This document shows positions 1 through 64,000 of a stretch of 64,000 bases of DNA, piece by piece; position 1 is the first letter of the stretch; each line of letters begins with the position of its first letter. The stretch lies in the IMG/VR virus record IMGVR_UViG_3300030019_000008; one strand, given 5' to 3'. This DNA comes from a virus. A program made the position numbers and the translations under genes. Below the pieces are notes generated by a model. The model saw nothing but the letters and a program-made list of their open reading frames with translations. It was not told the DNA's origin and did not search any database.

Positions 1-346
1 AAACCAAAGTGTCACGACGAACTAAGTTGGTATTGACAACCACCTTAGCACCAGGCTCGAAAAAGAATTCGTAATAGTCAGAATCATCAACCGTCACAAT
101 CTTGAAGCTCGTGGGTTCAATCTGAATCATCGAGTTGACGATATTTGTAGCCATCAAGGTATCGTCAATCACGATAGCGAAGATACCGACGATGTATGTC
201 TCCACACCTACGAAAGCCATGTTGCGTTCACGGAACCGCGCCGGAATGTAGATCTTTGTGGGTTTCGTGGCAAAGAGACTATTGCCCACCTTCTTCAAAG
301 AACTCTTAACGGCTTCCGGACTACGAACAAAACGAGTGATATCCAT
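1..346 (-). CDS. Probable vRNAP beta'-C small subunit (SPN3US gp244 / phiKZ gp176-like), runs off the window start
   Basis: Hand-translated from ATG at 346 (MDITRFVRSPEAVKSSLKKVGNSLFATKPTKIYIPARF...YYEFFFEPGAKVVVNTNLVRRDTLV), open to base 1 and absent from the ORF track. Assignment rests on synteny after the beta, small ORF and head-protein genes. Confidence 0.6.
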   Translation of the reverse strand, partial: MDITRFVRSPEAVKSSLKKVGNSLFATKPTKIYIPARFRERNMAFVGVETYIVGIFAIVIDDTLMATNIVNSMIQIEPTSFKIVTVDDSDYYEFFFEPGAKVVVNTNLVRRDTLV

Positions 347-366
347 TTTCTTTTTTCCGTGAATAA

Positions 367-400
367 AGACACTCTGGTAGCTAGAGCTACCAGAGTGTCT
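367..400. terminator. 15-bp perfect hairpin (palindrome family)
   Basis: AGACACTCTGGTAGC-TAGA-GCTACCAGAGTGTCT, 6 nt from the GCA-TAA stop of the 476-aa gene. Confidence 0.6.
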
Positions 401-406
401 GTGAAG

Positions 407-1837
407 TTATGCGAGTCGCATCTGATCGAAACACCAGTCACTGATGTATTCGATTTCAGCAATGGTCGAGACTTCACGAGGATCGAGTTTCGGGTTCTCT
501 TTCGAGAGCGCGTCGATTCGGCTCAGCAGCTTTTCGGCATCGGTCCGATAGTACCTGGACCGTCCCAGAAGACGCAGTGCCACACCATAAGGATCAACCA
601 GCTCTCGCTCATTGATCCGATCGAGCTCATCCGAGAACTTCTCGAAGATCAGAGCACGAGGGATTTCCAGATCGAGTTGGTCGGCAGCAATCATCCGACC
701 AAACACCGAGTGCATTGCAGCCTTGGTCTTTGCGAACTTGTACTTGTTGTCCGACACACTGGCCATGGCCACATGCTTGTTCCAGAGACCAGACAGCTCG
801 CCTTTCTTGCTCAGGAATTCTTCGAGCGTAAAGACAGGCATCTTGGCCAGCAGTGAGCCGAGTACTGCATCAGCATCACCGCCTTGTTCCAGGAACTGAT
901 CGTAGACATCCTTGTTGACAACAATCTCACGAGCTGTGCGGTCGATGAAACGAACCACGATCGGCTTGGTGGTGGCATTCGCTTCAATGATTTTGAGTTC
1001 ATTGAAGAGCATTGCCCCAGCCAGTTCGTTGAGCGTGCGCATTTCCATGTTGTAGTTGGAAAGCGTCAGAGGCGTACCATCCGGAGGATTGTCGATGAAA
1101 CCATTGGAGAGCAGGAAGATCGCCAACAGTTCATCGAGCTTCGACGTCACACTGCCGGAAAAAGATGCTCGCTGACCGATGAAGTTCTGGATGCGATCGG
1201 TGTATTCGTTTCCGAACACGCTATAGTAGACCGTATCAAGAAACTTTTCACCTTTGCCAGCCAGCCAGACCGAGATCGAGATATCGAGATCGGAGTTACC
1301 GGTCTTCACTCGAGCTGCCAGAGTCTCAGGCTCCACAGCGCCCATGACGAACGGCAGGCGATAAGCCGGATTGATGGCGACCGACTGGAACTTCTCGAGC
1401 AGTGTTTCGAACGTGGGGTGCAGCAGCGGTTGCGGAGGATTCCAGCTCACGACGGAGAAACTCATGGTCTCATCGCGAGGAATGGTTCTCATCACTTCAT
1501 CGACCTGAGTGACGAATTGTTCCACGGCAGGAGCCACCACATTCTTCGCATACGAGATGTGGTTGGAGACAGCCTTGGCCAGTTCCGGAACGAGTTCATC
1601 GACGATCATGTCGTGGGACTTGACGATCATCCCGCTGGCGGAACTGTGGACTTGTTCAGTGCCTTCACTGAACGACATGGCGAACTGACCGCCGACATCC
1701 TTGCTGACAAACAGACCGGTCGTGTGATTGACCAGCTGATTCATAGGCGAGGGATCGACTGCCGTCAGAGACAGATTCTTTGCAACCACTGCCTGGGCGA
1801 GGGGGAATGCCGCTGTTACGGCTTCATTGGTAAGCAC
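407..1837 (-). CDS. Virion (head) protein, SPN3US gp243 / phiKZ gp177-like
   Basis: 476-aa ORF with an AAGGAG SD. Position in the conserved vRNAP operon. Confidence 0.6.
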   Translation of the reverse strand: MLTNEAVTAAFPLAQAVVAKNLSLTAVDPSPMNQLVNHTTGLFVSKDVGGQFAMSFSEGTEQVHSSASGMIVKSHDMIVDELVPELAKAVSNHISYAKNVVAPAVEQFVTQVDEVMRTIPRDETMSFSVVSWNPPQPLLHPTFETLLEKFQSVAINPAYRLPFVMGAVEPETLAARVKTGNSDLDISISVWLAGKGEKFLDTVYYSVFGNEYTDRIQNFIGQRASFSGSVTSKLDELLAIFLLSNGFIDNPPDGTPLTLSNYNMEMRTLNELAGAMLFNELKIIEANATTKPIVVRFIDRTAREIVVNKDVYDQFLEQGGDADAVLGSLLAKMPVFTLEEFLSKKGELSGLWNKHVAMASVSDNKYKFAKTKAAMHSVFGRMIAADQLDLEIPRALIFEKFSDELDRINERELVDPYGVALRLLGRSRYYRTDAEKLLSRIDALSKENPKLDPREVSTIAEIEYISDWCFDQMRLA

Positions 1838-1850
1838 TTTGCAGCTCCTT

Positions 1851-2048
1851 TCATGCCTTGAGCGAATTGGCCAGTCGAGCAGTGAAGTTCGAAACAGCCA
1901 GATTGTAGATCGATTGACGAGTCAGTGCCTCGCCACCCAGAGAGTCAGCCACATCGTTACCCACAGTGGCCAACGTCACCTGCGCAGTCAGCTCGGCAGC
2001 ATTTGCCACTGTCGAGAGAGTGTTTTTAAGCTTTTCTTCAGTGTTCAT
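1851..2048 (-). CDS. Small conserved-position protein (SPN3US gp242-like)
   Basis: 65-aa ORF filling the gap between the beta gene and the 476-aa gene, same strand. Confidence 0.65.
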   Translation of the reverse strand: MNTEEKLKNTLSTVANAAELTAQVTLATVGNDVADSLGGEALTRQSIYNLAVSNFTARLANSLKA

Positions 2049-2086
2049 ACAGCAATGCGGGCCAGCTATTTACTGGCCCGCCTCCT
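2049..2086 (-). promoter_or_regulatory. SD (AGGAGG) separated from the ATG by a GC-rich hairpin
   Basis: Minus strand reads TAA-AGGAGG-CGGGCCAG-TAAATAG-CTGGCCCG-CATTGCTGT-ATG. Confidence 0.6.
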
Positions 2087-5000
2087 TTACTTGACGTTGT
2101 TATAGGCTGCGACTGCCTTCTTTGCGATTTCTTTCAAAAGGGTAGCAGTAGTTCCGATGATGTACGGGCTTGTCACGATGCGGTTATAGATACTCTTACC
2201 GCTGAACAAGGCGTCAACCTTCACACCTGTTTCACTGACAATTTCGTTTTCGAACACATCAGAGATCACGGACTTGTTCTGGTTAGCGAAGACTACTTTG
2301 TCGCCAATACCAGCAGGCTGTTCGTGTGTCATGTAGATCCGAATACAAGCAGCATCTGCAGGCAACGGATCTCCTTCTACTCTGAAGCTATCGTCAACGC
2401 CCCCATCCAAGGCGGCCCCATCCACAGACTTGTTACGCTGTGTCAGCATCTTGTCCGAGGCATTCGTAATGGTTCGCAAGGAAGCAGACATATCCTCCTT
2501 CTCGCCATTGTAATACACCTCGACTCTCTCCACGTGACCGGTGTGTTTAGCGCGAGGCACCTGAGCACTCAGATACTGCAGCGACGTCATTGCTTCATCG
2601 GAGAATCCACCATTTCTGGCACTGACCTCATCCTCAATGACACATAGGATAGAGTCAGACTCGAGCTCATCTCCTACTTTAACCAGCTTGTGAATGCTGT
2701 CCTTGAATCCAACAATGATGTCTCGTGTGTACGCAACAGTCGTCTTCAACTTCTCAGCCACTCTTGATGAGACGGCAGAGGAGTCTTCAAGAGTACGCAC
2801 ATCTTCAAGTAGCGCTACCTTGGAGTAGAAACCAATCTTGAAGACTGCTTGATCCTTGTTAAACGTATCGCGTTCAAAGAAACCCTTGTTGTAGGAGATG
2901 ATTGCTCCCTCTTTGAACTTCTGACCAACTCGCATGTCGGTCGTCAATTCATGAGGGACAGTCAAGCCCTGTGCTTTACCAAATCTACGACCGAGTTCGA
3001 TACCGACTTTCTTACCGTCATCATATTCAATTATGATGCCAGTGTCAGATACCGAAACCACCTTACCGGCCTTTTTCGCAGTAGTGGCGAACATAGGACC
3101 AGTGCGGTGTGCCATCACATACTCATAACCAGTTCTGACCATCGGAGCTCTTGCACCCACACATGCCATGGAGTGAGAGTTCTGGATTGAGATAAACCCT
3201 ACGCGCTTGGGATCATCATTCAAAGCCCCTGGGGCTAACAATGCGCTGGTAGACAATAGAGCCGTAGCTCCGGTCTTACCGATTTCGTATCCTCTTGACA
3301 GTCCTCGCTGAGATGAGAACTGAGGGTCAGCACTGGTGAATACGTTGATACCCACATCACCCGAGTCGACCGTAGCTTCAGAGATCACACCCATGTCATT
3401 CTTGTGGTAGGCACGAGTGTGCTTGGTCATGCTCCTTGAAGTACGACCACCTACTCCACCGAAGGTAACAGCTTCTATTTCCTTCAGGTTCTGAATAGGA
3501 TTGATCTCAGAGAGCAAGATCTTGCTAGGGTCTTGAGTGATGTTCATCAAGACAGCCATCGGATTGAGTTCAATAGGCGGCTTGGTATTGTCCAGACGAG
3601 AACGCTGCATGCGAACAGCCTTCACAATCTCCGAATAGACAGCACCAGCGAACCGTTCATACCCTTTCTTACGCATGTATGCAGGATCGATCTCCTCAGG
3701 GTGATAATCCGTTTGCAGCAGCTCAACAGCCCGCATCAAGATCCCACGGAACGTGGTAGGTTCGTTGAGCTCCATGAGCAGCTCACGAGTGATTGGGTCG
3801 ATGAACAGTTCATTGATGAGCTGGATCTCCTTGAGATGGCGATTGCTCAACTTGTAAGCTTCCAGCACGTTAAGATACACGTGAGGTTGGTTGAATTCAT
3901 AGACGCTGTAGAGCCTGATAGCGTCTTTGTACTCCCTGAATCCACCCAGGATCAAACTCGCAATCTTGTCATCACGGTCGAATACCAGAGTCTCATCTTC
4001 GAAGGTAATGCCGTATTCAGAAGGCAGCAGTTTGACTTGCTTACCAGCTTCCACACGACGCACTTCAATCTTCAAAGACGCGATCAGCTTTTCAAGACCG
4101 AGCTGATAAGCCAGGATGATGCCCACCGGAATATCGCGACCCAACACTTTCATGGTAGCGCAGTCGACAGGAGCCTTGGCAGACTCCACACCCAGCATTT
4201 CTTCAAACGACTTGAAAGGAGACAAGACTCCCTTCTCACCGAGGAGGATGTTGCTGAACTTATCGAGCACGATCACCTTGGGCTGAGCACCTGCTTTCTT
4301 GCCAACCTCTACCGCAGCAACAATGGAACCATCAGCCTCGTACATATCCCGCAAGCTCTTATCGATCATCTGTTCGCGTTTGACGTGGTCAAAGACGAAC
4401 TGAAAGCCTGCGAGTTGGAAGCTGATGTACCCCATCGACAAAGTCGTGTAAAGCTTGGGTGCTTCGAAGAGATGGTCGAAAACGTTACCGGCATTGAATT
4501 CACTGATAGGCGAATCTTCCATCAATGCAGTCTCAGCCACACGGTTTCTCAACCAAGCCCCATAATCGTTGACTCGTTTCTCACTGCGACAAACAAACAC
4601 TTTTCCATAGTAGCTTGTGAGAGCCACACGGTTAGGACCTACCTTGTGAATAGGCAGATCTCCGATTTGCTTACGCATACGGTACTTCGAACCATTGACT
4701 TCAAAGACCCCGTTCTCATCCACACTCGGCAAGGTGAAGCAGACCGTCGAAGGCTTTCCATTGACTGGCACAAACTGAACGCTGTAATTATCGTGCTTAC
4801 CCATGATCGTCTCAACGTGCTCGACTTCATAGTTGGTCACGGCAATGCCGGCATTCTGGAAGTTCAGGACAGATGCAGCGATGTCCCGACCCATCGTGTT
4901 TTCAATGTACTTGCTATCGAACTCAAGCAGACTGCTCTTGAGCATGGTCTTATCAGCGACCTGAGGAATGTCCGGCACCTGTTTGGATTCAGGCATTGCC

Positions 5001-6379
5001 AACTCTTCAGTGCTGACTTGAACATACTTGTCCAGAGTGGTCTTACCGTCAGGAGACTTGAGTGTCTTGTACGTCCTCGACAGAGCGATGTATCGTTTGT
5101 ACTCGGCAGCAGAGACACGTCCTATCTCAGCGAGGCTGTCGCAATAGCTTCTGACCCCTTGCTCCAGATCTTGTTTGAAAGCACGATCATAGAGGTCAAT
5201 AGCTTCAGCTTCTTGCGACTTGGCCAGTTCAATTCGCTGACTGATCTTCTCGAGTTGAGCCAGATCCTTGTCCACTTCAGCCATGGAGGGCAATTGCAAC
5301 TCATCCACGACTGATTCAGGATTGTTGACACTACCAGGGCGAGCTTGAGCAGGTAGCGGGCCTTCCTTGGTCGTCTTACCACCAAAGGCTGAAGGCGTAG
5401 CACCAATGACCAGCAACTTGGAATGGTCGTCGGAGATCTGCTCTTCGTCGTCTCCAGGAGTTTCAGGCACCCCTTCTTCATTGAGGATGTCGGCGCTATT
5501 ACCACCCCCTGATCTGAAAGACATCGCCACAGCCATCATCCGCAGATAGTACTTTTGCAGCTGAATAGGCGACGTACCTTTCTCAGAGAGCTCTGCGTCT
5601 TTCTCGATCTCTTCCTTGGTGTGACACCGCCATCCGTTCATGACCCCCAAGTTGACGACAAACCACTTACCCGTATCCACATAAACCAGGTTGACACGGT
5701 TCAGTTTATCCTCAGGAATCTTCGAGAGCATGGATGCTGAGCGATTCTCACCCAACCACTTCCAGAGTTCGAGCAAGAACCTCGAAGAATCATTCGGGAA
5801 GAGCTTAATGAGTTTGGTGGTCAGAGACAGACTCTCACCCATTTTCAGGATAGAGGCAGAAGGCAACACTGTCGGTATGTCGATAAAGACATACTGATCA
5901 CGATCGGTAAGCTCAGCTGCTCTGGCTACATTCTCCCACACCAAGGATTCCAGGTTCTGCCACCGATAGTAATCGGTGTACTGGGTACGCTGGTATCGGT
6001 AGATGTTGTCGATCAGGGCATAGTTGAGCACAGCCAGTGAGAGCTGATCCTTAACAGCCTCCACTTCCTTGAGCAGTTTGAAACGACGATTCGTCATGTG
6101 GAACTTACGAATCATTGCATCCACAGATACACCCAGCCTTCTGGGCTTTCCTTCAAGCGAGTGCAGCTCGACGACGTGCTTCACCCAAATAGGCTTGGTG
6201 ATGTTGGCAAAAAGAGAATCATTGGGACTCGGACCAGTTTGATCCACAGTTCCTTGCCTGAAATGCAACAATGCATTGCGAGGCAATTCCAATTCGGTAA
6301 TCGGGGCCATGACAGGCTTGTTCAGCATGCCTGGCACTCGAATACCATACTTCTTGAAGAAGTACGGGTAGTAAAGCAT
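2087..6379 (-). CDS. rpoB: Virion RNA polymerase beta subunit, large N-terminal part (phiKZ gp178-like)
   Basis: 1430 aa with beta-like motifs (EDS, GDKVVFANQNKSVI, DDPKR, SEATVDSGDVG). Lacks the beta C-terminus, which is encoded at 21616-22290. Confidence 0.9.
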   Translation of the reverse strand: MLYYPYFFKKYGIRVPGMLNKPVMAPITELELPRNALLHFRQGTVDQTGPSPNDSLFANITKPIWVKHVVELHSLEGKPRRLGVSVDAMIRKFHMTNRRFKLLKEVEAVKDQLSLAVLNYALIDNIYRYQRTQYTDYYRWQNLESLVWENVARAAELTDRDQYVFIDIPTVLPSASILKMGESLSLTTKLIKLFPNDSSRFLLELWKWLGENRSASMLSKIPEDKLNRVNLVYVDTGKWFVVNLGVMNGWRCHTKEEIEKDAELSEKGTSPIQLQKYYLRMMAVAMSFRSGGGNSADILNEEGVPETPGDDEEQISDDHSKLLVIGATPSAFGGKTTKEGPLPAQARPGSVNNPESVVDELQLPSMAEVDKDLAQLEKISQRIELAKSQEAEAIDLYDRAFKQDLEQGVRSYCDSLAEIGRVSAAEYKRYIALSRTYKTLKSPDGKTTLDKYVQVSTEELAMPESKQVPDIPQVADKTMLKSSLLEFDSKYIENTMGRDIAASVLNFQNAGIAVTNYEVEHVETIMGKHDNYSVQFVPVNGKPSTVCFTLPSVDENGVFEVNGSKYRMRKQIGDLPIHKVGPNRVALTSYYGKVFVCRSEKRVNDYGAWLRNRVAETALMEDSPISEFNAGNVFDHLFEAPKLYTTLSMGYISFQLAGFQFVFDHVKREQMIDKSLRDMYEADGSIVAAVEVGKKAGAQPKVIVLDKFSNILLGEKGVLSPFKSFEEMLGVESAKAPVDCATMKVLGRDIPVGIILAYQLGLEKLIASLKIEVRRVEAGKQVKLLPSEYGITFEDETLVFDRDDKIASLILGGFREYKDAIRLYSVYEFNQPHVYLNVLEAYKLSNRHLKEIQLINELFIDPITRELLMELNEPTTFRGILMRAVELLQTDYHPEEIDPAYMRKKGYERFAGAVYSEIVKAVRMQRSRLDNTKPPIELNPMAVLMNITQDPSKILLSEINPIQNLKEIEAVTFGGVGGRTSRSMTKHTRAYHKNDMGVISEATVDSGDVGINVFTSADPQFSSQRGLSRGYEIGKTGATALLSTSALLAPGALNDDPKRVGFISIQNSHSMACVGARAPMVRTGYEYVMAHRTGPMFATTAKKAGKVVSVSDTGIIIEYDDGKKVGIELGRRFGKAQGLTVPHELTTDMRVGQKFKEGAIISYNKGFFERDTFNKDQAVFKIGFYSKVALLEDVRTLEDSSAVSSRVAEKLKTTVAYTRDIIVGFKDSIHKLVKVGDELESDSILCVIEDEVSARNGGFSDEAMTSLQYLSAQVPRAKHTGHVERVEVYYNGEKEDMSASLRTITNASDKMLTQRNKSVDGAALDGGVDDSFRVEGDPLPADAACIRIYMTHEQPAGIGDKVVFANQNKSVISDVFENEIVSETGVKVDALFSGKSIYNRIVTSPYIIGTTATLLKEIAKKAVAAYNNVK

Positions 6380-6381
6380 TT

Positions 6382-8004
6382 TTAACCCCGAGTCATATTA
6401 CGGAATACGAAGTTGGTGGTGTCATTGCTCACAGATGCGATAAAGTGACCGTCGGTTCCGATGTACGCTTTGCGCTTATGAAGAAACTCGTGAGCTTCTT
6501 CAATAGTGTCGTCAGCATAGCCGCCAGAACCAGACAGGGTGTCTCCATCGAAGTCAGCACCCAGGCCAGTGAGCTTACTGGAGTGCGGAATCTGTGTATT
6601 CACAAAGGAAGACTTCGTAGGAAATGCCAGGGCTGTAAATTCTTCACCCATAGGCTCCCACGAATCACTGAGCTCTTGCCTGACCTCAGAGCGGTTTGTC
6701 GGCTTGAGATAGACCAAAGACGGATAGATACTACCAATACCCGTAATCGGATACCGAGTCACATAGAACGGGAACTTGTTCGTCTGCTGATAAATAGAGC
6801 AGTAGAAGAGTTCCGTATACGTAATAGGCTCAACCAGTGTTTTGTCCAGCTCAGGAGGAACATCGTCGATGTCGTTGATGACCTTGAAAGTTCCATCCTT
6901 ACCTTTATAGATCAGCGCCAGGTAATGGCTGTTGATCATCACGGGTCTGTGACGGATGTCTTCATTCTCGTAGATGTTGAAGAGCTGTTCCATGCCGGTG
7001 TTACTTGTCCAGGCATCGAAGACTTCGACACGTACCTTAACTGGCTCAGACTTGAGAGTCTTTGTGTTGACCAGATTGACAGGTTGGTCTTTTGTTACGA
7101 AGATCTTGGAGACGTACTTATTTCGCACCATGTAAACCGTCTTCGGTAGGAAGGCCCTCAGGGCTTGGTACAGACCAATGACGGTATTGTTAAAGCGCAC
7201 ATTCTCAGGAGCACCCAGTTCTCGAGCAGTGGTATCCATACTGGAAGCCACGTTACGCGTTGTATTGAAGATACGTCTCGTAGCCCACTTACCCAGGATC
7301 AACTTGTGCTTACCGTTGACCATGTTTTCGAGCATCTCGTAGATCTGATTGAATGTCAATTGCAGAGTCAGACGTGATCTATCGATGATCTCAGGGTTGT
7401 TCCGAATAGCGGCTTCTGTGATGATGGATGAGACATTGATCAGCTTTCTGTAGAGCGGATTGATCTCATGCTCTTCAGTACGACCTCCACGAGTGATCTC
7501 CACATCTCGAATACCAGCTGGGATCACAATGATCTTATCGATCATCGCGTCATCAGCATACTTTTCAAGTAGCGAAATCATCTGGTTGCGGATATCGCTT
7601 TTGTTTCTTTGGAATTTGATCTCACGCCAGTGCTCAACAAAGAAGTTGAATCCAGTCATGCCATTGAGAGCTGTTGCTCTTTCGAAATCGGTAATGGCAG
7701 GATTCCAGATTGCAAACTCTTTGCCGGTGATAATGTCCGCATAAAAGCCGCGCAGACGCTCAAAGCACTTGTAGATGATCGGGTGAAAGATCTTGACTTT
7801 GATGTCGATGTAGGAGAAGCGCCTGTTACGGACCTTGTCTCCCACACGACCAAAAATGGAAGTAGAAAACAATCCATCTTCATGGAAGTTAGTTCCACTA
7901 CCACCTTGGTAGATATCGGAAACACGAATAGGTTTTAGTCCCCTCAAGTCGTCTGGTGTAGGATCAAGCAGCTCGACATTGAACGGAATATTCAGATTTG
8001 ACAT
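6382..8004 (-). CDS. rpoC: Virion RNA polymerase beta' subunit with catalytic motif (phiKZ gp180-like)
   Basis: 540 aa with DGLFSTSIFG, LILGKW, TRYP and GADFDGD (DxDGD Mg-binding motif). Confidence 0.92.
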   Translation of the reverse strand: MSNLNIPFNVELLDPTPDDLRGLKPIRVSDIYQGGSGTNFHEDGLFSTSIFGRVGDKVRNRRFSYIDIKVKIFHPIIYKCFERLRGFYADIITGKEFAIWNPAITDFERATALNGMTGFNFFVEHWREIKFQRNKSDIRNQMISLLEKYADDAMIDKIIVIPAGIRDVEITRGGRTEEHEINPLYRKLINVSSIITEAAIRNNPEIIDRSRLTLQLTFNQIYEMLENMVNGKHKLILGKWATRRIFNTTRNVASSMDTTARELGAPENVRFNNTVIGLYQALRAFLPKTVYMVRNKYVSKIFVTKDQPVNLVNTKTLKSEPVKVRVEVFDAWTSNTGMEQLFNIYENEDIRHRPVMINSHYLALIYKGKDGTFKVINDIDDVPPELDKTLVEPITYTELFYCSIYQQTNKFPFYVTRYPITGIGSIYPSLVYLKPTNRSEVRQELSDSWEPMGEEFTALAFPTKSSFVNTQIPHSSKLTGLGADFDGDTLSGSGGYADDTIEEAHEFLHKRKAYIGTDGHFIASVSNDTTNFVFRNMTRG

Positions 8005-8015
8005 AGGGGTGCTCC

Positions 8016-11000
8016 ATGTCCAAAAGTAAATCGAAGGGCGGAGATTTTGATTTTGATGATAAGGATCTTGACTTCGGCAATGATTTTGATTTTGATTTTG
8101 ATAAGATCAGTGCCGATAAAGCTCCTAAGGTAAAAGGTGGTCGTGCCGCTATCCAAGATGTAGGTCGCGGCATGATTGAAGGCATGAAGGATGAAGCGCT
8201 GTCAGCGAACTTCTTCAAACGGGTCGTCAAGAAGGCGCTACCCAAAGAATATGGCAAGGCGATGGATTTCGCAGAAGACTCTGTGGGAACCATAAAGGAT
8301 ACCTTTGCCGATGCTGCAAAGATTGCCAAACCCGCTATCAATCAGACCAAGCGCACCATCCAAAAGCTGGTGCCGAGTATGCGCGGCAAGATTCCTAAGG
8401 GAATGGCTGACAAACTCGAAGCCTGGTCCAAGCCTGAGTCTACTGGTGTAGGTGCTCAGGGTGATCAGCGAGAGTCTGGTCTACAAATGATGATGGCTAG
8501 CCTGTTCCAACAGCAGGCTGAAGATCAACAGGAGAAGGATGCTCAGACCGGGGCTAAATCCATGTTGCAGGACGCGTTGACAACGACGCGTCACAATGAC
8601 AACATGAGCCAGCTCGATGCTATCCGGATGAACACCCTTCGTCTGGCTACGTATCAGGATAGAGTTACTGCCCGATACCAGCGTCAGATGCTGGAGATCC
8701 AGTATCGTCACTACTTCGTGGCTCAGGACACTCTTGAAGAACTCAAGAAGGTTTCTGTCACAGCTACAACGAACCTGGAAGCCATCACACACAACACGGC
8801 ACTGCCTGAAATCCAGAAGATGAAGAAGTCTGAGTCCTTCAAGGAACAGATTCGGAATCGTTTTGTGGGCGGTGCACTCGATAGTGTGTTGGGAAAGCGT
8901 GGTGAGTTTGCTTCGAACTTCAAGAAGAACCTGGCAGGTACTGTTCAGTCCAAGATGAGGGACTTCACTGATTCCTTCACCACCGCACTTGAAGCTGCTG
9001 AATCCATGAACGACATGATGGAGTCGTCCAAGGAAATGGGCATGGATATGTCCTATAACCAGATCGGCGGTAGTATTGTCGGTGGCAGTATGGTTCAGAA
9101 GCTCGGTAACTGGCTGGGAGATAAGGCATCCAAGGCAATCGGGAAGAATAAGAAACTCGATACTGCTGTTCGTAAGGGTGCCCAGAATCTCGGTTATGGA
9201 ATGGAGAATAAAGAGCAACTTCTTAAAGACTTTGCTAACTCTGATAAATGGGACAACATCCCGATCATCGGAGGCTTTGTTCGAGGCATCAAGGATCTGG
9301 TTCCTTCTCTCAGAAACAGCATGTCGGTGACATCTGACAACATGCGAGGACTGAGAGAACCGGTAGCCTTCAACAATGGTGCCAACAAGTCCATCACCGA
9401 GATCATCCCTGGTTTTCTCTCTCGTATCCATCAAGAGCTGAAGATCATTCGTACAGGGGATGCTTCCACTGAAGCTCTGGTATATGACCACAGCGCTAAT
9501 AAGTTCTCTGAACACACGACATTCAAGGCTAAGGTATTCGGTGACCTAATCCGTAAGGATGACCGTGAGCGCACTGATCGTGATTCTGATGCACTGATCG
9601 ACATGATCGACCCAAAGAAGAAGCTCAAGAGACATGAGCGTGCTGCTTTGAGTAAGCATCTGATCACGAACAACATCAATGGAGTCACAGCCGATCCTAC
9701 CCAGTTGGCCAGGACTAGTCACTATACTGGTGATGCTGCAAAGCACGCCAAGAAGTTCTCACGTCTGTTCAAAGATGCTTTCAAGATCGATGATGAAGGC
9801 AAGATGGCGGGCACAGTTGAGTCCGCTACTCTTCGTAGACAGTTCGCGAGCAAGTACAACGAGCTGGGGTCTGCATTCAGTGGGATCAATGGCAGGATGC
9901 AGGACTATGTGAATGCTGGTAACTATCAGCAGCTGCAAGAACTAGGGATCATCGATGACCAAGGGTATGTGAACAACAAACTCATGGAAGAGTACATGGG
10001 TGGCAAGATGCCTAACCTGGGTCAAAAGCCCAATGGTCCTGTCAAGCCTACCACTACCCAACAGTCTTTGATGAACCAAATCCATACTGATCACACTACC
10101 CAGACCAATGCCAAGAACATCAACAGGCGTCGTCGTGGTAAGCGCGGTATGTTTGGAGATCCGGACGGTGAGGATATCAGCACACCGAAGGGCTGGAATA
10201 AGGATGTCATTAACAACCAAGAGCGCATGATTGAAGCGATCAAGGAAGCGAACACATCTGAGACAACTGACAAGATACTCGAAGCAGTAGTGTCTATCGG
10301 TTCTATCCTGCCGGAGCTCTCCTTCACGGGCGGTAATGGAGATCCGAAGCAAGCTGAGAAACTCGGCTTCTTCCAGCGCAGCATTGGCGGGTTGCTCTCC
10401 AGTGGTATTAAGGGAGCATTCTCTGGTGCGCGTAAGCTCGTCACTGGATCTTTGAAACTCGGGATGAAACTCACCCGCGGTGTGTTTAAAGGTACAGGTT
10501 GGGGAGCAGGTAAGGTATTGGGTGGTCTTGGTTGGGCAAAGAACTATCTCACCAGCAAGTATGAGGCTGCCGACATTTGGGTTAAGGGCGATCTCAAACC
10601 TCGTCTTCTTGCCTGGAAGTTGGAAGCCGGTGAGTACCTCGATGCCAAAACTGGTGAAGTGATCACGAAGCTCGAGGACATCAAAGGCGATATCAAAGAT
10701 AAAGCCGGCAACATCGTGATGACTCTTGAGGACTTCAAGAAAGCTTATGTACCTAAAGCCAAGATGCGCATCACTCGAGCTATCCAAAGCATCGCCAGTC
10801 TTGCTAAGGGTGCTCTGGACATGGGTCTCAATGGAACCAGATCCTTGTACTCTGCCATGTGGAAGTACGGCAAGATGGGACATGCCTTCCTTCAGGATAA
10901 ACTCAGTCGTGGTGAGGATGTCTATGTGAAGGGGGAGAAGCTGCCTCGCTTGACTGCTATCGTCATGCGTGGTAAAGGCTACTTCTCAGTCAACACAGGT

Positions 11001-14000
11001 AAAGTCATTCGCCGAGGACACGACATCGATGGAGCAGTTCGTAATGCTCAGAATGAAATTGTTCTGACAGAAGCCGACATTGCCCAAGGCATCCACGATG
11101 TTGACGGAAAACCTTTCAAGTCCCGTCTGATGAAAGCCAAGGATTTTGTTGTTGGCAAAGTCAAGAAAGCCTGGGATATCACGACTGGCCTAGTTGGTAG
11201 AGGCTGGGAGATGACCAAGGGTCTTTTCGGTGGTATCAAGAAAGGTATCTTTGGCGCTGACGGTCTTGAGATTGCAGGCGGTAAGAAGATCCGCACTACC
11301 CTAGAAGCTATTCTTGATCTCTTGAGAGAGCGTCTGCCTAAGCCCAAGCGTATTCGTAAGGGATCTTGGGAAGAGCGTGAGAAAGAGGACGCAGCTCGTT
11401 CTGAAGAAAAGAAGTCCGCTCTTGAGAAGATCAAGGAGGGTGTCTCTGGTAATCCGCTGGCTAAGCTACTAAAGGCTGGTGGTGCTGGAATCCTGGGTGC
11501 TCTGGGTGGTCTCTTTGGTAAGAAGGGTGGTAAGGGTAAGGATGGCGAAGAAGAAGGCAAGGGCGGTAGCAGTTGGCTGGATAGGAGTCTGGATGCTCTG
11601 AATGCCTACTCTGATTACAAAATGATCAAGGGTATGGGCGGAGCAGGCAAAGCTGCTGAAGCAGGTGCGGCTATTGCTGGAAAGACTCGTCTGGGTAGGT
11701 GGCTCGGTGCTGGTCGTGGTTTGATTGGCAAGGGTGCTGCTCTGGGTGGTCAAGTTCTTGAAGGCTTTTCACCATCTGCCATGAAGGGTCTTCGTGCAGT
11801 TGGTGGTAAGGGTGCAGGACTTCTTGCTGCGGGTAAGGGCAAGATCGGTACTGGGCTCGAAGCAGTCAAGGGCTGGGGTGGTAAAGCAGCTGAAGCAGTT
11901 AAGGGTAAGATGCCAGGCAAAGGTCTTTGGGAAGGTGCCAAAGACATGACCAAGAGTGGCTGGGGCAAGATGGCTGGTTGGTTCGGTAAAGGTGGCGCAG
12001 CCGCTGCTGGTGCTGGTGCCGCTGAAGCCGGAGAAGCTGCTGCTGTTGGGTCTAAGGCTTTGAGGTTTGGCAAAACGCTCAAGGCTGTCACCCCTGGCGC
12101 TATTGCCGGCCTGGGTCTCGACTATGCAGGGGATAAGGTCGGGCATGAGAACCGCACAGGGGCAGGATTGGATATTGCTGGTGATATTGCTACAGGTGCT
12201 AGTACAGGTGCTGTAGTTGCATCGTTTATTCCTGTACCTATTCTCAGTACCATGATCGGTGGTTTGGTGGGCGGGGCAGCAGGTGGTGCCTACGGTCTCT
12301 ACAAGAATTGGGATACCATGAAGTTCAAAGCATCGGACTTCTTCGGTGAGAAAGCTTCCTTGTCTAACTTCTTCTTTGGTCAGCGTCTGCCTGGTAAGAT
12401 CGGTATGGTGCGCATGGCTCAGTACGGTGTTCTGCCTACTGAAGAAGACAAGGTCAAGAAGCTCCTGACTCTTGAAAAGATCGTTCGAGACAATGCAAAG
12501 ATGGTTAATGGGAGGCTTTCCTATTCCACCAAGGATATCCCAGCCAAGGATATCTTGAAGGCATTTAGCATTGACCCGACAAAGCCTGCTGATGTGCAAA
12601 GGTTCCATGAGTGGTTTGCTGTCAGGTTCAAACCTGTCTTTGCTCAGCATATGGAATCCCTCTACGCAGTCAATCCCAAAGCCAATCTCGACACACTCGA
12701 CGACGACCTCGATCCTGACCAGAAGACCAAGTACCTCAATGCAGTGAAGTCTATTCCTGGCATATTCGGTTGGACTAAGTCTCCCTTTGCTGATGGAGAG
12801 AATCTGAGCTCCAATGCAGCAGAAGTGGATAACGCCATCGCTATTGCTACGAAGAGCATCGGGGATACTGGTAAGAATGGTAAGCCTGCTGTTGTGGCTG
12901 CTGTTGCCGCAGGAGCGGCTGTGAATGCTGCGCAGGGCGGCGGCAAGACCGACGGTCAGAACTTAGTCAACGGTGTTAACAATCTCACTGACGTACCTGG
13001 TAACAGTCTTAAAGATGTTGCTAAGAGCGCTGGTAAGGTTGGTATCAGTGGAGCAGGTGTTGGGTTTGAAAATGGTAAGGTCAGCCTGACATCGCTCGAT
13101 TCTGTGCGTATGAAGACCTACGGCCTCGTAAACCTGGATCTTGCTAAGGTCAGGGCAATCATGAAGCTCGAAGAGGCAGCAGAAGACGGACTGACTTTTA
13201 CGAGCGACAAGACTGCTAACTGGTCTGGTGATGTTCCGGCTCTTGTGGCTAAGTGTGGTGGGGCTTTTGGTGTTCCTTCGCTTAACACAGAAGAGGGCAC
13301 TAACTTCATGACGTGGTTGACTCACCGGTTTATCCCGGTATTCACCACTCTTGCAAGTGGTATCAAAGTGATCACTGGTAAGAACACACCAGTGAAAACG
13401 ATGCGGGCTCTGACAGATGAGCAAGCACTGAATGTTGCAACTGCTTTGCAAACTGCGAAGGATAGCAATGGAGTCAGTGTTTGGACAATCACGACTTCAC
13501 CATGGCCGGATTACACGCTCAACACATCGTCTCAAAGTGTGCAGCGTACTCTGATCATGATGAGAAGTACTGTCAAGCCAACCACTGCAAGCGAGAAGAC
13601 CACCATGGTCGATCGCCGTACTGACGAGAACATCCGTCAGGCACAGAAGAATGGTTCACTGGTGAAGGGTCCTTGGACTGTGGCTCAAGGTGCCGCTGAT
13701 GCTGCAGCTATGGCAAACAACACGCCAAGTCGTGGTTTCATGGGAGCTATCGAGCATACAGCTGGGCAACTCTGGCATGATGTCAAGAACGTCTTTGGTT
13801 TTGGAGATCGTTCTCAGGTGGGTGAAGGTGCTGCCACAGCTAACGTCGGGATGACGGGCACTGGTGGTAAGGTTGACGGCATCGCTAGTCCTAAGGGTGC
13901 TGCTGGGTATGCGGCAATGAAGCCCATGCTCGATGAAGTTGCGAAGATGGTCGGGGTTGATCCTAACCTGCTGGCTACATTTGCAGCTATTGAGTCTGGC

Positions 14001-15023
14001 TTTAATCCGAGTGCTCATGCAAAGGGTGGTTCCGCATCAGGTCTGTTCCAGTTCATCGACAGCACCTGGAACATGATGATCAAAAAGTATGGTCCTAAGT
14101 ACGGTATCGCACCTGGGACTAATCAATTCGATCCTCGTGCTAATGCGCTCATGGGTGCTGAGTATCTGAAGAACAATGCTCAGATCATCAGCAAAGCCGT
14201 GGGTAGAGCTCCGACACAAACGGACCTTTATCTGGCTCACTTCATGGGTACAGGCGGTGCTACCAAGCTACTCAAGGCCGATCCCGATACCATAGCCGCA
14301 AATCTGTTCCCGAAGGAAGCAAGTGCTAACCCGAATATCTTCTATCCGGGTAAGCAACCGATTACCATTAAGGGGATGTACAACAATATCACTCAGCTGA
14401 TGGCTAACCGCACGAAGCAGTTTGGTATTGGTGGAAAGATGGCGGCTCCTGCCACAATGCCTGTGGCAGCCGGTGCAAAGCCTAAGGACGCAGTTACAGC
14501 GGCAAAGGGAGTAGCAAGTACGGCTCCTGGAGTTCCTGCTCCTACAAAACCCGTCACTCCCGCCGTAGCACCTGTCGCTGCCAAAACATCGGTAACGGCT
14601 GCTGTTACCGGTAATGGTGGCAGTAGTGGTGAAGTGGCCAAGATTACTGTTATTGGCAAACGCAAGTCTGTCGATAGCACGTCGTCTGTGGCATCTGCGA
14701 TGTCGAGTAATGCGGTGGCAATGCAAACTGCTGCTCGCACATCATCCTACACCAATAGCGGGCTTGACAATGGTAGCAACAGCGATGTTGTCAAGGTTCT
14801 TCAAGCGCAAACGGATATCCTCAAAGACATCCGGGATGCACTCTCGAAGAATGGTATTAGGGTGGCATCTGTTGATTCAATGCCTAACTCCTCACAGGGT
14901 AGTGTTGCATCATCTGACACATCTACACCGACTACTTCGGCTGACATCAGTGGGGACAATCCACAGGCGTCGACGAATCGTTCTCGTAGAGCAATACCCG
15001 TTTCAATGAAGAAGACGGCATAA
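8016..15023 (+). CDS. Tail tape measure protein with C-terminal lytic transglycosylase (phiKZ gp181-like)
   Basis: 2335 aa, helical, with a Gly/Ala-rich membrane-like segment. SLT motifs AAIESGFNP, ASGLFQFIDSTW and LYLAHFMG near the C-terminus. Confidence 0.9.
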   Translation: MSKSKSKGGDFDFDDKDLDFGNDFDFDFDKISADKAPKVKGGRAAIQDVGRGMIEGMKDEALSANFFKRVVKKALPKEYGKAMDFAEDSVGTIKDTFADAAKIAKPAINQTKRTIQKLVPSMRGKIPKGMADKLEAWSKPESTGVGAQGDQRESGLQMMMASLFQQQAEDQQEKDAQTGAKSMLQDALTTTRHNDNMSQLDAIRMNTLRLATYQDRVTARYQRQMLEIQYRHYFVAQDTLEELKKVSVTATTNLEAITHNTALPEIQKMKKSESFKEQIRNRFVGGALDSVLGKRGEFASNFKKNLAGTVQSKMRDFTDSFTTALEAAESMNDMMESSKEMGMDMSYNQIGGSIVGGSMVQKLGNWLGDKASKAIGKNKKLDTAVRKGAQNLGYGMENKEQLLKDFANSDKWDNIPIIGGFVRGIKDLVPSLRNSMSVTSDNMRGLREPVAFNNGANKSITEIIPGFLSRIHQELKIIRTGDASTEALVYDHSANKFSEHTTFKAKVFGDLIRKDDRERTDRDSDALIDMIDPKKKLKRHERAALSKHLITNNINGVTADPTQLARTSHYTGDAAKHAKKFSRLFKDAFKIDDEGKMAGTVESATLRRQFASKYNELGSAFSGINGRMQDYVNAGNYQQLQELGIIDDQGYVNNKLMEEYMGGKMPNLGQKPNGPVKPTTTQQSLMNQIHTDHTTQTNAKNINRRRRGKRGMFGDPDGEDISTPKGWNKDVINNQERMIEAIKEANTSETTDKILEAVVSIGSILPELSFTGGNGDPKQAEKLGFFQRSIGGLLSSGIKGAFSGARKLVTGSLKLGMKLTRGVFKGTGWGAGKVLGGLGWAKNYLTSKYEAADIWVKGDLKPRLLAWKLEAGEYLDAKTGEVITKLEDIKGDIKDKAGNIVMTLEDFKKAYVPKAKMRITRAIQSIASLAKGALDMGLNGTRSLYSAMWKYGKMGHAFLQDKLSRGEDVYVKGEKLPRLTAIVMRGKGYFSVNTGKVIRRGHDIDGAVRNAQNEIVLTEADIAQGIHDVDGKPFKSRLMKAKDFVVGKVKKAWDITTGLVGRGWEMTKGLFGGIKKGIFGADGLEIAGGKKIRTTLEAILDLLRERLPKPKRIRKGSWEEREKEDAARSEEKKSALEKIKEGVSGNPLAKLLKAGGAGILGALGGLFGKKGGKGKDGEEEGKGGSSWLDRSLDALNAYSDYKMIKGMGGAGKAAEAGAAIAGKTRLGRWLGAGRGLIGKGAALGGQVLEGFSPSAMKGLRAVGGKGAGLLAAGKGKIGTGLEAVKGWGGKAAEAVKGKMPGKGLWEGAKDMTKSGWGKMAGWFGKGGAAAAGAGAAEAGEAAAVGSKALRFGKTLKAVTPGAIAGLGLDYAGDKVGHENRTGAGLDIAGDIATGASTGAVVASFIPVPILSTMIGGLVGGAAGGAYGLYKNWDTMKFKASDFFGEKASLSNFFFGQRLPGKIGMVRMAQYGVLPTEEDKVKKLLTLEKIVRDNAKMVNGRLSYSTKDIPAKDILKAFSIDPTKPADVQRFHEWFAVRFKPVFAQHMESLYAVNPKANLDTLDDDLDPDQKTKYLNAVKSIPGIFGWTKSPFADGENLSSNAAEVDNAIAIATKSIGDTGKNGKPAVVAAVAAGAAVNAAQGGGKTDGQNLVNGVNNLTDVPGNSLKDVAKSAGKVGISGAGVGFENGKVSLTSLDSVRMKTYGLVNLDLAKVRAIMKLEEAAEDGLTFTSDKTANWSGDVPALVAKCGGAFGVPSLNTEEGTNFMTWLTHRFIPVFTTLASGIKVITGKNTPVKTMRALTDEQALNVATALQTAKDSNGVSVWTITTSPWPDYTLNTSSQSVQRTLIMMRSTVKPTTASEKTTMVDRRTDENIRQAQKNGSLVKGPWTVAQGAADAAAMANNTPSRGFMGAIEHTAGQLWHDVKNVFGFGDRSQVGEGAATANVGMTGTGGKVDGIASPKGAAGYAAMKPMLDEVAKMVGVDPNLLATFAAIESGFNPSAHAKGGSASGLFQFIDSTWNMMIKKYGPKYGIAPGTNQFDPRANALMGAEYLKNNAQIISKAVGRAPTQTDLYLAHFMGTGGATKLLKADPDTIAANLFPKEASANPNIFYPGKQPITIKGMYNNITQLMANRTKQFGIGGKMAAPATMPVAAGAKPKDAVTAAKGVASTAPGVPAPTKPVTPAVAPVAAKTSVTAAVTGNGGSSGEVAKITVIGKRKSVDSTSSVASAMSSNAVAMQTAARTSSYTNSGLDNGSNSDVVKVLQAQTDILKDIRDALSKNGIRVASVDSMPNSSQGSVASSDTSTPTTSADISGDNPQASTNRSRRAIPVSMKKTA

Positions 15024-15034
15024 CCTACTGTAAA

Positions 15035-15069
15035 CCATACTCCTTCGGATAATATCTGAGGGAGTATGG
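15035..15069. terminator. 16-bp hairpin (2 G:U pairs on +) after the tape measure gene
   Basis: CCATACTCCTTCGGAT-AAT-ATCTGAGGGAGTATGG, preceded by CGGCATAA (the stop codon). Confidence 0.6.
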
Positions 15070-15128
15070 AGCAGTTTTCTATGATTCTCCACACATCTAA
15101 AGACTTTAACTAACAAGGGACTATCGAA

Positions 15129-17039
15129 ATGGCCGGTCCTCTACTTGCCGACAGAGAGTGGATTCAGAAAGCATTTTTCCTGAATAAGAATGCTTACGAC
15201 AATGCTACCACAAAAGCACGTCGCACCTTCTCTACTGTCCTCTTCAAATTTACCGATACCACCCCTGGTGGTAACTTTGCAATCAACCCCCTCCCCCAGT
15301 TCACAAGAACGGCTGACATCCCTGTTAAGGGTCGCTATACTTCTTCAACTGGCATGGGAAGATGCTACAGTGAAGCGATTGATGACAATCAGCAGCTGGT
15401 CAACATGCGCTATGGTGTTCCTCAGTTCAATTCACTGACGACCTTCTTTACTGGATTCTATAAAGCCAGTGCAGGTAGGCTGGCTCGTACAGGTCGTGGT
15501 TTCAGCGTCATGGGTCTATTGGGTAAAGTAGCGGGTTATGTGGTTAACCTGATTACTCTGCCTCTGACCATCATCATGACCACGTTCTACATCATTCGGT
15601 TTCTGGCTGGTAAACCGAGTAGTAAGTACTACTACTTGAAACCCACCATGCCACTGTACTGGAACGCCGTGACCACCATGGTTAACATCATGGCGGTGAA
15701 CCGAGGTATCTTGCCTCGTGTGTTTGGTGACAATACAGTTCAACAGGCAATGGGGCGCTCCGACTTGAACTTCTCACCCGACCAATACAAACTCTACAAG
15801 AAAATGCTCAAGGGCGATGTTTTCTTGGAGTCTGGCGGTATCGACGTCTATGCCATTGCAAACAGGGCTCAGAGACTCGCTAGGCGTCAGCAAAAGGCCA
15901 TGCAGGCAGCAGCTGAGTCTTCCGACACTATCACGCTCGATAAGCTGGTGGATTCTGTTAGCAAGCAAGGATTGGATGGTGCTGGTCCACACAAAAACCT
16001 GCCTGACTATGTGAGCGCATGGTGGTCAAGTGGTCCGGGTGAAATGCCTACTTCTCCGGATGGTACTGCCAGCAAGACTACCTCGGATGAGCAAGTTCCC
16101 AAACAAGGAGATGAGTCAGTTTGGGAAAGACTGGCTAGCTTCTATACTGCCGAACTCGATGACGGTTCGGCTTTTGCAACGTTCCGAGTCGATGCGTCAG
16201 GTCCTGCCAGTGAGAGTTTCAGCAATACCCACACACCATCCGAGATTGCTCAGTCAATCAACGGTATGTCTGCATCATCCAGAAGCACAAATTTCTCACT
16301 GGCTGGCGGCAATATTGCATCAGCTATTACTTCTGCAATTGGCGGGATCAAAGACTTCACAGCTGAACTGGCTGATAGTGTCGGCTTGCAAGGATTGGTG
16401 GTACTGGGCGGTGGTGCTTTTGCTGATATTCCCGAACACTGGGATCAGTCGTCTGCATCATTCAACAGAACGAGTTATTCCTTCAAGCTTATCTGTCCGT
16501 ACAACAATCCACTGTGTCAGCTGATCTATATCGACTTGCCGATGGCTATGCTCTTGGCTGCGGCATTGCCGATGTCAACTGGTCCTCAGTCGTACACGAG
16601 TCCATTCCTGCTTGAACTCTACGACAAGGGACACTGCCAGACACGACTGGGAATGATTGATAGTCTGTCATTCACTCGCGGTACGGCTAACCTACCATTC
16701 AGCTCAGAATGGAAAGCAATGGCTGTGGATGTCAGCTTTACTATTGCCGATCTTTCCAGCGTGATTGCGATGCCTATCACTGAAGGCTTTACCATGAACC
16801 TGGTTGATACCACTTTTAGTGACGACAATACCTTCACGGACTATATGGCTGTTCTGGCAGGCATGGGTCTAGCAGATCAGATCTATGCTCTGCGTAAATT
16901 GAAACTCAACCTGACTCGCCAGATGGCTCAATGGAACACATTCTTTAGCGTGTCTCACTTTGCTAACTGGATGGGTGACAACTCTTTCATTCCTCCTTCG
17001 AAGTTGATGTCCGCTTGGTATCGCGGCACAGGCAGATAA
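15129..17039 (+). CDS. Tail/baseplate structural protein (phiKZ gp182-like)
   Basis: 636-aa ORF directly downstream of the tape measure gene, with an AAGGGA SD. Synteny. Confidence 0.7.
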   Translation: MAGPLLADREWIQKAFFLNKNAYDNATTKARRTFSTVLFKFTDTTPGGNFAINPLPQFTRTADIPVKGRYTSSTGMGRCYSEAIDDNQQLVNMRYGVPQFNSLTTFFTGFYKASAGRLARTGRGFSVMGLLGKVAGYVVNLITLPLTIIMTTFYIIRFLAGKPSSKYYYLKPTMPLYWNAVTTMVNIMAVNRGILPRVFGDNTVQQAMGRSDLNFSPDQYKLYKKMLKGDVFLESGGIDVYAIANRAQRLARRQQKAMQAAAESSDTITLDKLVDSVSKQGLDGAGPHKNLPDYVSAWWSSGPGEMPTSPDGTASKTTSDEQVPKQGDESVWERLASFYTAELDDGSAFATFRVDASGPASESFSNTHTPSEIAQSINGMSASSRSTNFSLAGGNIASAITSAIGGIKDFTAELADSVGLQGLVVLGGGAFADIPEHWDQSSASFNRTSYSFKLICPYNNPLCQLIYIDLPMAMLLAAALPMSTGPQSYTSPFLLELYDKGHCQTRLGMIDSLSFTRGTANLPFSSEWKAMAVDVSFTIADLSSVIAMPITEGFTMNLVDTTFSDDNTFTDYMAVLAGMGLADQIYALRKLKLNLTRQMAQWNTFFSVSHFANWMGDNSFIPPSKLMSAWYRGTGR

Positions 17040-17046
17040 CTGCATA

Positions 17047-17085
17047 CTCTCTATCCTACTCCTTTCACGGGAGTAGGATAGAGAG
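17047..17085. terminator. 16-bp perfect hairpin between convergent genes
   Basis: CTCTCTATCCTACTCC-TTTCACG-GGAGTAGGATAGAGAG, preceded by GCATA. Confidence 0.75.
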
Positions 17086-17093
17086 AGCAGCAA

Positions 17094-17501
17094 TCACATC
17101 ACTTTGTCAAGTGATTGATAAACAGAAACCAGCCAGTCATTGATGTTGCCATATGGGGAGAAGAAGCGATTCATAACTTCATGCGTCACAGTCATGTCAG
17201 GAAAAGACATGATCATGTCCAGCTCTTTTGAGCACTTGTAGGTTAACTGCCCACCAAACTCATCAGGAGCCTTGACAATGTAGACGGGTCCCAAGACCGT
17301 TCCGATGATCAGGATCTTGTAAGAACAGGTGCCAAACCGACTCTCGGCATAGTACTCGTACTTACAAACACGACTGGCTGCAATCTCAGGATGTTCATCG
17401 CTCATCAATCCATCGAGCTGGTCAGGGTGATAAATACGGCCCGTATAGACATCCGTGCAAGCATCAAAATAGTGTTCAAACAAAGCCCTGGCTGACATCA
17501 T
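17094..17501 (-). CDS. Hypothetical protein (135 aa)
   Basis: Start moved to the ATG after an AAGGAAGGA SD, which removes the overlap with the upstream gene. Confidence 0.65.
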   Translation of the reverse strand: MMSARALFEHYFDACTDVYTGRIYHPDQLDGLMSDEHPEIAASRVCKYEYYAESRFGTCSYKILIIGTVLGPVYIVKAPDEFGGQLTYKCSKELDMIMSFPDMTVTHEVMNRFFSPYGNINDWLVSVYQSLDKVM

Positions 17502-17508
17502 TCCTTCC

Positions 17509-18597
17509 TTAAAAGAAGGTCGTGATCTGACTCGACACACTGCTCGACAGATTAAGACCATTTTTACTGGATGCATCCGAAATACTCGATGTTACATCAT
17601 CGGTTGTCAATTGCGTTGCAAGCAAGTAATCGACAGACTTATCATCTTTCGATCCTGTTGCACCTGCCGCTATCACAGACTTAAAACCAGATGTGGGGTC
17701 CGAGCTACTCGTGAGCAGAGATGAAATATCCGTGCACACTTCAGGAGTAGTACTCAGAGGGTTACGTGTTGCCACATTCCACGTAGGATCGACCGCTGTG
17801 AACGTGGAGAATGAACTCGTATAGGACGACACCTTATCAGAGATAGAGGCAGCATCCGTGGTCTGGAAACTGGTGGCGTACGTACTCACTAGTGAAGGAC
17901 TGGCACACTCAGCAGCACCCTTGGTACTCAAACCCACCATGGACTTGAGATCAATGCTGTTAGCGTACTTAGCAGCTGAGTTAGCAGCCATCTTCGTGAT
18001 AGAGTCGATGACGCCCTTCTCACTGGATGCATTGAGCACTGTTCCAGACAAACCCTGAACACCGAGCTTGCTAGCAGTGTTGAGCAAAGCTGCCCCTGCC
18101 GTAATTGCTGCGCTGGTGTCCGTGATCTTCAATGTATTGACGCCAGTGATATTTTTCGCCATTGACTGCAATGACGTTACACTCGTCAGATTACCTACAT
18201 TGATATTGGATACCACACCACCGATGTTAGTGCTGAGCTTGTCTGACATGCCCAGTGCAGCACACGCTGATGCTACAGATGTGCTCGCTGACTTGGTAAG
18301 ACCAGTGAGCAAGTTCGAAGTGGTGGAATTGCTTGCCAGCCTTTGCAATACTTGAGAGACTGATTTTGTTGACGCTGCCGTCTTAGCCAGTGCAATTACA
18401 TCAGTCAGATTGGAACCAGTGATCTTGGTGTTGCTGCTCTTAATGGTGTCCAAGACATCCGCGGATGGCTTGGTGGTAACTGACTCAACGGATGAAACAA
18501 CAGCATTATTACCGCTGGCGTTATAAACGTCAACAGTGGCAGTGCTGTCATCTGCACCTGTTGAGAATACGGTAGTTGCAAGGCGAGGGATTGCCAT
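17509..18597 (-). CDS. Ser/Thr-rich probable virion protein
   Basis: 362 aa from MAIPRL, with a GAGG SD. Very S/T/A-rich and next to tail genes. Confidence 0.6.
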   Translation of the reverse strand: MAIPRLATTVFSTGADDSTATVDVYNASGNNAVVSSVESVTTKPSADVLDTIKSSNTKITGSNLTDVIALAKTAASTKSVSQVLQRLASNSTTSNLLTGLTKSASTSVASACAALGMSDKLSTNIGGVVSNINVGNLTSVTSLQSMAKNITGVNTLKITDTSAAITAGAALLNTASKLGVQGLSGTVLNASSEKGVIDSITKMAANSAAKYANSIDLKSMVGLSTKGAAECASPSLVSTYATSFQTTDAASISDKVSSYTSSFSTFTAVDPTWNVATRNPLSTTPEVCTDISSLLTSSSDPTSGFKSVIAAGATGSKDDKSVDYLLATQLTTDDVTSSISDASSKNGLNLSSSVSSQITTFF

Positions 18598-18646
18598 TAT
18601 GAACCTCTCTGGGATCAATGATTTAGTCAAATGATTGACCCAAAGG

Positions 18647-18708
18647 GCAAAAAAAGAAATAAGCTCATACCCATACCACCTAGAGACACATGTCTCTAGG
18701 TGGTATGG
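18647..18708 (-). terminator. 17-bp hairpin plus displaced U-tract (CTTATTTCTTTTTTTGC)
   Basis: CCATACCACCTAGAGAC-ACAT-GTCTCTAGGTGGTATGG (18671-18708). The tail at 18647-18663 is 16/17 identical to 57078-57094. Confidence 0.75.
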
Positions 18709-18717
18709 AATGGGTAC

Positions 18718-19287
18718 TTACTTCTTCGGATCAAACTCTTTCTTGCGATCACCTTGCAGGTATTCGCGGATGTGAGTCAGGCCTTCGATCAACCAATTGC
18801 AGTGAGTGCTGTGAACCAGAATCCTGTTGGGGCCATGCAGGTAGTACGACTTGAAAGGCAGAGACGACGATACCAGCAGGTATTCGAGATTGGGGTTTTG
18901 GGTGATTTTGTAGTAGCTGGCCAGAATGATTTCACGACGGAAGTTTGCAATCTTGACTTGCTTGGTCTTTTGCTTACCATACTGGTGAGCTGACAGACCG
19001 GAGATGCTGCGAAGTTGGTCATGCTGTTGGCGATTCTCCGCACATACCCAACGCCAGAATCCTTCAAGCGTCCGGAAAGGTCCGTAGATAGGGTGTGTGA
19101 AAGGAGTTTCAGCCAGAGTGCCAAGCAACTGTCCGAGTTCCGTACGGGAAGCATCATCGATGTTGATGTGGGTCACTCCGTCATTTTCAACTTCGCTCAA
19201 ACTGAAGTTTGCCATGTCTTCGACGAGCGAGATCTCTTCGACAGGTGCTGATGGATTTCTTGGTTTTGCAAGTTGTTTTCCGGACAT
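18718..19287 (-). CDS. NADAR-like (T4 gp30.3/YbiA fold) putative ADP-ribosyl hydrolase, paralogue 1
   Basis: Motifs PFTHPIYGPFRTLEGFW, ISGLSAHQYGK and KITQNPNLEYLLVSS resemble NADAR F.s.E and K..QN..L...L..T. Clear paralogue of 22738-23211. Confidence 0.6.
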   Translation of the reverse strand: MSGKQLAKPRNPSAPVEEISLVEDMANFSLSEVENDGVTHINIDDASRTELGQLLGTLAETPFTHPIYGPFRTLEGFWRWVCAENRQQHDQLRSISGLSAHQYGKQKTKQVKIANFRREIILASYYKITQNPNLEYLLVSSSLPFKSYYLHGPNRILVHSTHCNWLIEGLTHIREYLQGDRKKEFDPKK

Positions 19288-19296
19288 AATTTTCTC

Positions 19297-19704
19297 TTAT
19301 TGTTCATCATCAGGCATGTCTTCGAGGATCACAGGAATACTCAGATGTTCCCACTCCGGGCAATCCCTACGCTTCCACCTGACGCTAAATTCCACATCAG
19401 TGATCTGGAGAATTCGGAACCCTTTACAGAGTACCTTCCAGGTCATCTTTCTACGTCCAAACTCCTTATTGAGATTCCCTTTATTGGAACCTCTGTCCTT
19501 ACGGTTATCCGGAATACCGTGACTGGGGTTTACCAAATACTGGTAAACCAAAGAAGTCCAGATGCTAGTTTTCGGAACAATCCGTCCAATCATCATTCGG
19601 AATAACCGACTGAGTATTCCTCCAATACCCAAACAGTTCCCGACTAGATTGTCGCCATCTGAGATGATCTTCTCTATTGGATCAATCTCGTCATTTATAC
19701 TCAT
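19297..19704 (-). CDS. Hypothetical protein (135 aa)
   Basis: ATG after an AGGAG SD, in tandem with neighbours. Confidence 0.7.
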   Translation of the reverse strand: MSINDEIDPIEKIISDGDNLVGNCLGIGGILSRLFRMMIGRIVPKTSIWTSLVYQYLVNPSHGIPDNRKDRGSNKGNLNKEFGRRKMTWKVLCKGFRILQITDVEFSVRWKRRDCPEWEHLSIPVILEDMPDDEQ

Positions 19705-19712
19705 GCTTACTC

Positions 19713-20243
19713 CTATACGAGGAAATAGGCAATCCTTGTCAACGTCTGGCAAAGATGGTCTACCAAACGCAAGCCTTGTCTGTGATAATAGCTCTCAAGT
19801 GCTTTATCACTGAGTTTTTGGTATTCTTCAATGAATTGAAAAATAGCTTTTTGTAGGGCTGTCCACTGAACTGTAACATCCAGGTAAGCACCTTTATGTG
19901 ACACAAAGAACTTTATCAGGTCGGTATGCTGTGTCTCGCGATACCGATCAGTATTTACAGCATCTCCTTTCCTCATCAAGTGCCTGAAGTCATTCAGATG
20001 ATTGATCACAGAATCTATGGATGATGCGACTGCTTCAAATTCGTATTGAGATTTGAGAAAGTCCTCCTTTTCAATTATGTATTGTGGATCTATCGCACGA
20101 CAGATTTCCAGAGCAGAATCCATCAGGATTTCGAAATCTCTCTGGGATGTGAGCGATATATCATGTGAGCTGACGCGTCTCAGTATCGAGCGCAAGTTTG
20201 CGCGATAAAGAAACCGTCTAACAGCATAGAAAAATCCTTTCAC
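19713..20243 (-). CDS. Hypothetical protein (176 aa)
   Basis: GTG start with a GGAGG SD, first gene after the putative early promoter. Confidence 0.75.
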   Translation of the reverse strand: MKGFFYAVRRFLYRANLRSILRRVSSHDISLTSQRDFEILMDSALEICRAIDPQYIIEKEDFLKSQYEFEAVASSIDSVINHLNDFRHLMRKGDAVNTDRYRETQHTDLIKFFVSHKGAYLDVTVQWTALQKAIFQFIEEYQKLSDKALESYYHRQGLRLVDHLCQTLTRIAYFLV

Positions 20244-20260
20244 TCTTTACCTCCACTGTA

Positions 20261-20279
20261 AAGTAATGAGTGTTTGAAA
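20261..20279 (-). promoter_or_regulatory. Putative early (vRNAP) promoter TTTCAAACACTCATTACTT
   Basis: 18/19 identical to 61953-61971. Resembles the phiKZ early motif (TTTaA...TATATTAC). Confidence 0.65.
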
Positions 20280-20308
20280 AAACTTAGAGCATACAATTGG
20301 AGTCAATC

Positions 20309-20836
20309 ATGACAGTCGAAGTTTTCCCGGCAGATGAGCCTCAAGAGCTCCCAACTGCTGAAGTTCTGGATGCAGAAGTCAAACCTGAAGAATCTCAGAA
20401 TGTTCAGGATGAGGATCAAGAAGTTCTGAAATATACCCAAGGCCTGCGTCGTCAATTTGTCAATAGTCTCATCAATAAAGACGGTAAGGTCAGTGATGAC
20501 AAGGTTGACAGATCATTCTTTCTGCAAGCCCTGGGTGATATGGATAGAGCGGCTCTGGGCAACATGCGTATCAAGGCCGACAAGAAAGCCGGGGATGCTG
20601 GCGTTCAAGCTGCTGCCATGATTGCCAAGCTTCTTAAAGACCCGGTTCTCGCAGCAGCTCGCAGAGCCATTGCTCCTATAGAGCGAGAAATTCCGGTTCT
20701 TCCGGAGGAATTTCCTGATCCTGATGTGGTTCCTGGGGAAGCTCAGTTTCACGCGGATGTTCTTGATTCTCAGGACTTCTTTCCGACGGAGAAGGAGGCT
20801 TCGGAGACTCGTCCTGCGATTGCGGATGAGGATTAG
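20309..20836 (+). CDS. Hypothetical acidic protein (175 aa)
   Basis: GGAG SD before ATG 20309, helical acidic sequence. Confidence 0.7.
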   Translation: MTVEVFPADEPQELPTAEVLDAEVKPEESQNVQDEDQEVLKYTQGLRRQFVNSLINKDGKVSDDKVDRSFFLQALGDMDRAALGNMRIKADKKAGDAGVQAAAMIAKLLKDPVLAAARRAIAPIEREIPVLPEEFPDPDVVPGEAQFHADVLDSQDFFPTEKEASETRPAIADED

Positions 20837-21599
20837 TCATCTCCCCATTCAGAGCAGCTCTCACCTTCTGCGCAGCTCCATCGTCCAACCAGGTCAGATC
20901 TTCAGGCCTGATGATGGAGTAGAACTTGGTATCGACCACGTTGAGCTGAATCAAAAGCATCAGTTGCTGTTGCAGTGCTTCGAATGGATTGAAGGATTTC
21001 TTGGATTCTTCTTTCCATTCCTCTACAGAGAGCTTTTTCTCGAAGAAGATCGAAGGCACTATCAAAATGGTGTTGCGACAGGGCTTGGTGATCAAGTCAG
21101 GAATGACATTGTTGAGCCACTCACCGTACTCGTACTTGACCACTGCGACGTACTCAATCAGCTTGTCGTGATCGAACTCCTCAGGAGAATGACTCACAAA
21201 CTGAATATCGACCTCGTCGCCGAGCCAGTAGTTCATGGCTCCAGCATAAGCGATCTGAACCTCCTCATCGAACTCGACAGGGTAGGTATTGATCGTAAGC
21301 TTTGCTCGCACTCCCATCCCGTTGATACTCTCATTGGCTATCTCAGCAATGAAAGACTTCAGGATAAACACCATCGAAGTCATTCTCGATTGACCGACAG
21401 TCTCAATACCACGCCTTTTATAGAGGTCGTGGTATTGAGACTCGTCTATGCCGTCGAACACATCCGTGATACGTTCGTGGTATCCATTCTTGAGGATACG
21501 AACAGCGGCTTCTTCGGAAATGCTGGCGATGGTGGCAATGCGAAAGTCAAGTAGTGCATCGATGTCAACATAGATGCTCAGAGCTTTTGGTTCTTTCAT
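20676..21599 (-). CDS. Hypothetical protein with HAD-like N-terminal DxD motif
   Basis: SIYVDIDALLD motif and GAGG SD. The last ~54 codons overlap the convergent gene. Confidence 0.6.
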   Translation of the reverse strand: MKEPKALSIYVDIDALLDFRIATIASISEEAAVRILKNGYHERITDVFDGIDESQYHDLYKRRGIETVGQSRMTSMVFILKSFIAEIANESINGMGVRAKLTINTYPVEFDEEVQIAYAGAMNYWLGDEVDIQFVSHSPEEFDHDKLIEYVAVVKYEYGEWLNNVIPDLITKPCRNTILIVPSIFFEKKLSVEEWKEESKKSFNPFEALQQQLMLLIQLNVVDTKFYSIIRPEDLTWLDDGAAQKVRAALNGEMTNPHPQSQDESPKPPSPSERSPENQEHPRETELPQEPHQDQEIPPEEPEFLAL

Positions 21600-21615
21600 T
21601 GCCTAATCCTCGCTA

Positions 21616-22290
21616 TTACAGGGTACTCTTCAGATGCATACCCGTGAGCACAGTTTTCAAAGTAACCGTGCTTGTGGTTTCAGTACCCAATTGATCAAGT
21701 GCATCCAGACGAACACCACCAGTATTGCTGATGGAGTTGTTCATGGCGTTGAATCCTTCCAGATCCCCACCCCGATACTTCATGAACTCCACCAGTGCTT
21801 TGGAAAGACCCAAAGCTTGCATCACCTGGACTTCAGGGTACGAGATCTTCGCTCCCTTGGAATTGCCCGTAGGCTGACCAGAGAGATTGTCGATGGATTT
21901 GTTGTCCGAAGGGATTGAGATCTTCTTGACAAGAAGCTGAGCCTGGCGTCTGATCGGCAGATCCAGAATCATGTATTTCTCAGGTGTCTTGTACCGCACA
22001 CCTGATGCAGGGTTGACAATCCACAGATGTTCGAAGAAGTCATGCCCCATCTCTTTTGCAAGAGCGAGGTTGCGTTCCACTGAAAGAGCTTTCTCTCCCA
22101 TGTTGGGCATCTGGTAGGATAAACCTTCTCCATCATTGGCTTCCAACTCACGAATCCAGACTTCAAACTCCTTGTCAGACATGCTAGCAAACATTTGCTT
22201 ATACATGTCGACATTGAATTTGTCACCTGGAACGATCTTGGCTATCCATGTCAACACTACGGCCTCTGCAGCTTTTCGATTCCCTGGCAT
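21616..22290 (-). CDS. rpoB: Virion RNA polymerase beta C-terminal subunit (phiKZ gp149-like)
   Basis: YMILDLPIRRQAQLLVKKIS...LSGQPTG..KGAKISYPEV...LVEFMKYRGGD aligns with the beta C-terminus (YMLKL..DDK..TQQPLGG..GEMEV..LQEMLTVKSDD). GGGAG SD. Confidence 0.85.
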   Translation of the reverse strand: MPGNRKAAEAVVLTWIAKIVPGDKFNVDMYKQMFASMSDKEFEVWIRELEANDGEGLSYQMPNMGEKALSVERNLALAKEMGHDFFEHLWIVNPASGVRYKTPEKYMILDLPIRRQAQLLVKKISIPSDNKSIDNLSGQPTGNSKGAKISYPEVQVMQALGLSKALVEFMKYRGGDLEGFNAMNNSISNTGGVRLDALDQLGTETTSTVTLKTVLTGMHLKSTL

Positions 22291-22352
22291 TTGTATCTCC
22301 CGTGTAATTGCCAGATACAAAAATCCGGCTAACCATTCATAGAATGATCGCT

Positions 22353-22745
22353 TCACGCCTCAGGACGTCTGTGGTGCAGGCGCTTTAATCCGTGGTCAAC
22401 CGCCAAGGAACAAGGATTGCGTTCCAAGATAGCTACCAGACCGATGAGTTCTTTTCGAACGAAGTCACCAAAGTAACCATCGTCTCGATCCTTGGCAGAT
22501 GCTTCAGCTCGATCCCTGAAGAGGATATCGTGCACTATGTACAGTGCCAAATACCTTTTATGCGATCCGTACTCTGCTAGATTCATCACACCATTGTAAA
22601 CGAGCTGGATATCTAGAGGCATGCTCTTGAAACATCTTGACAGAGCAGATAGCTTGGCATCGATATCGACACACTCAGCAAAACCATCCCTGCACAGATC
22701 GTAAAAACGCACCTGAGTATCAAGCACCTCTTTCATTTTAGACAT
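22353..22745 (-). CDS. Hypothetical protein (130 aa)
   Basis: Start moved to MSKMKE, coupled to the upstream stop codon. Confidence 0.6.
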   Translation of the reverse strand: MSKMKEVLDTQVRFYDLCRDGFAECVDIDAKLSALSRCFKSMPLDIQLVYNGVMNLAEYGSHKRYLALYIVHDILFRDRAEASAKDRDDGYFGDFVRKELIGLVAILERNPCSLAVDHGLKRLHHRRPEA

Positions 22746-23211
22746 AGTCAATGCTTCCGTATTTTTCTTTAAGTTCTTCTCTGATCTGCACATACATCGG
22801 AGAGAGCCAATCAATGCCTTTCGGATGAAAGGGTTTCGGTGTGGGACCTTGTCTGTCAACGTAGTAGTGCTCGAAAGGCAGATGGGATTTGATGGTCAGT
22901 TTCAGAAGACGAGGGTTTTGTTCAATCTTCATCTTAGCTGCATCGTGGATCAGACGCAGAAAGTCTGAACGTTCCACTCGAGCGAAGGTGCGGCCAACGC
23001 GCTTCGCTGTGAGTCCCACAAGGTCTTTGAGTTCCTCATGCTTACAACCACTGCGAACGTAATACCAAAATGCTTCCAGGCTCGCAAAATGACCATAGTG
23101 AGGATGATTGAAGCCATAGTGAGAGAAGTGGGATAATGCTCGACCCAATTCAGTCTTACCATGGCTATAGATGTTGATATGTGATACCCCATCATCCGAA
23201 ACGTGTGACAT
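22738..23211 (-). CDS. NADAR-like putative ADP-ribosyl hydrolase, paralogue 2
   Basis: GVSHINIYSHGKTELGRALSHF...GHFASLEAFW...LVGLTAKRVGR...KIEQNPRLLKL, matching NADAR LSNF, E and K..QN motifs. Confidence 0.65.
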   Translation of the reverse strand: MSHVSDDGVSHINIYSHGKTELGRALSHFSHYGFNHPHYGHFASLEAFWYYVRSGCKHEELKDLVGLTAKRVGRTFARVERSDFLRLIHDAAKMKIEQNPRLLKLTIKSHLPFEHYYVDRQGPTPKPFHPKGIDWLSPMYVQIREELKEKYGSIDYV

Positions 23212-23213
23212 GA

Positions 23214-23453
23214 CTAAATCCTTTTAGGCCTTGTCCAGGCACGGGCGGTTCTATAAAAGACCCATCTGGATGCAGAACAAGTCGGGCCATAGAGTGGTCT
23301 GTTCAGGTCTCCGAAGTACCTGCGCATCTGTCTGGGAGACATGTGGAAGAGCCTTACTACACCGAGCTCAGACATCCTATCGCAGTGACCTTGTCCTCGG
23401 ATGGTGTGATGATGTCCCTTTTTATTCCTGAATTCTTTTGTTCTGGGCTTCAC
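23214..23453 (-). CDS. Small basic hypothetical protein
   Basis: 79 aa, fills the operon gap exactly and overlaps the upstream stop. Confidence 0.5.
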   Translation of the reverse strand: MKPRTKEFRNKKGHHHTIRGQGHCDRMSELGVVRLFHMSPRQMRRYFGDLNRPLYGPTCSASRWVFYRTARAWTRPKRI

Positions 23454-24277
23454 TTTTTCATCCTTTCACGCTCGTTGAGCACCTTGACAGACTTGCCATG
23501 GTCTTCCAGATACTGAACAACAATACCGAGCAGTATGTGACGATGACAAAAGTCAGCAGTAGGACAGTAACACCCAAGAGTAAACTTAGGCAAAGACAAA
23601 AGGTGATCCCAGTACTTAGCAAACTGGATCTTCTTTTCATCGACGACCTTTCGATAGGCTGCCTCATATTCACCCTCAGTGAGTTCTCCTCGCTTCCATG
23701 CACCCACCAACTCATAAGGTGGAGAGAAGGCTTCTATGCCGCTTTTAGCAGTGGTATCGACTACCTTGAAGCCTTCTTTCTTCCAATCTCTCCAACTAGC
23801 GAGCTGCATGGTTCCGACAACATGATCGAAGTGCTCGGGCTGGTTAGTGTGAACGACACTGAATGTCTTACCCAGCTTTTGCATGCAGTCGATCATGTGC
23901 TTGGTGCCACGGGAGATATCGTCCCAGAATGCGATCAGGTGCGTGGCTGTGTCTGCCATCTGTTCATTTCGAATGAACCCAGCACCCTTACCATACGTAT
24001 CCCAATCAGCAGGATGCGGCAGGTATCTGAGCTCAGGTCGTTCTTGACAATACTGCACCACCATGGCGTCGGCACCGCGCTTTGCCATACCTGAGTAGAA
24101 GAGAATGCGCTGGCCTTCGAATTGCTTGATGAACTCTTCGAGCACCTGCACAAACTCTTCATAATTGTCGTATGTTCTTGACCCGGCCACAATTAAGCGA
24201 ACCGGGAAGATCTCATACAAATCTTCGACGATGTCGGTGTTCAGCTGATCTTGATCTGGGTATTTTTCAGCAACCAC
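23450..24277 (-). CDS. YspA-type SLOG domain fused to a DUF488/YeaO-like domain
   Basis: N-half LIVAGSR, SGMAKRGAD, ADWDTYGKGAGFIRNEQM, SRGTKHMI. C-half FSPPYEL...Y...Y...TLGCYC....CHRHIL. Confidence 0.8.
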   Translation of the reverse strand: MVAEKYPDQDQLNTDIVEDLYEIFPVRLIVAGSRTYDNYEEFVQVLEEFIKQFEGQRILFYSGMAKRGADAMVVQYCQERPELRYLPHPADWDTYGKGAGFIRNEQMADTATHLIAFWDDISRGTKHMIDCMQKLGKTFSVVHTNQPEHFDHVVGTMQLASWRDWKKEGFKVVDTTAKSGIEAFSPPYELVGAWKRGELTEGEYEAAYRKVVDEKKIQFAKYWDHLLSLPKFTLGCYCPTADFCHRHILLGIVVQYLEDHGKSVKVLNERERMKK

Positions 24278-24567
24278 GGCACAACCCCTTGTTCAAAGTG
24301 ACGAAGCCAGTCGATGAGACGACCATCATCAATCAGGTGCGTGCGCGCATCCGAGCTATCCACGGATGACTCGCACATGTACATCCGGAATGTCCGGTTG
24401 ATATAGAAGCGCTGTTCGGGGTGCGAGAGCGATTCATCGATCGCTTGGGGAACGAAGTTCTCGGCGTACTCTTCCCAGTCGGCAGGTTCAACATGACCAG
24501 CTTCCTTGAGAATGTTGGTGAGCTGCGTGTGCAGGGGGACATCGGGGTTGTAGGTGGTCAGCGGCAT
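24241..24567 (-). CDS. Hypothetical protein (108 aa)
   Basis: ORF in the tightly packed minus-strand operon. Confidence 0.65.
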   Translation of the reverse strand: MPLTTYNPDVPLHTQLTNILKEAGHVEPADWEEYAENFVPQAIDESLSHPEQRFYINRTFRMYMCESSVDSSDARTHLIDDGRLIDWLRHFEQGVVPWLLKNTQIKIS

Positions 24568-24947
24568 TTCTTTTGGTTCCCTTCTTTATCAAAATCATAA
24601 ATGGTGCAGTTTTTCATGACATTGATGTCATGTTCAGGATGTTGCTTGAGCCAGTCGGTCCGTATTCTTCGCTGGATAGCTCTTTCATGAATTGCTTCAT
24701 AAAAGTCTTTACCAGTGTCCGTAATGGTGAAAGGTACAGCACCATCCTTGATAGGGATGCTCCTCTGCACGAGTTTCTGGATCAGAACACGAGAAACAAG
24801 CTCTTCATCGGGGACATACTTGTGCGTCACCAGGCCAGGATGCATCAGTGAAATGATGAACACCTGGTTCTCTTGAGGAACGTAATACGTCGATCCATCA
24901 AAGAGCGTGACAATGCAGTCTCGAACAATAGGTATTGAATCGAGCAT
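24558..24947 (-). CDS. Hypothetical protein (129 aa)
   Basis: GGAG SD, operon packing. Confidence 0.7.
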   Translation of the reverse strand: MLDSIPIVRDCIVTLFDGSTYYVPQENQVFIISLMHPGLVTHKYVPDEELVSRVLIQKLVQRSIPIKDGAVPFTITDTGKDFYEAIHERAIQRRIRTDWLKQHPEHDINVMKNCTIYDFDKEGNQKKCR

Positions 24948-24963
24948 GTGGATTCTCCATTAT

Positions 24964-24992
24964 ACCCATACAGGGGACTCCCCTGTATGGGT
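24964..24992. terminator. 13-bp perfect hairpin after uvsX
   Basis: ACCCATACAGGGG-ACT-CCCCTGTATGGGT, next to a GCA-TAA stop. Confidence 0.6.
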
Positions 24993-24994
24993 GC

Positions 24995-26533
24995 TTATGC
25001 CTCAGCCATCTCTTCCTCAGCAACAGGAGTAGCATCAGCGACGATGGCTCTCACCTTGTCGAGATCCTTGCTGAACGCAGGCAGCTTGACGGCATATTCC
25101 TTCTTGATGGTCTTCTTGTCATCTTCCAACCAGTACGGATGGTAGAGACCAGCACGCATCTTGAGCAGATCCATCGTGGACAGGAAAAGACTATCCTCGA
25201 ACAGGCCAAGCGGACACCACCAGCCACGAGTATGGGTGAGGATCATGTTCCAGTCGTAACCAGCTTTCTTGATGTCCTCGTAGAGTTCTTCTGCTGTACA
25301 GATGAAGTTCTGCTTCCCGTACCTCGAGTCATATTGCTGATACGGCCAGAAGTACCTCATCTGGCACAGTTCACTTGTGATGTTCAGACCTCGTGCGAGA
25401 AGAGGGTCTTCATCAATTAGATCGCGAATAGTGGTACGGGTGATCTGTCGATCAGGATAGATGGCCAGAGCATATCGCTGATCATTCCCGACCAGACCGA
25501 AACGATCGCAGGACTTGATGTTGTGGAACTCCGTCAATTCCGGCAAAACGCCTTCAGATTGGGATATCAGGATCTCCATCGCCTGACCTGTACGCCCCGT
25601 CTTACTTCGCAGATTGCGAATCAGAACGCTACACAGATCATTGTCACCTTCATTCTCGATGCCACGGTGCGGATACTCCGGTGCCTTTTTCTTGGAGAGC
25701 AAAGGTGCTGCGTTGTACATGTGGTAGAGATCGGTTGTGAGGAAGGTGAACTTATCCGTCACTCCCTTCATCTTGTCACCGTTCTTCAGGTACTGAAGCT
25801 TCTTCTCAGCAGGAGCCCTTGCATCCATTGCAATGACCTTGCCAAGCTGCGCTGTGATGAACATGTAGCAGGACGCACCATGAGCCAATGCAGGCAGTTC
25901 CATGATGAATTCAGACTTGGACTTGCCTTGACGCATGAAGAGCGTATTGCGACCACTGTCACCCAGGTCATTCTCATCCATCTGAGTGCTCACATCCTCA
26001 GTCTGGAATTCAGTCAGAGAATCCACACTCTGCATGGAGGGCTGGATGTATTCGAATGGAGCATTCTTGCGACGATCAAAGAACGGAGTCTTGATCATCA
26101 GTTTCTTGGCATCCTTGCGCTGAGCCCTGCAATAGTTCTTGAACTCATCGAACCATTCATTGGCGTAGTACTGACGCTTGTCATTGATAAGCAGGATGGG
26201 GTTATCGACATCATCGATGTCGGTCGTGCCGAACTCAGGAATGCGGTGTGCCATATCGAGCACGCGTTCGAGATCAAGGTTGATCTCAGTGTCGTAATTA
26301 CCGACATAAGGCGCTTTGACACGCGCAGCAGCTTTGAGCTTCATAAACCACATCACTGTGGATTTGAAGTTGTTACCAATGCCGGTGAAGCCATTGAACA
26401 TCCCCACACCGCCATTGAGAACAGATTCTCCATGGATGCCGGTGAGATACTTGCCGTTAGGAATGTCTAGGCAGGAGCCCACATTGATATAGATCTTCAC
26501 CTCAGGTGCTGGTTGAAGAGCAGGTCTGTTCAT
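24995..26533 (-). CDS. uvsX: RecA/UvsX-like recombinase (phiKZ gp152-like)
   Basis: Variant Walker A GIGNNFKST, YDTE, Walker B SVDSLT and TAQ, 512 aa. Synteny with RNase H. Confidence 0.8.
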   Translation of the reverse strand: MNRPALQPAPEVKIYINVGSCLDIPNGKYLTGIHGESVLNGGVGMFNGFTGIGNNFKSTVMWFMKLKAAARVKAPYVGNYDTEINLDLERVLDMAHRIPEFGTTDIDDVDNPILLINDKRQYYANEWFDEFKNYCRAQRKDAKKLMIKTPFFDRRKNAPFEYIQPSMQSVDSLTEFQTEDVSTQMDENDLGDSGRNTLFMRQGKSKSEFIMELPALAHGASCYMFITAQLGKVIAMDARAPAEKKLQYLKNGDKMKGVTDKFTFLTTDLYHMYNAAPLLSKKKAPEYPHRGIENEGDNDLCSVLIRNLRSKTGRTGQAMEILISQSEGVLPELTEFHNIKSCDRFGLVGNDQRYALAIYPDRQITRTTIRDLIDEDPLLARGLNITSELCQMRYFWPYQQYDSRYGKQNFICTAEELYEDIKKAGYDWNMILTHTRGWWCPLGLFEDSLFLSTMDLLKMRAGLYHPYWLEDDKKTIKKEYAVKLPAFSKDLDKVRAIVADATPVAEEEMAEA

Positions 26534-26645
26534 GATTACCTCGATGGTGTAATGTATCTATGCATAGAATCCACCTGAATAGTAAAAATTGACCATTGAA
26601 ATAGTCTGGTTAATAATACCCACTTTCCACATGTAAGAGGATTCT

Positions 26646-27515
26646 ATGGTTATCGATGAACTGGAGGCTCCGACCTCCACCACGGCTTCCCTTGAACGAG
26701 TTAACAAGCTAGTCGCCATGGAATCTTTTTCCATCGGTAACATGGCCGACTTGGTTCATCGGACATTCCCCAAACTCATTTCTGAAGCACAACGCATCAT
26801 CGGCTCGGTCTTCTCCGGCTCAGCCAGCTTCACCGATGGTCACAGCAATGTCAAGCTCTCTGGCAAGCAAGAGAAGTTCCTGGCTCTGACTCGCTCGCAT
26901 AACTATCTCGATCTGAAGATCATGAAGGTTTATGCGCCGATCGGAGTCAAGCCGAACTACCTGGCATATCTGGAAGTCTTCCTGCACGAAGCTCAGTTCT
27001 GTGAGGACCTGCTCGAGTATCTGCAAGAGTACACAGTGCTGCTCTCCAGGATCGTGACCGATGAGAACTTCGTGTCCTCTGGTGCATACGTGACCGAAAA
27101 GCCTCGGATGATTGAGGTCCAGCTCGACGAGATCTCCAAGGTTCGTGCTCAGGTTGAAGATCTTGGTCAGAAGTCTCCCACTGTCGAATACAAAGATGTG
27201 GTGAGCAACAACAGCGAATGGGCTGGTGTTTTCGATCGCCTCAACAAGGTCACTCCTCGTTACAGAGGTATGGCAAACAGCAAGGTCAAAGCCAAACTTG
27301 ATGAGGCTTCCAAGCTGCTCACCATCCTACTCAAGAAGCAATCGAGTAAGAAGCTCGACAACATCAGTCCTGAAGTCTACAACGGCCTGACCCATTACAC
27401 CTTCGTAATGGCCAAAGCCCTCGAGCGCTACTCGCTGGTGCAGTTCTCTTTTGAAGTGTTCACCAACTGTCTGGATAAGACAGTCGATCGCGTGACTGAC
27501 ATCCTCAACCGGTAA
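26646..27515 (+). CDS. Virion head protein (phiKZ gp153-like)
   Basis: 289 aa with N-terminal S/A-x-E prohead protease-type sites (SLE, AME). Synteny. Confidence 0.65.
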   Translation: MVIDELEAPTSTTASLERVNKLVAMESFSIGNMADLVHRTFPKLISEAQRIIGSVFSGSASFTDGHSNVKLSGKQEKFLALTRSHNYLDLKIMKVYAPIGVKPNYLAYLEVFLHEAQFCEDLLEYLQEYTVLLSRIVTDENFVSSGAYVTEKPRMIEVQLDEISKVRAQVEDLGQKSPTVEYKDVVSNNSEWAGVFDRLNKVTPRYRGMANSKVKAKLDEASKLLTILLKKQSSKKLDNISPEVYNGLTHYTFVMAKALERYSLVQFSFEVFTNCLDKTVDRVTDILNR

Positions 27516-27522
27516 TCCGGCA

Positions 27523-27564
27523 TATATCAGCGTAGAGAGCCTTATGGGCCTCTACGCTGATATA
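27523..27564. terminator. 15-bp+ hairpin between convergent genes
   Basis: TATATCAGCGTAGAG...CTCTACGCTGATATA, with CGGCATA on the left and TTATGC on the right. Confidence 0.75.
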
Positions 27565-27573
27565 CATTCGGAG

Positions 27574-27936
27574 TTATGCTCCATGCGCACTACTGTACTG
27601 CACGAACTCGATGGTTTCACTGACATCATTGACCATGTCATTGTTGTCAGCATACTTGAGCCAGTCCGGTAACACATCCACGATACGCTGAGCAAAAGTC
27701 CTGCGTCGCTCAGGTTCGGCGGGGATATCACCCATCTCAGCGCGAATCTTCTTCAGATCACTTTCCGGCAAGAAGTATTGGCGCAGTGCAATGGGTAATT
27801 CAACAGCTTCAGGTCGATAGGCCAAAGAGAGCTGTGCATTGAGTGCTGATAACAGCACCTTGTCGACCTGCTCCTTATTTTCGAAGAATCCGAAAAGGGA
27901 GCCAATCAACATCAGCTTCTTGATCCTGTTCGACAT
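27574..27936 (-). CDS. Hypothetical protein (120 aa)
   Basis: MSNRIKKL start with a GGGGA SD, ends GCA-TAA. Confidence 0.65.
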   Translation of the reverse strand: MSNRIKKLMLIGSLFGFFENKEQVDKVLLSALNAQLSLAYRPEAVELPIALRQYFLPESDLKKIRAEMGDIPAEPERRRTFAQRIVDVLPDWLKYADNNDMVNDVSETIEFVQYSSAHGA

Positions 27937-27996
27937 CAGTCGTTTCCCCACCTGTCTCACACATGCATAAATGAACATGATGAGTTCTCCAGAGGG

Positions 27997-29520
27997 TTAT
28001 TTGATCAGCCTCAGATTCGAGTAAGAACCGGCCCAGATGCCAATATCCTCACCAGCGACAACTACAGTCGCAAATCTGAAAGCCGTGTCCGACTCCTTCC
28101 ACGTGATTACGAAGATAGAAGGATTGAGGGACTCGAGTTTCTTCAACGGGTTTCGTGCAAGCAGATCCATCCCCAGCGTCAAAGTCACTGACGCTTCTTT
28201 CACTTCCCCGGTCACGTTGTACTTCACAGGCAATTCCAACGCTGTAAATCCAACGATGAACTTGTCCTTGATCTTGTTGCTGATCACGGGCTGCTTCTTT
28301 TTCACCGACTCAACAGACTCGTAGATTTCTCCAGTGATATCCGTGATGGTAAGAAGCGGATCTTTGTCCTTGAACTGCTGAAGACGATCCTCCAGACCTG
28401 CCAGCTCTTCCAGTGCACGGTATGCCAGAAGAGCAGGCCGGTACTGACGAGTCACAGGCTGATCATCCAGGCCGTACATATCGAAGCTGTACAGGTTCTT
28501 ACGAACCAGTGCATACTGACCAAAGGTGATGAAGTCCTCGTAGTTCATGGGGGAGTAGATGTAATCCAACCTCGCCATGATCACAGAGTCAATTCCCTCA
28601 GCTGCCTTGGACTGAGCATCACGAACAGATTCCAGAACAGAGTCAGGATTCTTGAGTTCGATATATGCAAATGCACCATCAGCGATACGAGTGCCAAGAG
28701 AGTCATCGTCCTTGCCAGTCGAACCCAGATAGTACTTGCCAGCATCGAACGTGGTAGGGTCGCTATTGAAATACAGACGACGACTGCCAATGAACGGATG
28801 CTTATCGATATCCTGCTTCCAGTAACCTTGAGCCTTGGAGACTTCAATGGTGTTCTCGGTCTTGTTATCCCGAGCCATCATCACACCAGCAGTAGCGTGC
28901 TTATCTGCAATGGTGTTACCCAGATGGCCGACGTGAGCTTCGATGTAGTTGAAGGTTACGACCACACCCCTATTTTGCAAGGCGGTGGTGACGTGATCGA
29001 GCTCTTTCCACAGATCAGCATTCGGGATAGGGCCAGACATGTCAGGACGAATGAAGTTGTTCTCACGCATCCTGCCAATATACTTGGTCATCCCATTGAC
29101 CACATACATGCTATCGGTGAGCAGATAGACTATCTTGACATCGTACTGCTCGAGATGTGTGATGCCTGAGATAGCAGCCATGAGCTCAGCTGCATTGTTG
29201 GTAGCCGGGATACCAAACGATCCCCACCCATCGATGTAGCTGATAGGGAAAACCTTTTGATTCTCGACAGCGCTCAGATCTTCCTTGTTCAACAAATTGA
29301 TAGGCTCACCTCCATCAATTCCCGATTCACCATTTGCAAACATGGTCTTTTGCACATACCCACTGGACGTGGTCACGTGCGTGTCCAGACCCGTGCCCTG
29401 TTTCTGAGCCTCGGTCGTGTAGATGTATCCGTGCAATCCCCATCCCGCATTGCCGGGATTACCATCCCGACAACCGCCATCGGTGTAGATCACTGCACCT
29501 TGTATGAATTCTTCCGACAT
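27997..29520 (-). CDS. rnhA: Ribonuclease HI with C-terminal extension (phiKZ gp155-like)
   Basis: YTDGGC..NPG..GWG, TNNAAEL, TDSMYV and AHVGHLGNTIAD give the full D-E-D-D set. Confidence 0.9.
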   Translation of the reverse strand: MSEEFIQGAVIYTDGGCRDGNPGNAGWGLHGYIYTTEAQKQGTGLDTHVTTSSGYVQKTMFANGESGIDGGEPINLLNKEDLSAVENQKVFPISYIDGWGSFGIPATNNAAELMAAISGITHLEQYDVKIVYLLTDSMYVVNGMTKYIGRMRENNFIRPDMSGPIPNADLWKELDHVTTALQNRGVVVTFNYIEAHVGHLGNTIADKHATAGVMMARDNKTENTIEVSKAQGYWKQDIDKHPFIGSRRLYFNSDPTTFDAGKYYLGSTGKDDDSLGTRIADGAFAYIELKNPDSVLESVRDAQSKAAEGIDSVIMARLDYIYSPMNYEDFITFGQYALVRKNLYSFDMYGLDDQPVTRQYRPALLAYRALEELAGLEDRLQQFKDKDPLLTITDITGEIYESVESVKKKQPVISNKIKDKFIVGFTALELPVKYNVTGEVKEASVTLTLGMDLLARNPLKKLESLNPSIFVITWKESDTAFRFATVVVAGEDIGIWAGSYSNLRLIK

Positions 29521-29568
29521 CGCATTCCTTTAGGTTGCACCAGTACATGAGATTGCTGTAAAGAGTAA

Positions 29569-29967
29569 CTATTTACAGCTTTTCTGTTGCACCTTAACTC
29601 CCACAGAAATCTTTGCCTTCATGTCAGCAATGTAGGTAGATTGATCATGTATGTGTGCTGCCAGTATCTCCAATCCGCGACTCGGGTTCTTAACCATGAC
29701 TTCCTTTATGTTGATAGGAAGATGTGGTTCGGGACCAAAGACTGGAGTATGAAATGAATCACATCCTTTTTTTACAATTACCCTCTTTACTTCTGAGGAA
29801 TGTGCAGGCTCAGGAGTGATGATGCTGGGTTTGGTGGGAGGCTCAACTGTTTCATGAGTTGAACCAGTGAGAATAAAGCGTTCTGCGCTAATGGAGTTCG
29901 ACGTCACGATCGTGGTAGTCGTACATCCAAAAGCACAGAACACGCTACAGAAAAACAATCGTTTCAT
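29569..29967 (-). CDS. Lipoprotein, o-spanin-like
   Basis: MKRLFFCSVFCAFG/C lipobox, Pro-rich region, additional Cys residues. Confidence 0.55.
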   Translation of the reverse strand: MKRLFFCSVFCAFGCTTTTIVTSNSISAERFILTGSTHETVEPPTKPSIITPEPAHSSEVKRVIVKKGCDSFHTPVFGPEPHLPINIKEVMVKNPSRGLEILAAHIHDQSTYIADMKAKISVGVKVQQKSCK

Positions 29968-29983
29968 GGTTAGGACCATCGCG

Positions 29984-30394
29984 TTATGGAGTTTTACGCC
30001 TGGCTTCATTATCCAGGGCATTGAGTGCTCCGTTGTTGAACGGTGGTAGGGGTGTGTTCGGATTCGTTGGTACGGACTGCTCTGGAGTCGGATTATGGCT
30101 CTGAGAGGCATCTTCGAAGTGCTTCTTCAATTCTTTGTTCTCTCTCTCAAGGCGATCTACGTCTGCTTTCGTCTTGGTGTACTCTTGAATGAGTTTCTGA
30201 TTGTGCAACTGCAGAAGAGACAGGGAAATGATTTTCGGGACGCTAAACAGATTGATGGTGAGTGAGGCCATTACCAAGCCAAGGACAATGACTTTCTTTT
30301 TGTTATTAGCCAGTGCCGACTTCAGACTCCTCTTTCCGATGATTGCTTCCTTCAGAAAAGGATAGATCAAGCGGAGCAAAAAGGGCTGATACAT
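29984..30394 (-). CDS. Single-pass membrane coiled-coil protein, i-spanin-like
   Basis: KKK followed by a hydrophobic stretch, then coiled coil and Pro-rich tail. GGGAG SD. Confidence 0.6.
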   Translation of the reverse strand: MYQPFLLRLIYPFLKEAIIGKRSLKSALANNKKKVIVLGLVMASLTINLFSVPKIISLSLLQLHNQKLIQEYTKTKADVDRLERENKELKKHFEDASQSHNPTPEQSVPTNPNTPLPPFNNGALNALDNEARRKTP

Positions 30395-30481
30395 CTGGTT
30401 CTCTCCCGTGTGAATGATAAATCGTATGTCTAATCCAGCATTATCTCCTCAATCAGACAAATTGCAATAGGGACATCTACC

Positions 30482-31786
30482 ATGTACTCTCTCAAGGGGT
30501 TTATAGTGGTGTCGGGTCTGGTGGACAATACCGTAGGCGTGAAGTCCGCCATCGGAGAGCTGTCTACCTTTTCTGCCACTTTCACAAAAGAACAAGGCGC
30601 ATACATCTCAGCCTCGTACCCGAACATCCAGCTGCTCACCTTCTCGAGTTTGTCGGATGGATCGATGGTCCCGGTCTCTGATGCCAATCAAAAGAGCACC
30701 TTTGCTGTAGCAGGTGCAGTATACACCGGAATAAACGACCTCTCCAATACATCAGATAGGGCGCTTTTCCTCAATACACTTGTTGCACTTGTCGGCAGCT
30801 CCTACGAAAATGTAGATTGCGGCGAGATGGTGCAACAAGGCGAGCACTGGGCTCCCGAGTGGGTTTCGTGGAATCCTGCAGGCTCAGATGATTTCTTCAA
30901 AATCTGGTTCTCGGACGATAGCTTCCAGGCCCAGTACGATGAATACAGCATCATCGTTGTGCCTCCATTCACACCTGTCGACAATTTCTTCCTGGCCGGT
31001 GACAAGGTCGATGCGGCTCTTGAAGCCGTGACACCGACCTGGATGGTGAACCAGATGCAGTCCGTCAAGAACGGTCATCCAGAAACCTACCTGCAAGTGG
31101 AGTCTTATGACTACCACAACCCCAACAAAACCAGCGACTACATAGCCGCGCAATTCGGAGTGGTGATCTATGGAACATATGGTAACAATGATGACTCGAT
31201 TCGCGATGCCATCGTTGACTACATTCTGGCTAACTCTAGCCATACAAGGGATGAGTGGGTCAAGATTCTCCCGGACCTCTTCAAAAGAACTGAGTTCGTC
31301 ATCGTCCCGTTCTATGACACAATGGCCATCCCTGACAAAACGCTGCAATCGGGAATCTATTCCCCGGTCGTGCAAGTTAAGAAAGTTTTCAGTGCTGTAG
31401 AAGCTGTGTGTTCGGACTATGGCGATACCCACATTTCCTCCTACCTGGAAATGATGTCGCATAACTACAAGTCGTTGATCCTGGCGATTTGTGGTGGTCC
31501 GGATAACCGCAACAGCAAGTTCTACGTCACGGATTACTATCCTGACTACATCGCTGTGCCGACATCCAGCACTGACTTCAACCGGATGAGTGCCACCACC
31601 CAGGAATGGGCTGTTGCACTGGCTACACTTTTGCAGAGAGCTGAAGACCTGACGGCAGTCTCTCAAGTTCCGGCTGGCTTCACGCGGGTGGTCAGAAACA
31701 AGATGGTGTTCCTTGCCATGAACATCAACAAGATCCAATACCTGGCTCTGGCCAAGTTCAACTTTGGCAACACGCTGAAGATCTAA
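30482..31786 (+). CDS. Virion structural protein (phiKZ gp157-like)
   Basis: 434 aa, AGGGA SD, synteny after RNase H. Confidence 0.65.
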   Translation: MYSLKGFIVVSGLVDNTVGVKSAIGELSTFSATFTKEQGAYISASYPNIQLLTFSSLSDGSMVPVSDANQKSTFAVAGAVYTGINDLSNTSDRALFLNTLVALVGSSYENVDCGEMVQQGEHWAPEWVSWNPAGSDDFFKIWFSDDSFQAQYDEYSIIVVPPFTPVDNFFLAGDKVDAALEAVTPTWMVNQMQSVKNGHPETYLQVESYDYHNPNKTSDYIAAQFGVVIYGTYGNNDDSIRDAIVDYILANSSHTRDEWVKILPDLFKRTEFVIVPFYDTMAIPDKTLQSGIYSPVVQVKKVFSAVEAVCSDYGDTHISSYLEMMSHNYKSLILAICGGPDNRNSKFYVTDYYPDYIAVPTSSTDFNRMSATTQEWAVALATLLQRAEDLTAVSQVPAGFTRVVRNKMVFLAMNINKIQYLALAKFNFGNTLKI

Positions 31787-31806
31787 ACTACAGGGAGGGA
31801 TAAGTC

Positions 31807-32463
31807 ATGGGAACAGGCGTGAGCATGATCCCTCCCATCAACGCTTCTGGTGTTTACGCACTTGTTACTCCATTCGACACTAAAGTCGTATCGGGTCTCA
31901 GGTACACGTGCAATGCCGTGCGTACGTTCAAGGAGCTTTTGGCTTCTGGCGTTGATGTGGTGGCGGATTACTACACAGCGAATGGTTTGCAAGAGAGCGA
32001 CTACAATACAGACTACGACAATGGCGTCTGTATCATCACATTGCAATCTTCCAAGGGAGATCTGCTTTATGTTCCGAGCAGCTACATCTCCAGTTATCCG
32101 GACACCTCGGGTGTTCCTTATAACGCCGTCGCTCTTTCAGTGTTGCTGGGTCAGGTGCCCCAGAACATGGATCTGACATACCTCAAGGGTGAATTGGTTG
32201 CTGCGGTTATGGATGCTGCTGGTATCTCGGCAAGTGTTCGGACTGTGACCTATTCGGAAACTACTTGTGTGGCATACGAGACTCATAAGTCTTTGCAAGC
32301 ACAAAGAGACCTGGCTCGCACTCAGAGCCAGACCGAGTATAGCAAGCGTATTGCCGCTGAAGCAGAGCGCGATAGGTTGGCTGAGCGACTGGCTGCCTTG
32401 GAGAAGTTCATCACCAGCAATGCTAGCTTGGTGTTGCAAGATGGAACCATCAAAGTGAAGTAA
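31807..32463 (+). CDS. Probable virion structural protein with C-terminal coiled coil
   Basis: 218 aa, GGAGG SD. Confidence 0.65.
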   Translation: MGTGVSMIPPINASGVYALVTPFDTKVVSGLRYTCNAVRTFKELLASGVDVVADYYTANGLQESDYNTDYDNGVCIITLQSSKGDLLYVPSSYISSYPDTSGVPYNAVALSVLLGQVPQNMDLTYLKGELVAAVMDAAGISASVRTVTYSETTCVAYETHKSLQAQRDLARTQSQTEYSKRIAAEAERDRLAERLAALEKFITSNASLVLQDGTIKVK

Positions 32464-32467
32464 TGGC

Positions 32468-32504
32468 ATATCCCACACACTGGACAAACCAGTGTGTGGG
32501 ATAT
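32468..32504. terminator. 16-bp perfect hairpin between convergent genes
   Basis: ATATCCCACACACTGG-ACAAA-CCAGTGTGTGGGATAT, flanked by GGCATA and TATGT. Confidence 0.75.
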
Positions 32505-32511
32505 ATGTCGC

Positions 32512-33495
32512 TTAGTTGATATTCGTACCAGAGACTGTACCAGTAGCCACAATGTTACCCGTCGTGATAATGTTGCCATTACCAGTAAGAGTACCAGTGA
32601 ATTTACCACCACCGCCCATGTTGGACATACCTGTCACAGACAGCCCAGCCATCATTGCAGCAGCTCCACTAACTGTAGCAGTCCCATTAATGGTTGTAGG
32701 ACCATTGATGGTGTTACTACTTCCAGTAACGGTATTGCTGCTACCAGAGACTATGCTGGTAGAACCACCGGCCTTAGAATCAAAGTTGCTACCTGCTTCA
32801 AAACTGATGTTACCTCCTGCTGTGAACTTCATATCTTGCACAGCATGAACATGAACATTCTCAGCCTTGATATTGGCAAACGATCCATCCATGTTCTGCA
32901 ATGTGAACTCGTGTGTTTGAGAGTTCATATTGATGAAGTTACCGATATCATCCTGGATCTGAAGAAAGCCTTGATCCGTATTGAGCTGGATATCGTAGCC
33001 AAATGGTTCACCATTCGCTACTGTGGTATGGATGTGGATGTGCTTTTTGTGGGTTGACACTTCTATGTAGTAGAAGTTATCATCATCCACATTAGCGCTC
33101 TCATCCTTAGTACCACTGAAACCCCAGATAACTGTCTCCAGCTTACGAAGCTTAGAACCTATTCCTCTGGTAGTCCAGTAGTACTTATCGGTATCAGCAA
33201 ACTGATAGACGTCTACTTTCTCACCACGGCGTACGTCAGGGGCTGTGAGACGTTGAGAGTCGCCGATAGGTAACCACTTAGCTTTGACGCTCAAAGACGT
33301 CGTGGTGCTCGTTTGATAGGCCTTGCCATCGGCATCCTGCGATGAATTGATCTTGGTTTCTGCATTGTCGGTGATTTCGCCATCCATCATGGGGAACTGT
33401 TCCGTCAATGTTACCTCGATCTCCATGGAATCAAGAGGCTTGTTGGCAGCCACGATACCGATGGAGACCGGCGTCAACTGACTCATTTTAGGCAT
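32512..33495 (-). CDS. Baseplate central spike (phiKZ gp164 / gp5-VgrG-like)
   Basis: OB-fold-like TAPDVRRGEKV and a C-terminal beta-helix of Gly/Thr/Asn repeats. Adjacent to sbcC as in phiKZ. Confidence 0.75.
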   Translation of the reverse strand: MPKMSQLTPVSIGIVAANKPLDSMEIEVTLTEQFPMMDGEITDNAETKINSSQDADGKAYQTSTTTSLSVKAKWLPIGDSQRLTAPDVRRGEKVDVYQFADTDKYYWTTRGIGSKLRKLETVIWGFSGTKDESANVDDDNFYYIEVSTHKKHIHIHTTVANGEPFGYDIQLNTDQGFLQIQDDIGNFINMNSQTHEFTLQNMDGSFANIKAENVHVHAVQDMKFTAGGNISFEAGSNFDSKAGGSTSIVSGSSNTVTGSSNTINGPTTINGTATVSGAAAMMAGLSVTGMSNMGGGGKFTGTLTGNGNIITTGNIVATGTVSGTNIN

Positions 33496-33549
33496 TTTAT
33501 ATATCCACCTATTCTTTATGATAGGACATTAGAGGTATTGGGGAGCATC

Positions 33550-36051
33550 ATGAAATTATTGAGTATCGAACTCTCAGGATACGAGAGAATGGCAATCAGT
33601 GGTTCGACTAAGATCAAGATTGATTTCAGTCAACCCTACCAACTCATCCTGGGTAAAAATGGTTCTGGTAAGTCGTCTCTTCTGGAAGAGCTCTCACCGC
33701 TTCCTGCTCACCAGTCAAACTATTCGAAAGGCGGATACAAAATTGTTGTGATTGAACATCGCGGCAAGACGTATCGACTGGAGAGCAGGTTTGGTAAAGA
33801 TATCAAGCACTTCTTTATTACTGAGGATGAAGAGAACCTCAATGAAGGCGGCACTGTCACGGTTCAGCGTGAGTTGGTGAAGCAGCACTTTGGTATCACG
33901 CCTGAGATCCACAAACTGCTATCAGGCCTTGATCCGTTCACGGAGATGGATACGGGTAAGCGTCGTGAGTGGTTTACCAAGCTATCTGTGGCTGACTACA
34001 CATACGCAGTCACTCTTTACAATCGCATTAAGGATTCTCACAGGGACACACTGGGTGCATTGAAGATTGCAAAGAACAGGCTGGTGGCTGAAACCAACAA
34101 GACTGCTAAGCCGGAGGATATCGAAAAGCTCGAAGCTGAAGTCGTCAGCATCAACAACGAGCTTCGACTGCTCTATGAGAACAAGAGTATCGACCACGGC
34201 GATTACAATGAGTTGCTTGGTGCAGAAGCTACTCTCAGTGAGAAGATCGAAAAGATCATCGCATACATTGCAGACACTGCTGCGAGCTTTGCTAAAACCA
34301 GGTTGTTTACTAACATTGGTGAAGCTGAGCAAATGTACGCCAGGCTTGAAGAAGCGCAGGTTATTCTCAAGACGAAGATCAAGGAAGCAGTTGAGCGTAT
34401 TGAAGAGATGCGTTCTGAACACCGTAGGGCAATGAGTGCATCGGCTACAAATGTGGGGGATTTGCAAACCCGCAGTGAAGCACTTAAGAAGTTGATCGCT
34501 TCCACTCTGAGCTCACGGGTAATCAGTATCCCATTTGATTCCGGTATTGCTGATGCCAAGCAAAGACTGGATGCATTTGACCAGATGCACGATGGCTTCT
34601 TGGAATACTCTTCTCGATTGATTGCTGACCCTGACCGGACAGCTACATCCGAGGTTGAGCGTGCTCTTGTCGAGAAGATGGCTGCTCGAGACCTCACGAG
34701 CAAGATGATCCTTGACGATGAACGAAAAGTCAAAGATCAGATCCTGCATATGGAACATCAAAAAGATGGTGGTGAGACTGAATGCCCGAAATGTGCACAC
34801 AGATGGATTCCTGGCTATTCTGCCAAGACATACGAGGATGCCAAGATCAAGCTCTCTTCAATCCTTGCTGCAAAAGAGAAGATTGGAACTGAGATCAACT
34901 CTATCCGCACTGAGCATAATCGCGTTACAGCCATCCTGTTCGCTCAAAGTGAGATCAATAGGTACATGCAGGCATGGCCTAACTTCGGGCCGTTCTGGAA
35001 GTATCTGTCGGCCAAGAATGTGTATCGCAACGATCCTCAATCTATCGGATCTGAACTGCAGCATTTGAGGCATGACCTCTGGCTCGAATGTGAAGCAAGA
35101 GAGCATGAGATTCATCTTGAGAAAATCAGCGCTGAGCTGGCTATCATTGCTAACTCCGACCTGCAAAACACGACGCAGGTTATCAAGAAGCATGATGAAC
35201 TTGAAGACCGCATCTCCAACCTCACTCAGGATTTGGTTGCTGTTCAGGATAAGCTCAAGCGTTACAAGTTCTATATCGAAAGTTGGTATGGAACTCAAAA
35301 GGCTTTGGAGGAAGCTGTAGCGATCTGTACTGAACGTGAGAAGAATGTGGATGAAACTATCCACTCGATACGTCAGACGATCATTGAGGGCTGTATTAAG
35401 CGTCACCAGATCACTCTGGGTATGAAAGAGAAAGAGCTCAACGATATCAGAATGCAAGCTGGTATTGTCAGAGATCTTCAGAGACAGATTGAAGGTCTCA
35501 CCAGCAAAGTCGAAGAGTTCAAAGCCGTGCTGGCGGCTCTTTCTCCCACAGAAGGTTTGATCGCTGAAGGGATGTTGGGGTTCATAAAAGTTTTTGTAGC
35601 AAAGATGAACCATCTTATAGGAAAGACATGGAGTTATCCGCTTGAGGTAGTACCATGTGGATTGAACAGTGAAGGTAGTGTGGATCTTGATTACAAGTTT
35701 CCGCTTATTTCAGAAGCCAGCAATAGACCCGTTCCTGACGTAGTTGTCGGTAGTCGCGGAATGAAAGAGATCGTCAATCTCGTTTTCAGGGTTGTTGCAT
35801 TGCAATATCTTGGCTTGGCGGATGTTCCGCTCTACCTTGATGAATTTGCCTCAGCGTTAGATAGCTCCCATCGCAGATCCAGTGTGGATCTGATCAAGAT
35901 GATGATGACTCAGATGTCCTTTAGCCAGATGTTTATGGTGAGTCATGATTTTTCGCAGTATGGTGCTTTGTCAGATGTGGAAGTTTGTGCATTGACAGAA
36001 GACAACATTGTTTTACCTCCGAAGTATAACGAACACGTTTCCTTCACCTGA
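33550..36051 (+). CDS. sbcC: SbcC/Rad50 SMC-family ATPase (phiKZ gp165-like)
   Basis: Walker A GKNGSGKS, coiled coils, Zn-hook CPKC, GSRG signature, LYLDE and VSHD. Confidence 0.92.
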   Translation: MKLLSIELSGYERMAISGSTKIKIDFSQPYQLILGKNGSGKSSLLEELSPLPAHQSNYSKGGYKIVVIEHRGKTYRLESRFGKDIKHFFITEDEENLNEGGTVTVQRELVKQHFGITPEIHKLLSGLDPFTEMDTGKRREWFTKLSVADYTYAVTLYNRIKDSHRDTLGALKIAKNRLVAETNKTAKPEDIEKLEAEVVSINNELRLLYENKSIDHGDYNELLGAEATLSEKIEKIIAYIADTAASFAKTRLFTNIGEAEQMYARLEEAQVILKTKIKEAVERIEEMRSEHRRAMSASATNVGDLQTRSEALKKLIASTLSSRVISIPFDSGIADAKQRLDAFDQMHDGFLEYSSRLIADPDRTATSEVERALVEKMAARDLTSKMILDDERKVKDQILHMEHQKDGGETECPKCAHRWIPGYSAKTYEDAKIKLSSILAAKEKIGTEINSIRTEHNRVTAILFAQSEINRYMQAWPNFGPFWKYLSAKNVYRNDPQSIGSELQHLRHDLWLECEAREHEIHLEKISAELAIIANSDLQNTTQVIKKHDELEDRISNLTQDLVAVQDKLKRYKFYIESWYGTQKALEEAVAICTEREKNVDETIHSIRQTIIEGCIKRHQITLGMKEKELNDIRMQAGIVRDLQRQIEGLTSKVEEFKAVLAALSPTEGLIAEGMLGFIKVFVAKMNHLIGKTWSYPLEVVPCGLNSEGSVDLDYKFPLISEASNRPVPDVVVGSRGMKEIVNLVFRVVALQYLGLADVPLYLDEFASALDSSHRRSSVDLIKMMMTQMSFSQMFMVSHDFSQYGALSDVEVCALTEDNIVLPPKYNEHVSFT

Positions 36052-36067
36052 GCAGCAAATGCGGTAA

Positions 36068-36103
36068 ACACTACTAAACGGGGTCACTCCCGTTTAGTAG
36101 TGT
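36068..36103. terminator. 15-bp perfect hairpin between convergent genes
   Basis: ACACTACTAAACGGG-GTCACT-CCCGTTTAGTAGTGT followed by GCTTTATGCCGTTATGC. Confidence 0.75.
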
Positions 36104-36114
36104 GCTTTATGCCG

Positions 36115-37359
36115 TTATGCAGCAATATCGGTTGCAATAAGAAGAAAGTGTGCGCCAGGCTTTTGTTGCTCATCAGTCGGTACACGCTGATCGCTCAGAC
36201 CCTTCATGGAGTTTGCCATGCCAGTTCTGAACAGGAAGTTGTTACGCGCACAGCTTCTGGTGGAGAGGCAATAGATCCCATCTTCATACTGAGCCCAGTA
36301 CTCCAGCATCTTGCCACGATCCCCTACCAAAGGCTTATTGGGCTTGCCTACAGTAAAGTAGTTGCCAGAGAATGGAGTGATCTCCACAAACTCTTTCCCG
36401 GTATAGATGTCGGCATTGTCGATGAGAATGACAAAGCTTTGGGAGAGTGTCATGTACTTCTTGAGCACATCGTCGGATAGCACTTCAGCACGATCAACCA
36501 GTGCAGGATTCTTGTACGTGTAATCGGTCAGACCCAGACTCAAGATATCAAGCTTACCGATGGATTCCAGAATCCGCTCATACAAAGGGATGTTGAGGAA
36601 TTCAAAAGAGATGAGTCGTTCGCTTACCTGCCTGATGGTATTGCTGTCACACAGATGCAGATATCCACCGATACTGACTGCCACTGTCCTGTCACCGATG
36701 TCTTCACTCAGAGCGATGTAAGCTCTGGTGGAGTAGGGTACATTGGCATCTTGCTTTTGCACCATATTCTCAGTAATGGGAATCTGCTTGATAGTACCCA
36801 CATCCTTGAAGCTGTAGATACCCAAGGCATTCATACTCGAAGTTCTGCGAGTCTTATTGGCATCCATGACATAGACACCGTTAGTATCATAGTCAGACAG
36901 ATGCAAATACCCATTCACGCTGAACAAACAGTTGTTATAGATGCTGGCATAGTCGACTCCACTCTTGGTCAGGACAATTGCTGTCTTCTCCGAACCAGGT
37001 AGCTGTGCCGTAGCCGATGCATCAGGATAAATGGGCGTTACGTCAAAGCCGGCTTGAAATACATCGTTGTATTTCACATAGCCAAACTTCAAAGACGGGT
37101 ATTGATCAGTACCAACTAATGCCTTAGCACCGATAGATGCGAAGTACTGATCAGGTGTCAGAGTCGAGTAATAGCAGGTTGCCTTGATGCTATCGAAGTC
37201 GAAATTGATGTTCTGCTCGAGCACATCGTTATAGACAATTGCAAAGAGTTTGTCGAATGTTTGATAGATTGTGGCAAGAGACATTGCTGAGACATCGACC
37301 TTCTCCCAGCGTGACTTTTGGTCGGCGTACTTGCCCACTGCCGAAACCAGTTTGTACAT
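36115..37359 (-). CDS. Virion structural protein (phiKZ gp130-like)
   Basis: 414 aa, GAGG SD, divergent from the fibre genes. Assignment by size and context. Confidence 0.6.
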   Translation of the reverse strand: MYKLVSAVGKYADQKSRWEKVDVSAMSLATIYQTFDKLFAIVYNDVLEQNINFDFDSIKATCYYSTLTPDQYFASIGAKALVGTDQYPSLKFGYVKYNDVFQAGFDVTPIYPDASATAQLPGSEKTAIVLTKSGVDYASIYNNCLFSVNGYLHLSDYDTNGVYVMDANKTRRTSSMNALGIYSFKDVGTIKQIPITENMVQKQDANVPYSTRAYIALSEDIGDRTVAVSIGGYLHLCDSNTIRQVSERLISFEFLNIPLYERILESIGKLDILSLGLTDYTYKNPALVDRAEVLSDDVLKKYMTLSQSFVILIDNADIYTGKEFVEITPFSGNYFTVGKPNKPLVGDRGKMLEYWAQYEDGIYCLSTRSCARNNFLFRTGMANSMKGLSDQRVPTDEQQKPGAHFLLIATDIAA

Positions 37360-37448
37360 TTTATACCTCGGACGCTAATAGCAAATAGTTTGAGTAAGAA
37401 TCGAATCTCGACGAGATCGTAATAAATTGCAACCCTAGGATCGCAACT

Positions 37449-40400
37449 ATGACTCCCACCAACGCGTATCCGTTTGATCCTACCGGTGTTAGCACCGCAA
37501 ACAAGATCACCGGAGAGCAGCAAATCCTCACGAAAGTCAACTATCGCGACTTTCAGTTCATCATTCCCGCACAAGCTCCATTTTTCAGGGCAGGTCTTAA
37601 CCTGTCCTTTACCAATAAGACTGACGGAACGACAAGAACCCTCGTTGAAGGGCAAGATTACGTTCTGACACACGAATTCCTTGCAGCCACTCGTTCTTGC
37701 GCAAAGCCTATCTACGGCTCGATTTCTTTCATCGATACCGATCTTGAAGGCGTGGTTACTTTCAATTCCTACCAGACGATTGGCGGCGTTTGGACCATAT
37801 CCACGAATGACATCAACTACCTGCTCACCACTGCTACTTCCAACCCTCGCATCACGAGCTGGGATGCCGTGGCTGAGCTGCCTGCTACTTTCCCGGTGAT
37901 TGATCACCAGTGGGATCTGGTGGATATGGTGGGGTTGTCTCAGGTGGTGGCTGAGTTGGTGAACATCTACGAGGCGCTGCTGCTCAAGAGCGGCAATGCC
38001 CAGCTCGCTACCTACACCATCAGTCAGATCAATGATCTGCTTGCCAAGAAACTCGATGCGACGGGTAAGGCTGTTTCCGCAGCGACATCCGATGCAATTG
38101 ACGGCATGCATCTGACTGAGCTGATGACGTACATTCTGGGCGGGACTGCAGCAAATGCCGAGAAGTTCAATGGCATGACCTATGACCAGGTGATCTCCAA
38201 TCTCTCGACATCTGTGGCGAATAACGCTACGACTCTTCAAGGTAAGAGTCTGTCTGACATTTTGGCAAGCACTGTTGCCAATGCCAGCAAGCTCGGTGGC
38301 AAGACACTGGCTGAAGTACTCGCCAGTATTCAGATGACAGCGCAGGAAGTGGGAGATCTCAATGCGAGCCAGACTGAGTTCTCTGATCTCGCAGCAATTG
38401 GTGGGTACGCGAGCAGGTGGTCGTACATCGGCATGATTGATATGTCGAACTATACGGCTGCTGATTCTGCTGCTTCTGTAATCACTACTGTCGCAACGGA
38501 TCACGCACACCACCCAGCTACATACATGGTCTCTCTGGGATACAATCTCAGTGGCTCTGCCAAGTATGACCTGAATGTTCTGAACCTGACTCGTGACAAC
38601 GGTGCTGTTGAGTTCGGCTATGCCGTGTCTCAGGTCAACGGAGTGGATACGTATCTGTCGCTGTATGTGCGCACTGCTACGGATCGATCGAGGATTGTTA
38701 ATACGTCCTTGTCGAAAGCACTTGGTCTGATTACGACTGACAACAACTATACCGACGAGCCCGCTGGTATTGTCTATGCGAGTGAAGTCAAGTTCGCGTA
38801 TCTGTCGGAACTGCAATCGGCCAACCTGAACATCGCACAGTCGCAAAGCGACATCACCAACATCAAGAATACCCTGACTTCGGTTTGGGGCAAGCTCGGT
38901 AGCCTTGATAGTTCGCGAACGACTGACGAGACCAACATCAGTAACCTGCAATCTGGACTGAGCACCACCAATACGAATGTCTCGAAGAATACTGACGCCA
39001 TCAGTAGCCTTCAGACTACTGTGACGGGTGTGCAGAAGACGGTCAGTGACAATAAGGCTGCGACGGATAGCTCCATCTCATCCCTTCAGTCCGACGTCAG
39101 CAGTCTCAAGACTTCCAGGACATCTGACGAGCAAGCAATCAGCACTCTTCAGTCTGGTGTCAGCGGCATCAACACCACCCTGACCCAGATGCAGGCTGAA
39201 GATACCAGTCTTCAGCAGCAGATTACCAGCCTCTCGCAGAGTGTGGGTACAAACGGTACTAATACCAACTCTGTCATCAGTGCAATCCAGACTGATGTGT
39301 CCAGCTTGAAGGCGAGCCGCACTTCTGATGAACAAGCCATCAGTTCACTGCAATCGACAGTATCGGGTCATACTTCCTCGATCTCTGGAATCATTACATC
39401 GATTTCCAGTATTCAGGGTAAGCAGGCCACTGATGAGACCAATATCTCAAACCTGCAATCCGGTTTGAGCACGCTGCAGTCTACGGTGTCCGGCATCAAT
39501 GCTGAAGTGGGCACAATGGGGAATCTCACTACCTCTTCGAAAGATACGGTGGTTAATGCCATCAACTCTTTGAAGTCAGCTGTGGATTCGAACAGCAGCG
39601 CTATTGGAACCACCAACAGCAATGTCTCGGGTAACACTACCGCCATTAGCGGTCTTGCGACCAGAATGGGTGCCGCTGAAACCAATATTGGCAACATCAA
39701 CTCCGCACTGAATAACTATCAGGTGAAGTCTGCGTTGCTGACGGCTTTGGCGGGGATGTCTGCGAGCACTACTGGTCTGATTCGCGCGAATGGCAGTGGC
39801 GGGTTTACATTCGATCAGACCAGTTACCAGACGGCGGATGCTGACTTGACGGCTATTGCTGGACTCAGTGATTCTTCGGTAGGTTTGCTCAAGAAGACCG
39901 GAACAAACTCCTGGACACTGGACAACAGCACCTATCTGACCGGCATCACCAGTTCCATGGTCACTTCGGCTCTAGGATACACTCCATTGAGTGGAATCAA
40001 TAGCTCCATGGTAACGAGCGCTCTTGGTTTCACTCCGCTCGGTGGGCTCTCAGCAGCAATGGTAGCTTCGGCCTTGGGATATGCGCCCATGAATGCAGCC
40101 GATGTTACTCAAACACTGGTTGCGTCTTTGCTTGCAGGCGCCACAGTGAATGGTGACGTCACTATTACGGGCACGCTGTTTGCCAATACCAACCTCACGC
40201 TGACTTCGGATGAACGTTTGAAGACCAACTGGCGTGATAAGGGTGATGACTACGTGTGGCGGCTGTCATCTGTTCTGGCTGGTGTCTATGATCGTACAGA
40301 CATCAAACAGACCAATGTGGGTGTGGGTGCTCAGTCGCTTCAGGATGTGTTGCCCGAAGCAGTTCAGATGGATGAGAATGGGTATCTGGGCGTGAACTAT

Positions 40401-40508
40401 GGCAATGCTGCTTTGTATTCGGCAGTGAAGCTTGCCAAGTTGGCTGTTAAGCAGGATGAACTTATTCACCAGCTTATTGCCCGCATCGAGGCACTTGAGA
40501 AACGGTGA
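37449..40508 (+). CDS. Long tail fibre with C-terminal intramolecular chaperone (peptidase S74-type)
   Basis: YPFDPTG anchor domain, heptad-repeat shaft, DADLTAIAGL repeats, and TSDERLKTN...GVGAQ...PEAV...GVNYG. Confidence 0.85.
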   Translation: MTPTNAYPFDPTGVSTANKITGEQQILTKVNYRDFQFIIPAQAPFFRAGLNLSFTNKTDGTTRTLVEGQDYVLTHEFLAATRSCAKPIYGSISFIDTDLEGVVTFNSYQTIGGVWTISTNDINYLLTTATSNPRITSWDAVAELPATFPVIDHQWDLVDMVGLSQVVAELVNIYEALLLKSGNAQLATYTISQINDLLAKKLDATGKAVSAATSDAIDGMHLTELMTYILGGTAANAEKFNGMTYDQVISNLSTSVANNATTLQGKSLSDILASTVANASKLGGKTLAEVLASIQMTAQEVGDLNASQTEFSDLAAIGGYASRWSYIGMIDMSNYTAADSAASVITTVATDHAHHPATYMVSLGYNLSGSAKYDLNVLNLTRDNGAVEFGYAVSQVNGVDTYLSLYVRTATDRSRIVNTSLSKALGLITTDNNYTDEPAGIVYASEVKFAYLSELQSANLNIAQSQSDITNIKNTLTSVWGKLGSLDSSRTTDETNISNLQSGLSTTNTNVSKNTDAISSLQTTVTGVQKTVSDNKAATDSSISSLQSDVSSLKTSRTSDEQAISTLQSGVSGINTTLTQMQAEDTSLQQQITSLSQSVGTNGTNTNSVISAIQTDVSSLKASRTSDEQAISSLQSTVSGHTSSISGIITSISSIQGKQATDETNISNLQSGLSTLQSTVSGINAEVGTMGNLTTSSKDTVVNAINSLKSAVDSNSSAIGTTNSNVSGNTTAISGLATRMGAAETNIGNINSALNNYQVKSALLTALAGMSASTTGLIRANGSGGFTFDQTSYQTADADLTAIAGLSDSSVGLLKKTGTNSWTLDNSTYLTGITSSMVTSALGYTPLSGINSSMVTSALGFTPLGGLSAAMVASALGYAPMNAADVTQTLVASLLAGATVNGDVTITGTLFANTNLTLTSDERLKTNWRDKGDDYVWRLSSVLAGVYDRTDIKQTNVGVGAQSLQDVLPEAVQMDENGYLGVNYGNAALYSAVKLAKLAVKQDELIHQLIARIEALEKR
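39942..40094 (+). repeat. Three tandem 51-bp / 17-aa repeats in the fibre
   Basis: GITSSMVTSALGYTPLS / GINSSMVTSALGFTPLG / GLSAAMVASALGYAPMN. Confidence 0.85.
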
Positions 40509-40520
40509 TGACTTAGGTTG

Positions 40521-40560
40521 AGATTAGACCTCTGAGCTCATTTGCTCAGAGGTCTAATCT
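40521..40560. terminator. 17-bp perfect hairpin between fibre and adhesin genes
   Basis: AGATTAGACCTCTGAGC-TCATTT-GCTCAGAGGTCTAATCT. Confidence 0.6.
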
Positions 40561-40579
40561 ATTTCTTCAGAGGAAAACC

Positions 40580-41185
40580 ATGACGCTACCTGCATCAGGA
40601 CGTATTTCTTTAACGGACATCAGAACCGAACTCGGCAAAGTTGCCGGAACCAGTATCAGTTTGAATGATGCTGATGTGAGGGCCTTGGCTGGCAAAACCA
40701 GTGGTGCTATCTCATTATCCGATTTCTACGGTAAGAGTAAAATAGTCGCTGGCGTAGTCAATTCATCGCTCGGGTTATCAGAAACAGCTTATACCAACAT
40801 ATTTCAAAGTTCTGCCGCTTGTCAGTTTTACTTAGAAGTAAGTGGGCATGACCACATCTCTTCCGATACCTTAGTAGATGGTAGCTGGGCCACTGGCACA
40901 GTCAATGACTCTGCATATGAGGTCAGGTATACCGTGATCTCGAGCAGCACTCTAGGTGTCACCAGAACGATTTATAATGGTGCATCTAACTGGACAGCAA
41001 TAACGTCCAATGCAGGCAGTATCGTATTCGAAGTTCGCGCTCATTTGGCAAGCACTACTTCGACACAGTCCGTTGACTGTACGGCTACTTTCCTTGTGGA
41101 AATCAGGGCTGTCGGATCAACTACACCGCTGATATCTCAAACACTGAAATTCACAGCAACAGCATCTCCGATAAATGTCGGATAG
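40580..41185 (+). CDS. Tail fibre tip adhesin 1
   Basis: N-terminal LPASGRISLTDIRTELG..ISLNDADVRALAG..SGAISLSDFYGK attachment domain, then a beta-rich domain. Confidence 0.7.
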   Translation: MTLPASGRISLTDIRTELGKVAGTSISLNDADVRALAGKTSGAISLSDFYGKSKIVAGVVNSSLGLSETAYTNIFQSSAACQFYLEVSGHDHISSDTLVDGSWATGTVNDSAYEVRYTVISSSTLGVTRTIYNGASNWTAITSNAGSIVFEVRAHLASTTSTQSVDCTATFLVEIRAVGSTTPLISQTLKFTATASPINVG

Positions 41186-41217
41186 CAATAAAAGATAGAA
41201 CAAAGTGAGGCATTGAA

Positions 41218-41868
41218 ATGGCAGGTCTAAAACCAGTGCTACCATCATCAGGCGCAATATCAATGTCCGATATTCGCAAGATTCTTGGAATGAGCTCCAC
41301 CGACGCCATCAGTTTAAATGATGTTGCGGTCAGGAATCTGGCTGGAATACCCTCAGGACCTATATCTCTTAGTGACTTCTATGGGAAAGCCCCCATAGCA
41401 GTGATCAAGTCCGACATTGGTACAATCAGTACTGGGTATGCTAGCGGAACAACTGTGGACGTTCACATGACGTTCATGATCGAAGATACAGGTAACTGGA
41501 AAATCTACATCACACAAGGTGCATTGGACATTCAAAACAACTATGGTGGTTATGTTTACTCAGGAACATGGGTTGAAGGAGCTGCTCCTACAGATGGTCA
41601 GTTTGAAGTCATGTTTGAGATGGTTTCAGACTCTCTGAATGGAAACAATAACGTCACTATCACAAATGGTGCTCCTGACTGGATGTTGTTGGGGAGTAGT
41701 TCCAATGCCTACGTGCTTTATACAGTTTCACTCGCGAGTAGCTCCAACCTTAGTTTGACTGACAGAAATATCTTCAATGTGAAATTGATAAGTAGCAACG
41801 ATAGTTTGAATGTCCACACCACTCAAGTCATATTCGATCTTGAGGCTATGGTAAATAACAACGGCTAA
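41218..41868 (+). CDS. Tail fibre tip adhesin 2 (paralogue)
   Basis: Same N-terminal LPSSGAISMSDIR..ISLNDVAVRNLAG..SGPISLSDFYGK, with a diverged C-terminal domain. Confidence 0.7.
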   Translation: MAGLKPVLPSSGAISMSDIRKILGMSSTDAISLNDVAVRNLAGIPSGPISLSDFYGKAPIAVIKSDIGTISTGYASGTTVDVHMTFMIEDTGNWKIYITQGALDIQNNYGGYVYSGTWVEGAAPTDGQFEVMFEMVSDSLNGNNNVTITNGAPDWMLLGSSSNAYVLYTVSLASSSNLSLTDRNIFNVKLISSNDSLNVHTTQVIFDLEAMVNNNG

Positions 41869-41880
41869 ACCAGGTATCGG

Positions 41881-41890
41881 AAATCATCTG
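41881..41890 (+). promoter_or_regulatory. Candidate late promoter AAATCATCTG
   Basis: An identical 10-mer lies about 30 nt upstream of the next fibre gene (44669-44678). Confidence 0.35.
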
Positions 41891-41920
41891 GTTATCTCAA
41901 ACTTTTTAACGGAGTAGCAT

Positions 41921-44605
41921 ATGTCCGACGATGATTACGTGGGCAAAAAGATCTTGCGCTATCCGCTTGACTTGACGGGGAAGAGCGCTGACAACTTTGT
42001 CAGTGGAGAGCCCCATACACTCGTGCCGCACACCAACCGAGTGTTCGTTCCTGACTACGGTCCCTTCTTTGGCGATACGATCACTTTGGTTGATGCGAGC
42101 ACTGGAAAAACTCTGACTCCTCGAGTTCAGTATCTGCCCATCCAGTCCGTGGCATCGGCTACTGCCAGGTCAGGTCAGGATGTTTGTGGTGCAGTTGCGA
42201 TCATTGATCCGGCTGTCTCCAATAACATTCAGTTCTCTGGTCAGATGACCGGTGGACCGTACATCCTGATGGTGCAAGCTTTGATTGACATGATTGCCAC
42301 AGTGGATGTGGATACTCGTGTCTTCAACTATGGAGAGATTGTTGGTAAACCCAACCTCTTTCCTGTCGGGCATCACTTGCACGATATCGGTGATAGCTAT
42401 GGCTTTGAGTATCTGGTATATGTGCTCGAAGACATCCGTCAGGCCATTCTCAATGGCAATGTGAATGCGCTCGATGCTTTGCGCAACTACATCGACAACC
42501 TGATGGCGACTCACAAGGTCAGTCACGATCACGATTGGCTGTATTACACCAAGGGTGAAGTTTGGACAAAGCAGGAAGCCGATGATCGATATCTGAAGCG
42601 CACCGACTACTCCAATGCCATTACGATCGATGGACCGACCAGTTTGCCCCGTGGGGCTACGGGTAGTTTTCACATCACCAACTACGACATTTACAGCAGC
42701 TACAGCGCTGTACTCGATGGCGGAGCAGTGTCTTTTTACTCTTGGCCAACTGATCAGACCAAGGGTAACAGCGCATTCATGCTGACCATCCCGGACAACA
42801 TGCCGTTGGGTTCCCAGAACTTGACAATCAAGTGTAATTCGTCCAGTCGAGTTATCCCGCTGATGATCACTGATACTGGCATAAACAAACCTGCACTCTC
42901 TGGCACGTTGTACGACAGTGATCCGACCTGGGTAATTGCTGGCTCAAACTTCAGCGTGAAGGCTGGTAACACCGATACGCTGGCTGCATGTGAGTGGGTA
43001 GTTACCAATACCAGCACCGGTGCCGAGTACTATCATCAGACCATCGCTGGCACTAATGGTGGCACCATCACGCTCACTGGTCTGCCTGTCTCTACGACGT
43101 TCTCTGCAAAGGTGCGCTATAAGGGAGCAACTCTGGGCTGGAGTGACTGGTCTGATCCGATCAGTGTCACTACCAAGGACACGTATGTAATTGTGGTGTC
43201 TGCGACGATTGAGAAACCTACTATCACGGCCACTCCTTCGACCGTTGATGCATCGGTTGCATTCCAGATGAGTCAGTTCAAACTGAGCTCTGGATCGGAT
43301 ACGCCATACAGCTACGACTACATAGTCGCACTGGCTGACTCGTGGCTGCCTCAGATCACTGCCTATGACAGACTGTGCAATGGCTCTACCGCACCGTCTT
43401 TCAGCGAGACCCTCAAGCTCGATACCAGTTATCGAATTTCGGCACGCTTCAAGGGTGCCTCTGGTGAGTATTCTGATTGGTCCGATTATGCCGTATTCAA
43501 AACCAGAGCGGCCTTTGTGGCGATGACGGGTGCCACTACCGACATCGGAACGGTCAATGTGGCAACTTCGGGTGGTGGTCAGCCTCCTACCGTAACAGCT
43601 TCTCCTGCGCCATCCAATGCATCGGGCGCCCAGACGTATCATTGGCATTATGTCTCGGGTGACTCCAGCATCGCGTGTAATTCCCCGAACACTGCTGCGG
43701 CTTACTTCTCTGGAAGTGGGAATGCCACTGCATATTGGGCTTGCACGATCATGGAGATCAATGCGGCAGGTTCTCCTGTTTATTGGGAGACTCCGTCTGT
43801 TAAGGTGGTGTCTGGTTCTGGTAGCGCAGTGGTCGGCACATTCCAGTACCCTCTTCTGAGTGCGACGATCGAGAAGACACCCATCACAACCGCGGCAGTG
43901 GTATCGGCTACTCCTGGTAGTTCGATGGCTATTCAGAGCGGTAGCATCAGAGCCATCCCTGGACCCTACAACGCTGACTCGTGCAGTTACACGTGGGAAT
44001 ACGGCGGTGGTACTCAGTTCACCATCAACAACCAGACATCGCAAGCGACCACGTTTACGTATAACTGGAAGTATGGTGATGATGCAACAGTCACGGGTTC
44101 TTATCGCTGCAAGATTACTCAAGGTGGTGTGTCGTATTACACCGGCTGGTTGAATGTGATCTTTACGACGACTGCTGGAAACAGCTCCTCTGCTGTTCTG
44201 AAGTCTAGCCTGGGTACAAGTGGTCCATACAGACTGGATGACATGGACCCGTCAGTGGAGTTCTACATCAGTGTGAACGGGACGTGGTCAGTTAGCAAGG
44301 GTGGTGGCATTATTGCGACTGGTACGTGGTGTACTGGTGGTACGCCCAATGCTGATGAGTTCCAGGTGAAGATCTCTCGCGGTGGGGCATTCGTGCCATC
44401 CAACACCACGGTGCTCAACAATGCTGTCAACTGGACTTCTTTGGGGTCTGCGTCGTTCAGCATCAACACCACCAGCAACTCTGCGACGGAAGAGACCTTT
44501 AACGACACCGTTACGGTGAGCATCAATCGAGTTAATGGCACTGGAAGCACTCTGACTGAAACTTTCAGTATGGGTGTGACTGCCTCTATCTCCAATAACA
44601 GTTAA
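41921..44605 (+). CDS. Tail fibre with FN3/Ig-like repeats (phiKZ gp145/146-like anchor)
   Basis: YPLDLTG anchor domain, VRY..GWSDWSD FN3-type repeats, and a C-terminal adhesin-like module. Confidence 0.8.
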   Translation: MSDDDYVGKKILRYPLDLTGKSADNFVSGEPHTLVPHTNRVFVPDYGPFFGDTITLVDASTGKTLTPRVQYLPIQSVASATARSGQDVCGAVAIIDPAVSNNIQFSGQMTGGPYILMVQALIDMIATVDVDTRVFNYGEIVGKPNLFPVGHHLHDIGDSYGFEYLVYVLEDIRQAILNGNVNALDALRNYIDNLMATHKVSHDHDWLYYTKGEVWTKQEADDRYLKRTDYSNAITIDGPTSLPRGATGSFHITNYDIYSSYSAVLDGGAVSFYSWPTDQTKGNSAFMLTIPDNMPLGSQNLTIKCNSSSRVIPLMITDTGINKPALSGTLYDSDPTWVIAGSNFSVKAGNTDTLAACEWVVTNTSTGAEYYHQTIAGTNGGTITLTGLPVSTTFSAKVRYKGATLGWSDWSDPISVTTKDTYVIVVSATIEKPTITATPSTVDASVAFQMSQFKLSSGSDTPYSYDYIVALADSWLPQITAYDRLCNGSTAPSFSETLKLDTSYRISARFKGASGEYSDWSDYAVFKTRAAFVAMTGATTDIGTVNVATSGGGQPPTVTASPAPSNASGAQTYHWHYVSGDSSIACNSPNTAAAYFSGSGNATAYWACTIMEINAAGSPVYWETPSVKVVSGSGSAVVGTFQYPLLSATIEKTPITTAAVVSATPGSSMAIQSGSIRAIPGPYNADSCSYTWEYGGGTQFTINNQTSQATTFTYNWKYGDDATVTGSYRCKITQGGVSYYTGWLNVIFTTTAGNSSSAVLKSSLGTSGPYRLDDMDPSVEFYISVNGTWSVSKGGGIIATGTWCTGGTPNADEFQVKISRGGAFVPSNTTVLNNAVNWTSLGSASFSINTTSNSATEETFNDTVTVSINRVNGTGSTLTETFSMGVTASISNNS

Positions 44606-44617
44606 GAAGTAATACAT

Positions 44618-44651
44618 ACTACACTGGGAGGATAATACCTCCCAGTGTAGT
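44618..44651. terminator. 14-bp perfect hairpin
   Basis: ACTACACTGGGAGG-ATAATA-CCTCCCAGTGTAGT followed by CTTTTATGC. Confidence 0.7.
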
Positions 44652-44705
44652 CTTTTATGCTTCATTTCAAATCATCTGAGTTCACGAATGAATGAAGGAA
44701 TGAAC

Positions 44706-47024
44706 ATGTCACAAACAAGCATTGTCTTGCCTCTTGACTATACCGGGAAAGCAGCGACTAACCTGATCAAGGATGAAGAGCAAGAACTTGTTGGCAGCGG
44801 CAGTTATTTGGTCGGTGCTGACTGGGGACCGTTTTATGGAAAGCCAATTGATGTGGTGGTTGGTGGTGTTAGACTGGTGCGTGGCGTCGATTATGTGCCT
44901 GCTGGTATTGACTCCTACCTATCGAAAAGAACTGGTAAGGAAGTGCTCACGGGCATTGTCATTACTGCATTTACACAAGAAACAAAGGCGATCATTAGCT
45001 ATCAGGCAGTAGGTGGACCTGTCAATGTCAACCAGAAGCTTCTTCGCCAACAAGTCGCAAACGAAAAGATAGGGCACCAGGCGGCTAACTGGAATACCAG
45101 TGTGGTTAACAAGCCTCTCGCCTATCAACCGGTGCATCACCTACACGATGGTGGCCTGGATGTGTATGGGATGGAGTACATTGTGTCTGTGCTCAGGGGT
45201 ATCGCAGATGCTACTGTGATTGGCATCGATCCTACTCTGGATCTGCTGAAGAAACGCATGCAGGATTATCTGTCGAAGCACGTCCTCAGCCACGATCACA
45301 GTGACCTGTACTATGAAAAGTATCAGGAATACACGCGTCCTGAAATGGAAGAGCGGTTTCTCAACAAACTCTCTGCCAGTAATACGACCTCTGTCTCAGG
45401 TGCTGTGGAGGTGTATCAAGGAACCGCTGCCAAGTTCCAGATCACCAACTTCGATAATCGAAGCGTCTATTCGGTCTCGATGGATGGTGCTACGGTGTCT
45501 TGGTTCTCCTGGAATGAAGACAACTATGGCAATGATGGTTTTGCTATCAACATTCCTGCATCCATGCCTGCTGGTGATTATCAATACACCATCATCTGCG
45601 ATTCTGCATCAAGGACTCTGCCTTTGAAAGTGAAGGGCGGTGCACTGGCTACGCCTACCGTCTATGCCAATCTGTTCGATACTGAACCTACGGTCACGTA
45701 TTCGGGTTCAGCATTCGCTGTGACAAACGGTAGTGACACCGGTGACCAGGCTGAGTTGATGGTGACCAATACAGCGACAGGCGTAGTGATTTATGACCAG
45801 ACTGTCTCATTGGTTAATGGAACACTGCCATCTACCACGTTAACGAATCTGGCACTTGATACCCAGTTTGATGCTAAGGTGAGGTATCGTGGTGTTCAAT
45901 ATGGCTGGACTCAGTGGTCGGCAGTGGTGTCTGTCAAAACCAAGGTTACATACGTAGTGACGCCACCACCTGACCCTACACCTGATCCTACTCCCGTGCC
46001 GGTCATTTCGGTTAACAAACCCGTGTTGTCTCTGACCCAGGACATCTACACTCCGACTGCTCATTGCTCTGGTAGTGATTTTGCTATGACCAATGACACC
46101 ACCGGCACTTTCAAGCAGTATGTGGCGAAGTATTACGATGTCAGTAATCCCACTGCTGTAGTTTTTGTCAGTGGTGCTGATAACTGGTCAAGCACCCATG
46201 GTAGCAAAGGCCCGACCTTTGACTTGAGTGTCTCCGCTGGTAAGACGTATAAGGCAGCCATTCAGTACAAGTCGTCTGATGGCTATACGAGCGATTGGTC
46301 TGATGAGGTGCAGTTTACCACACTGGCTGACTACACCCCTGTTCCCTATCAAGTGAACTTCGAAATCTCACCTGATGTCTCATACATCAAATATACAAAT
46401 GAGAATCACTACAAGTATCTGGTGATGTACTATTTGAATATTGCTGGGTTTTCAGCCAGTCAGTTTGATGTGACGGGCTTCAGTGGCGACACTACTTTCC
46501 GAAGTATGACGTACGGGATCAAGTACAACATCGACCATTGGTTTGGTGGGGACAGTAGCGGGTATTCGTTCAACATCGTTGATCCCAACAGTAGTGCCTG
46601 GGATAGTTTCACCGCAGCAAGTAATCCCAGTACGTATGTGTATGAGTCCGGCACATACGACAATACCCAGAGCTCGGCGATTGCCACATCTTCATTGGTG
46701 GCAGGCACAGTGACCATCAATGGTGTGGCGTACAACGCATTCAGGTCTTTCACCAAGGACGTGTATGTGAACTCGTTCTATCAGAGTGAAACAGATGGTG
46801 GGAGTGGATCGGGCACGTTCTTTGCGGACAGCAATCCGACAGTCTGTGGTGATGGTGTGGATAAGACCATCGCCGATATCAGTCTGCAGTTTGGATCTGG
46901 TAATAGGCTGGTGAACATTGGCAGTTGCCGCATGTTTGAACCATCGGGTGGCTCATTCACAGCCAAACTCAAAGTTCAACTCAAGAAGCAATACTGGCCT
47001 GTTGGTAATTATTCCTATTACTAA
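44706..47024 (+). CDS. Tail fibre paralogue with FN3-like repeats
   Basis: LPLDYTG anchor domain. Colinear with 41921-44605 through the FN3 repeats, then an unrelated C-terminus. Pro-rich linker PPPDPTPDPTPVP. Confidence 0.8.
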   Translation: MSQTSIVLPLDYTGKAATNLIKDEEQELVGSGSYLVGADWGPFYGKPIDVVVGGVRLVRGVDYVPAGIDSYLSKRTGKEVLTGIVITAFTQETKAIISYQAVGGPVNVNQKLLRQQVANEKIGHQAANWNTSVVNKPLAYQPVHHLHDGGLDVYGMEYIVSVLRGIADATVIGIDPTLDLLKKRMQDYLSKHVLSHDHSDLYYEKYQEYTRPEMEERFLNKLSASNTTSVSGAVEVYQGTAAKFQITNFDNRSVYSVSMDGATVSWFSWNEDNYGNDGFAINIPASMPAGDYQYTIICDSASRTLPLKVKGGALATPTVYANLFDTEPTVTYSGSAFAVTNGSDTGDQAELMVTNTATGVVIYDQTVSLVNGTLPSTTLTNLALDTQFDAKVRYRGVQYGWTQWSAVVSVKTKVTYVVTPPPDPTPDPTPVPVISVNKPVLSLTQDIYTPTAHCSGSDFAMTNDTTGTFKQYVAKYYDVSNPTAVVFVSGADNWSSTHGSKGPTFDLSVSAGKTYKAAIQYKSSDGYTSDWSDEVQFTTLADYTPVPYQVNFEISPDVSYIKYTNENHYKYLVMYYLNIAGFSASQFDVTGFSGDTTFRSMTYGIKYNIDHWFGGDSSGYSFNIVDPNSSAWDSFTAASNPSTYVYESGTYDNTQSSAIATSSLVAGTVTINGVAYNAFRSFTKDVYVNSFYQSETDGGSGSGTFFADSNPTVCGDGVDKTIADISLQFGSGNRLVNIGSCRMFEPSGGSFTAKLKVQLKKQYWPVGNYSYY

Positions 47025-47026
47025 CA

Positions 47027-47132
47027 ATATGAGCTCTTAGAGACGTTTTTATGTTTTAGATACACACTTAGTGGTCTTAGACATTTAAACGTCTCCTAGG
47101 GCTTGTATCGGTCACTAAAAAGTGTTATACAA
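47027..47132 (+). promoter_or_regulatory. Long imperfect RNA hairpin in the endolysin leader
   Basis: GAGACGTTT/AAACGTCTC core extended by ATGT/ACAT, AGAT/GTCT and CAC/GTG, with several G:U pairs on the + strand. Confidence 0.5.
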
Positions 47133-47150
47133 CAGAAAGAGGAACCACAA

Positions 47151-48158
47151 ATGAGTTTTCTTGCATCAATCAATGACTCTCTGAAGAGCTTCTTCGTCAG
47201 AGCATCTTCCAGTGTGAAACGATACCGCACCATCAGTCTGACTGTCGCGTGTCTGGTCGGTATCTATGTCACGAAACATTTCTTCGACAAGACCGGTGAC
47301 TCGATGCTTGCTTCGGGTGTTTCGATCCTTCAGACCTTCTGGGCAATTGCTCTGGGTGTGCTTGCAGTCAAGATGGTCTATGACTATAAGGAAGCGGATA
47401 CCCGCACCCACATGGACTCGGCTCTGAATGATAAGAACGTCGGCTCTGGTCTGGTTGTTCTAGCCAAGACTCTGGCCACGATCTTCTTCATTGGTCTGTT
47501 TGCCAGGGTCACGATGGCGGCGGATCAGTTCCCGCCGAACTTCTACAAGATCGAACCCACCATCAAGGCCGAACAGCAGCGCTGGTGGAGCGATCACCCT
47601 CAACCTTCCACTCTTCGCGCTCTGGCTGAACAGGAATCATGTGTCTCTCTCAAGTCACCGAAGTGCATGAATCCGAAGGCTCGTCTGAAAACTTCTCGTG
47701 AAGAAGGCGCCGGCATCGGTCAGATCACTCGTGCTTACCGTAAGGATGGCAGTCTGCGAATGGATATGCTCGCTACCTTGCGGCAGCAGCATAAGGAAGC
47801 TCTGGGTGAGATGACGTGGAGCAACATCTACGAACGTCCCGATCTTCAGATTCGTTCTCTCGTCATATTGTCCAAAGACGCCTATCGCCCCTTTCGCAAA
47901 TTGGGCGTGAATGGTCTGGACTTTGCTGACAGTGCCTACAACGGTGGTCCCAATGACGTGATCAAATCCAGGAGGGTCTGTGCACTCAAGAAAGGATGCA
48001 ATCCCGATGTCTGGTTCGGCAATGTCGCGAATTATCTCGTTAAGTCGAAGACTCCCATTTATGGAACTCGTTCTGCTTACGACATTAATCTTGAACATGT
48101 GCGGAATGTTCGATTGATTCGTCGACCCAAGTATGCCAGATACCTGCACGAAATCTGA
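47151..48158 (+). CDS. Lytic transglycosylase endolysin fused to an N-terminal 3-TM holin-like domain
   Basis: AGAGGA SD, three hydrophobic helices, then EQES...GAGIGQIT...AYNGG lysozyme-fold motifs. Confidence 0.8.
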   Translation: MSFLASINDSLKSFFVRASSSVKRYRTISLTVACLVGIYVTKHFFDKTGDSMLASGVSILQTFWAIALGVLAVKMVYDYKEADTRTHMDSALNDKNVGSGLVVLAKTLATIFFIGLFARVTMAADQFPPNFYKIEPTIKAEQQRWWSDHPQPSTLRALAEQESCVSLKSPKCMNPKARLKTSREEGAGIGQITRAYRKDGSLRMDMLATLRQQHKEALGEMTWSNIYERPDLQIRSLVILSKDAYRPFRKLGVNGLDFADSAYNGGPNDVIKSRRVCALKKGCNPDVWFGNVANYLVKSKTPIYGTRSAYDINLEHVRNVRLIRRPKYARYLHEI

Positions 48159-48169
48159 TACGGCAAATA

Positions 48170-48206
48170 CCCTACTACCGGATGCTTCGAGCATCCGGTA
48201 GTAGGG
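48170..48206. terminator. 16/17-bp perfect hairpin between convergent genes
   Basis: CCCTACTACCGGATGC-TTCGA-GCATCCGGTAGTAGGG followed by ATATGCTG. Confidence 0.75.
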
Positions 48207-48216
48207 ATATGCTGTC

Positions 48217-48999
48217 TTATTCAGACTTGTCTTCGCCTTCACCATCGTCATCAGGCTTGTTCTCGCCCTTGTCCTTGTCATCACCTTCATCGTCATCCTT
48301 GTTGGAATCAGGTTCCGGTTCAGTGCTGGACTGAGGATCAGGCCTGGGTTCATTGTCCTCGATATCGGGATTCTCCACGCCTTTGAGACCCAGATACGGA
48401 TTCGGACGAAGGAAGACCGTCTCGAAGAGCGTCTTGATCTTGGCTTTCTCTTCAGGAGTCTGCTGTTCAGCAGGAGCCACGATAGCTTCTTCAAGATCGA
48501 TCGGGAGTTCAGGAATCTCACCTTGGAAATCCTGCACTTCCAGCTCGATGCGTACCCAGGGCTGGTATTGACCATTGGGACCCGGATAAACATCCACTTC
48601 CCACTTCAAGGCATCGCTATCACCCACCTTGAACGTGTAGCGATCCTTCATCATCCCAGCTTCGCACATGCCCTTGAACTGAGTGAACATCTGCTCAGTG
48701 GAAGGCGCATTGGTTTCATTGTCACCACCCTTGGGGGAAGCAGTCTTGATGGTAAAGGTGAATGTGGGTTCGGTGCTACCCTTGGCAACAGCTTTACGAA
48801 CACGCATTCGTCCGCCGATGAGGTTGTGTTCGGACTTTTCAACCTTCACCTCATATTGCTCTTGCTGTTCCATCGAAGAAGCACCTTGAAGCTGACTCAC
48901 ATCCTTCATGCGGCCGTAGAAAACTCGCTCGTCTTCGTGTTCGATGGTCTTATCATCGCTCTCCAAAGAGGGGCGAAGCAGTTGTCTGATACCACGCAT
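48217..48999 (-). CDS. CYTH / triphosphate tunnel metalloenzyme-like protein
   Basis: ExExR (HEDERVF), RVRK, TIK, KDRY, WEVDVY and IELEV motifs. N-terminal SLE site and acidic tail. Confidence 0.7.
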   Translation of the reverse strand: MRGIRQLLRPSLESDDKTIEHEDERVFYGRMKDVSQLQGASSMEQQEQYEVKVEKSEHNLIGGRMRVRKAVAKGSTEPTFTFTIKTASPKGGDNETNAPSTEQMFTQFKGMCEAGMMKDRYTFKVGDSDALKWEVDVYPGPNGQYQPWVRIELEVQDFQGEIPELPIDLEEAIVAPAEQQTPEEKAKIKTLFETVFLRPNPYLGLKGVENPDIEDNEPRPDPQSSTEPEPDSNKDDDEGDDKDKGENKPDDDGEGEDKSE

Positions 49000-49009
49000 G
49001 GGTGGCTCC

Positions 49010-49495
49010 TTATGTTGAGAAGATTATCTTCAGCAACTCCGTGATTGTTTTCAGGATGCTGCTGATCAGATCAGAATCGGGTGCCTTGGCACTCGAGATA
49101 GCCAAATAGACACTCATGCTTATTAGCAGAATGAATCCTGCAAATAAGCTCCAGAGGATTGTCTTGATGAACCGAAACTGAAACAGCTTAAACTGTCTGG
49201 TTTCTCGTCTCAGGATTGCATCTTCTTTTGCATCCTTACTACGAACACCTAGCCTGCGATTCTTCGGGTTGACAATCACTTCATATAGAATGCGAACCTG
49301 CGTGGCTTCAGGCAGACTGCGGAATGTACCTTCCAGATCCATTCCGCTAGTAGCTGCGGTCACACGAGGCAGATCCAGCTCCTGATCCGTTATGGCGTGA
49401 TTGATGGCCAGCATGAATGCCGCTAGCCAGTTTTCTTTACTCTTGGCAATTACGTCATCTCTTTCAAAACTTTCGAAGAAGTGTTTGACAATCAT
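49010..49495 (-). CDS. Membrane protein in lysis cluster (holin/antiholin candidate)
   Basis: C-terminal TM helix plus amphipathic helix, downstream of the spanins. Confidence 0.55.
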   Translation of the reverse strand: MIVKHFFESFERDDVIAKSKENWLAAFMLAINHAITDQELDLPRVTAATSGMDLEGTFRSLPEATQVRILYEVIVNPKNRRLGVRSKDAKEDAILRRETRQFKLFQFRFIKTILWSLFAGFILLISMSVYLAISSAKAPDSDLISSILKTITELLKIIFST

Positions 49496-49497
49496 AT

Positions 49498-49830
49498 TCA
49501 GTCCTTGCGGGCTTTATCCCGCAGAGCTTTTTGTTGTGTCTGGTCTTGCGCAATTGCTTTCTTGTCAGCATTGCAATTGGCAATGGCCTTGACTGCTTCG
49601 GAATAAGTATCAAGCCACATCTTTTCTTTGTCCACCCACTGAGGGAGGCCGTTGTAGACATCCTGGTTCGGTGGCTGGGGAGTGACGCAAGGTATCAGCA
49701 ATGCCTCGGGCACATACCAAGACGTATCGACCTCAGCCGTTTTGGTAATGGCGGTCTGACAGCCCGTGAGCACCAGTGTAGCAAGACTGATGAGAAACAA
49801 AGAAGTAAACTTGACGTAGAACGTTTTCAT
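49498..49830 (-). CDS. Rz1: o-spanin lipoprotein
   Basis: LVLTG/C lipobox, PEALLIPC..PQPP and NCNADKKAI. Confidence 0.75.
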   Translation of the reverse strand: MKTFYVKFTSLFLISLATLVLTGCQTAITKTAEVDTSWYVPEALLIPCVTPQPPNQDVYNGLPQWVDKEKMWLDTYSEAVKAIANCNADKKAIAQDQTQQKALRDKARKD

Positions 49831-49869
49831 GATACTTTTTTCCCTTGATTAGTTACGAGTGCTGATGTT

Positions 49870-50427
49870 TCAGTTCGTGCTCTTACAGGCAGAAGCTGAT
49901 GCTCCATCCATGGAGCAATAGACATTCCAGGCTGTCTTTATTCGAACTGCACTGATTTCCTTATCTTTCGGACTGACTACATCCGATGGAGCTTCTTCCT
50001 GAACAGCGACAATGTCGCTCGATTGAGGAGAGACTTTCTTTATTACTGTTTTGGTGTACTTGGCTCTGATCTTCGTTTCGGTAACTTCACCTGCACTCTT
50101 GATGGTGTCGACTTTGGAGTCGATCTTGGCGTGCTCTTGCGCAACGAACTTGCAGGCGCGATCATCGATCTTGGAAGACTGTTTCAAAAGCTCGATGCTT
50201 TGGGCAAGTTGCTTATTGTCACGTTCGAGTTCTTGCTTCTTGGTTGTCAGCTCATCCACTGACTTTTGCAACTCGAGCGTTTTCTCGTAGTAGTGGTGTG
50301 TCACCAAGGACATGCAGATCAAAACCAACGAGATAACAATGGCGACCCTCTCTCCCAATGTGAGATCGGAGAAGAACTTCACAATAGCTCTACCTATCGT
50401 GAACAAAAAAGTGAAAATTGCTGTCAT
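49870..50427 (-). CDS. Rz: i-spanin
   Basis: N-terminal TM, long coiled coil, C-terminal WNVYC...C, directly upstream of the lipoprotein gene. Confidence 0.75.
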   Translation of the reverse strand: MTAIFTFLFTIGRAIVKFFSDLTLGERVAIVISLVLICMSLVTHHYYEKTLELQKSVDELTTKKQELERDNKQLAQSIELLKQSSKIDDRACKFVAQEHAKIDSKVDTIKSAGEVTETKIRAKYTKTVIKKVSPQSSDIVAVQEEAPSDVVSPKDKEISAVRIKTAWNVYCSMDGASASACKSTN

Positions 50428-50429
50428 GA

Positions 50430-51002
50430 TCAAATCCTCGACAACCGCATTCTGCACAGGTGAGTGTACGCTACAGCGATTGCATCAATGGAGTGTTCAT
50501 CATAGTGGTCAATACCGCGTTTGAGGTTGAGCTCAGAGATCTTTGCGACTGAATCCTTAACGGGATTCTTCTTCGCTGCTCCATGAGCACCTACTGCGTT
50601 CTTGATCGATGATGGGTCTATGGTGTGGAGTTCCAACCACGGATCAAACTCATGCAATGTATCTTGAACCATCACACGAACTTCAGTCAGTGGTAAAAAA
50701 GCGCCTGGATGAAGACTGTGGAAAAAGCCGGATTCCATCACAACACAGTTGGGTTGCAACTGAGTTAATGCGCGCATGAACATCCGGCTAATGCCAACCA
50801 TTCGTGGGTATCGATCCCCGTACATCTCGCCTTTCCACTGATCCAAGGGACACTTATCCCCTCTCAATGTAATAGCATCTGTCTGGATTATCTCCAGAGA
50901 TCTGATATCCACGCTAACACATGAAATACCAAAGTGAGCTGTACCTGGGTCAATACCCAATATCCGAGCAATGGAACCCCCGTCATTTGAGATACGTATC
51001 AC
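50430..51002 (-). CDS. ruvC: RuvC-like Holliday junction resolvase
   Basis: ILGIDPG, VMES, IKNAVG..GAAKK and DAIAVA. Confidence 0.88.
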   Translation of the reverse strand: MIRISNDGGSIARILGIDPGTAHFGISCVSVDIRSLEIIQTDAITLRGDKCPLDQWKGEMYGDRYPRMVGISRMFMRALTQLQPNCVVMESGFFHSLHPGAFLPLTEVRVMVQDTLHEFDPWLELHTIDPSSIKNAVGAHGAAKKNPVKDSVAKISELNLKRGIDHYDEHSIDAIAVAYTHLCRMRLSRI

Positions 51003-51019
51003 GGGGGATTACTCCACGT

Positions 51020-51886
51020 TCAGTTCACACCCAGAGGTTCAGTGGAACCGACATCAACCGTCACCTCGAAACCTTCAGACAGGCCTTGCAGGTCGGCCGA
51101 GACACTGGTGAAGGTGTGTACCTGCGCCGCAATGGCTTCAGTGTAGTTGAAGGTAGCACCAGCAGGCAAAGAACCCTGAGTGACCTTGTCGACACCTGTC
51201 ACGATTGCCATTTCGGAAATGAATGCATAGGCTTCATTTCCGTAGATGACCTTGGCAGCATTGAGGATCTCGGAGACGCTAGCTTCATCGAGTATGAGAT
51301 CCAGAATGGTGGATGTATTCAGATAGTCGCCACTGGTGGAGGTCACCCCGGTGGGGGACAGGTTCGAAGCCGTCGGATGCAGGTTGTCGGTTGTCGGGAT
51401 GAACGACGTAACCGTGGTATCACCATTGAGCACGGTATTGTACTGCATGTTGGTCTTCAGAGCCGTGACATCGAACCTGCGCAGGTAGTACGCATAGTAG
51501 CTCACGCCACCATAGACCACTGACTTGCGTATCGCGTAGTTCGCACGCTCAGTTGCCGTGAGGTCGTTGTCGGTGGTGCGAAGCACGAAAGGCAGTGGCT
51601 TGTAGAGCATCGCATCACTTGCCCTGTGCTTGAGGTAATCCACCAGCACTTCACCATCAGCACCAGTCTTGAGCGTATGGCCGCCACGACCAATCGCAAT
51701 GTACCTGGCTGAAGGATAAGCGCCCGCATCAGGAGCCACACCAGAGAGCACATCAAAGTACTCATTCATGGTGGTATTGGCAGCCATGTTGAACTCGGTC
51801 TTCATGAGCAGAGTGTTCTGCACATAGGAGCCGTAAATGGTTCGGACAGTCTTATCCGAAGAAGATTGAGCAGTAGACATCTTCAA
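51020..51886 (-). CDS. Virion structural protein (phiKZ gp127-like)
   Basis: 288 aa, synteny with the portal gene. Confidence 0.65.
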   Translation of the reverse strand: MKMSTAQSSSDKTVRTIYGSYVQNTLLMKTEFNMAANTTMNEYFDVLSGVAPDAGAYPSARYIAIGRGGHTLKTGADGEVLVDYLKHRASDAMLYKPLPFVLRTTDNDLTATERANYAIRKSVVYGGVSYYAYYLRRFDVTALKTNMQYNTVLNGDTTVTSFIPTTDNLHPTASNLSPTGVTSTSGDYLNTSTILDLILDEASVSEILNAAKVIYGNEAYAFISEMAIVTGVDKVTQGSLPAGATFNYTEAIAAQVHTFTSVSADLQGLSEGFEVTVDVGSTEPLGVN

Positions 51887-51889
51887 TCC

Positions 51890-53986
51890 TTATTTCTTGG
51901 TGATAGTTGTTGACAAAGGTCTGATGCTGGCACCAAAAACCTTGCTATGGATCTTGTACGAATTGGCCGGTATGCGTACTTTGACATCGAGTCCGACATT
52001 GATGTTGATGTGAATCTTGATACGCATTGCTTTGCGATCCAGGTTCACATCGGAATTGACGTGACGGGAGTCCTTACCTTTCCCAAGGCAAGACAAAACA
52101 TCCACGCCATCCACATCTACTCTCTCGAAATCCCCGCCTTTGAAGCCACCAGCGCACATTCTAACCATAGGAATTCCGAGGTCTATCAAAGATCCACTGG
52201 AAGGATCAGTGACGTACTGGATAGAATAGCTGCTGAGCTTCTTGATGAGTGTCATCATGGCGTTGTAGACGTTGCCAATGCTGTTCACATCTGCCAGGTC
52301 GATACCTGTAGCACCTACCAAAAGGTTCTGTGCCATGAGCGAGTAATCGCTCTTACTGAAGTTGGTCAGGTCAATCTTCATATCCGAGAGCCAGTCGGAA
52401 TACTTGGTGCCTGTAGACAGAGAGCAGAGCATGTCGCAATAGATACGCGAACACATATCCTGAGCCTGACCACGGGCCTGATAGTCCTGATAGTACGAAG
52501 GAATCCGCCTTTGGTACTTCGCTGCAACCTTGATAGCGCGGCATAGAGCAATGAAGTCATACACAGACTTAACTGGTGTGATCTTGGGTGACAAAGACAG
52601 AGCGTATTCGGCTGTGTCTGTTCCGACCTTACCAGTACTCACACCCACCATCATCTCGCTCACCGAGGGCAAGGGAATACGCTGCACAAAGGTAGCAGGA
52701 AAGTCCGGGATTTCCTTGAGGGTCAGTCCCAGGCTCTTTGCATAAACGTACATATAAAGAATGTACGCCTCCTTCATCGTCAGCGCCATCTCATCACTGG
52801 TCTTGTTATTCTCAATGTGAACATACACATTGTAATAACCAAGGTACGCCATATAGATCCAGTGATTGACTGAAATGCTCTCAATGCTGTACTGACCCGC
52901 ATCCTCGTAATTGATAAGAGAAGATTCCAGCACCTTCGTCTCAACCACGTTTGACAGGGAGTGCTCGAATACAGCTCTCATCTTCTCAGTGTTGTCGCCG
53001 ATGTATGAGGTATTGTTACGAGCCAGAGCTATTTCCTTGGACAGCAGGGTGTCCAGACTAATGTGGTCTCCCACGTCAGCATCATAGATGCTATTGGCTG
53101 CTTCCTTCTTGAAATAGATTGTGGGTGCCAGTGCTGTTGTCAGGCTCTTGTCACTGTGACGCATCCTGTATGAAGCCAGAGGAAACTGACGCTCTGTCAG
53201 GATGTGATCCACCAACCACTTGAAGACCTCTTGTCTACCCAGATTTCTCTGAATATAAGCAATGTTCCTGTAGAAGAACAATGCCTGCTTTTTTGTGAGG
53301 TAACGAATCACCGTGGAAGGCACACCATGGCTCAGCAAGTGCTGCCTGATGTGAAAACTGTGTGCTTCATTGGTATTGGACATCTCATCACGAAACGTCA
53401 CGATGGCCATGGATAGACACATATACATGATGCCCAAATGAGCAGGAGTATATAGTTCATCCGTAATTGAGAACTGAGAATTGACCCAGCGAGTCTTATA
53501 GTTTGCCACCCAAGTATTGAGCTTGGATATCAGCGAATACTCGTTAGATTCAATCAAATCATCTGGATAGGCCAGAATAAGACCATCGGTAGCTGCGATG
53601 GCCGTATCGATGTCTACCGGGTTGAGAATTCCGAGAATCAAAGGCTCTTGAGCCGGGTATTGCGTCAGCAGAGCCTTGTAGCGTTTGGTTCCGTATGCAT
53701 AGGCCACCTTTGTTGCCTTATGCACAGCCAAGTTAGCCACAGTAAAATTTATCGTCTCCCCGGTATCCCATGAGACAACAGTCATCATCGTGTCAGTCGA
53801 GTGATACTGTCCTGCGAGATTCATGTAGTACTTCCATGTGGTCTCGTCAGTTTTGTCGACTGCACGTTCGCCGTTTTCAGCAATGAGATAAGCGTTAATT
53901 GCTTCACATGCATCAACTGACTTGATGACTATCGTTTTTGCAAGAGTGATCGCACTCTGCACATAGAGCTGATAGTCGTTATTCAC
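51890..53986 (-). CDS. Virion structural protein (phiKZ gp128-like)
   Basis: About 698 aa, GTG start after GGAG, WKYYMNLAGQYH motif, divergent from the portal gene. Confidence 0.65.
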   Translation of the reverse strand: MNNDYQLYVQSAITLAKTIVIKSVDACEAINAYLIAENGERAVDKTDETTWKYYMNLAGQYHSTDTMMTVVSWDTGETINFTVANLAVHKATKVAYAYGTKRYKALLTQYPAQEPLILGILNPVDIDTAIAATDGLILAYPDDLIESNEYSLISKLNTWVANYKTRWVNSQFSITDELYTPAHLGIMYMCLSMAIVTFRDEMSNTNEAHSFHIRQHLLSHGVPSTVIRYLTKKQALFFYRNIAYIQRNLGRQEVFKWLVDHILTERQFPLASYRMRHSDKSLTTALAPTIYFKKEAANSIYDADVGDHISLDTLLSKEIALARNNTSYIGDNTEKMRAVFEHSLSNVVETKVLESSLINYEDAGQYSIESISVNHWIYMAYLGYYNVYVHIENNKTSDEMALTMKEAYILYMYVYAKSLGLTLKEIPDFPATFVQRIPLPSVSEMMVGVSTGKVGTDTAEYALSLSPKITPVKSVYDFIALCRAIKVAAKYQRRIPSYYQDYQARGQAQDMCSRIYCDMLCSLSTGTKYSDWLSDMKIDLTNFSKSDYSLMAQNLLVGATGIDLADVNSIGNVYNAMMTLIKKLSSYSIQYVTDPSSGSLIDLGIPMVRMCAGGFKGGDFERVDVDGVDVLSCLGKGKDSRHVNSDVNLDRKAMRIKIHININVGLDVKVRIPANSYKIHSKVFGASIRPLSTTITKK

Positions 53987-54017
53987 GTTGATCTCCAATA
54001 CAAGAGGAATACAAAAA

Positions 54018-57000
54018 ATGGCAGGGAAAACTCCGTCCGTCCCATCACTGGTTAACCAGATGGGTCAGGGAAAAAGCGTCCACGCTTTGAGCTTGATAGG
54101 TAATGATCCAGGACTGGCTGCTGTGCTCTCGAAGACAGTTACTGGACGTGAGCAGCCAATGTATGACAATGCCGGCAATCGTAAGATTCCGATGCCGGAT
54201 GTCAACATCTTCAAAGATATTTCCAAGAAGCAGGTTGACAACATCCGTGATTCTGAAACGGTCTTGCAACTGCTCCCCGACATTGCTCTATCGAAGCAGA
54301 TTTTGATTGCATCTGTACAGTCACCGCGAGACATGAGCAGTGGTGAGATCACCATCTCTGGGCCTGAAGGCATTCTGCCGACTTCCGCTTCCGCTGCCGT
54401 CATCGATGTAATCAAAACATTCTTCGATCAGGACTACAAGATTAAACCGAAGCTCGCAGAAATCCTCGGCAATGTCTTGTTCGATCGTGGGTCACATCCT
54501 ATTGCGGTGATTCCTGAAAATTCACTCGATGAAGTGATCAACTCAGCTGGACGAGTGAGTACTGAGTCACTTTCCGGATTCGTGACTGAGAATGGCAACT
54601 TTGCACCTCTGGGCATTCTTGGACCGAACAAAAAGCAGCAAAAGAAAATCAATGCTGCTCTGCGCAAGAACAACGTTGGCATCGCATTTGAAACAATGCA
54701 GATGTACAATAGCCAGATCAACACTGGTGCCATCGATGCTGGAACGAACATCAGCATGGAAGGCTTCCAGAAGAATCTGGAAGCAATTGATAAGCAAGTT
54801 GTTGAATCACTCAAGCACCGGCTTTCCAAGACCGAAGCGGGTCGCTCAGCACTTGAAGCCATTCGTGCAGATAGGGCGAAAGTCGATGAGGCGGAATTGT
54901 CGACGTATCTCTCCGTCACCGACAACTTCAATGTGATGAAGGTGCCACTGATCAATGAGCGTATTCGGCAGCAGTTTGTGGCAGATCGCATCGATGGCAT
55001 TTCCACTGAAGCATTCCGTTTGACCGATGCTGAGCTGAACAAGCTCAAGGCTGCATCGGGTGATGATGTCAGACAGGATGCTAAGGAAGCAGCCAAGCAA
55101 GCAGGGAGCGATAAGCTCACCGATCAGAAGCTCACGAACAAAGTCTATCGTGATACGGCAACATCGCACAAGCCTATTGCATTCCTGAAGACTCAAGAGC
55201 AACTGGGTCGTAAGTCGATTGGCTGCCCGCTTATTCTGGATCTGCCATCTGAATCGGTGATTCCTGTTCACATCCCTGGTGCCCCTAGCCAGCACATCGG
55301 CTATTATGTCCTGCTCGATGGAAACGGCTATCCTCTCAACATTGAGTTGCAGGATGACTATATCAGGGACATGAGTTCTCGCCTGACGGGTAATACGGAT
55401 AACTTCCCATCCGCAATGCTCAACAAGGTTGATAGCATGGTCACGGGTGAGACCATGAACTTCAGGGATCGGATGCGTGTTGACTACAGCATTCGTGCTT
55501 ATGGAGACATGGTTGAAAAGGACCTGCTCGAGCGACTGCGCAATGGTGTGTTCAACAATGGCGTAGCGCTGGGTCGTAACGATGAACTCTATCGAATCAT
55601 GCTGGCACGCACTCTGGCCAAGCAATCGACTCAGCTCTTGTTCATCCCGATTGAGCTTATGACGTACTTTGCGCTGAACTATAACCGCAATGGCACCGGT
55701 AGGTCTTTGCTCGATGATATGCGGATCTTGCTCTCGTTCCGCGTGATGGTGATGTTTGCCAACGTTATGGCATCGATTAAGAACTCCATTGGTCGCACTG
55801 ATGTGAAGATCAAGCTCGAGGAAACTGACCCTGATCCCTACAAGACGATCGAAGTCACGATCCATGAGCTCATCAAGTCTCGCCAGCAGTACTTCCCTCT
55901 GGGCATCAATGCTCCGACTGAAGTGGCTGACTGGGTTCAGCGTGCGGGTATGGAATTCACATTCGAAGGCCACCCTGAGATTCCTGACGTCAACATCGAC
56001 ATTGGTGAGAAGGCTACGAACTATACGAAGCCCGACACCGATCTCGAAGAGATGCTGCGTAAGCGCTCGATCATGGGAGCCTATCTGACTCCTGAAATGG
56101 TTGATCTAGGATTGGGAGGTCCGGAGTTTGCGACATCCATCGTGAACAGTAACATCATGTTCGCCAAGCGCGTCAAGAAGATCCAGGATGAGATCATGCC
56201 GCAGATGGCTGAGCACATGAAGAAGATCGTGCTCAATAACCAAACGCTGATGCACAAAATTCATGAGATCATCATGAACAACGTCGGCACCATCCGCATT
56301 GATGAGAAGGACATCAATGTGACCGTCAGTAGTGATCCTGCTGAGAAGTCCGATGAGCAGCTCAACCTGGAACGCAAGTTGGTTTATAGGGTGGCATACG
56401 ACTTCATCAATGGCTTGGATGCCACGCTGCCTTCGCCCGACAACGTCACTATCGAGAACCAGGCAACTGCTATCGATACCTTTGTCAAGGTACTGGACCC
56501 GATGCTCGATAACATCATCAGCAGCGAGTTCATGACTGAAGAGTTTGTAGGTAATGCTTCCAGTTTGGTTGATCCTTACAAGAAGATGCTTCGCGCTTAC
56601 TTCATGAGGAAGTTCTTCAACCAGAATGGAATGCTGCCTGAGCTCTCCAGCATTACGGCAACAGACTCCAAGGGCGCGCTCATCAATGATGTCTATTCCG
56701 AACAACAGACCCACGTGCAGGATATCGTCAAACACTTTGTGGCTGCCGCTAAGGATGCCAAGAAGTTCAAGGATGATGTCAATAAGGTGATGGCTGCTGA
56801 TCTGGAAGTCACTGAACCTGCTGAAAATACATCGTCTGAACCCAGCAGTGATGAGACTGGTGGTGAGGGCGGTGGCGATGAGTTTGGCTTTGGTGGTGAG
56901 GGTGGAGATGATTTCAGAGGTGGTAGTGGTGAGCCTGAAGAACCCGAAGGCGAACCGAATGAAGAACCTGCTCCCGATGAGACCGCTCCTGACGACTCCG

Positions 57001-57077
57001 AACCTGAATCTGAAAAGAAACCTGAGGACAATGAAAAGCCCGAAGGTGGAGATGAAGACAAAAGTGGATTGGTTTAA
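54018..57077 (+). CDS. Portal protein (phiKZ gp129-like)
   Basis: About 1019 aa, GAGGA SD, GTGRSLL portal-like motif, PSESVIPVH, acidic C-tail. Synteny. Confidence 0.75.
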   Translation: MAGKTPSVPSLVNQMGQGKSVHALSLIGNDPGLAAVLSKTVTGREQPMYDNAGNRKIPMPDVNIFKDISKKQVDNIRDSETVLQLLPDIALSKQILIASVQSPRDMSSGEITISGPEGILPTSASAAVIDVIKTFFDQDYKIKPKLAEILGNVLFDRGSHPIAVIPENSLDEVINSAGRVSTESLSGFVTENGNFAPLGILGPNKKQQKKINAALRKNNVGIAFETMQMYNSQINTGAIDAGTNISMEGFQKNLEAIDKQVVESLKHRLSKTEAGRSALEAIRADRAKVDEAELSTYLSVTDNFNVMKVPLINERIRQQFVADRIDGISTEAFRLTDAELNKLKAASGDDVRQDAKEAAKQAGSDKLTDQKLTNKVYRDTATSHKPIAFLKTQEQLGRKSIGCPLILDLPSESVIPVHIPGAPSQHIGYYVLLDGNGYPLNIELQDDYIRDMSSRLTGNTDNFPSAMLNKVDSMVTGETMNFRDRMRVDYSIRAYGDMVEKDLLERLRNGVFNNGVALGRNDELYRIMLARTLAKQSTQLLFIPIELMTYFALNYNRNGTGRSLLDDMRILLSFRVMVMFANVMASIKNSIGRTDVKIKLEETDPDPYKTIEVTIHELIKSRQQYFPLGINAPTEVADWVQRAGMEFTFEGHPEIPDVNIDIGEKATNYTKPDTDLEEMLRKRSIMGAYLTPEMVDLGLGGPEFATSIVNSNIMFAKRVKKIQDEIMPQMAEHMKKIVLNNQTLMHKIHEIIMNNVGTIRIDEKDINVTVSSDPAEKSDEQLNLERKLVYRVAYDFINGLDATLPSPDNVTIENQATAIDTFVKVLDPMLDNIISSEFMTEEFVGNASSLVDPYKKMLRAYFMRKFFNQNGMLPELSSITATDSKGALINDVYSEQQTHVQDIVKHFVAAAKDAKKFKDDVNKVMAADLEVTEPAENTSSEPSSDETGGEGGGDEFGFGGEGGDDFRGGSGEPEEPEGEPNEEPAPDETAPDDSEPESEKKPEDNEKPEGGDEDKSGLV

Positions 57078-57146
57078 GCAAAAAAAGAAGTAAGTGAAAG
57101 AAATGCACTGCTACTACCCGTGAGGGTAGTAGCAGTGCATATGCCG
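57078..57146. terminator. Bidirectional 17-bp hairpin with a different tail on each strand
   Basis: ATGCACTGCTACTACCC-GTGA-GGGTAGTAGCAGTGCAT (57103-57140). The + tail is (T)ATGCCG and the - tail is CTTACTTCTTTTTTTGC. Confidence 0.8.
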
Positions 57147-57154
57147 GAAAGGCG

Positions 57155-59011
57155 TCAGATGTCGACGATGAGGACTTGCTCATGCGGGTTGAGCCAGCTC
57201 TTGGAGAGCTCGAAGCGATAGCCGTCAGCCGTCTCAAGCACATACCGCACGTTCTCGCGGTAGTTCTTCATGATGGTGATGGCCAGATTGAACAACAGCG
57301 GAGTCTTCTCGCGAATGACCAGAGTCGGAGTACCGGCCTGAAACGCGAAGCCGAGCTCGTTGGAGTTGAGACTGATGACCGCCGTGCGGACTTCAGTACA
57401 CAGGGCGTTGAGTTCCGGAACATTGTCCGATTCATAGCCCAGTGCATCGAGAAAGACCGAACGATTGTCCGTACCGAACACCGTCACTGCTTGAGCGACC
57501 TTGCGGTTGAAGTACTTGAGGAAGGCATTGCCGATCGACAGGCCGTAGCTCGCGCAGATGTGTGCTTCGACCTCTTCGAAATCACTCTCGAAGTACTCGA
57601 TGCGCATCTTGGGCAGGCCCACGTTCACCCGAAGCGCCAGATTGGTGATATCAGTGAGGCGCTTGTTGATGATGGTGCGGGAGAGCATCGGCAGTCCCAC
57701 TTCCTTGCTCATGAGCTTCTTGTAGTAGAAACCCAGACGCTCGAGAGTGGTGGACTCAGCCATGGCGTTGAGCAACTCGACCTGATCGATGCTGGTGAAC
57801 TTGACCAGCTCAAGCAGCAGGCTCGACCGAACATAAACGTCGAGCGTCGGCACCAGCAGACGCTTCTGTTCATATTCAGCGCGCCGATAACCCCAGACCG
57901 AATCCAGACCAAACTCCAAAGCCTGGGTAGGCTCATTGAAGTTCTCGAGGAAACGAGGTTTCTCAGGCTCACGAGGACGGCCGCCATTGGATTCTTCGAC
58001 GACGTCGATGATCCGCTCTTGGTTGTCATTGATTGCCTTGCGGATTGCCTGAATGCTGCCAGCAGGCAATTCGCGACTGAGATGGTCTGTGCCGAAGGTT
58101 GCGGCCAGGTTATGCCGAGCTTGTTCCATGTCACCTTCCTTAATGCTTTCGAACTTGAAGTAACGTACTTTCTTGTTATCGTTCCCCAACACCACAACCG
58201 GCACAATCGTTTCAACAAACGGGTCGAATGCCGTGGGGTGGGGATTATCCGGATCTTGGGGCGGGTACTTCATGGCCTCGGAGACCGGCAGGTTGCGCAA
58301 TTCAGCGTTGCAGTCGGATGTCACACTTTCAGCAGCTGAACCAGGAACAACCGTCATGTCCCTGTACACCGGGTCAGTAAACCCGATATCGCTGCCGCGG
58401 CGCATGACTGGAGCTACTTGTTTTTCAGCGACTGGTGCAGAGCCAAACTGCTGCATACCGGCACGCGCTTCGGTAAAGGAGCTACCGCCATTGCCGGCTC
58501 GACTACCACCACCGGAACGACGCGAATTGAAGAAGGGGTCCGATTCACCACTGCGACGGTCATCCCGATAGTCACGTTCACGATCGCGACCACCATAACC
58601 GCCACGCCGATCCTCATAACTGCGAGGAATACGCCCGGCTCGCCACTCAGCCAGATCATCCATCATTCCGGCGTAGGTCTCCTTGAGCTCATAGCACGAA
58701 TCTTCTTCGGCGCGACTCATCCGAACGCGCATTTCGTTGGCCCAGGCACCGATGGTTGCTTCGAGAACGTTGCTGCACACTTGTTCAAGAGCACGAGCAT
58801 CGTTACTCACCTTTCCGGTGTGAACGCACAGCAGGAAGATGTCTGCCGAGTTCTGAACCAGCTTGTCGAAGAGCTGGTTGCGGAAGCCACTAACTGAGGC
58901 TTCCCTGGCAAACTCCTCTCGGGGTACGGATACTCCCCCTCTCACACTGGCATCAAGCAGATCTCCGATGATATCGGAAGTGGTCTGCATAAGTTGCTGA
59001 TCTCTTGCCAT
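57155..59011 (-). CDS. Hypothetical protein (618 aa) with RGG/RD-rich linker, coupled to the nvRNAP gene
   Basis: TAATG overlap with the upstream gene, strongly G/C-ending codons. Confidence 0.75.
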   Translation of the reverse strand: MARDQQLMQTTSDIIGDLLDASVRGGVSVPREEFAREASVSGFRNQLFDKLVQNSADIFLLCVHTGKVSNDARALEQVCSNVLEATIGAWANEMRVRMSRAEEDSCYELKETYAGMMDDLAEWRAGRIPRSYEDRRGGYGGRDRERDYRDDRRSGESDPFFNSRRSGGGSRAGNGGSSFTEARAGMQQFGSAPVAEKQVAPVMRRGSDIGFTDPVYRDMTVVPGSAAESVTSDCNAELRNLPVSEAMKYPPQDPDNPHPTAFDPFVETIVPVVVLGNDNKKVRYFKFESIKEGDMEQARHNLAATFGTDHLSRELPAGSIQAIRKAINDNQERIIDVVEESNGGRPREPEKPRFLENFNEPTQALEFGLDSVWGYRRAEYEQKRLLVPTLDVYVRSSLLLELVKFTSIDQVELLNAMAESTTLERLGFYYKKLMSKEVGLPMLSRTIINKRLTDITNLALRVNVGLPKMRIEYFESDFEEVEAHICASYGLSIGNAFLKYFNRKVAQAVTVFGTDNRSVFLDALGYESDNVPELNALCTEVRTAVISLNSNELGFAFQAGTPTLVIREKTPLLFNLAITIMKNYRENVRYVLETADGYRFELSKSWLNPHEQVLIVDI

Positions 59012-60627
59012 TAAGCACTTTCCTTTCCATTGACACGAATCATAGCCTGCACACTGTCGAGCAATTCAACCAATTCCGGATTCCTCACCACCACTCCTTT
59101 CTCGTTGAGGCGAACCAGGGGATTGATACGCGACCGTCCGCTAGGTTCAGCTTTCGGGATATTGAGATAACCACCCACCTCAGCCACTGAGGCATGCAGC
59201 TTCTGTGATTCACCACCTCCAGCGTGTCCCTTGCCACTGGGGCCAGTTTGCAGTTTTGCCTGCGGGATCAAGATAGAGGTGAATTTGAGGGCCATGTTGT
59301 CACCAGAGTACGACAGGGCTGAGAGCTCCCTGTGGTTCTTAGTGATCTTGTAAATCCTGCCGGGCTTGAGATGCCGCTTGAAGACAGCCTCGACATCACG
59401 AAATGTCGCGCTCTTACGCGGGTCCTGCAAGTCATACAGAGTGTACACGATCGCTTTGGTCACATCGAACATCAGGTGCGGAAGAACCGTCACCCTCTTG
59501 TCATACATCGAGTACGCACGATCCGGATCAGTGAGCATCCAGTCATTATAGCGATCGATGATGACGGCCATCAGCTCAAAAAAGTTCTTGACATGAATTC
59601 CGATGTCGCGAAGTGAGAGCTCAATAGGTTTGTCGAGATAACCATCCAGTGATGCAATGTGCTTTTTCATTTCATCGAGCAGATAGCCCGTGGGACGATT
59701 GCCAGTGACATTGATCTCACCGAGCAGCACCAGCCAGTTGGCTCGTGACGATACGTCTTCCACCCGCATTCTGTCCGGGAAATGGTCTACGACATAGAAG
59801 AAACCCGCGACCAGGTTCCGAGCCATGGCGTTAAAGTCAGACTTGCGAATCGCTATCCGGATCAGCGTGGGTGTGTACAAACGCCCTAAGCAGGTACTCG
59901 GAGCTCTTTTGAGCGATTCGCATATTACCCATTCGGATTCAGGATACACTTCATGAGTGATTTCCCGTTCACCGACAATAGGCGTAATTTTGGCAAACTT
60001 TTCGAAGGCTTCAAACAACCCATACTTGCAGAACAAGTAGTGCGCCAGTGATGCAAGAGCGCGTGTAGTTGCTGAGTCTTTTTTCTGTCTTTCCGATCTG
60101 TTGTAGGCCGAAGCCCAACACACTTGTACTGGCTCGTCGACGCCGTTACAGACAAAAGTGTGGGAGATGCGCTTGAAAGTTACCTTCCCGCGAATCACAC
60201 CAACGAATACGGAATTGAGTCCAAGAGAAATCACCTGGTCCGTCAGAACAGGAGATATCACGTGACGCGATCCTGAGATATGCATCACACCACCAATAGC
60301 GCAGAACGGCAGATACAACGGAACTTTGAGTTCGTGCTCCACACCATTCTTTTCCACGTAACTGAATTGATACTCGTTCAGATAGACGTCGCTTCTGGCG
60401 AAATCGTAGACTCCAGACTTTGTTTTGTGGCGGTATTCCTCCATAGGTGTGCACCTACGGTAGCCTATGTACGACAGACTCTCGGGAAAATCCGCACTTA
60501 TCAATTTGAAGATTTGATCGATATAGCTATCCACTTGCTTGAGTTCATGGAACGCTACACCCTCCGCAATCAGTGGATTGATTTTCGGAGTATCACTGTC
60601 GATCAATGCTATCAAATCGGGGCTCAT
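59011..60627 (-). CDS. rpoB: Non-virion RNA polymerase beta-like subunit (phiKZ gp123-like)
   Basis: 538 aa with LYLPF...G.MHISGS..VISPVL (beta N-terminal motif) and LHAS..E...PSGR..INP. Two genes downstream of the capsid gene, similar to phiKZ. Confidence 0.8.
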   Translation of the reverse strand: MSPDLIALIDSDTPKINPLIAEGVAFHELKQVDSYIDQIFKLISADFPESLSYIGYRRCTPMEEYRHKTKSGVYDFARSDVYLNEYQFSYVEKNGVEHELKVPLYLPFCAIGGVMHISGSRHVISPVLTDQVISLGLNSVFVGVIRGKVTFKRISHTFVCNGVDEPVQVCWASAYNRSERQKKDSATTRALASLAHYLFCKYGLFEAFEKFAKITPIVGEREITHEVYPESEWVICESLKRAPSTCLGRLYTPTLIRIAIRKSDFNAMARNLVAGFFYVVDHFPDRMRVEDVSSRANWLVLLGEINVTGNRPTGYLLDEMKKHIASLDGYLDKPIELSLRDIGIHVKNFFELMAVIIDRYNDWMLTDPDRAYSMYDKRVTVLPHLMFDVTKAIVYTLYDLQDPRKSATFRDVEAVFKRHLKPGRIYKITKNHRELSALSYSGDNMALKFTSILIPQAKLQTGPSGKGHAGGGESQKLHASVAEVGGYLNIPKAEPSGRSRINPLVRLNEKGVVVRNPELVELLDSVQAMIRVNGKESA

Positions 60628-60644
60628 TGCTACCCTTTCTAAAA

Positions 60645-61802
60645 CTATAGGAATGCCTTTGCTGCCATCACTACTGCACCAATTGCACCAATGATAAATG
60701 GCAACTGCTTATACGCTTCGTTCTCTTCCTTTCTCACTTCGCCCTTCTCACGTCTATCATCGCCCCGCTCTTTACGATCCTCGGAACGATCCTTTCTCTC
60801 AGCGCTCTTGGCATCGAGCTTATCTTTGAGCTTTTGAAGTCTGCGGTCAGCTTCGGCTCTTTCCTTCTCCCACTCCAGCTTATCCAGTTCCCAGGCCCGC
60901 TTAGCTTCAAGAATCTCTCTTTCATGTTGCTTTACGGATATCTGATACTTGGATGGATCTTCGCCATACGTACGGGCCTCATTCTCAGTCGAAAACACAC
61001 CTTTCTCAGCTAAGTTGTCTGGTGGACAATAGCCTACAGGCTCTTTACCAACTCCCTCATCCTCAACACTGGCATAGATGTAGAGTCCTGGTCTTCGACT
61101 TGGATCACACTTAGGCTTCAGGCGAACCACACATCCATCAAGAAAGTAGAACTTTTCATCAAGAGATGGTTTATCAACGTACAGACTATAAATCAGTCCT
61201 GTAAAATTTTCACAAGCACTAGATGATAGATAGTTCCTCATCTGACGACTTGTACCATCGTTGACGAATGGGTGCGCTACGATCTCATGAGGCTTATCCG
61301 TCTTGATCAGATAAACGTCATGCGCTTCCAGATAGGCGGTCTTTTTACCTGCTGGAAAGATCGAGTTTACTTTATACCGGGTTCGCAACCTGAAGAAGTC
61401 CATGTGCAGAGATTGGATTTGCTTGAGTTTACTGGCGTCGTCTCCAGCCTCAGAATACCCATTGTACTTCTTTCTGATCTCCTGCAACATAGGAGTCTTA
61501 AACTCCAGGTTGTCACTTGTGACACCTAGGTCATTTGTCGTGCCTAGGAATGAATTGTTTCCACGGAGATCTTCAATGATCTCGATGTCGCCGGTGATCT
61601 CACCCAGGCAAAGTGGTTCCACTTTCATAACAGGACCTTGCCGAAAGGCAATATAAATCGGATGACCGCTCCGGTTTATGATGCCCACAGACATGGACGC
61701 AGCAGCAGCAGGACCTTTATCCCATGCAGCACATGAAAAAGATTCGGTAACGCCAAGATGCGACGAGATAATTTCGTCGTGAGAGAGTTCATGATAGATC
61801 AT
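60645..61802 (-). CDS. Conserved hypothetical protein (phiKZ gp122-like), coiled coil plus C-terminal hydrophobic anchor
   Basis: 385 aa with a charged helix followed by LPFIIGAIGAVVMAAKAFL. Start uncertain. Confidence 0.65.
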   Translation of the reverse strand: MIYHELSHDEIISSHLGVTESFSCAAWDKGPAAAASMSVGIINRSGHPIYIAFRQGPVMKVEPLCLGEITGDIEIIEDLRGNNSFLGTTNDLGVTSDNLEFKTPMLQEIRKKYNGYSEAGDDASKLKQIQSLHMDFFRLRTRYKVNSIFPAGKKTAYLEAHDVYLIKTDKPHEIVAHPFVNDGTSRQMRNYLSSSACENFTGLIYSLYVDKPSLDEKFYFLDGCVVRLKPKCDPSRRPGLYIYASVEDEGVGKEPVGYCPPDNLAEKGVFSTENEARTYGEDPSKYQISVKQHEREILEAKRAWELDKLEWEKERAEADRRLQKLKDKLDAKSAERKDRSEDRKERGDDRREKGEVRKEENEAYKQLPFIIGAIGAVVMAAKAFL

Positions 61803-61952
61803 GTTCTTTGATGCTTTCTAATTCGGGTTTATAGACTAACTGAAAATATCCTCCTCTTCTCGAGTAAGGCTGAGTAAATACACGAAAGCTCCAATCTAAA
61901 ATTTAAGGATGAAAATACAATATTTAATTCCGTTTGCTACAACAACTCTAAT

Positions 61953-61971
61953 AAGTAATGAGTGTCTGAAA
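61953..61971 (-). promoter_or_regulatory. Putative early (vRNAP) promoter TTTCAGACACTCATTACTT
   Basis: 18/19 identical to 20261-20279, upstream of the nvRNAP-subunit operon. Confidence 0.65.
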
Positions 61972-62005
61972 CTCTTTTGAATACAGATTTTGAGTTTCAA
62001 CAACA

Positions 62006-62075
62006 CGGCATAAACCCCTACTACTTCCCATTGCAGGAAGTAGTAGGGGTATGCCATCACAAGCCCGAAGGCCTG
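62006..62075 (-). terminator. Double hairpin after the capsid gene
   Basis: Minus strand has a cUUCGg hairpin (62060-62075), then a 15-bp stem (62014-62050), then TTATGCCG. Confidence 0.75.
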
Positions 62076-62077
62076 GA

Positions 62078-64000
62078 TTACGGCGTCACAACCTTGTTCT
62101 CGACACTGAGAGCAGTACGCGCACCGACGACCTCACGGATACCCGTGACATCGATGACAGCACCGATCGGGCTGTGGCTCACGTGCAGGTACGACGGCTG
62201 AACCGTCAGTTCCTTGGAGACACTGCCGTTGCGGGTCTGCGGCATGACCATCGTCAGCTCGGGCTTCCAAGCCATGTTGCCGTGGCCCAGAGGATGCGGA
62301 ACGCCTTCGCCAGCGCCTTCGACCGTGAAGCCGATGGTGATCTTGTCACGCATGTTCTTGTTCAGGGTGTGAACAACCTTGCACCCGAAACCATTGCCCA
62401 GCGTACGGGTATCTCCATTCATCATGAGGTAGCCGTAGACGTACGGGTCACAGCCGATGATGACCTGCGGCATCGACGGAGCACCGCCGCTGATCGCTTC
62501 GTTCGCAGCCTGGAAGCCGGACTGGACATATGCACGGTAGACGACGTCACGAATGACGTTGAGCAGCAGCGCAGACACATCCGACATGCGGTCAGCCGAA
62601 GTGAGCGAAGCGAGTTGCTTCGTCATGTCGATCGCCTCATGTGCGAAGAACGGGGTCAGCAGGTAGTTGCCGATACCGAATTCCGGACGGTACGAGATGT
62701 TCTGTTTGTCCGGACGCTTCGTGTACGCTTCCAGAACCTGGAAGTGGTACAGCAGCTCGTCGATCGCATCGTTCGAGGTCTGGATGTTGGTCGCAGTGAT
62801 CAGGCCAGCCAGGTCGGACGAGTCGTTCGCATCGCCGGTATTGACAGGACGCGGGATGGTGAACGGCGAACGCAGCGGCACCGCATAGAGGTGCGTGAAG
62901 TAGTTCGTGTTCAACAGCTTGCCGCGCTGACGACGGTTCGAGTTCGTACGGAAGCCGTAGAGTTCGAAGCCCAGACCAGTAGCACGATCGAAGATCGCCG
63001 AGATCGCCTTGAAGACCGCACCGTCAACCGGCAGAGCCACGCCATCCTTGTCGCACACGGTCGTAACCGAGACCGGCGAGCACATGAAGTTCGTGTCACC
63101 GAACTGCTGGTTGATCGAACCATGCACTTCGAAGCTCAGGCTGATGGTGTAGTCGACATAGGTCGCGAGCAGCTTGGAGGCCGTTCCGTCCACGAGCTTG
63201 GTGTCGGCAGTAACCGGCAGGTAGTCCGTGCGGAAGTTGATCTGCAGCGCACGGTAGTTACCCTGCGGAGCAGCGTTCGCGGTAGCGGTCTGAAGACGAC
63301 CGGTCAGGAACGAAACGACTTCCGGATTCGCACCGGTGGCATCGACGAGCTTCAGGTAGACCTTTTCCAGACGGACAGCGGAATCGATGGCGTCGGAAGT
63401 ATCCATCAGGCCGGTCTGCAGCAGACTGTCAGTCTGCGACAGCGCCACCAGTTCGAGCTTCTTGTTGAAGGCGAGCGGAGCGGTCATGACGGCTTCGCCG
63501 CACAGATCGACTTCTTCGGGAGCCACCAGGGTCGCGTCGACGAACTTGTCCTTGGACTCGTCACGATAGACGGGCACCAGCTTGGTCTGGTCGTTGCGCA
63601 GGATTTCGGGGTCGATGACGGCCTCGATGATGTTGCGCAGACGCACGTTGTTCAGCGCGCCAGAGATCTGGCGCTTGAATTCGTTGTAGACTTCGATCAG
63701 GCGAATCGAGATCGTGAATCCGACCTGGTCATTCGTGACGACGATAGTCGGGTAGTAGGCTTCGGCGAAGACGGACTGGCGCGGAGCGAGCAGGTTGTAG
63801 GCCACCGAGTACTGCGTGACGGTCTTGTTGTCGCGTTCGTCGTAGGCTTCGAGCGCCGGCTTCTTGTCGTCGGTATATGTGGCACGTTCGAACATGTGGT
63901 CGCCTTCGGCGCCAACAGGAGCGTCGAACACGCGGAAGTTCTCGGTCGAAGGAATGCCGGTACGAACATTGCGCTTCAGGAACTGCATCGGGTTGGTCGA
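62078..64000 (-). CDS. Major capsid protein (phiKZ gp120-like), 5'-truncated by the window
   Basis: Frame open to 64000. PALE/AYDER maturation-type site, FAEAYYPTIVV and RTNSNRRQRG. Strong codon bias. Confidence 0.88.
   Translation of the reverse strand, partial: STNPMQFLKRNVRTGIPSTENFRVFDAPVGAEGDHMFERATYTDDKKPALEAYDERDNKTVTQYSVAYNLLAPRQSVFAEAYYPTIVVTNDQVGFTISIRLIEVYNEFKRQISGALNNVRLRNIIEAVIDPEILRNDQTKLVPVYRDESKDKFVDATLVAPEEVDLCGEAVMTAPLAFNKKLELVALSQTDSLLQTGLMDTSDAIDSAVRLEKVYLKLVDATGANPEVVSFLTGRLQTATANAAPQGNYRALQINFRTDYLPVTADTKLVDGTASKLLATYVDYTISLSFEVHGSINQQFGDTNFMCSPVSVTTVCDKDGVALPVDGAVFKAISAIFDRATGLGFELYGFRTNSNRRQRGKLLNTNYFTHLYAVPLRSPFTIPRPVNTGDANDSSDLAGLITATNIQTSNDAIDELLYHFQVLEAYTKRPDKQNISYRPEFGIGNYLLTPFFAHEAIDMTKQLASLTSADRMSDVSALLLNVIRDVVYRAYVQSGFQAANEAISGGAPSMPQVIIGCDPYVYGYLMMNGDTRTLGNGFGCKVVHTLNKNMRDKITIGFTVEGAGEGVPHPLGHGNMAWKPELTMVMPQTRNGSVSKELTVQPSYLHVSHSPIGAVIDVTGIREVVGARTALSVENKVVTP

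Follow-up and report, generated by a model that had tools for sequence, protein, structure and literature searches.

A phiKZ-type early promoter core and a U-run added to hairpin terminators as putative marks of early gene blocks in an uncultured jumbo phage

An early-promoter core, together with a U-run that appears to be added to a generic hairpin+UAUGYC terminator, probably marks the early gene blocks of an uncultured phiKZ-like, nucleus-forming jumbo phage from peat. This phage is the source of the window, the whole 64-kb stretch of DNA analyzed here. Its genome has a G+C content of 49%, and its promoters and hairpins were counted over 149 kb of the 214-kb source contig. The motifs, their copy number, strand and conservation, and the association with early-promoter blocks were observed directly. 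A 19-mer would act as the lineage's early promoter core, the counterpart of the phiKZ virion-polymerase promoters, and would head minus-strand transcription units, one of which encodes a subunit of the second (non-virion) polymerase. A 17-mer would be the U-rich end of an intrinsic-type terminator made up, in this order, of a long hairpin, a short stretch that often includes the family-wide UAUG, and a pyrimidine run ending in U6-9 and a G. The U-run, which would be added to the generic terminator only in blocks driven by early promoters, may strengthen termination or act as a fail-safe at the end of early units, for instance where convergent late genes follow.

The early-type promoter and the operons that it heads

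The 19-mer TTTCARACACTCATTACTT was found twice, at 20261-20279 and 61953-61971, each time on the minus strand, where it heads two operons as the initial annotation had described. No additional match was present in the window when up to 3 mismatches were allowed (0.03 expected). The assertion that this motif and the 17-mer are missing from other gene boundaries held within the 64 kb and failed for the genome, which has 10 more promoter copies outside the window as well as the core TTCTTTTTT(T)G after other hairpins. A weight matrix run over the 149 kb returned 12 promoter matches, all of which have the orientation of the window's minus strand and precede co-oriented genes; the plus strand gave none. 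Eight strong copies can be aligned over about 35 nt; by this alignment the 19-mer is the core of a longer predicted promoter of about that length. The extended copy P1 (20260-20295, minus strand; TGTATGCTCTAAGTTT-TTTCAAACACTCATTAC-TTT) ends 17 nt 5′ of the GTG start of a 176-aa gene. P2 (61952-61987, minus strand; TCTGTATTCAAAAGAG-TTTCAGACACTCATTAC-TTA) lies between the major-capsid terminator and a gp122-like gene. A further early-type copy is located 120 nt upstream of the gene for chimallin (PF25677).

The early promoters of phiKZ, which are read by the virion RNA polymerase, number 28-32 copies (PMC7598289; Wicke 2021, PMC8244752; Putzeys 2024, PMC10914365), and an equivalent scan of that genome gave 30 matches on one strand and 0 on the other. 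The promoters of both phages are thus present in many intergenic copies on a single strand, and in both they stand ahead of chimallin and of the gp121-125 operon. They share an extended motif of about 30 nt with a TTT block, AGA and an ATTAC core, the latter about 10 nt upstream of the start, which in the peat phage is a predicted one. The core reads CTCATTAC in the peat phage and TATATTAC in phiKZ. When compared with phiKZ TTTAAGATCTATATTAC, 11-12 of the 17 core positions and the spacing are equal, the latter being the same in TTTaAGAtcTATATTAC (phiKZ) and TTTCAGACACTCATTAC (peat phage). The peat-phage motif differs in its upstream box, which is TGCTCTAA-like, and in its lower AT content. In addition, phiKZ (at 120657), FLC9 and PA1C have their own early-type promoter between the capsid gene and the gp121/122 gene, the position occupied by P2. 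The architecture of the 19-mer, its copy number, its strand and its position therefore support the proposal that it represents a phiKZ-type early promoter. In IMG/VR, exact copies of the promoter core were found 5 times, which is not above the estimated chance number, and in unrelated contexts.

Operon 1 starts with the 176-aa gene (19713-20243, minus strand), the GTG start of which follows a GGAGG. Its product is 50% identical (E value 3e-41) to that of the gene found at the same place in L034, which belongs, with L006, to a relative sharing 59-77% protein identity with the peat phage. Genes 2 and 3 (18718-19752, minus strand) code for proteins of 135-151 aa and 189 aa (PHROG 652). In operon 2, a leader of about 150 nt separates P2 from the start of a 385-aa gene (60645-61802, minus strand) that is weakly gp122-like (E value 9e-7 to phiKZ gp122). 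The following gene (59011-60627, minus strand) encodes a 538-aa gp123-like non-virion RNA polymerase subunit (PHROG 2943, E value 4.5e-145). The presence of this subunit, already noted in the initial annotation, was borne out by a full-length alignment with phiKZ gp123 at 32% identity (E value 2e-81). The last gene (57155-59011, minus strand; 618 aa) was assigned to the gp124 position because of synteny only, and a BLASTP comparison of its product with phiKZ gp124 gave nothing significant. One metatranscriptome included three contigs of 151-266 nt, all of them within this 618-aa gene. A megablast of both operon regions against the phage collection and a comparison of the window with Rfam gave no match, and a search of IMG/VR seeded with peptides of the gp123-like protein turned up no relative.

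The predicted terminators of the two operons and their tails

Both operons end as had been described, with a perfect 17-bp hairpin (18671-18708 and 57103-57140) located 7-8 nt 5′ of a shared 17-mer. This sequence, CTTAYTTCTTTTTTTGC, has two minus-strand copies, at 18647-18663 and 57078-57094, which are identical at 16 of 17 positions; no other match with up to 3 mismatches was found in the window (0.16 expected). The T1 hairpin (18671-18708, minus strand) has a calculated stability of -47 kcal/mol and is followed by GTATGAG and then by the tail CTTATTTCTTTTTTTGC (T7 at 18649-18655). The T2 hairpin (57101-57142, -36 kcal/mol) lies between convergent genes and would operate in both directions, an arrangement that resembles bidirectional bacterial intrinsic terminators; its minus-strand tail is CTTACTTCTTTTTTTGC (T7 at 57080-57086). 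The minus strand of the 64 kb has no other T7 run.

Like canonical intrinsic terminators, the peat-phage sites combine a stable G+C-rich hairpin with a U-run downstream of it; the perfect 17-bp stems of T1 and T2 conform to the first of these features. The distance between the two elements varies. The U-run begins 0-4 nt after the stem, like in bacterial intrinsic terminators, at four sites: w -19502, w -30904, w 72526 and the one that follows chimallin. Unlike in these, U7-8 is found 13-16 nt after the stem at T1, T2, w -16161 and w -17864, a distance that exceeds the textbook arrangement and counts against an intrinsic-type terminator. In the predicted fold of T1, base pairs form between GAAGAAGUAAGU (18716-18727) and the first half of the tail, and the U-tract is next to the stem only if this extended stem forms. 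T1 is the only site where extra pairing bridges the gap. The T2 stem is directly followed by AUUUCUUU, and U7 begins 16 nt away. A spacer that is always enclosed in a longer stem, as in phiKZ, was consequently rejected as a general rule: it is true for T1 and not for T2, w -16161 or w -17864.

In the relative, the stems have been replaced yet are present, and both tails are kept. The T2 stem was replaced in L006 through compensating changes, and its T7 is kept as CTCTTTTTTTGGC; the T1 tail is kept as CTCTTTTCTTTTTTGTCC in L034 behind an unrelated hairpin. Because the two tails of the relative are unlike one another, conservation does not extend to the exact 17-mer. The orthologous T2 site at the end of the gp123 operon has T7-T9 in RSL2 and FLC9, which are the closest relatives in culture, and in PA1C and phiKZ, and T-runs are kept across six lineages.

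A conserved terminator motif of phiKZ and 201phi2-1 consists of a stem-loop followed by TTAT (BCCYCCCCHWWDGGGRRGGBYTTATKYYGT; PMC10914365, PMC11512511). The terminator of the late major capsid gene, used here as a comparison site (62004-62052, minus strand; hairpin plus TTTATGCCGTG without T-run), is an exact fit to this motif, and capsid-gene terminators with a hairpin and TTTATGYYGT without T-run are also found in phiKZ, PA1C, FLC9 and RSL2. Like the phiKZ motif, most peat-phage hairpins have (T)TATG(C/T)C tails, which often lie within a longer GGCATA...TATGCC palindrome. T1 and T2 differ from it by the extra pyrimidine run ending in T7-GC. The TTAT(G/T)YYGT tail is absent from both in the operon direction, where T1 has the partial GTATGAG and T2 has ATTTCTTTC. 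The two exits of T2 are unlike: the minus-strand one is U-rich, and the plus-strand one, ATATGCCGG, agrees with TTAT(G/T)YYGT.

The TATGC tail had been proposed as a distinct terminator type of late genes. Such specificity was ruled out, because the tail was present at 8 of the 20 hairpins in early-promoter blocks versus 13 of the 26 located elsewhere. Since the tail is equally frequent in early blocks and precedes the T-run (it lies between hairpin and T-run at T1 and w -16161), the T-run is best described as an addition to it.

T-runs in early-promoter blocks

A T-run was defined as at least six T after a hairpin. Early blocks were set by the promoter motif and crude gene calls, not by RNA. 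Early timing, the true ends of the transcripts and a distinct behavior of each polymerase are inferences. In the peat phage T-runs were present after 6/20 hairpins of early-promoter blocks versus 0/26 of the remainder (p = 0.004), an association that was framed on two of its own data points, T1 and T2; leaving out the discovery sites, the numbers were 4/18 and 0/25 (p = 0.025). With the same-strand control alone the association was weak (6/20 versus 0/12, p = 0.06). The local background of T-runs was 4.3%, and a Monte-Carlo test yielded p = 5e-5. An independent repeat in phiKZ gave T-runs at 14/45 early-block hairpins versus 1/40 elsewhere (p = 4.5e-4), and at 5/11 block-final terminators versus 1/25. 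After chimallin, a T7-T9 run is present behind the hairpin in both phages. The phiKZ sites with a T-run include one at about 47890, after gp54, and those without one include 120600 (capsid), 84956, 133070 and 167838. The U-run is thus rarer outside early-promoter blocks in both phages. To our reading this makes the T-run a sequence feature that separates early-block terminators from the rest in two distant phages, and the published work on phiKZ-like phages that we found reports no link between tail type and early blocks.

The correspondence between promoter and tail is partial. The suggested search for co-occurrence of both motifs, extended to the 149 kb, confined T-runs to early-promoter blocks and placed them at only about one third of the hairpins there, 14 of 20 having none; promoter and tail are therefore not strictly matched. 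Seven of 11 promoters reach a T-run within the first two downstream hairpins. Three of five early blocks end on a T-run and two do not, as is the case for the block that starts at promoter w -44931, the final hairpin of which has no T-run. The phiKZ blocks ending at 114270 and 208183 lack it as well.

Possible roles of the U-run

An alternative that we hold only tentatively is a two-polymerase code, in which the virion polymerase would stop only at a hairpin followed by a U-run and the non-virion polymerase at hairpin+UAUGYC. In that case the virion enzyme would read through early-block hairpins that have no U-run, and each early unit would extend from its promoter as far as the next U-run. 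The absence of T-runs from all 26 non-early exits here and from 39 of 40 in phiKZ fits this code, as do the 7 of 11 promoters and 3 of 5 blocks mentioned above. It would also explain T2 and its orthologues, where a single hairpin has a U-run on its early-operon side and TATGCC on its late-gene side, and the published phiKZ-like work that we found assigns no terminator class to either polymerase. However, this support is a correlation, and both polymerases must traverse the early blocks at some time. The w -44931 block and the two phiKZ blocks that close without a T-run also argue against the code, as does the equal frequency of TATG tails inside and outside early blocks.

With similarly low confidence, the code might be extended across nucleus-forming jumbo phages, with an injected virion polymerase that ignores hairpin+UAUG and stops only where a U-run follows. 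If true, the extent of early transcription would be written in the terminator tails, and a single hairpin could close early and late operons through two different signals. Poxviruses have an early termination signal, U5NU, that is read only during transcription by the virion-packaged polymerase. The parallel is limited to the logic of a packaged polymerase that transcribes early genes and of a U-run signal to which late transcription does not respond: the poxvirus enzymes and factors are unrelated, termination is hairpin-free and factor-dependent, and the signals do not belong to the same family. Termination by the two unusual multisubunit polymerases of phiKZ-like phages is essentially unstudied, and recent reviews are silent on terminators. 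The promoter matrix defines a predicted early regulon of an uncultured phage; testable sites exist in culturable phages, namely the end of the gp121-125 operon, the site after chimallin and, as a control, the capsid-gene terminator.

It is improbable that the T-run has a role other than termination, be it as an element upstream of the following promoter, as a U-rich enhancer of the next gene's translation or as a 3′ tail that stabilizes the RNA. The first of these would fit one site here, the T8 at w -16175 that adjoins a weak promoter copy, and four phiKZ tails that fall within the upstream region of the next early promoter. Only about 10 nt separate the T-run from the next ribosome-binding site at w -17864 and at the chimallin site, and downstream of T1 a conserved 17-nt element precedes a gene. 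Nonetheless, T2, w -30904 and w 72526 face convergent gene ends, with no gene or promoter downstream, and the phiKZ sites at 34915, 71403, 126773 and 178307 do likewise; the promoter-element version was rejected at these convergent junctions. T-runs are, moreover, restricted to the 30 nt after hairpins, and therefore a link with the hairpin is argued.

A chance or compositional likeness of two T-rich spacers, to which the divergence of the relative's tails and the 1 in 100 shuffles that gave two loose matches could be ascribed, is hardly credible given the identity of the two tails at all but one position, their equal distance from 17-bp hairpins, their status as the only minus-strand T7 runs in 64 kb and the conservation of T-runs in six lineages.

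The phage and its early-type promoter

The 93-kb piece containing the window matched a 213,966-bp peat-metagenome contig exactly, and a 149-kb composite was assembled from this piece and five further stretches of the same contig (w coordinates extend the window numbering beyond its ends). Among the phage's genes are those for a phiKZ-type major capsid protein, chimallin, tail sheath and split RNA polymerase subunits, and the closest cultured relatives of its gp123-like protein share only 33-38% identity. Judged by this gene set and this distance, the window comes from an uncultured nucleus-forming jumbo phage.

Both copies of the 19-mer (20261-20279, 61953-61971) and of the 17-mer (18647-18663, 57078-57094) were confirmed, all on the minus strand. 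The window contained no looser copies, and a perfect 17-bp hairpin lay 7-8 nt upstream of each 17-mer. Minus-strand T7 runs in the 64-kb window were found only at these terminators, T1 (hairpin 18671-18708) and T2 (hairpin 57101-57142). Alignment of the flanks showed that short motifs, not duplicated segments, are shared. The initial annotation found neither full motif at other gene boundaries; this holds within the window but not in the 149 kb, where the promoter has 12 sites and the tail core recurs.

Similarity around the 19-mer reaches upstream to about 35 nt and comprises a TGCTCTAA-like box, 4-6 nt of any sequence and TTTCArACAcTCATTAC. When eight strong copies were combined into a matrix, it matched the 149 kb 12 times on the window's minus strand and never on the plus strand. 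Copies confirmed on contig sequence lie at w 20263, -1313, -8585, -16210, -18335, -25830, -27291, -44953, -55127 and -63612, and the chimallin and dCMP-deaminase genes are each preceded by one. The early promoter motif derived directly from the phiKZ genome sequence gave 30 matches, all on one strand, consistent with the 28-32 reported (PMC7598289, PMC8244752, PMC10914365). The two motifs have the same spacing and are alike at 11-12 of 17 core positions. A phiKZ copy at 120657, between capsid gene gp120 and gp121, occupies the position of P2 (61952-61987, minus strand), the promoter of the operon whose 538-aa product is the gp123 orthologue, as had been proposed; FLC9 (TTCAAACATATATTAC) and PA1C (TTTCAAATCTATATTAC) also have a version there. 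Spacing, core, strand and orthologous position thus bear out the earlier identification of the 19-mer as a phiKZ-type early promoter, a well-supported reading, and this homology suggests early timing.

A leader of about 150 nt (61803-61951, minus strand) separates P2 from the 385-aa gene; within it, GGAG precedes what may be a 15-codon upstream reading frame, and Rfam gave no match. A candidate open frame with a good ribosome-binding site (20309-20836, plus strand) diverges from the other promoter, P1 (20260-20295, minus strand), and overlaps the end of a 307-aa minus-strand gene by 160 nt. In a 2025 bioreactor metatranscriptome, three short contigs within 57762-58985 were identical to the 618-aa gene and none came from the adjacent capsid gene, at a depth too low for interpretation.

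Terminator tails and T-runs

In the peat phage, most intergenic hairpins are followed by (T)TATG(C/T)C, a tail that corresponds to the terminator motif published for phiKZ, in which TTAT follows a stem-loop (PMC10914365, PMC11512511). The assignment of the TATGC type specifically to late genes did not stand, since TATG(C/T)C follows 8/20 hairpin exits in early-promoter blocks versus 13/26 elsewhere. T1 and T2 are set apart by a pyrimidine run ending T7-GC. The tail core TTCTTTTTT(T)G was also found after hairpins at w -16161, -17864, -19502, -30904 and 72526 and after chimallin, always on the same strand. The hairpin at w -16161 is followed first by TATGCCGCA and then by T8-GC; therefore the TATG-type tail and the T-run are arranged in series.

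Gene-end hairpins of at least 10 bp were scored as positive when a run of at least 6 T occurred within the next 30 nt, and were assigned to an early block when a promoter match lay upstream within the same run of co-oriented genes. T-runs followed 6/20 early-block hairpins versus 0/26 others (p = 0.004), 6/20 versus 0/12 on the same strand only (p = 0.06), and 4/18 versus 0/25 without the two discovery sites (p = 0.025). The local T-run background in early-block spacers was 4.3% (Monte-Carlo p = 5e-5). Counted per promoter, a T-run was present on the first downstream hairpin in 5/11 cases and within the first two in 7/11. The expected co-occurrence of promoter and tail at unit ends was upheld in part: T-runs are confined to early blocks, but 14 of the 20 early-block hairpins lack one. 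In phiKZ, a genome not involved in framing the idea, T-runs followed 14/45 early-block hairpins versus 1/40 others (p = 4.5e-4), and among block-final terminators, those with no promoter after them, 5/11 early versus 1/25 others (p = 0.006).

Conservation of the sites

Both sites are also present in a relative found in a different peat sample (59-77% protein identity). Its T2 stem has compensating changes and is followed by CTCTTTTTTTGGC; at T1 its stem is unrelated, and CTCTTTTCTTTTTTGTCC comes after an 8-nt spacer. Its two tails are unlike each other, and by this comparison the conserved feature is a pyrimidine run ending T6-7 plus G, not the 17-mer itself. Where the gp123 operon ends, the hairpin is followed by CTATGTCTTTA and T9 in phiKZ, ATATGCTTTA and T9 in PA1C, TTCTTTTTTTATGCC in FLC9, and GTCATC and T7-GC in RSL2. 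The capsid-gene terminator of all five phages (these four and the peat phage) is a hairpin with TTTATGYYGT and no T-run. The phiKZ chimallin unit, driven by P54E, which served as an early promoter in PMC4666361, ends with a hairpin, TTATATCTCC and T7.

The stretch from the T1 tail to the 362-aa gene contains TCAATCATTTGACTAAA (18622-18638, minus strand), unchanged in the relative despite only 59% identity of the adjacent protein and a wholly different hairpin; this could represent another class of promoter or leader element.

Possible role of the U-run and structured spacers

In phiKZ, GGCATAA upstream of the stem is the pairing partner of the TTATGTC tail; therefore, the U-run immediately follows a long stem, as in a textbook terminator. 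T1 shows the same extension through GAAGAAGUAAGU paired with GCUUAUUUCUUU. At T2, w -16161 and w -17864, 13-16 unpaired nt separate stem and U-run, a spacing that the extended-stem model does not explain. The best reading is that the U-run would reinforce termination where early units end. A stronger reading, in which the U-run would be required by the virion polymerase only, agrees with the data as a correlation; the published accounts consulted describe several terminator motifs but tie none of them to a temporal class or a polymerase.

At L020:12060-12135 (plus strand; w -27214 to -27285), there is no gap between the TATGC tail of a terminator hairpin and the next early promoter's upstream box (TATGCTGTGCTCAAAGAAATCTCAAACCTACATTAC). 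The same TATGCTCTAA box occurs at P1 and at the copy at w -1297, there without a hairpin. Tail and box may be one element. At L014:12030-12880 (w 72519-73366), 848 nt without a convincing gene end in a textbook bidirectional terminator (A5, hairpin, T10) and are a candidate non-coding RNA. A 551-nt spacer at L016:11600-12150 (w -8083 to -8634) contains several hairpins and a T-rich tail before an early promoter copy, and phiKZ has a comparable structured spacer of 390 nt after chimallin.
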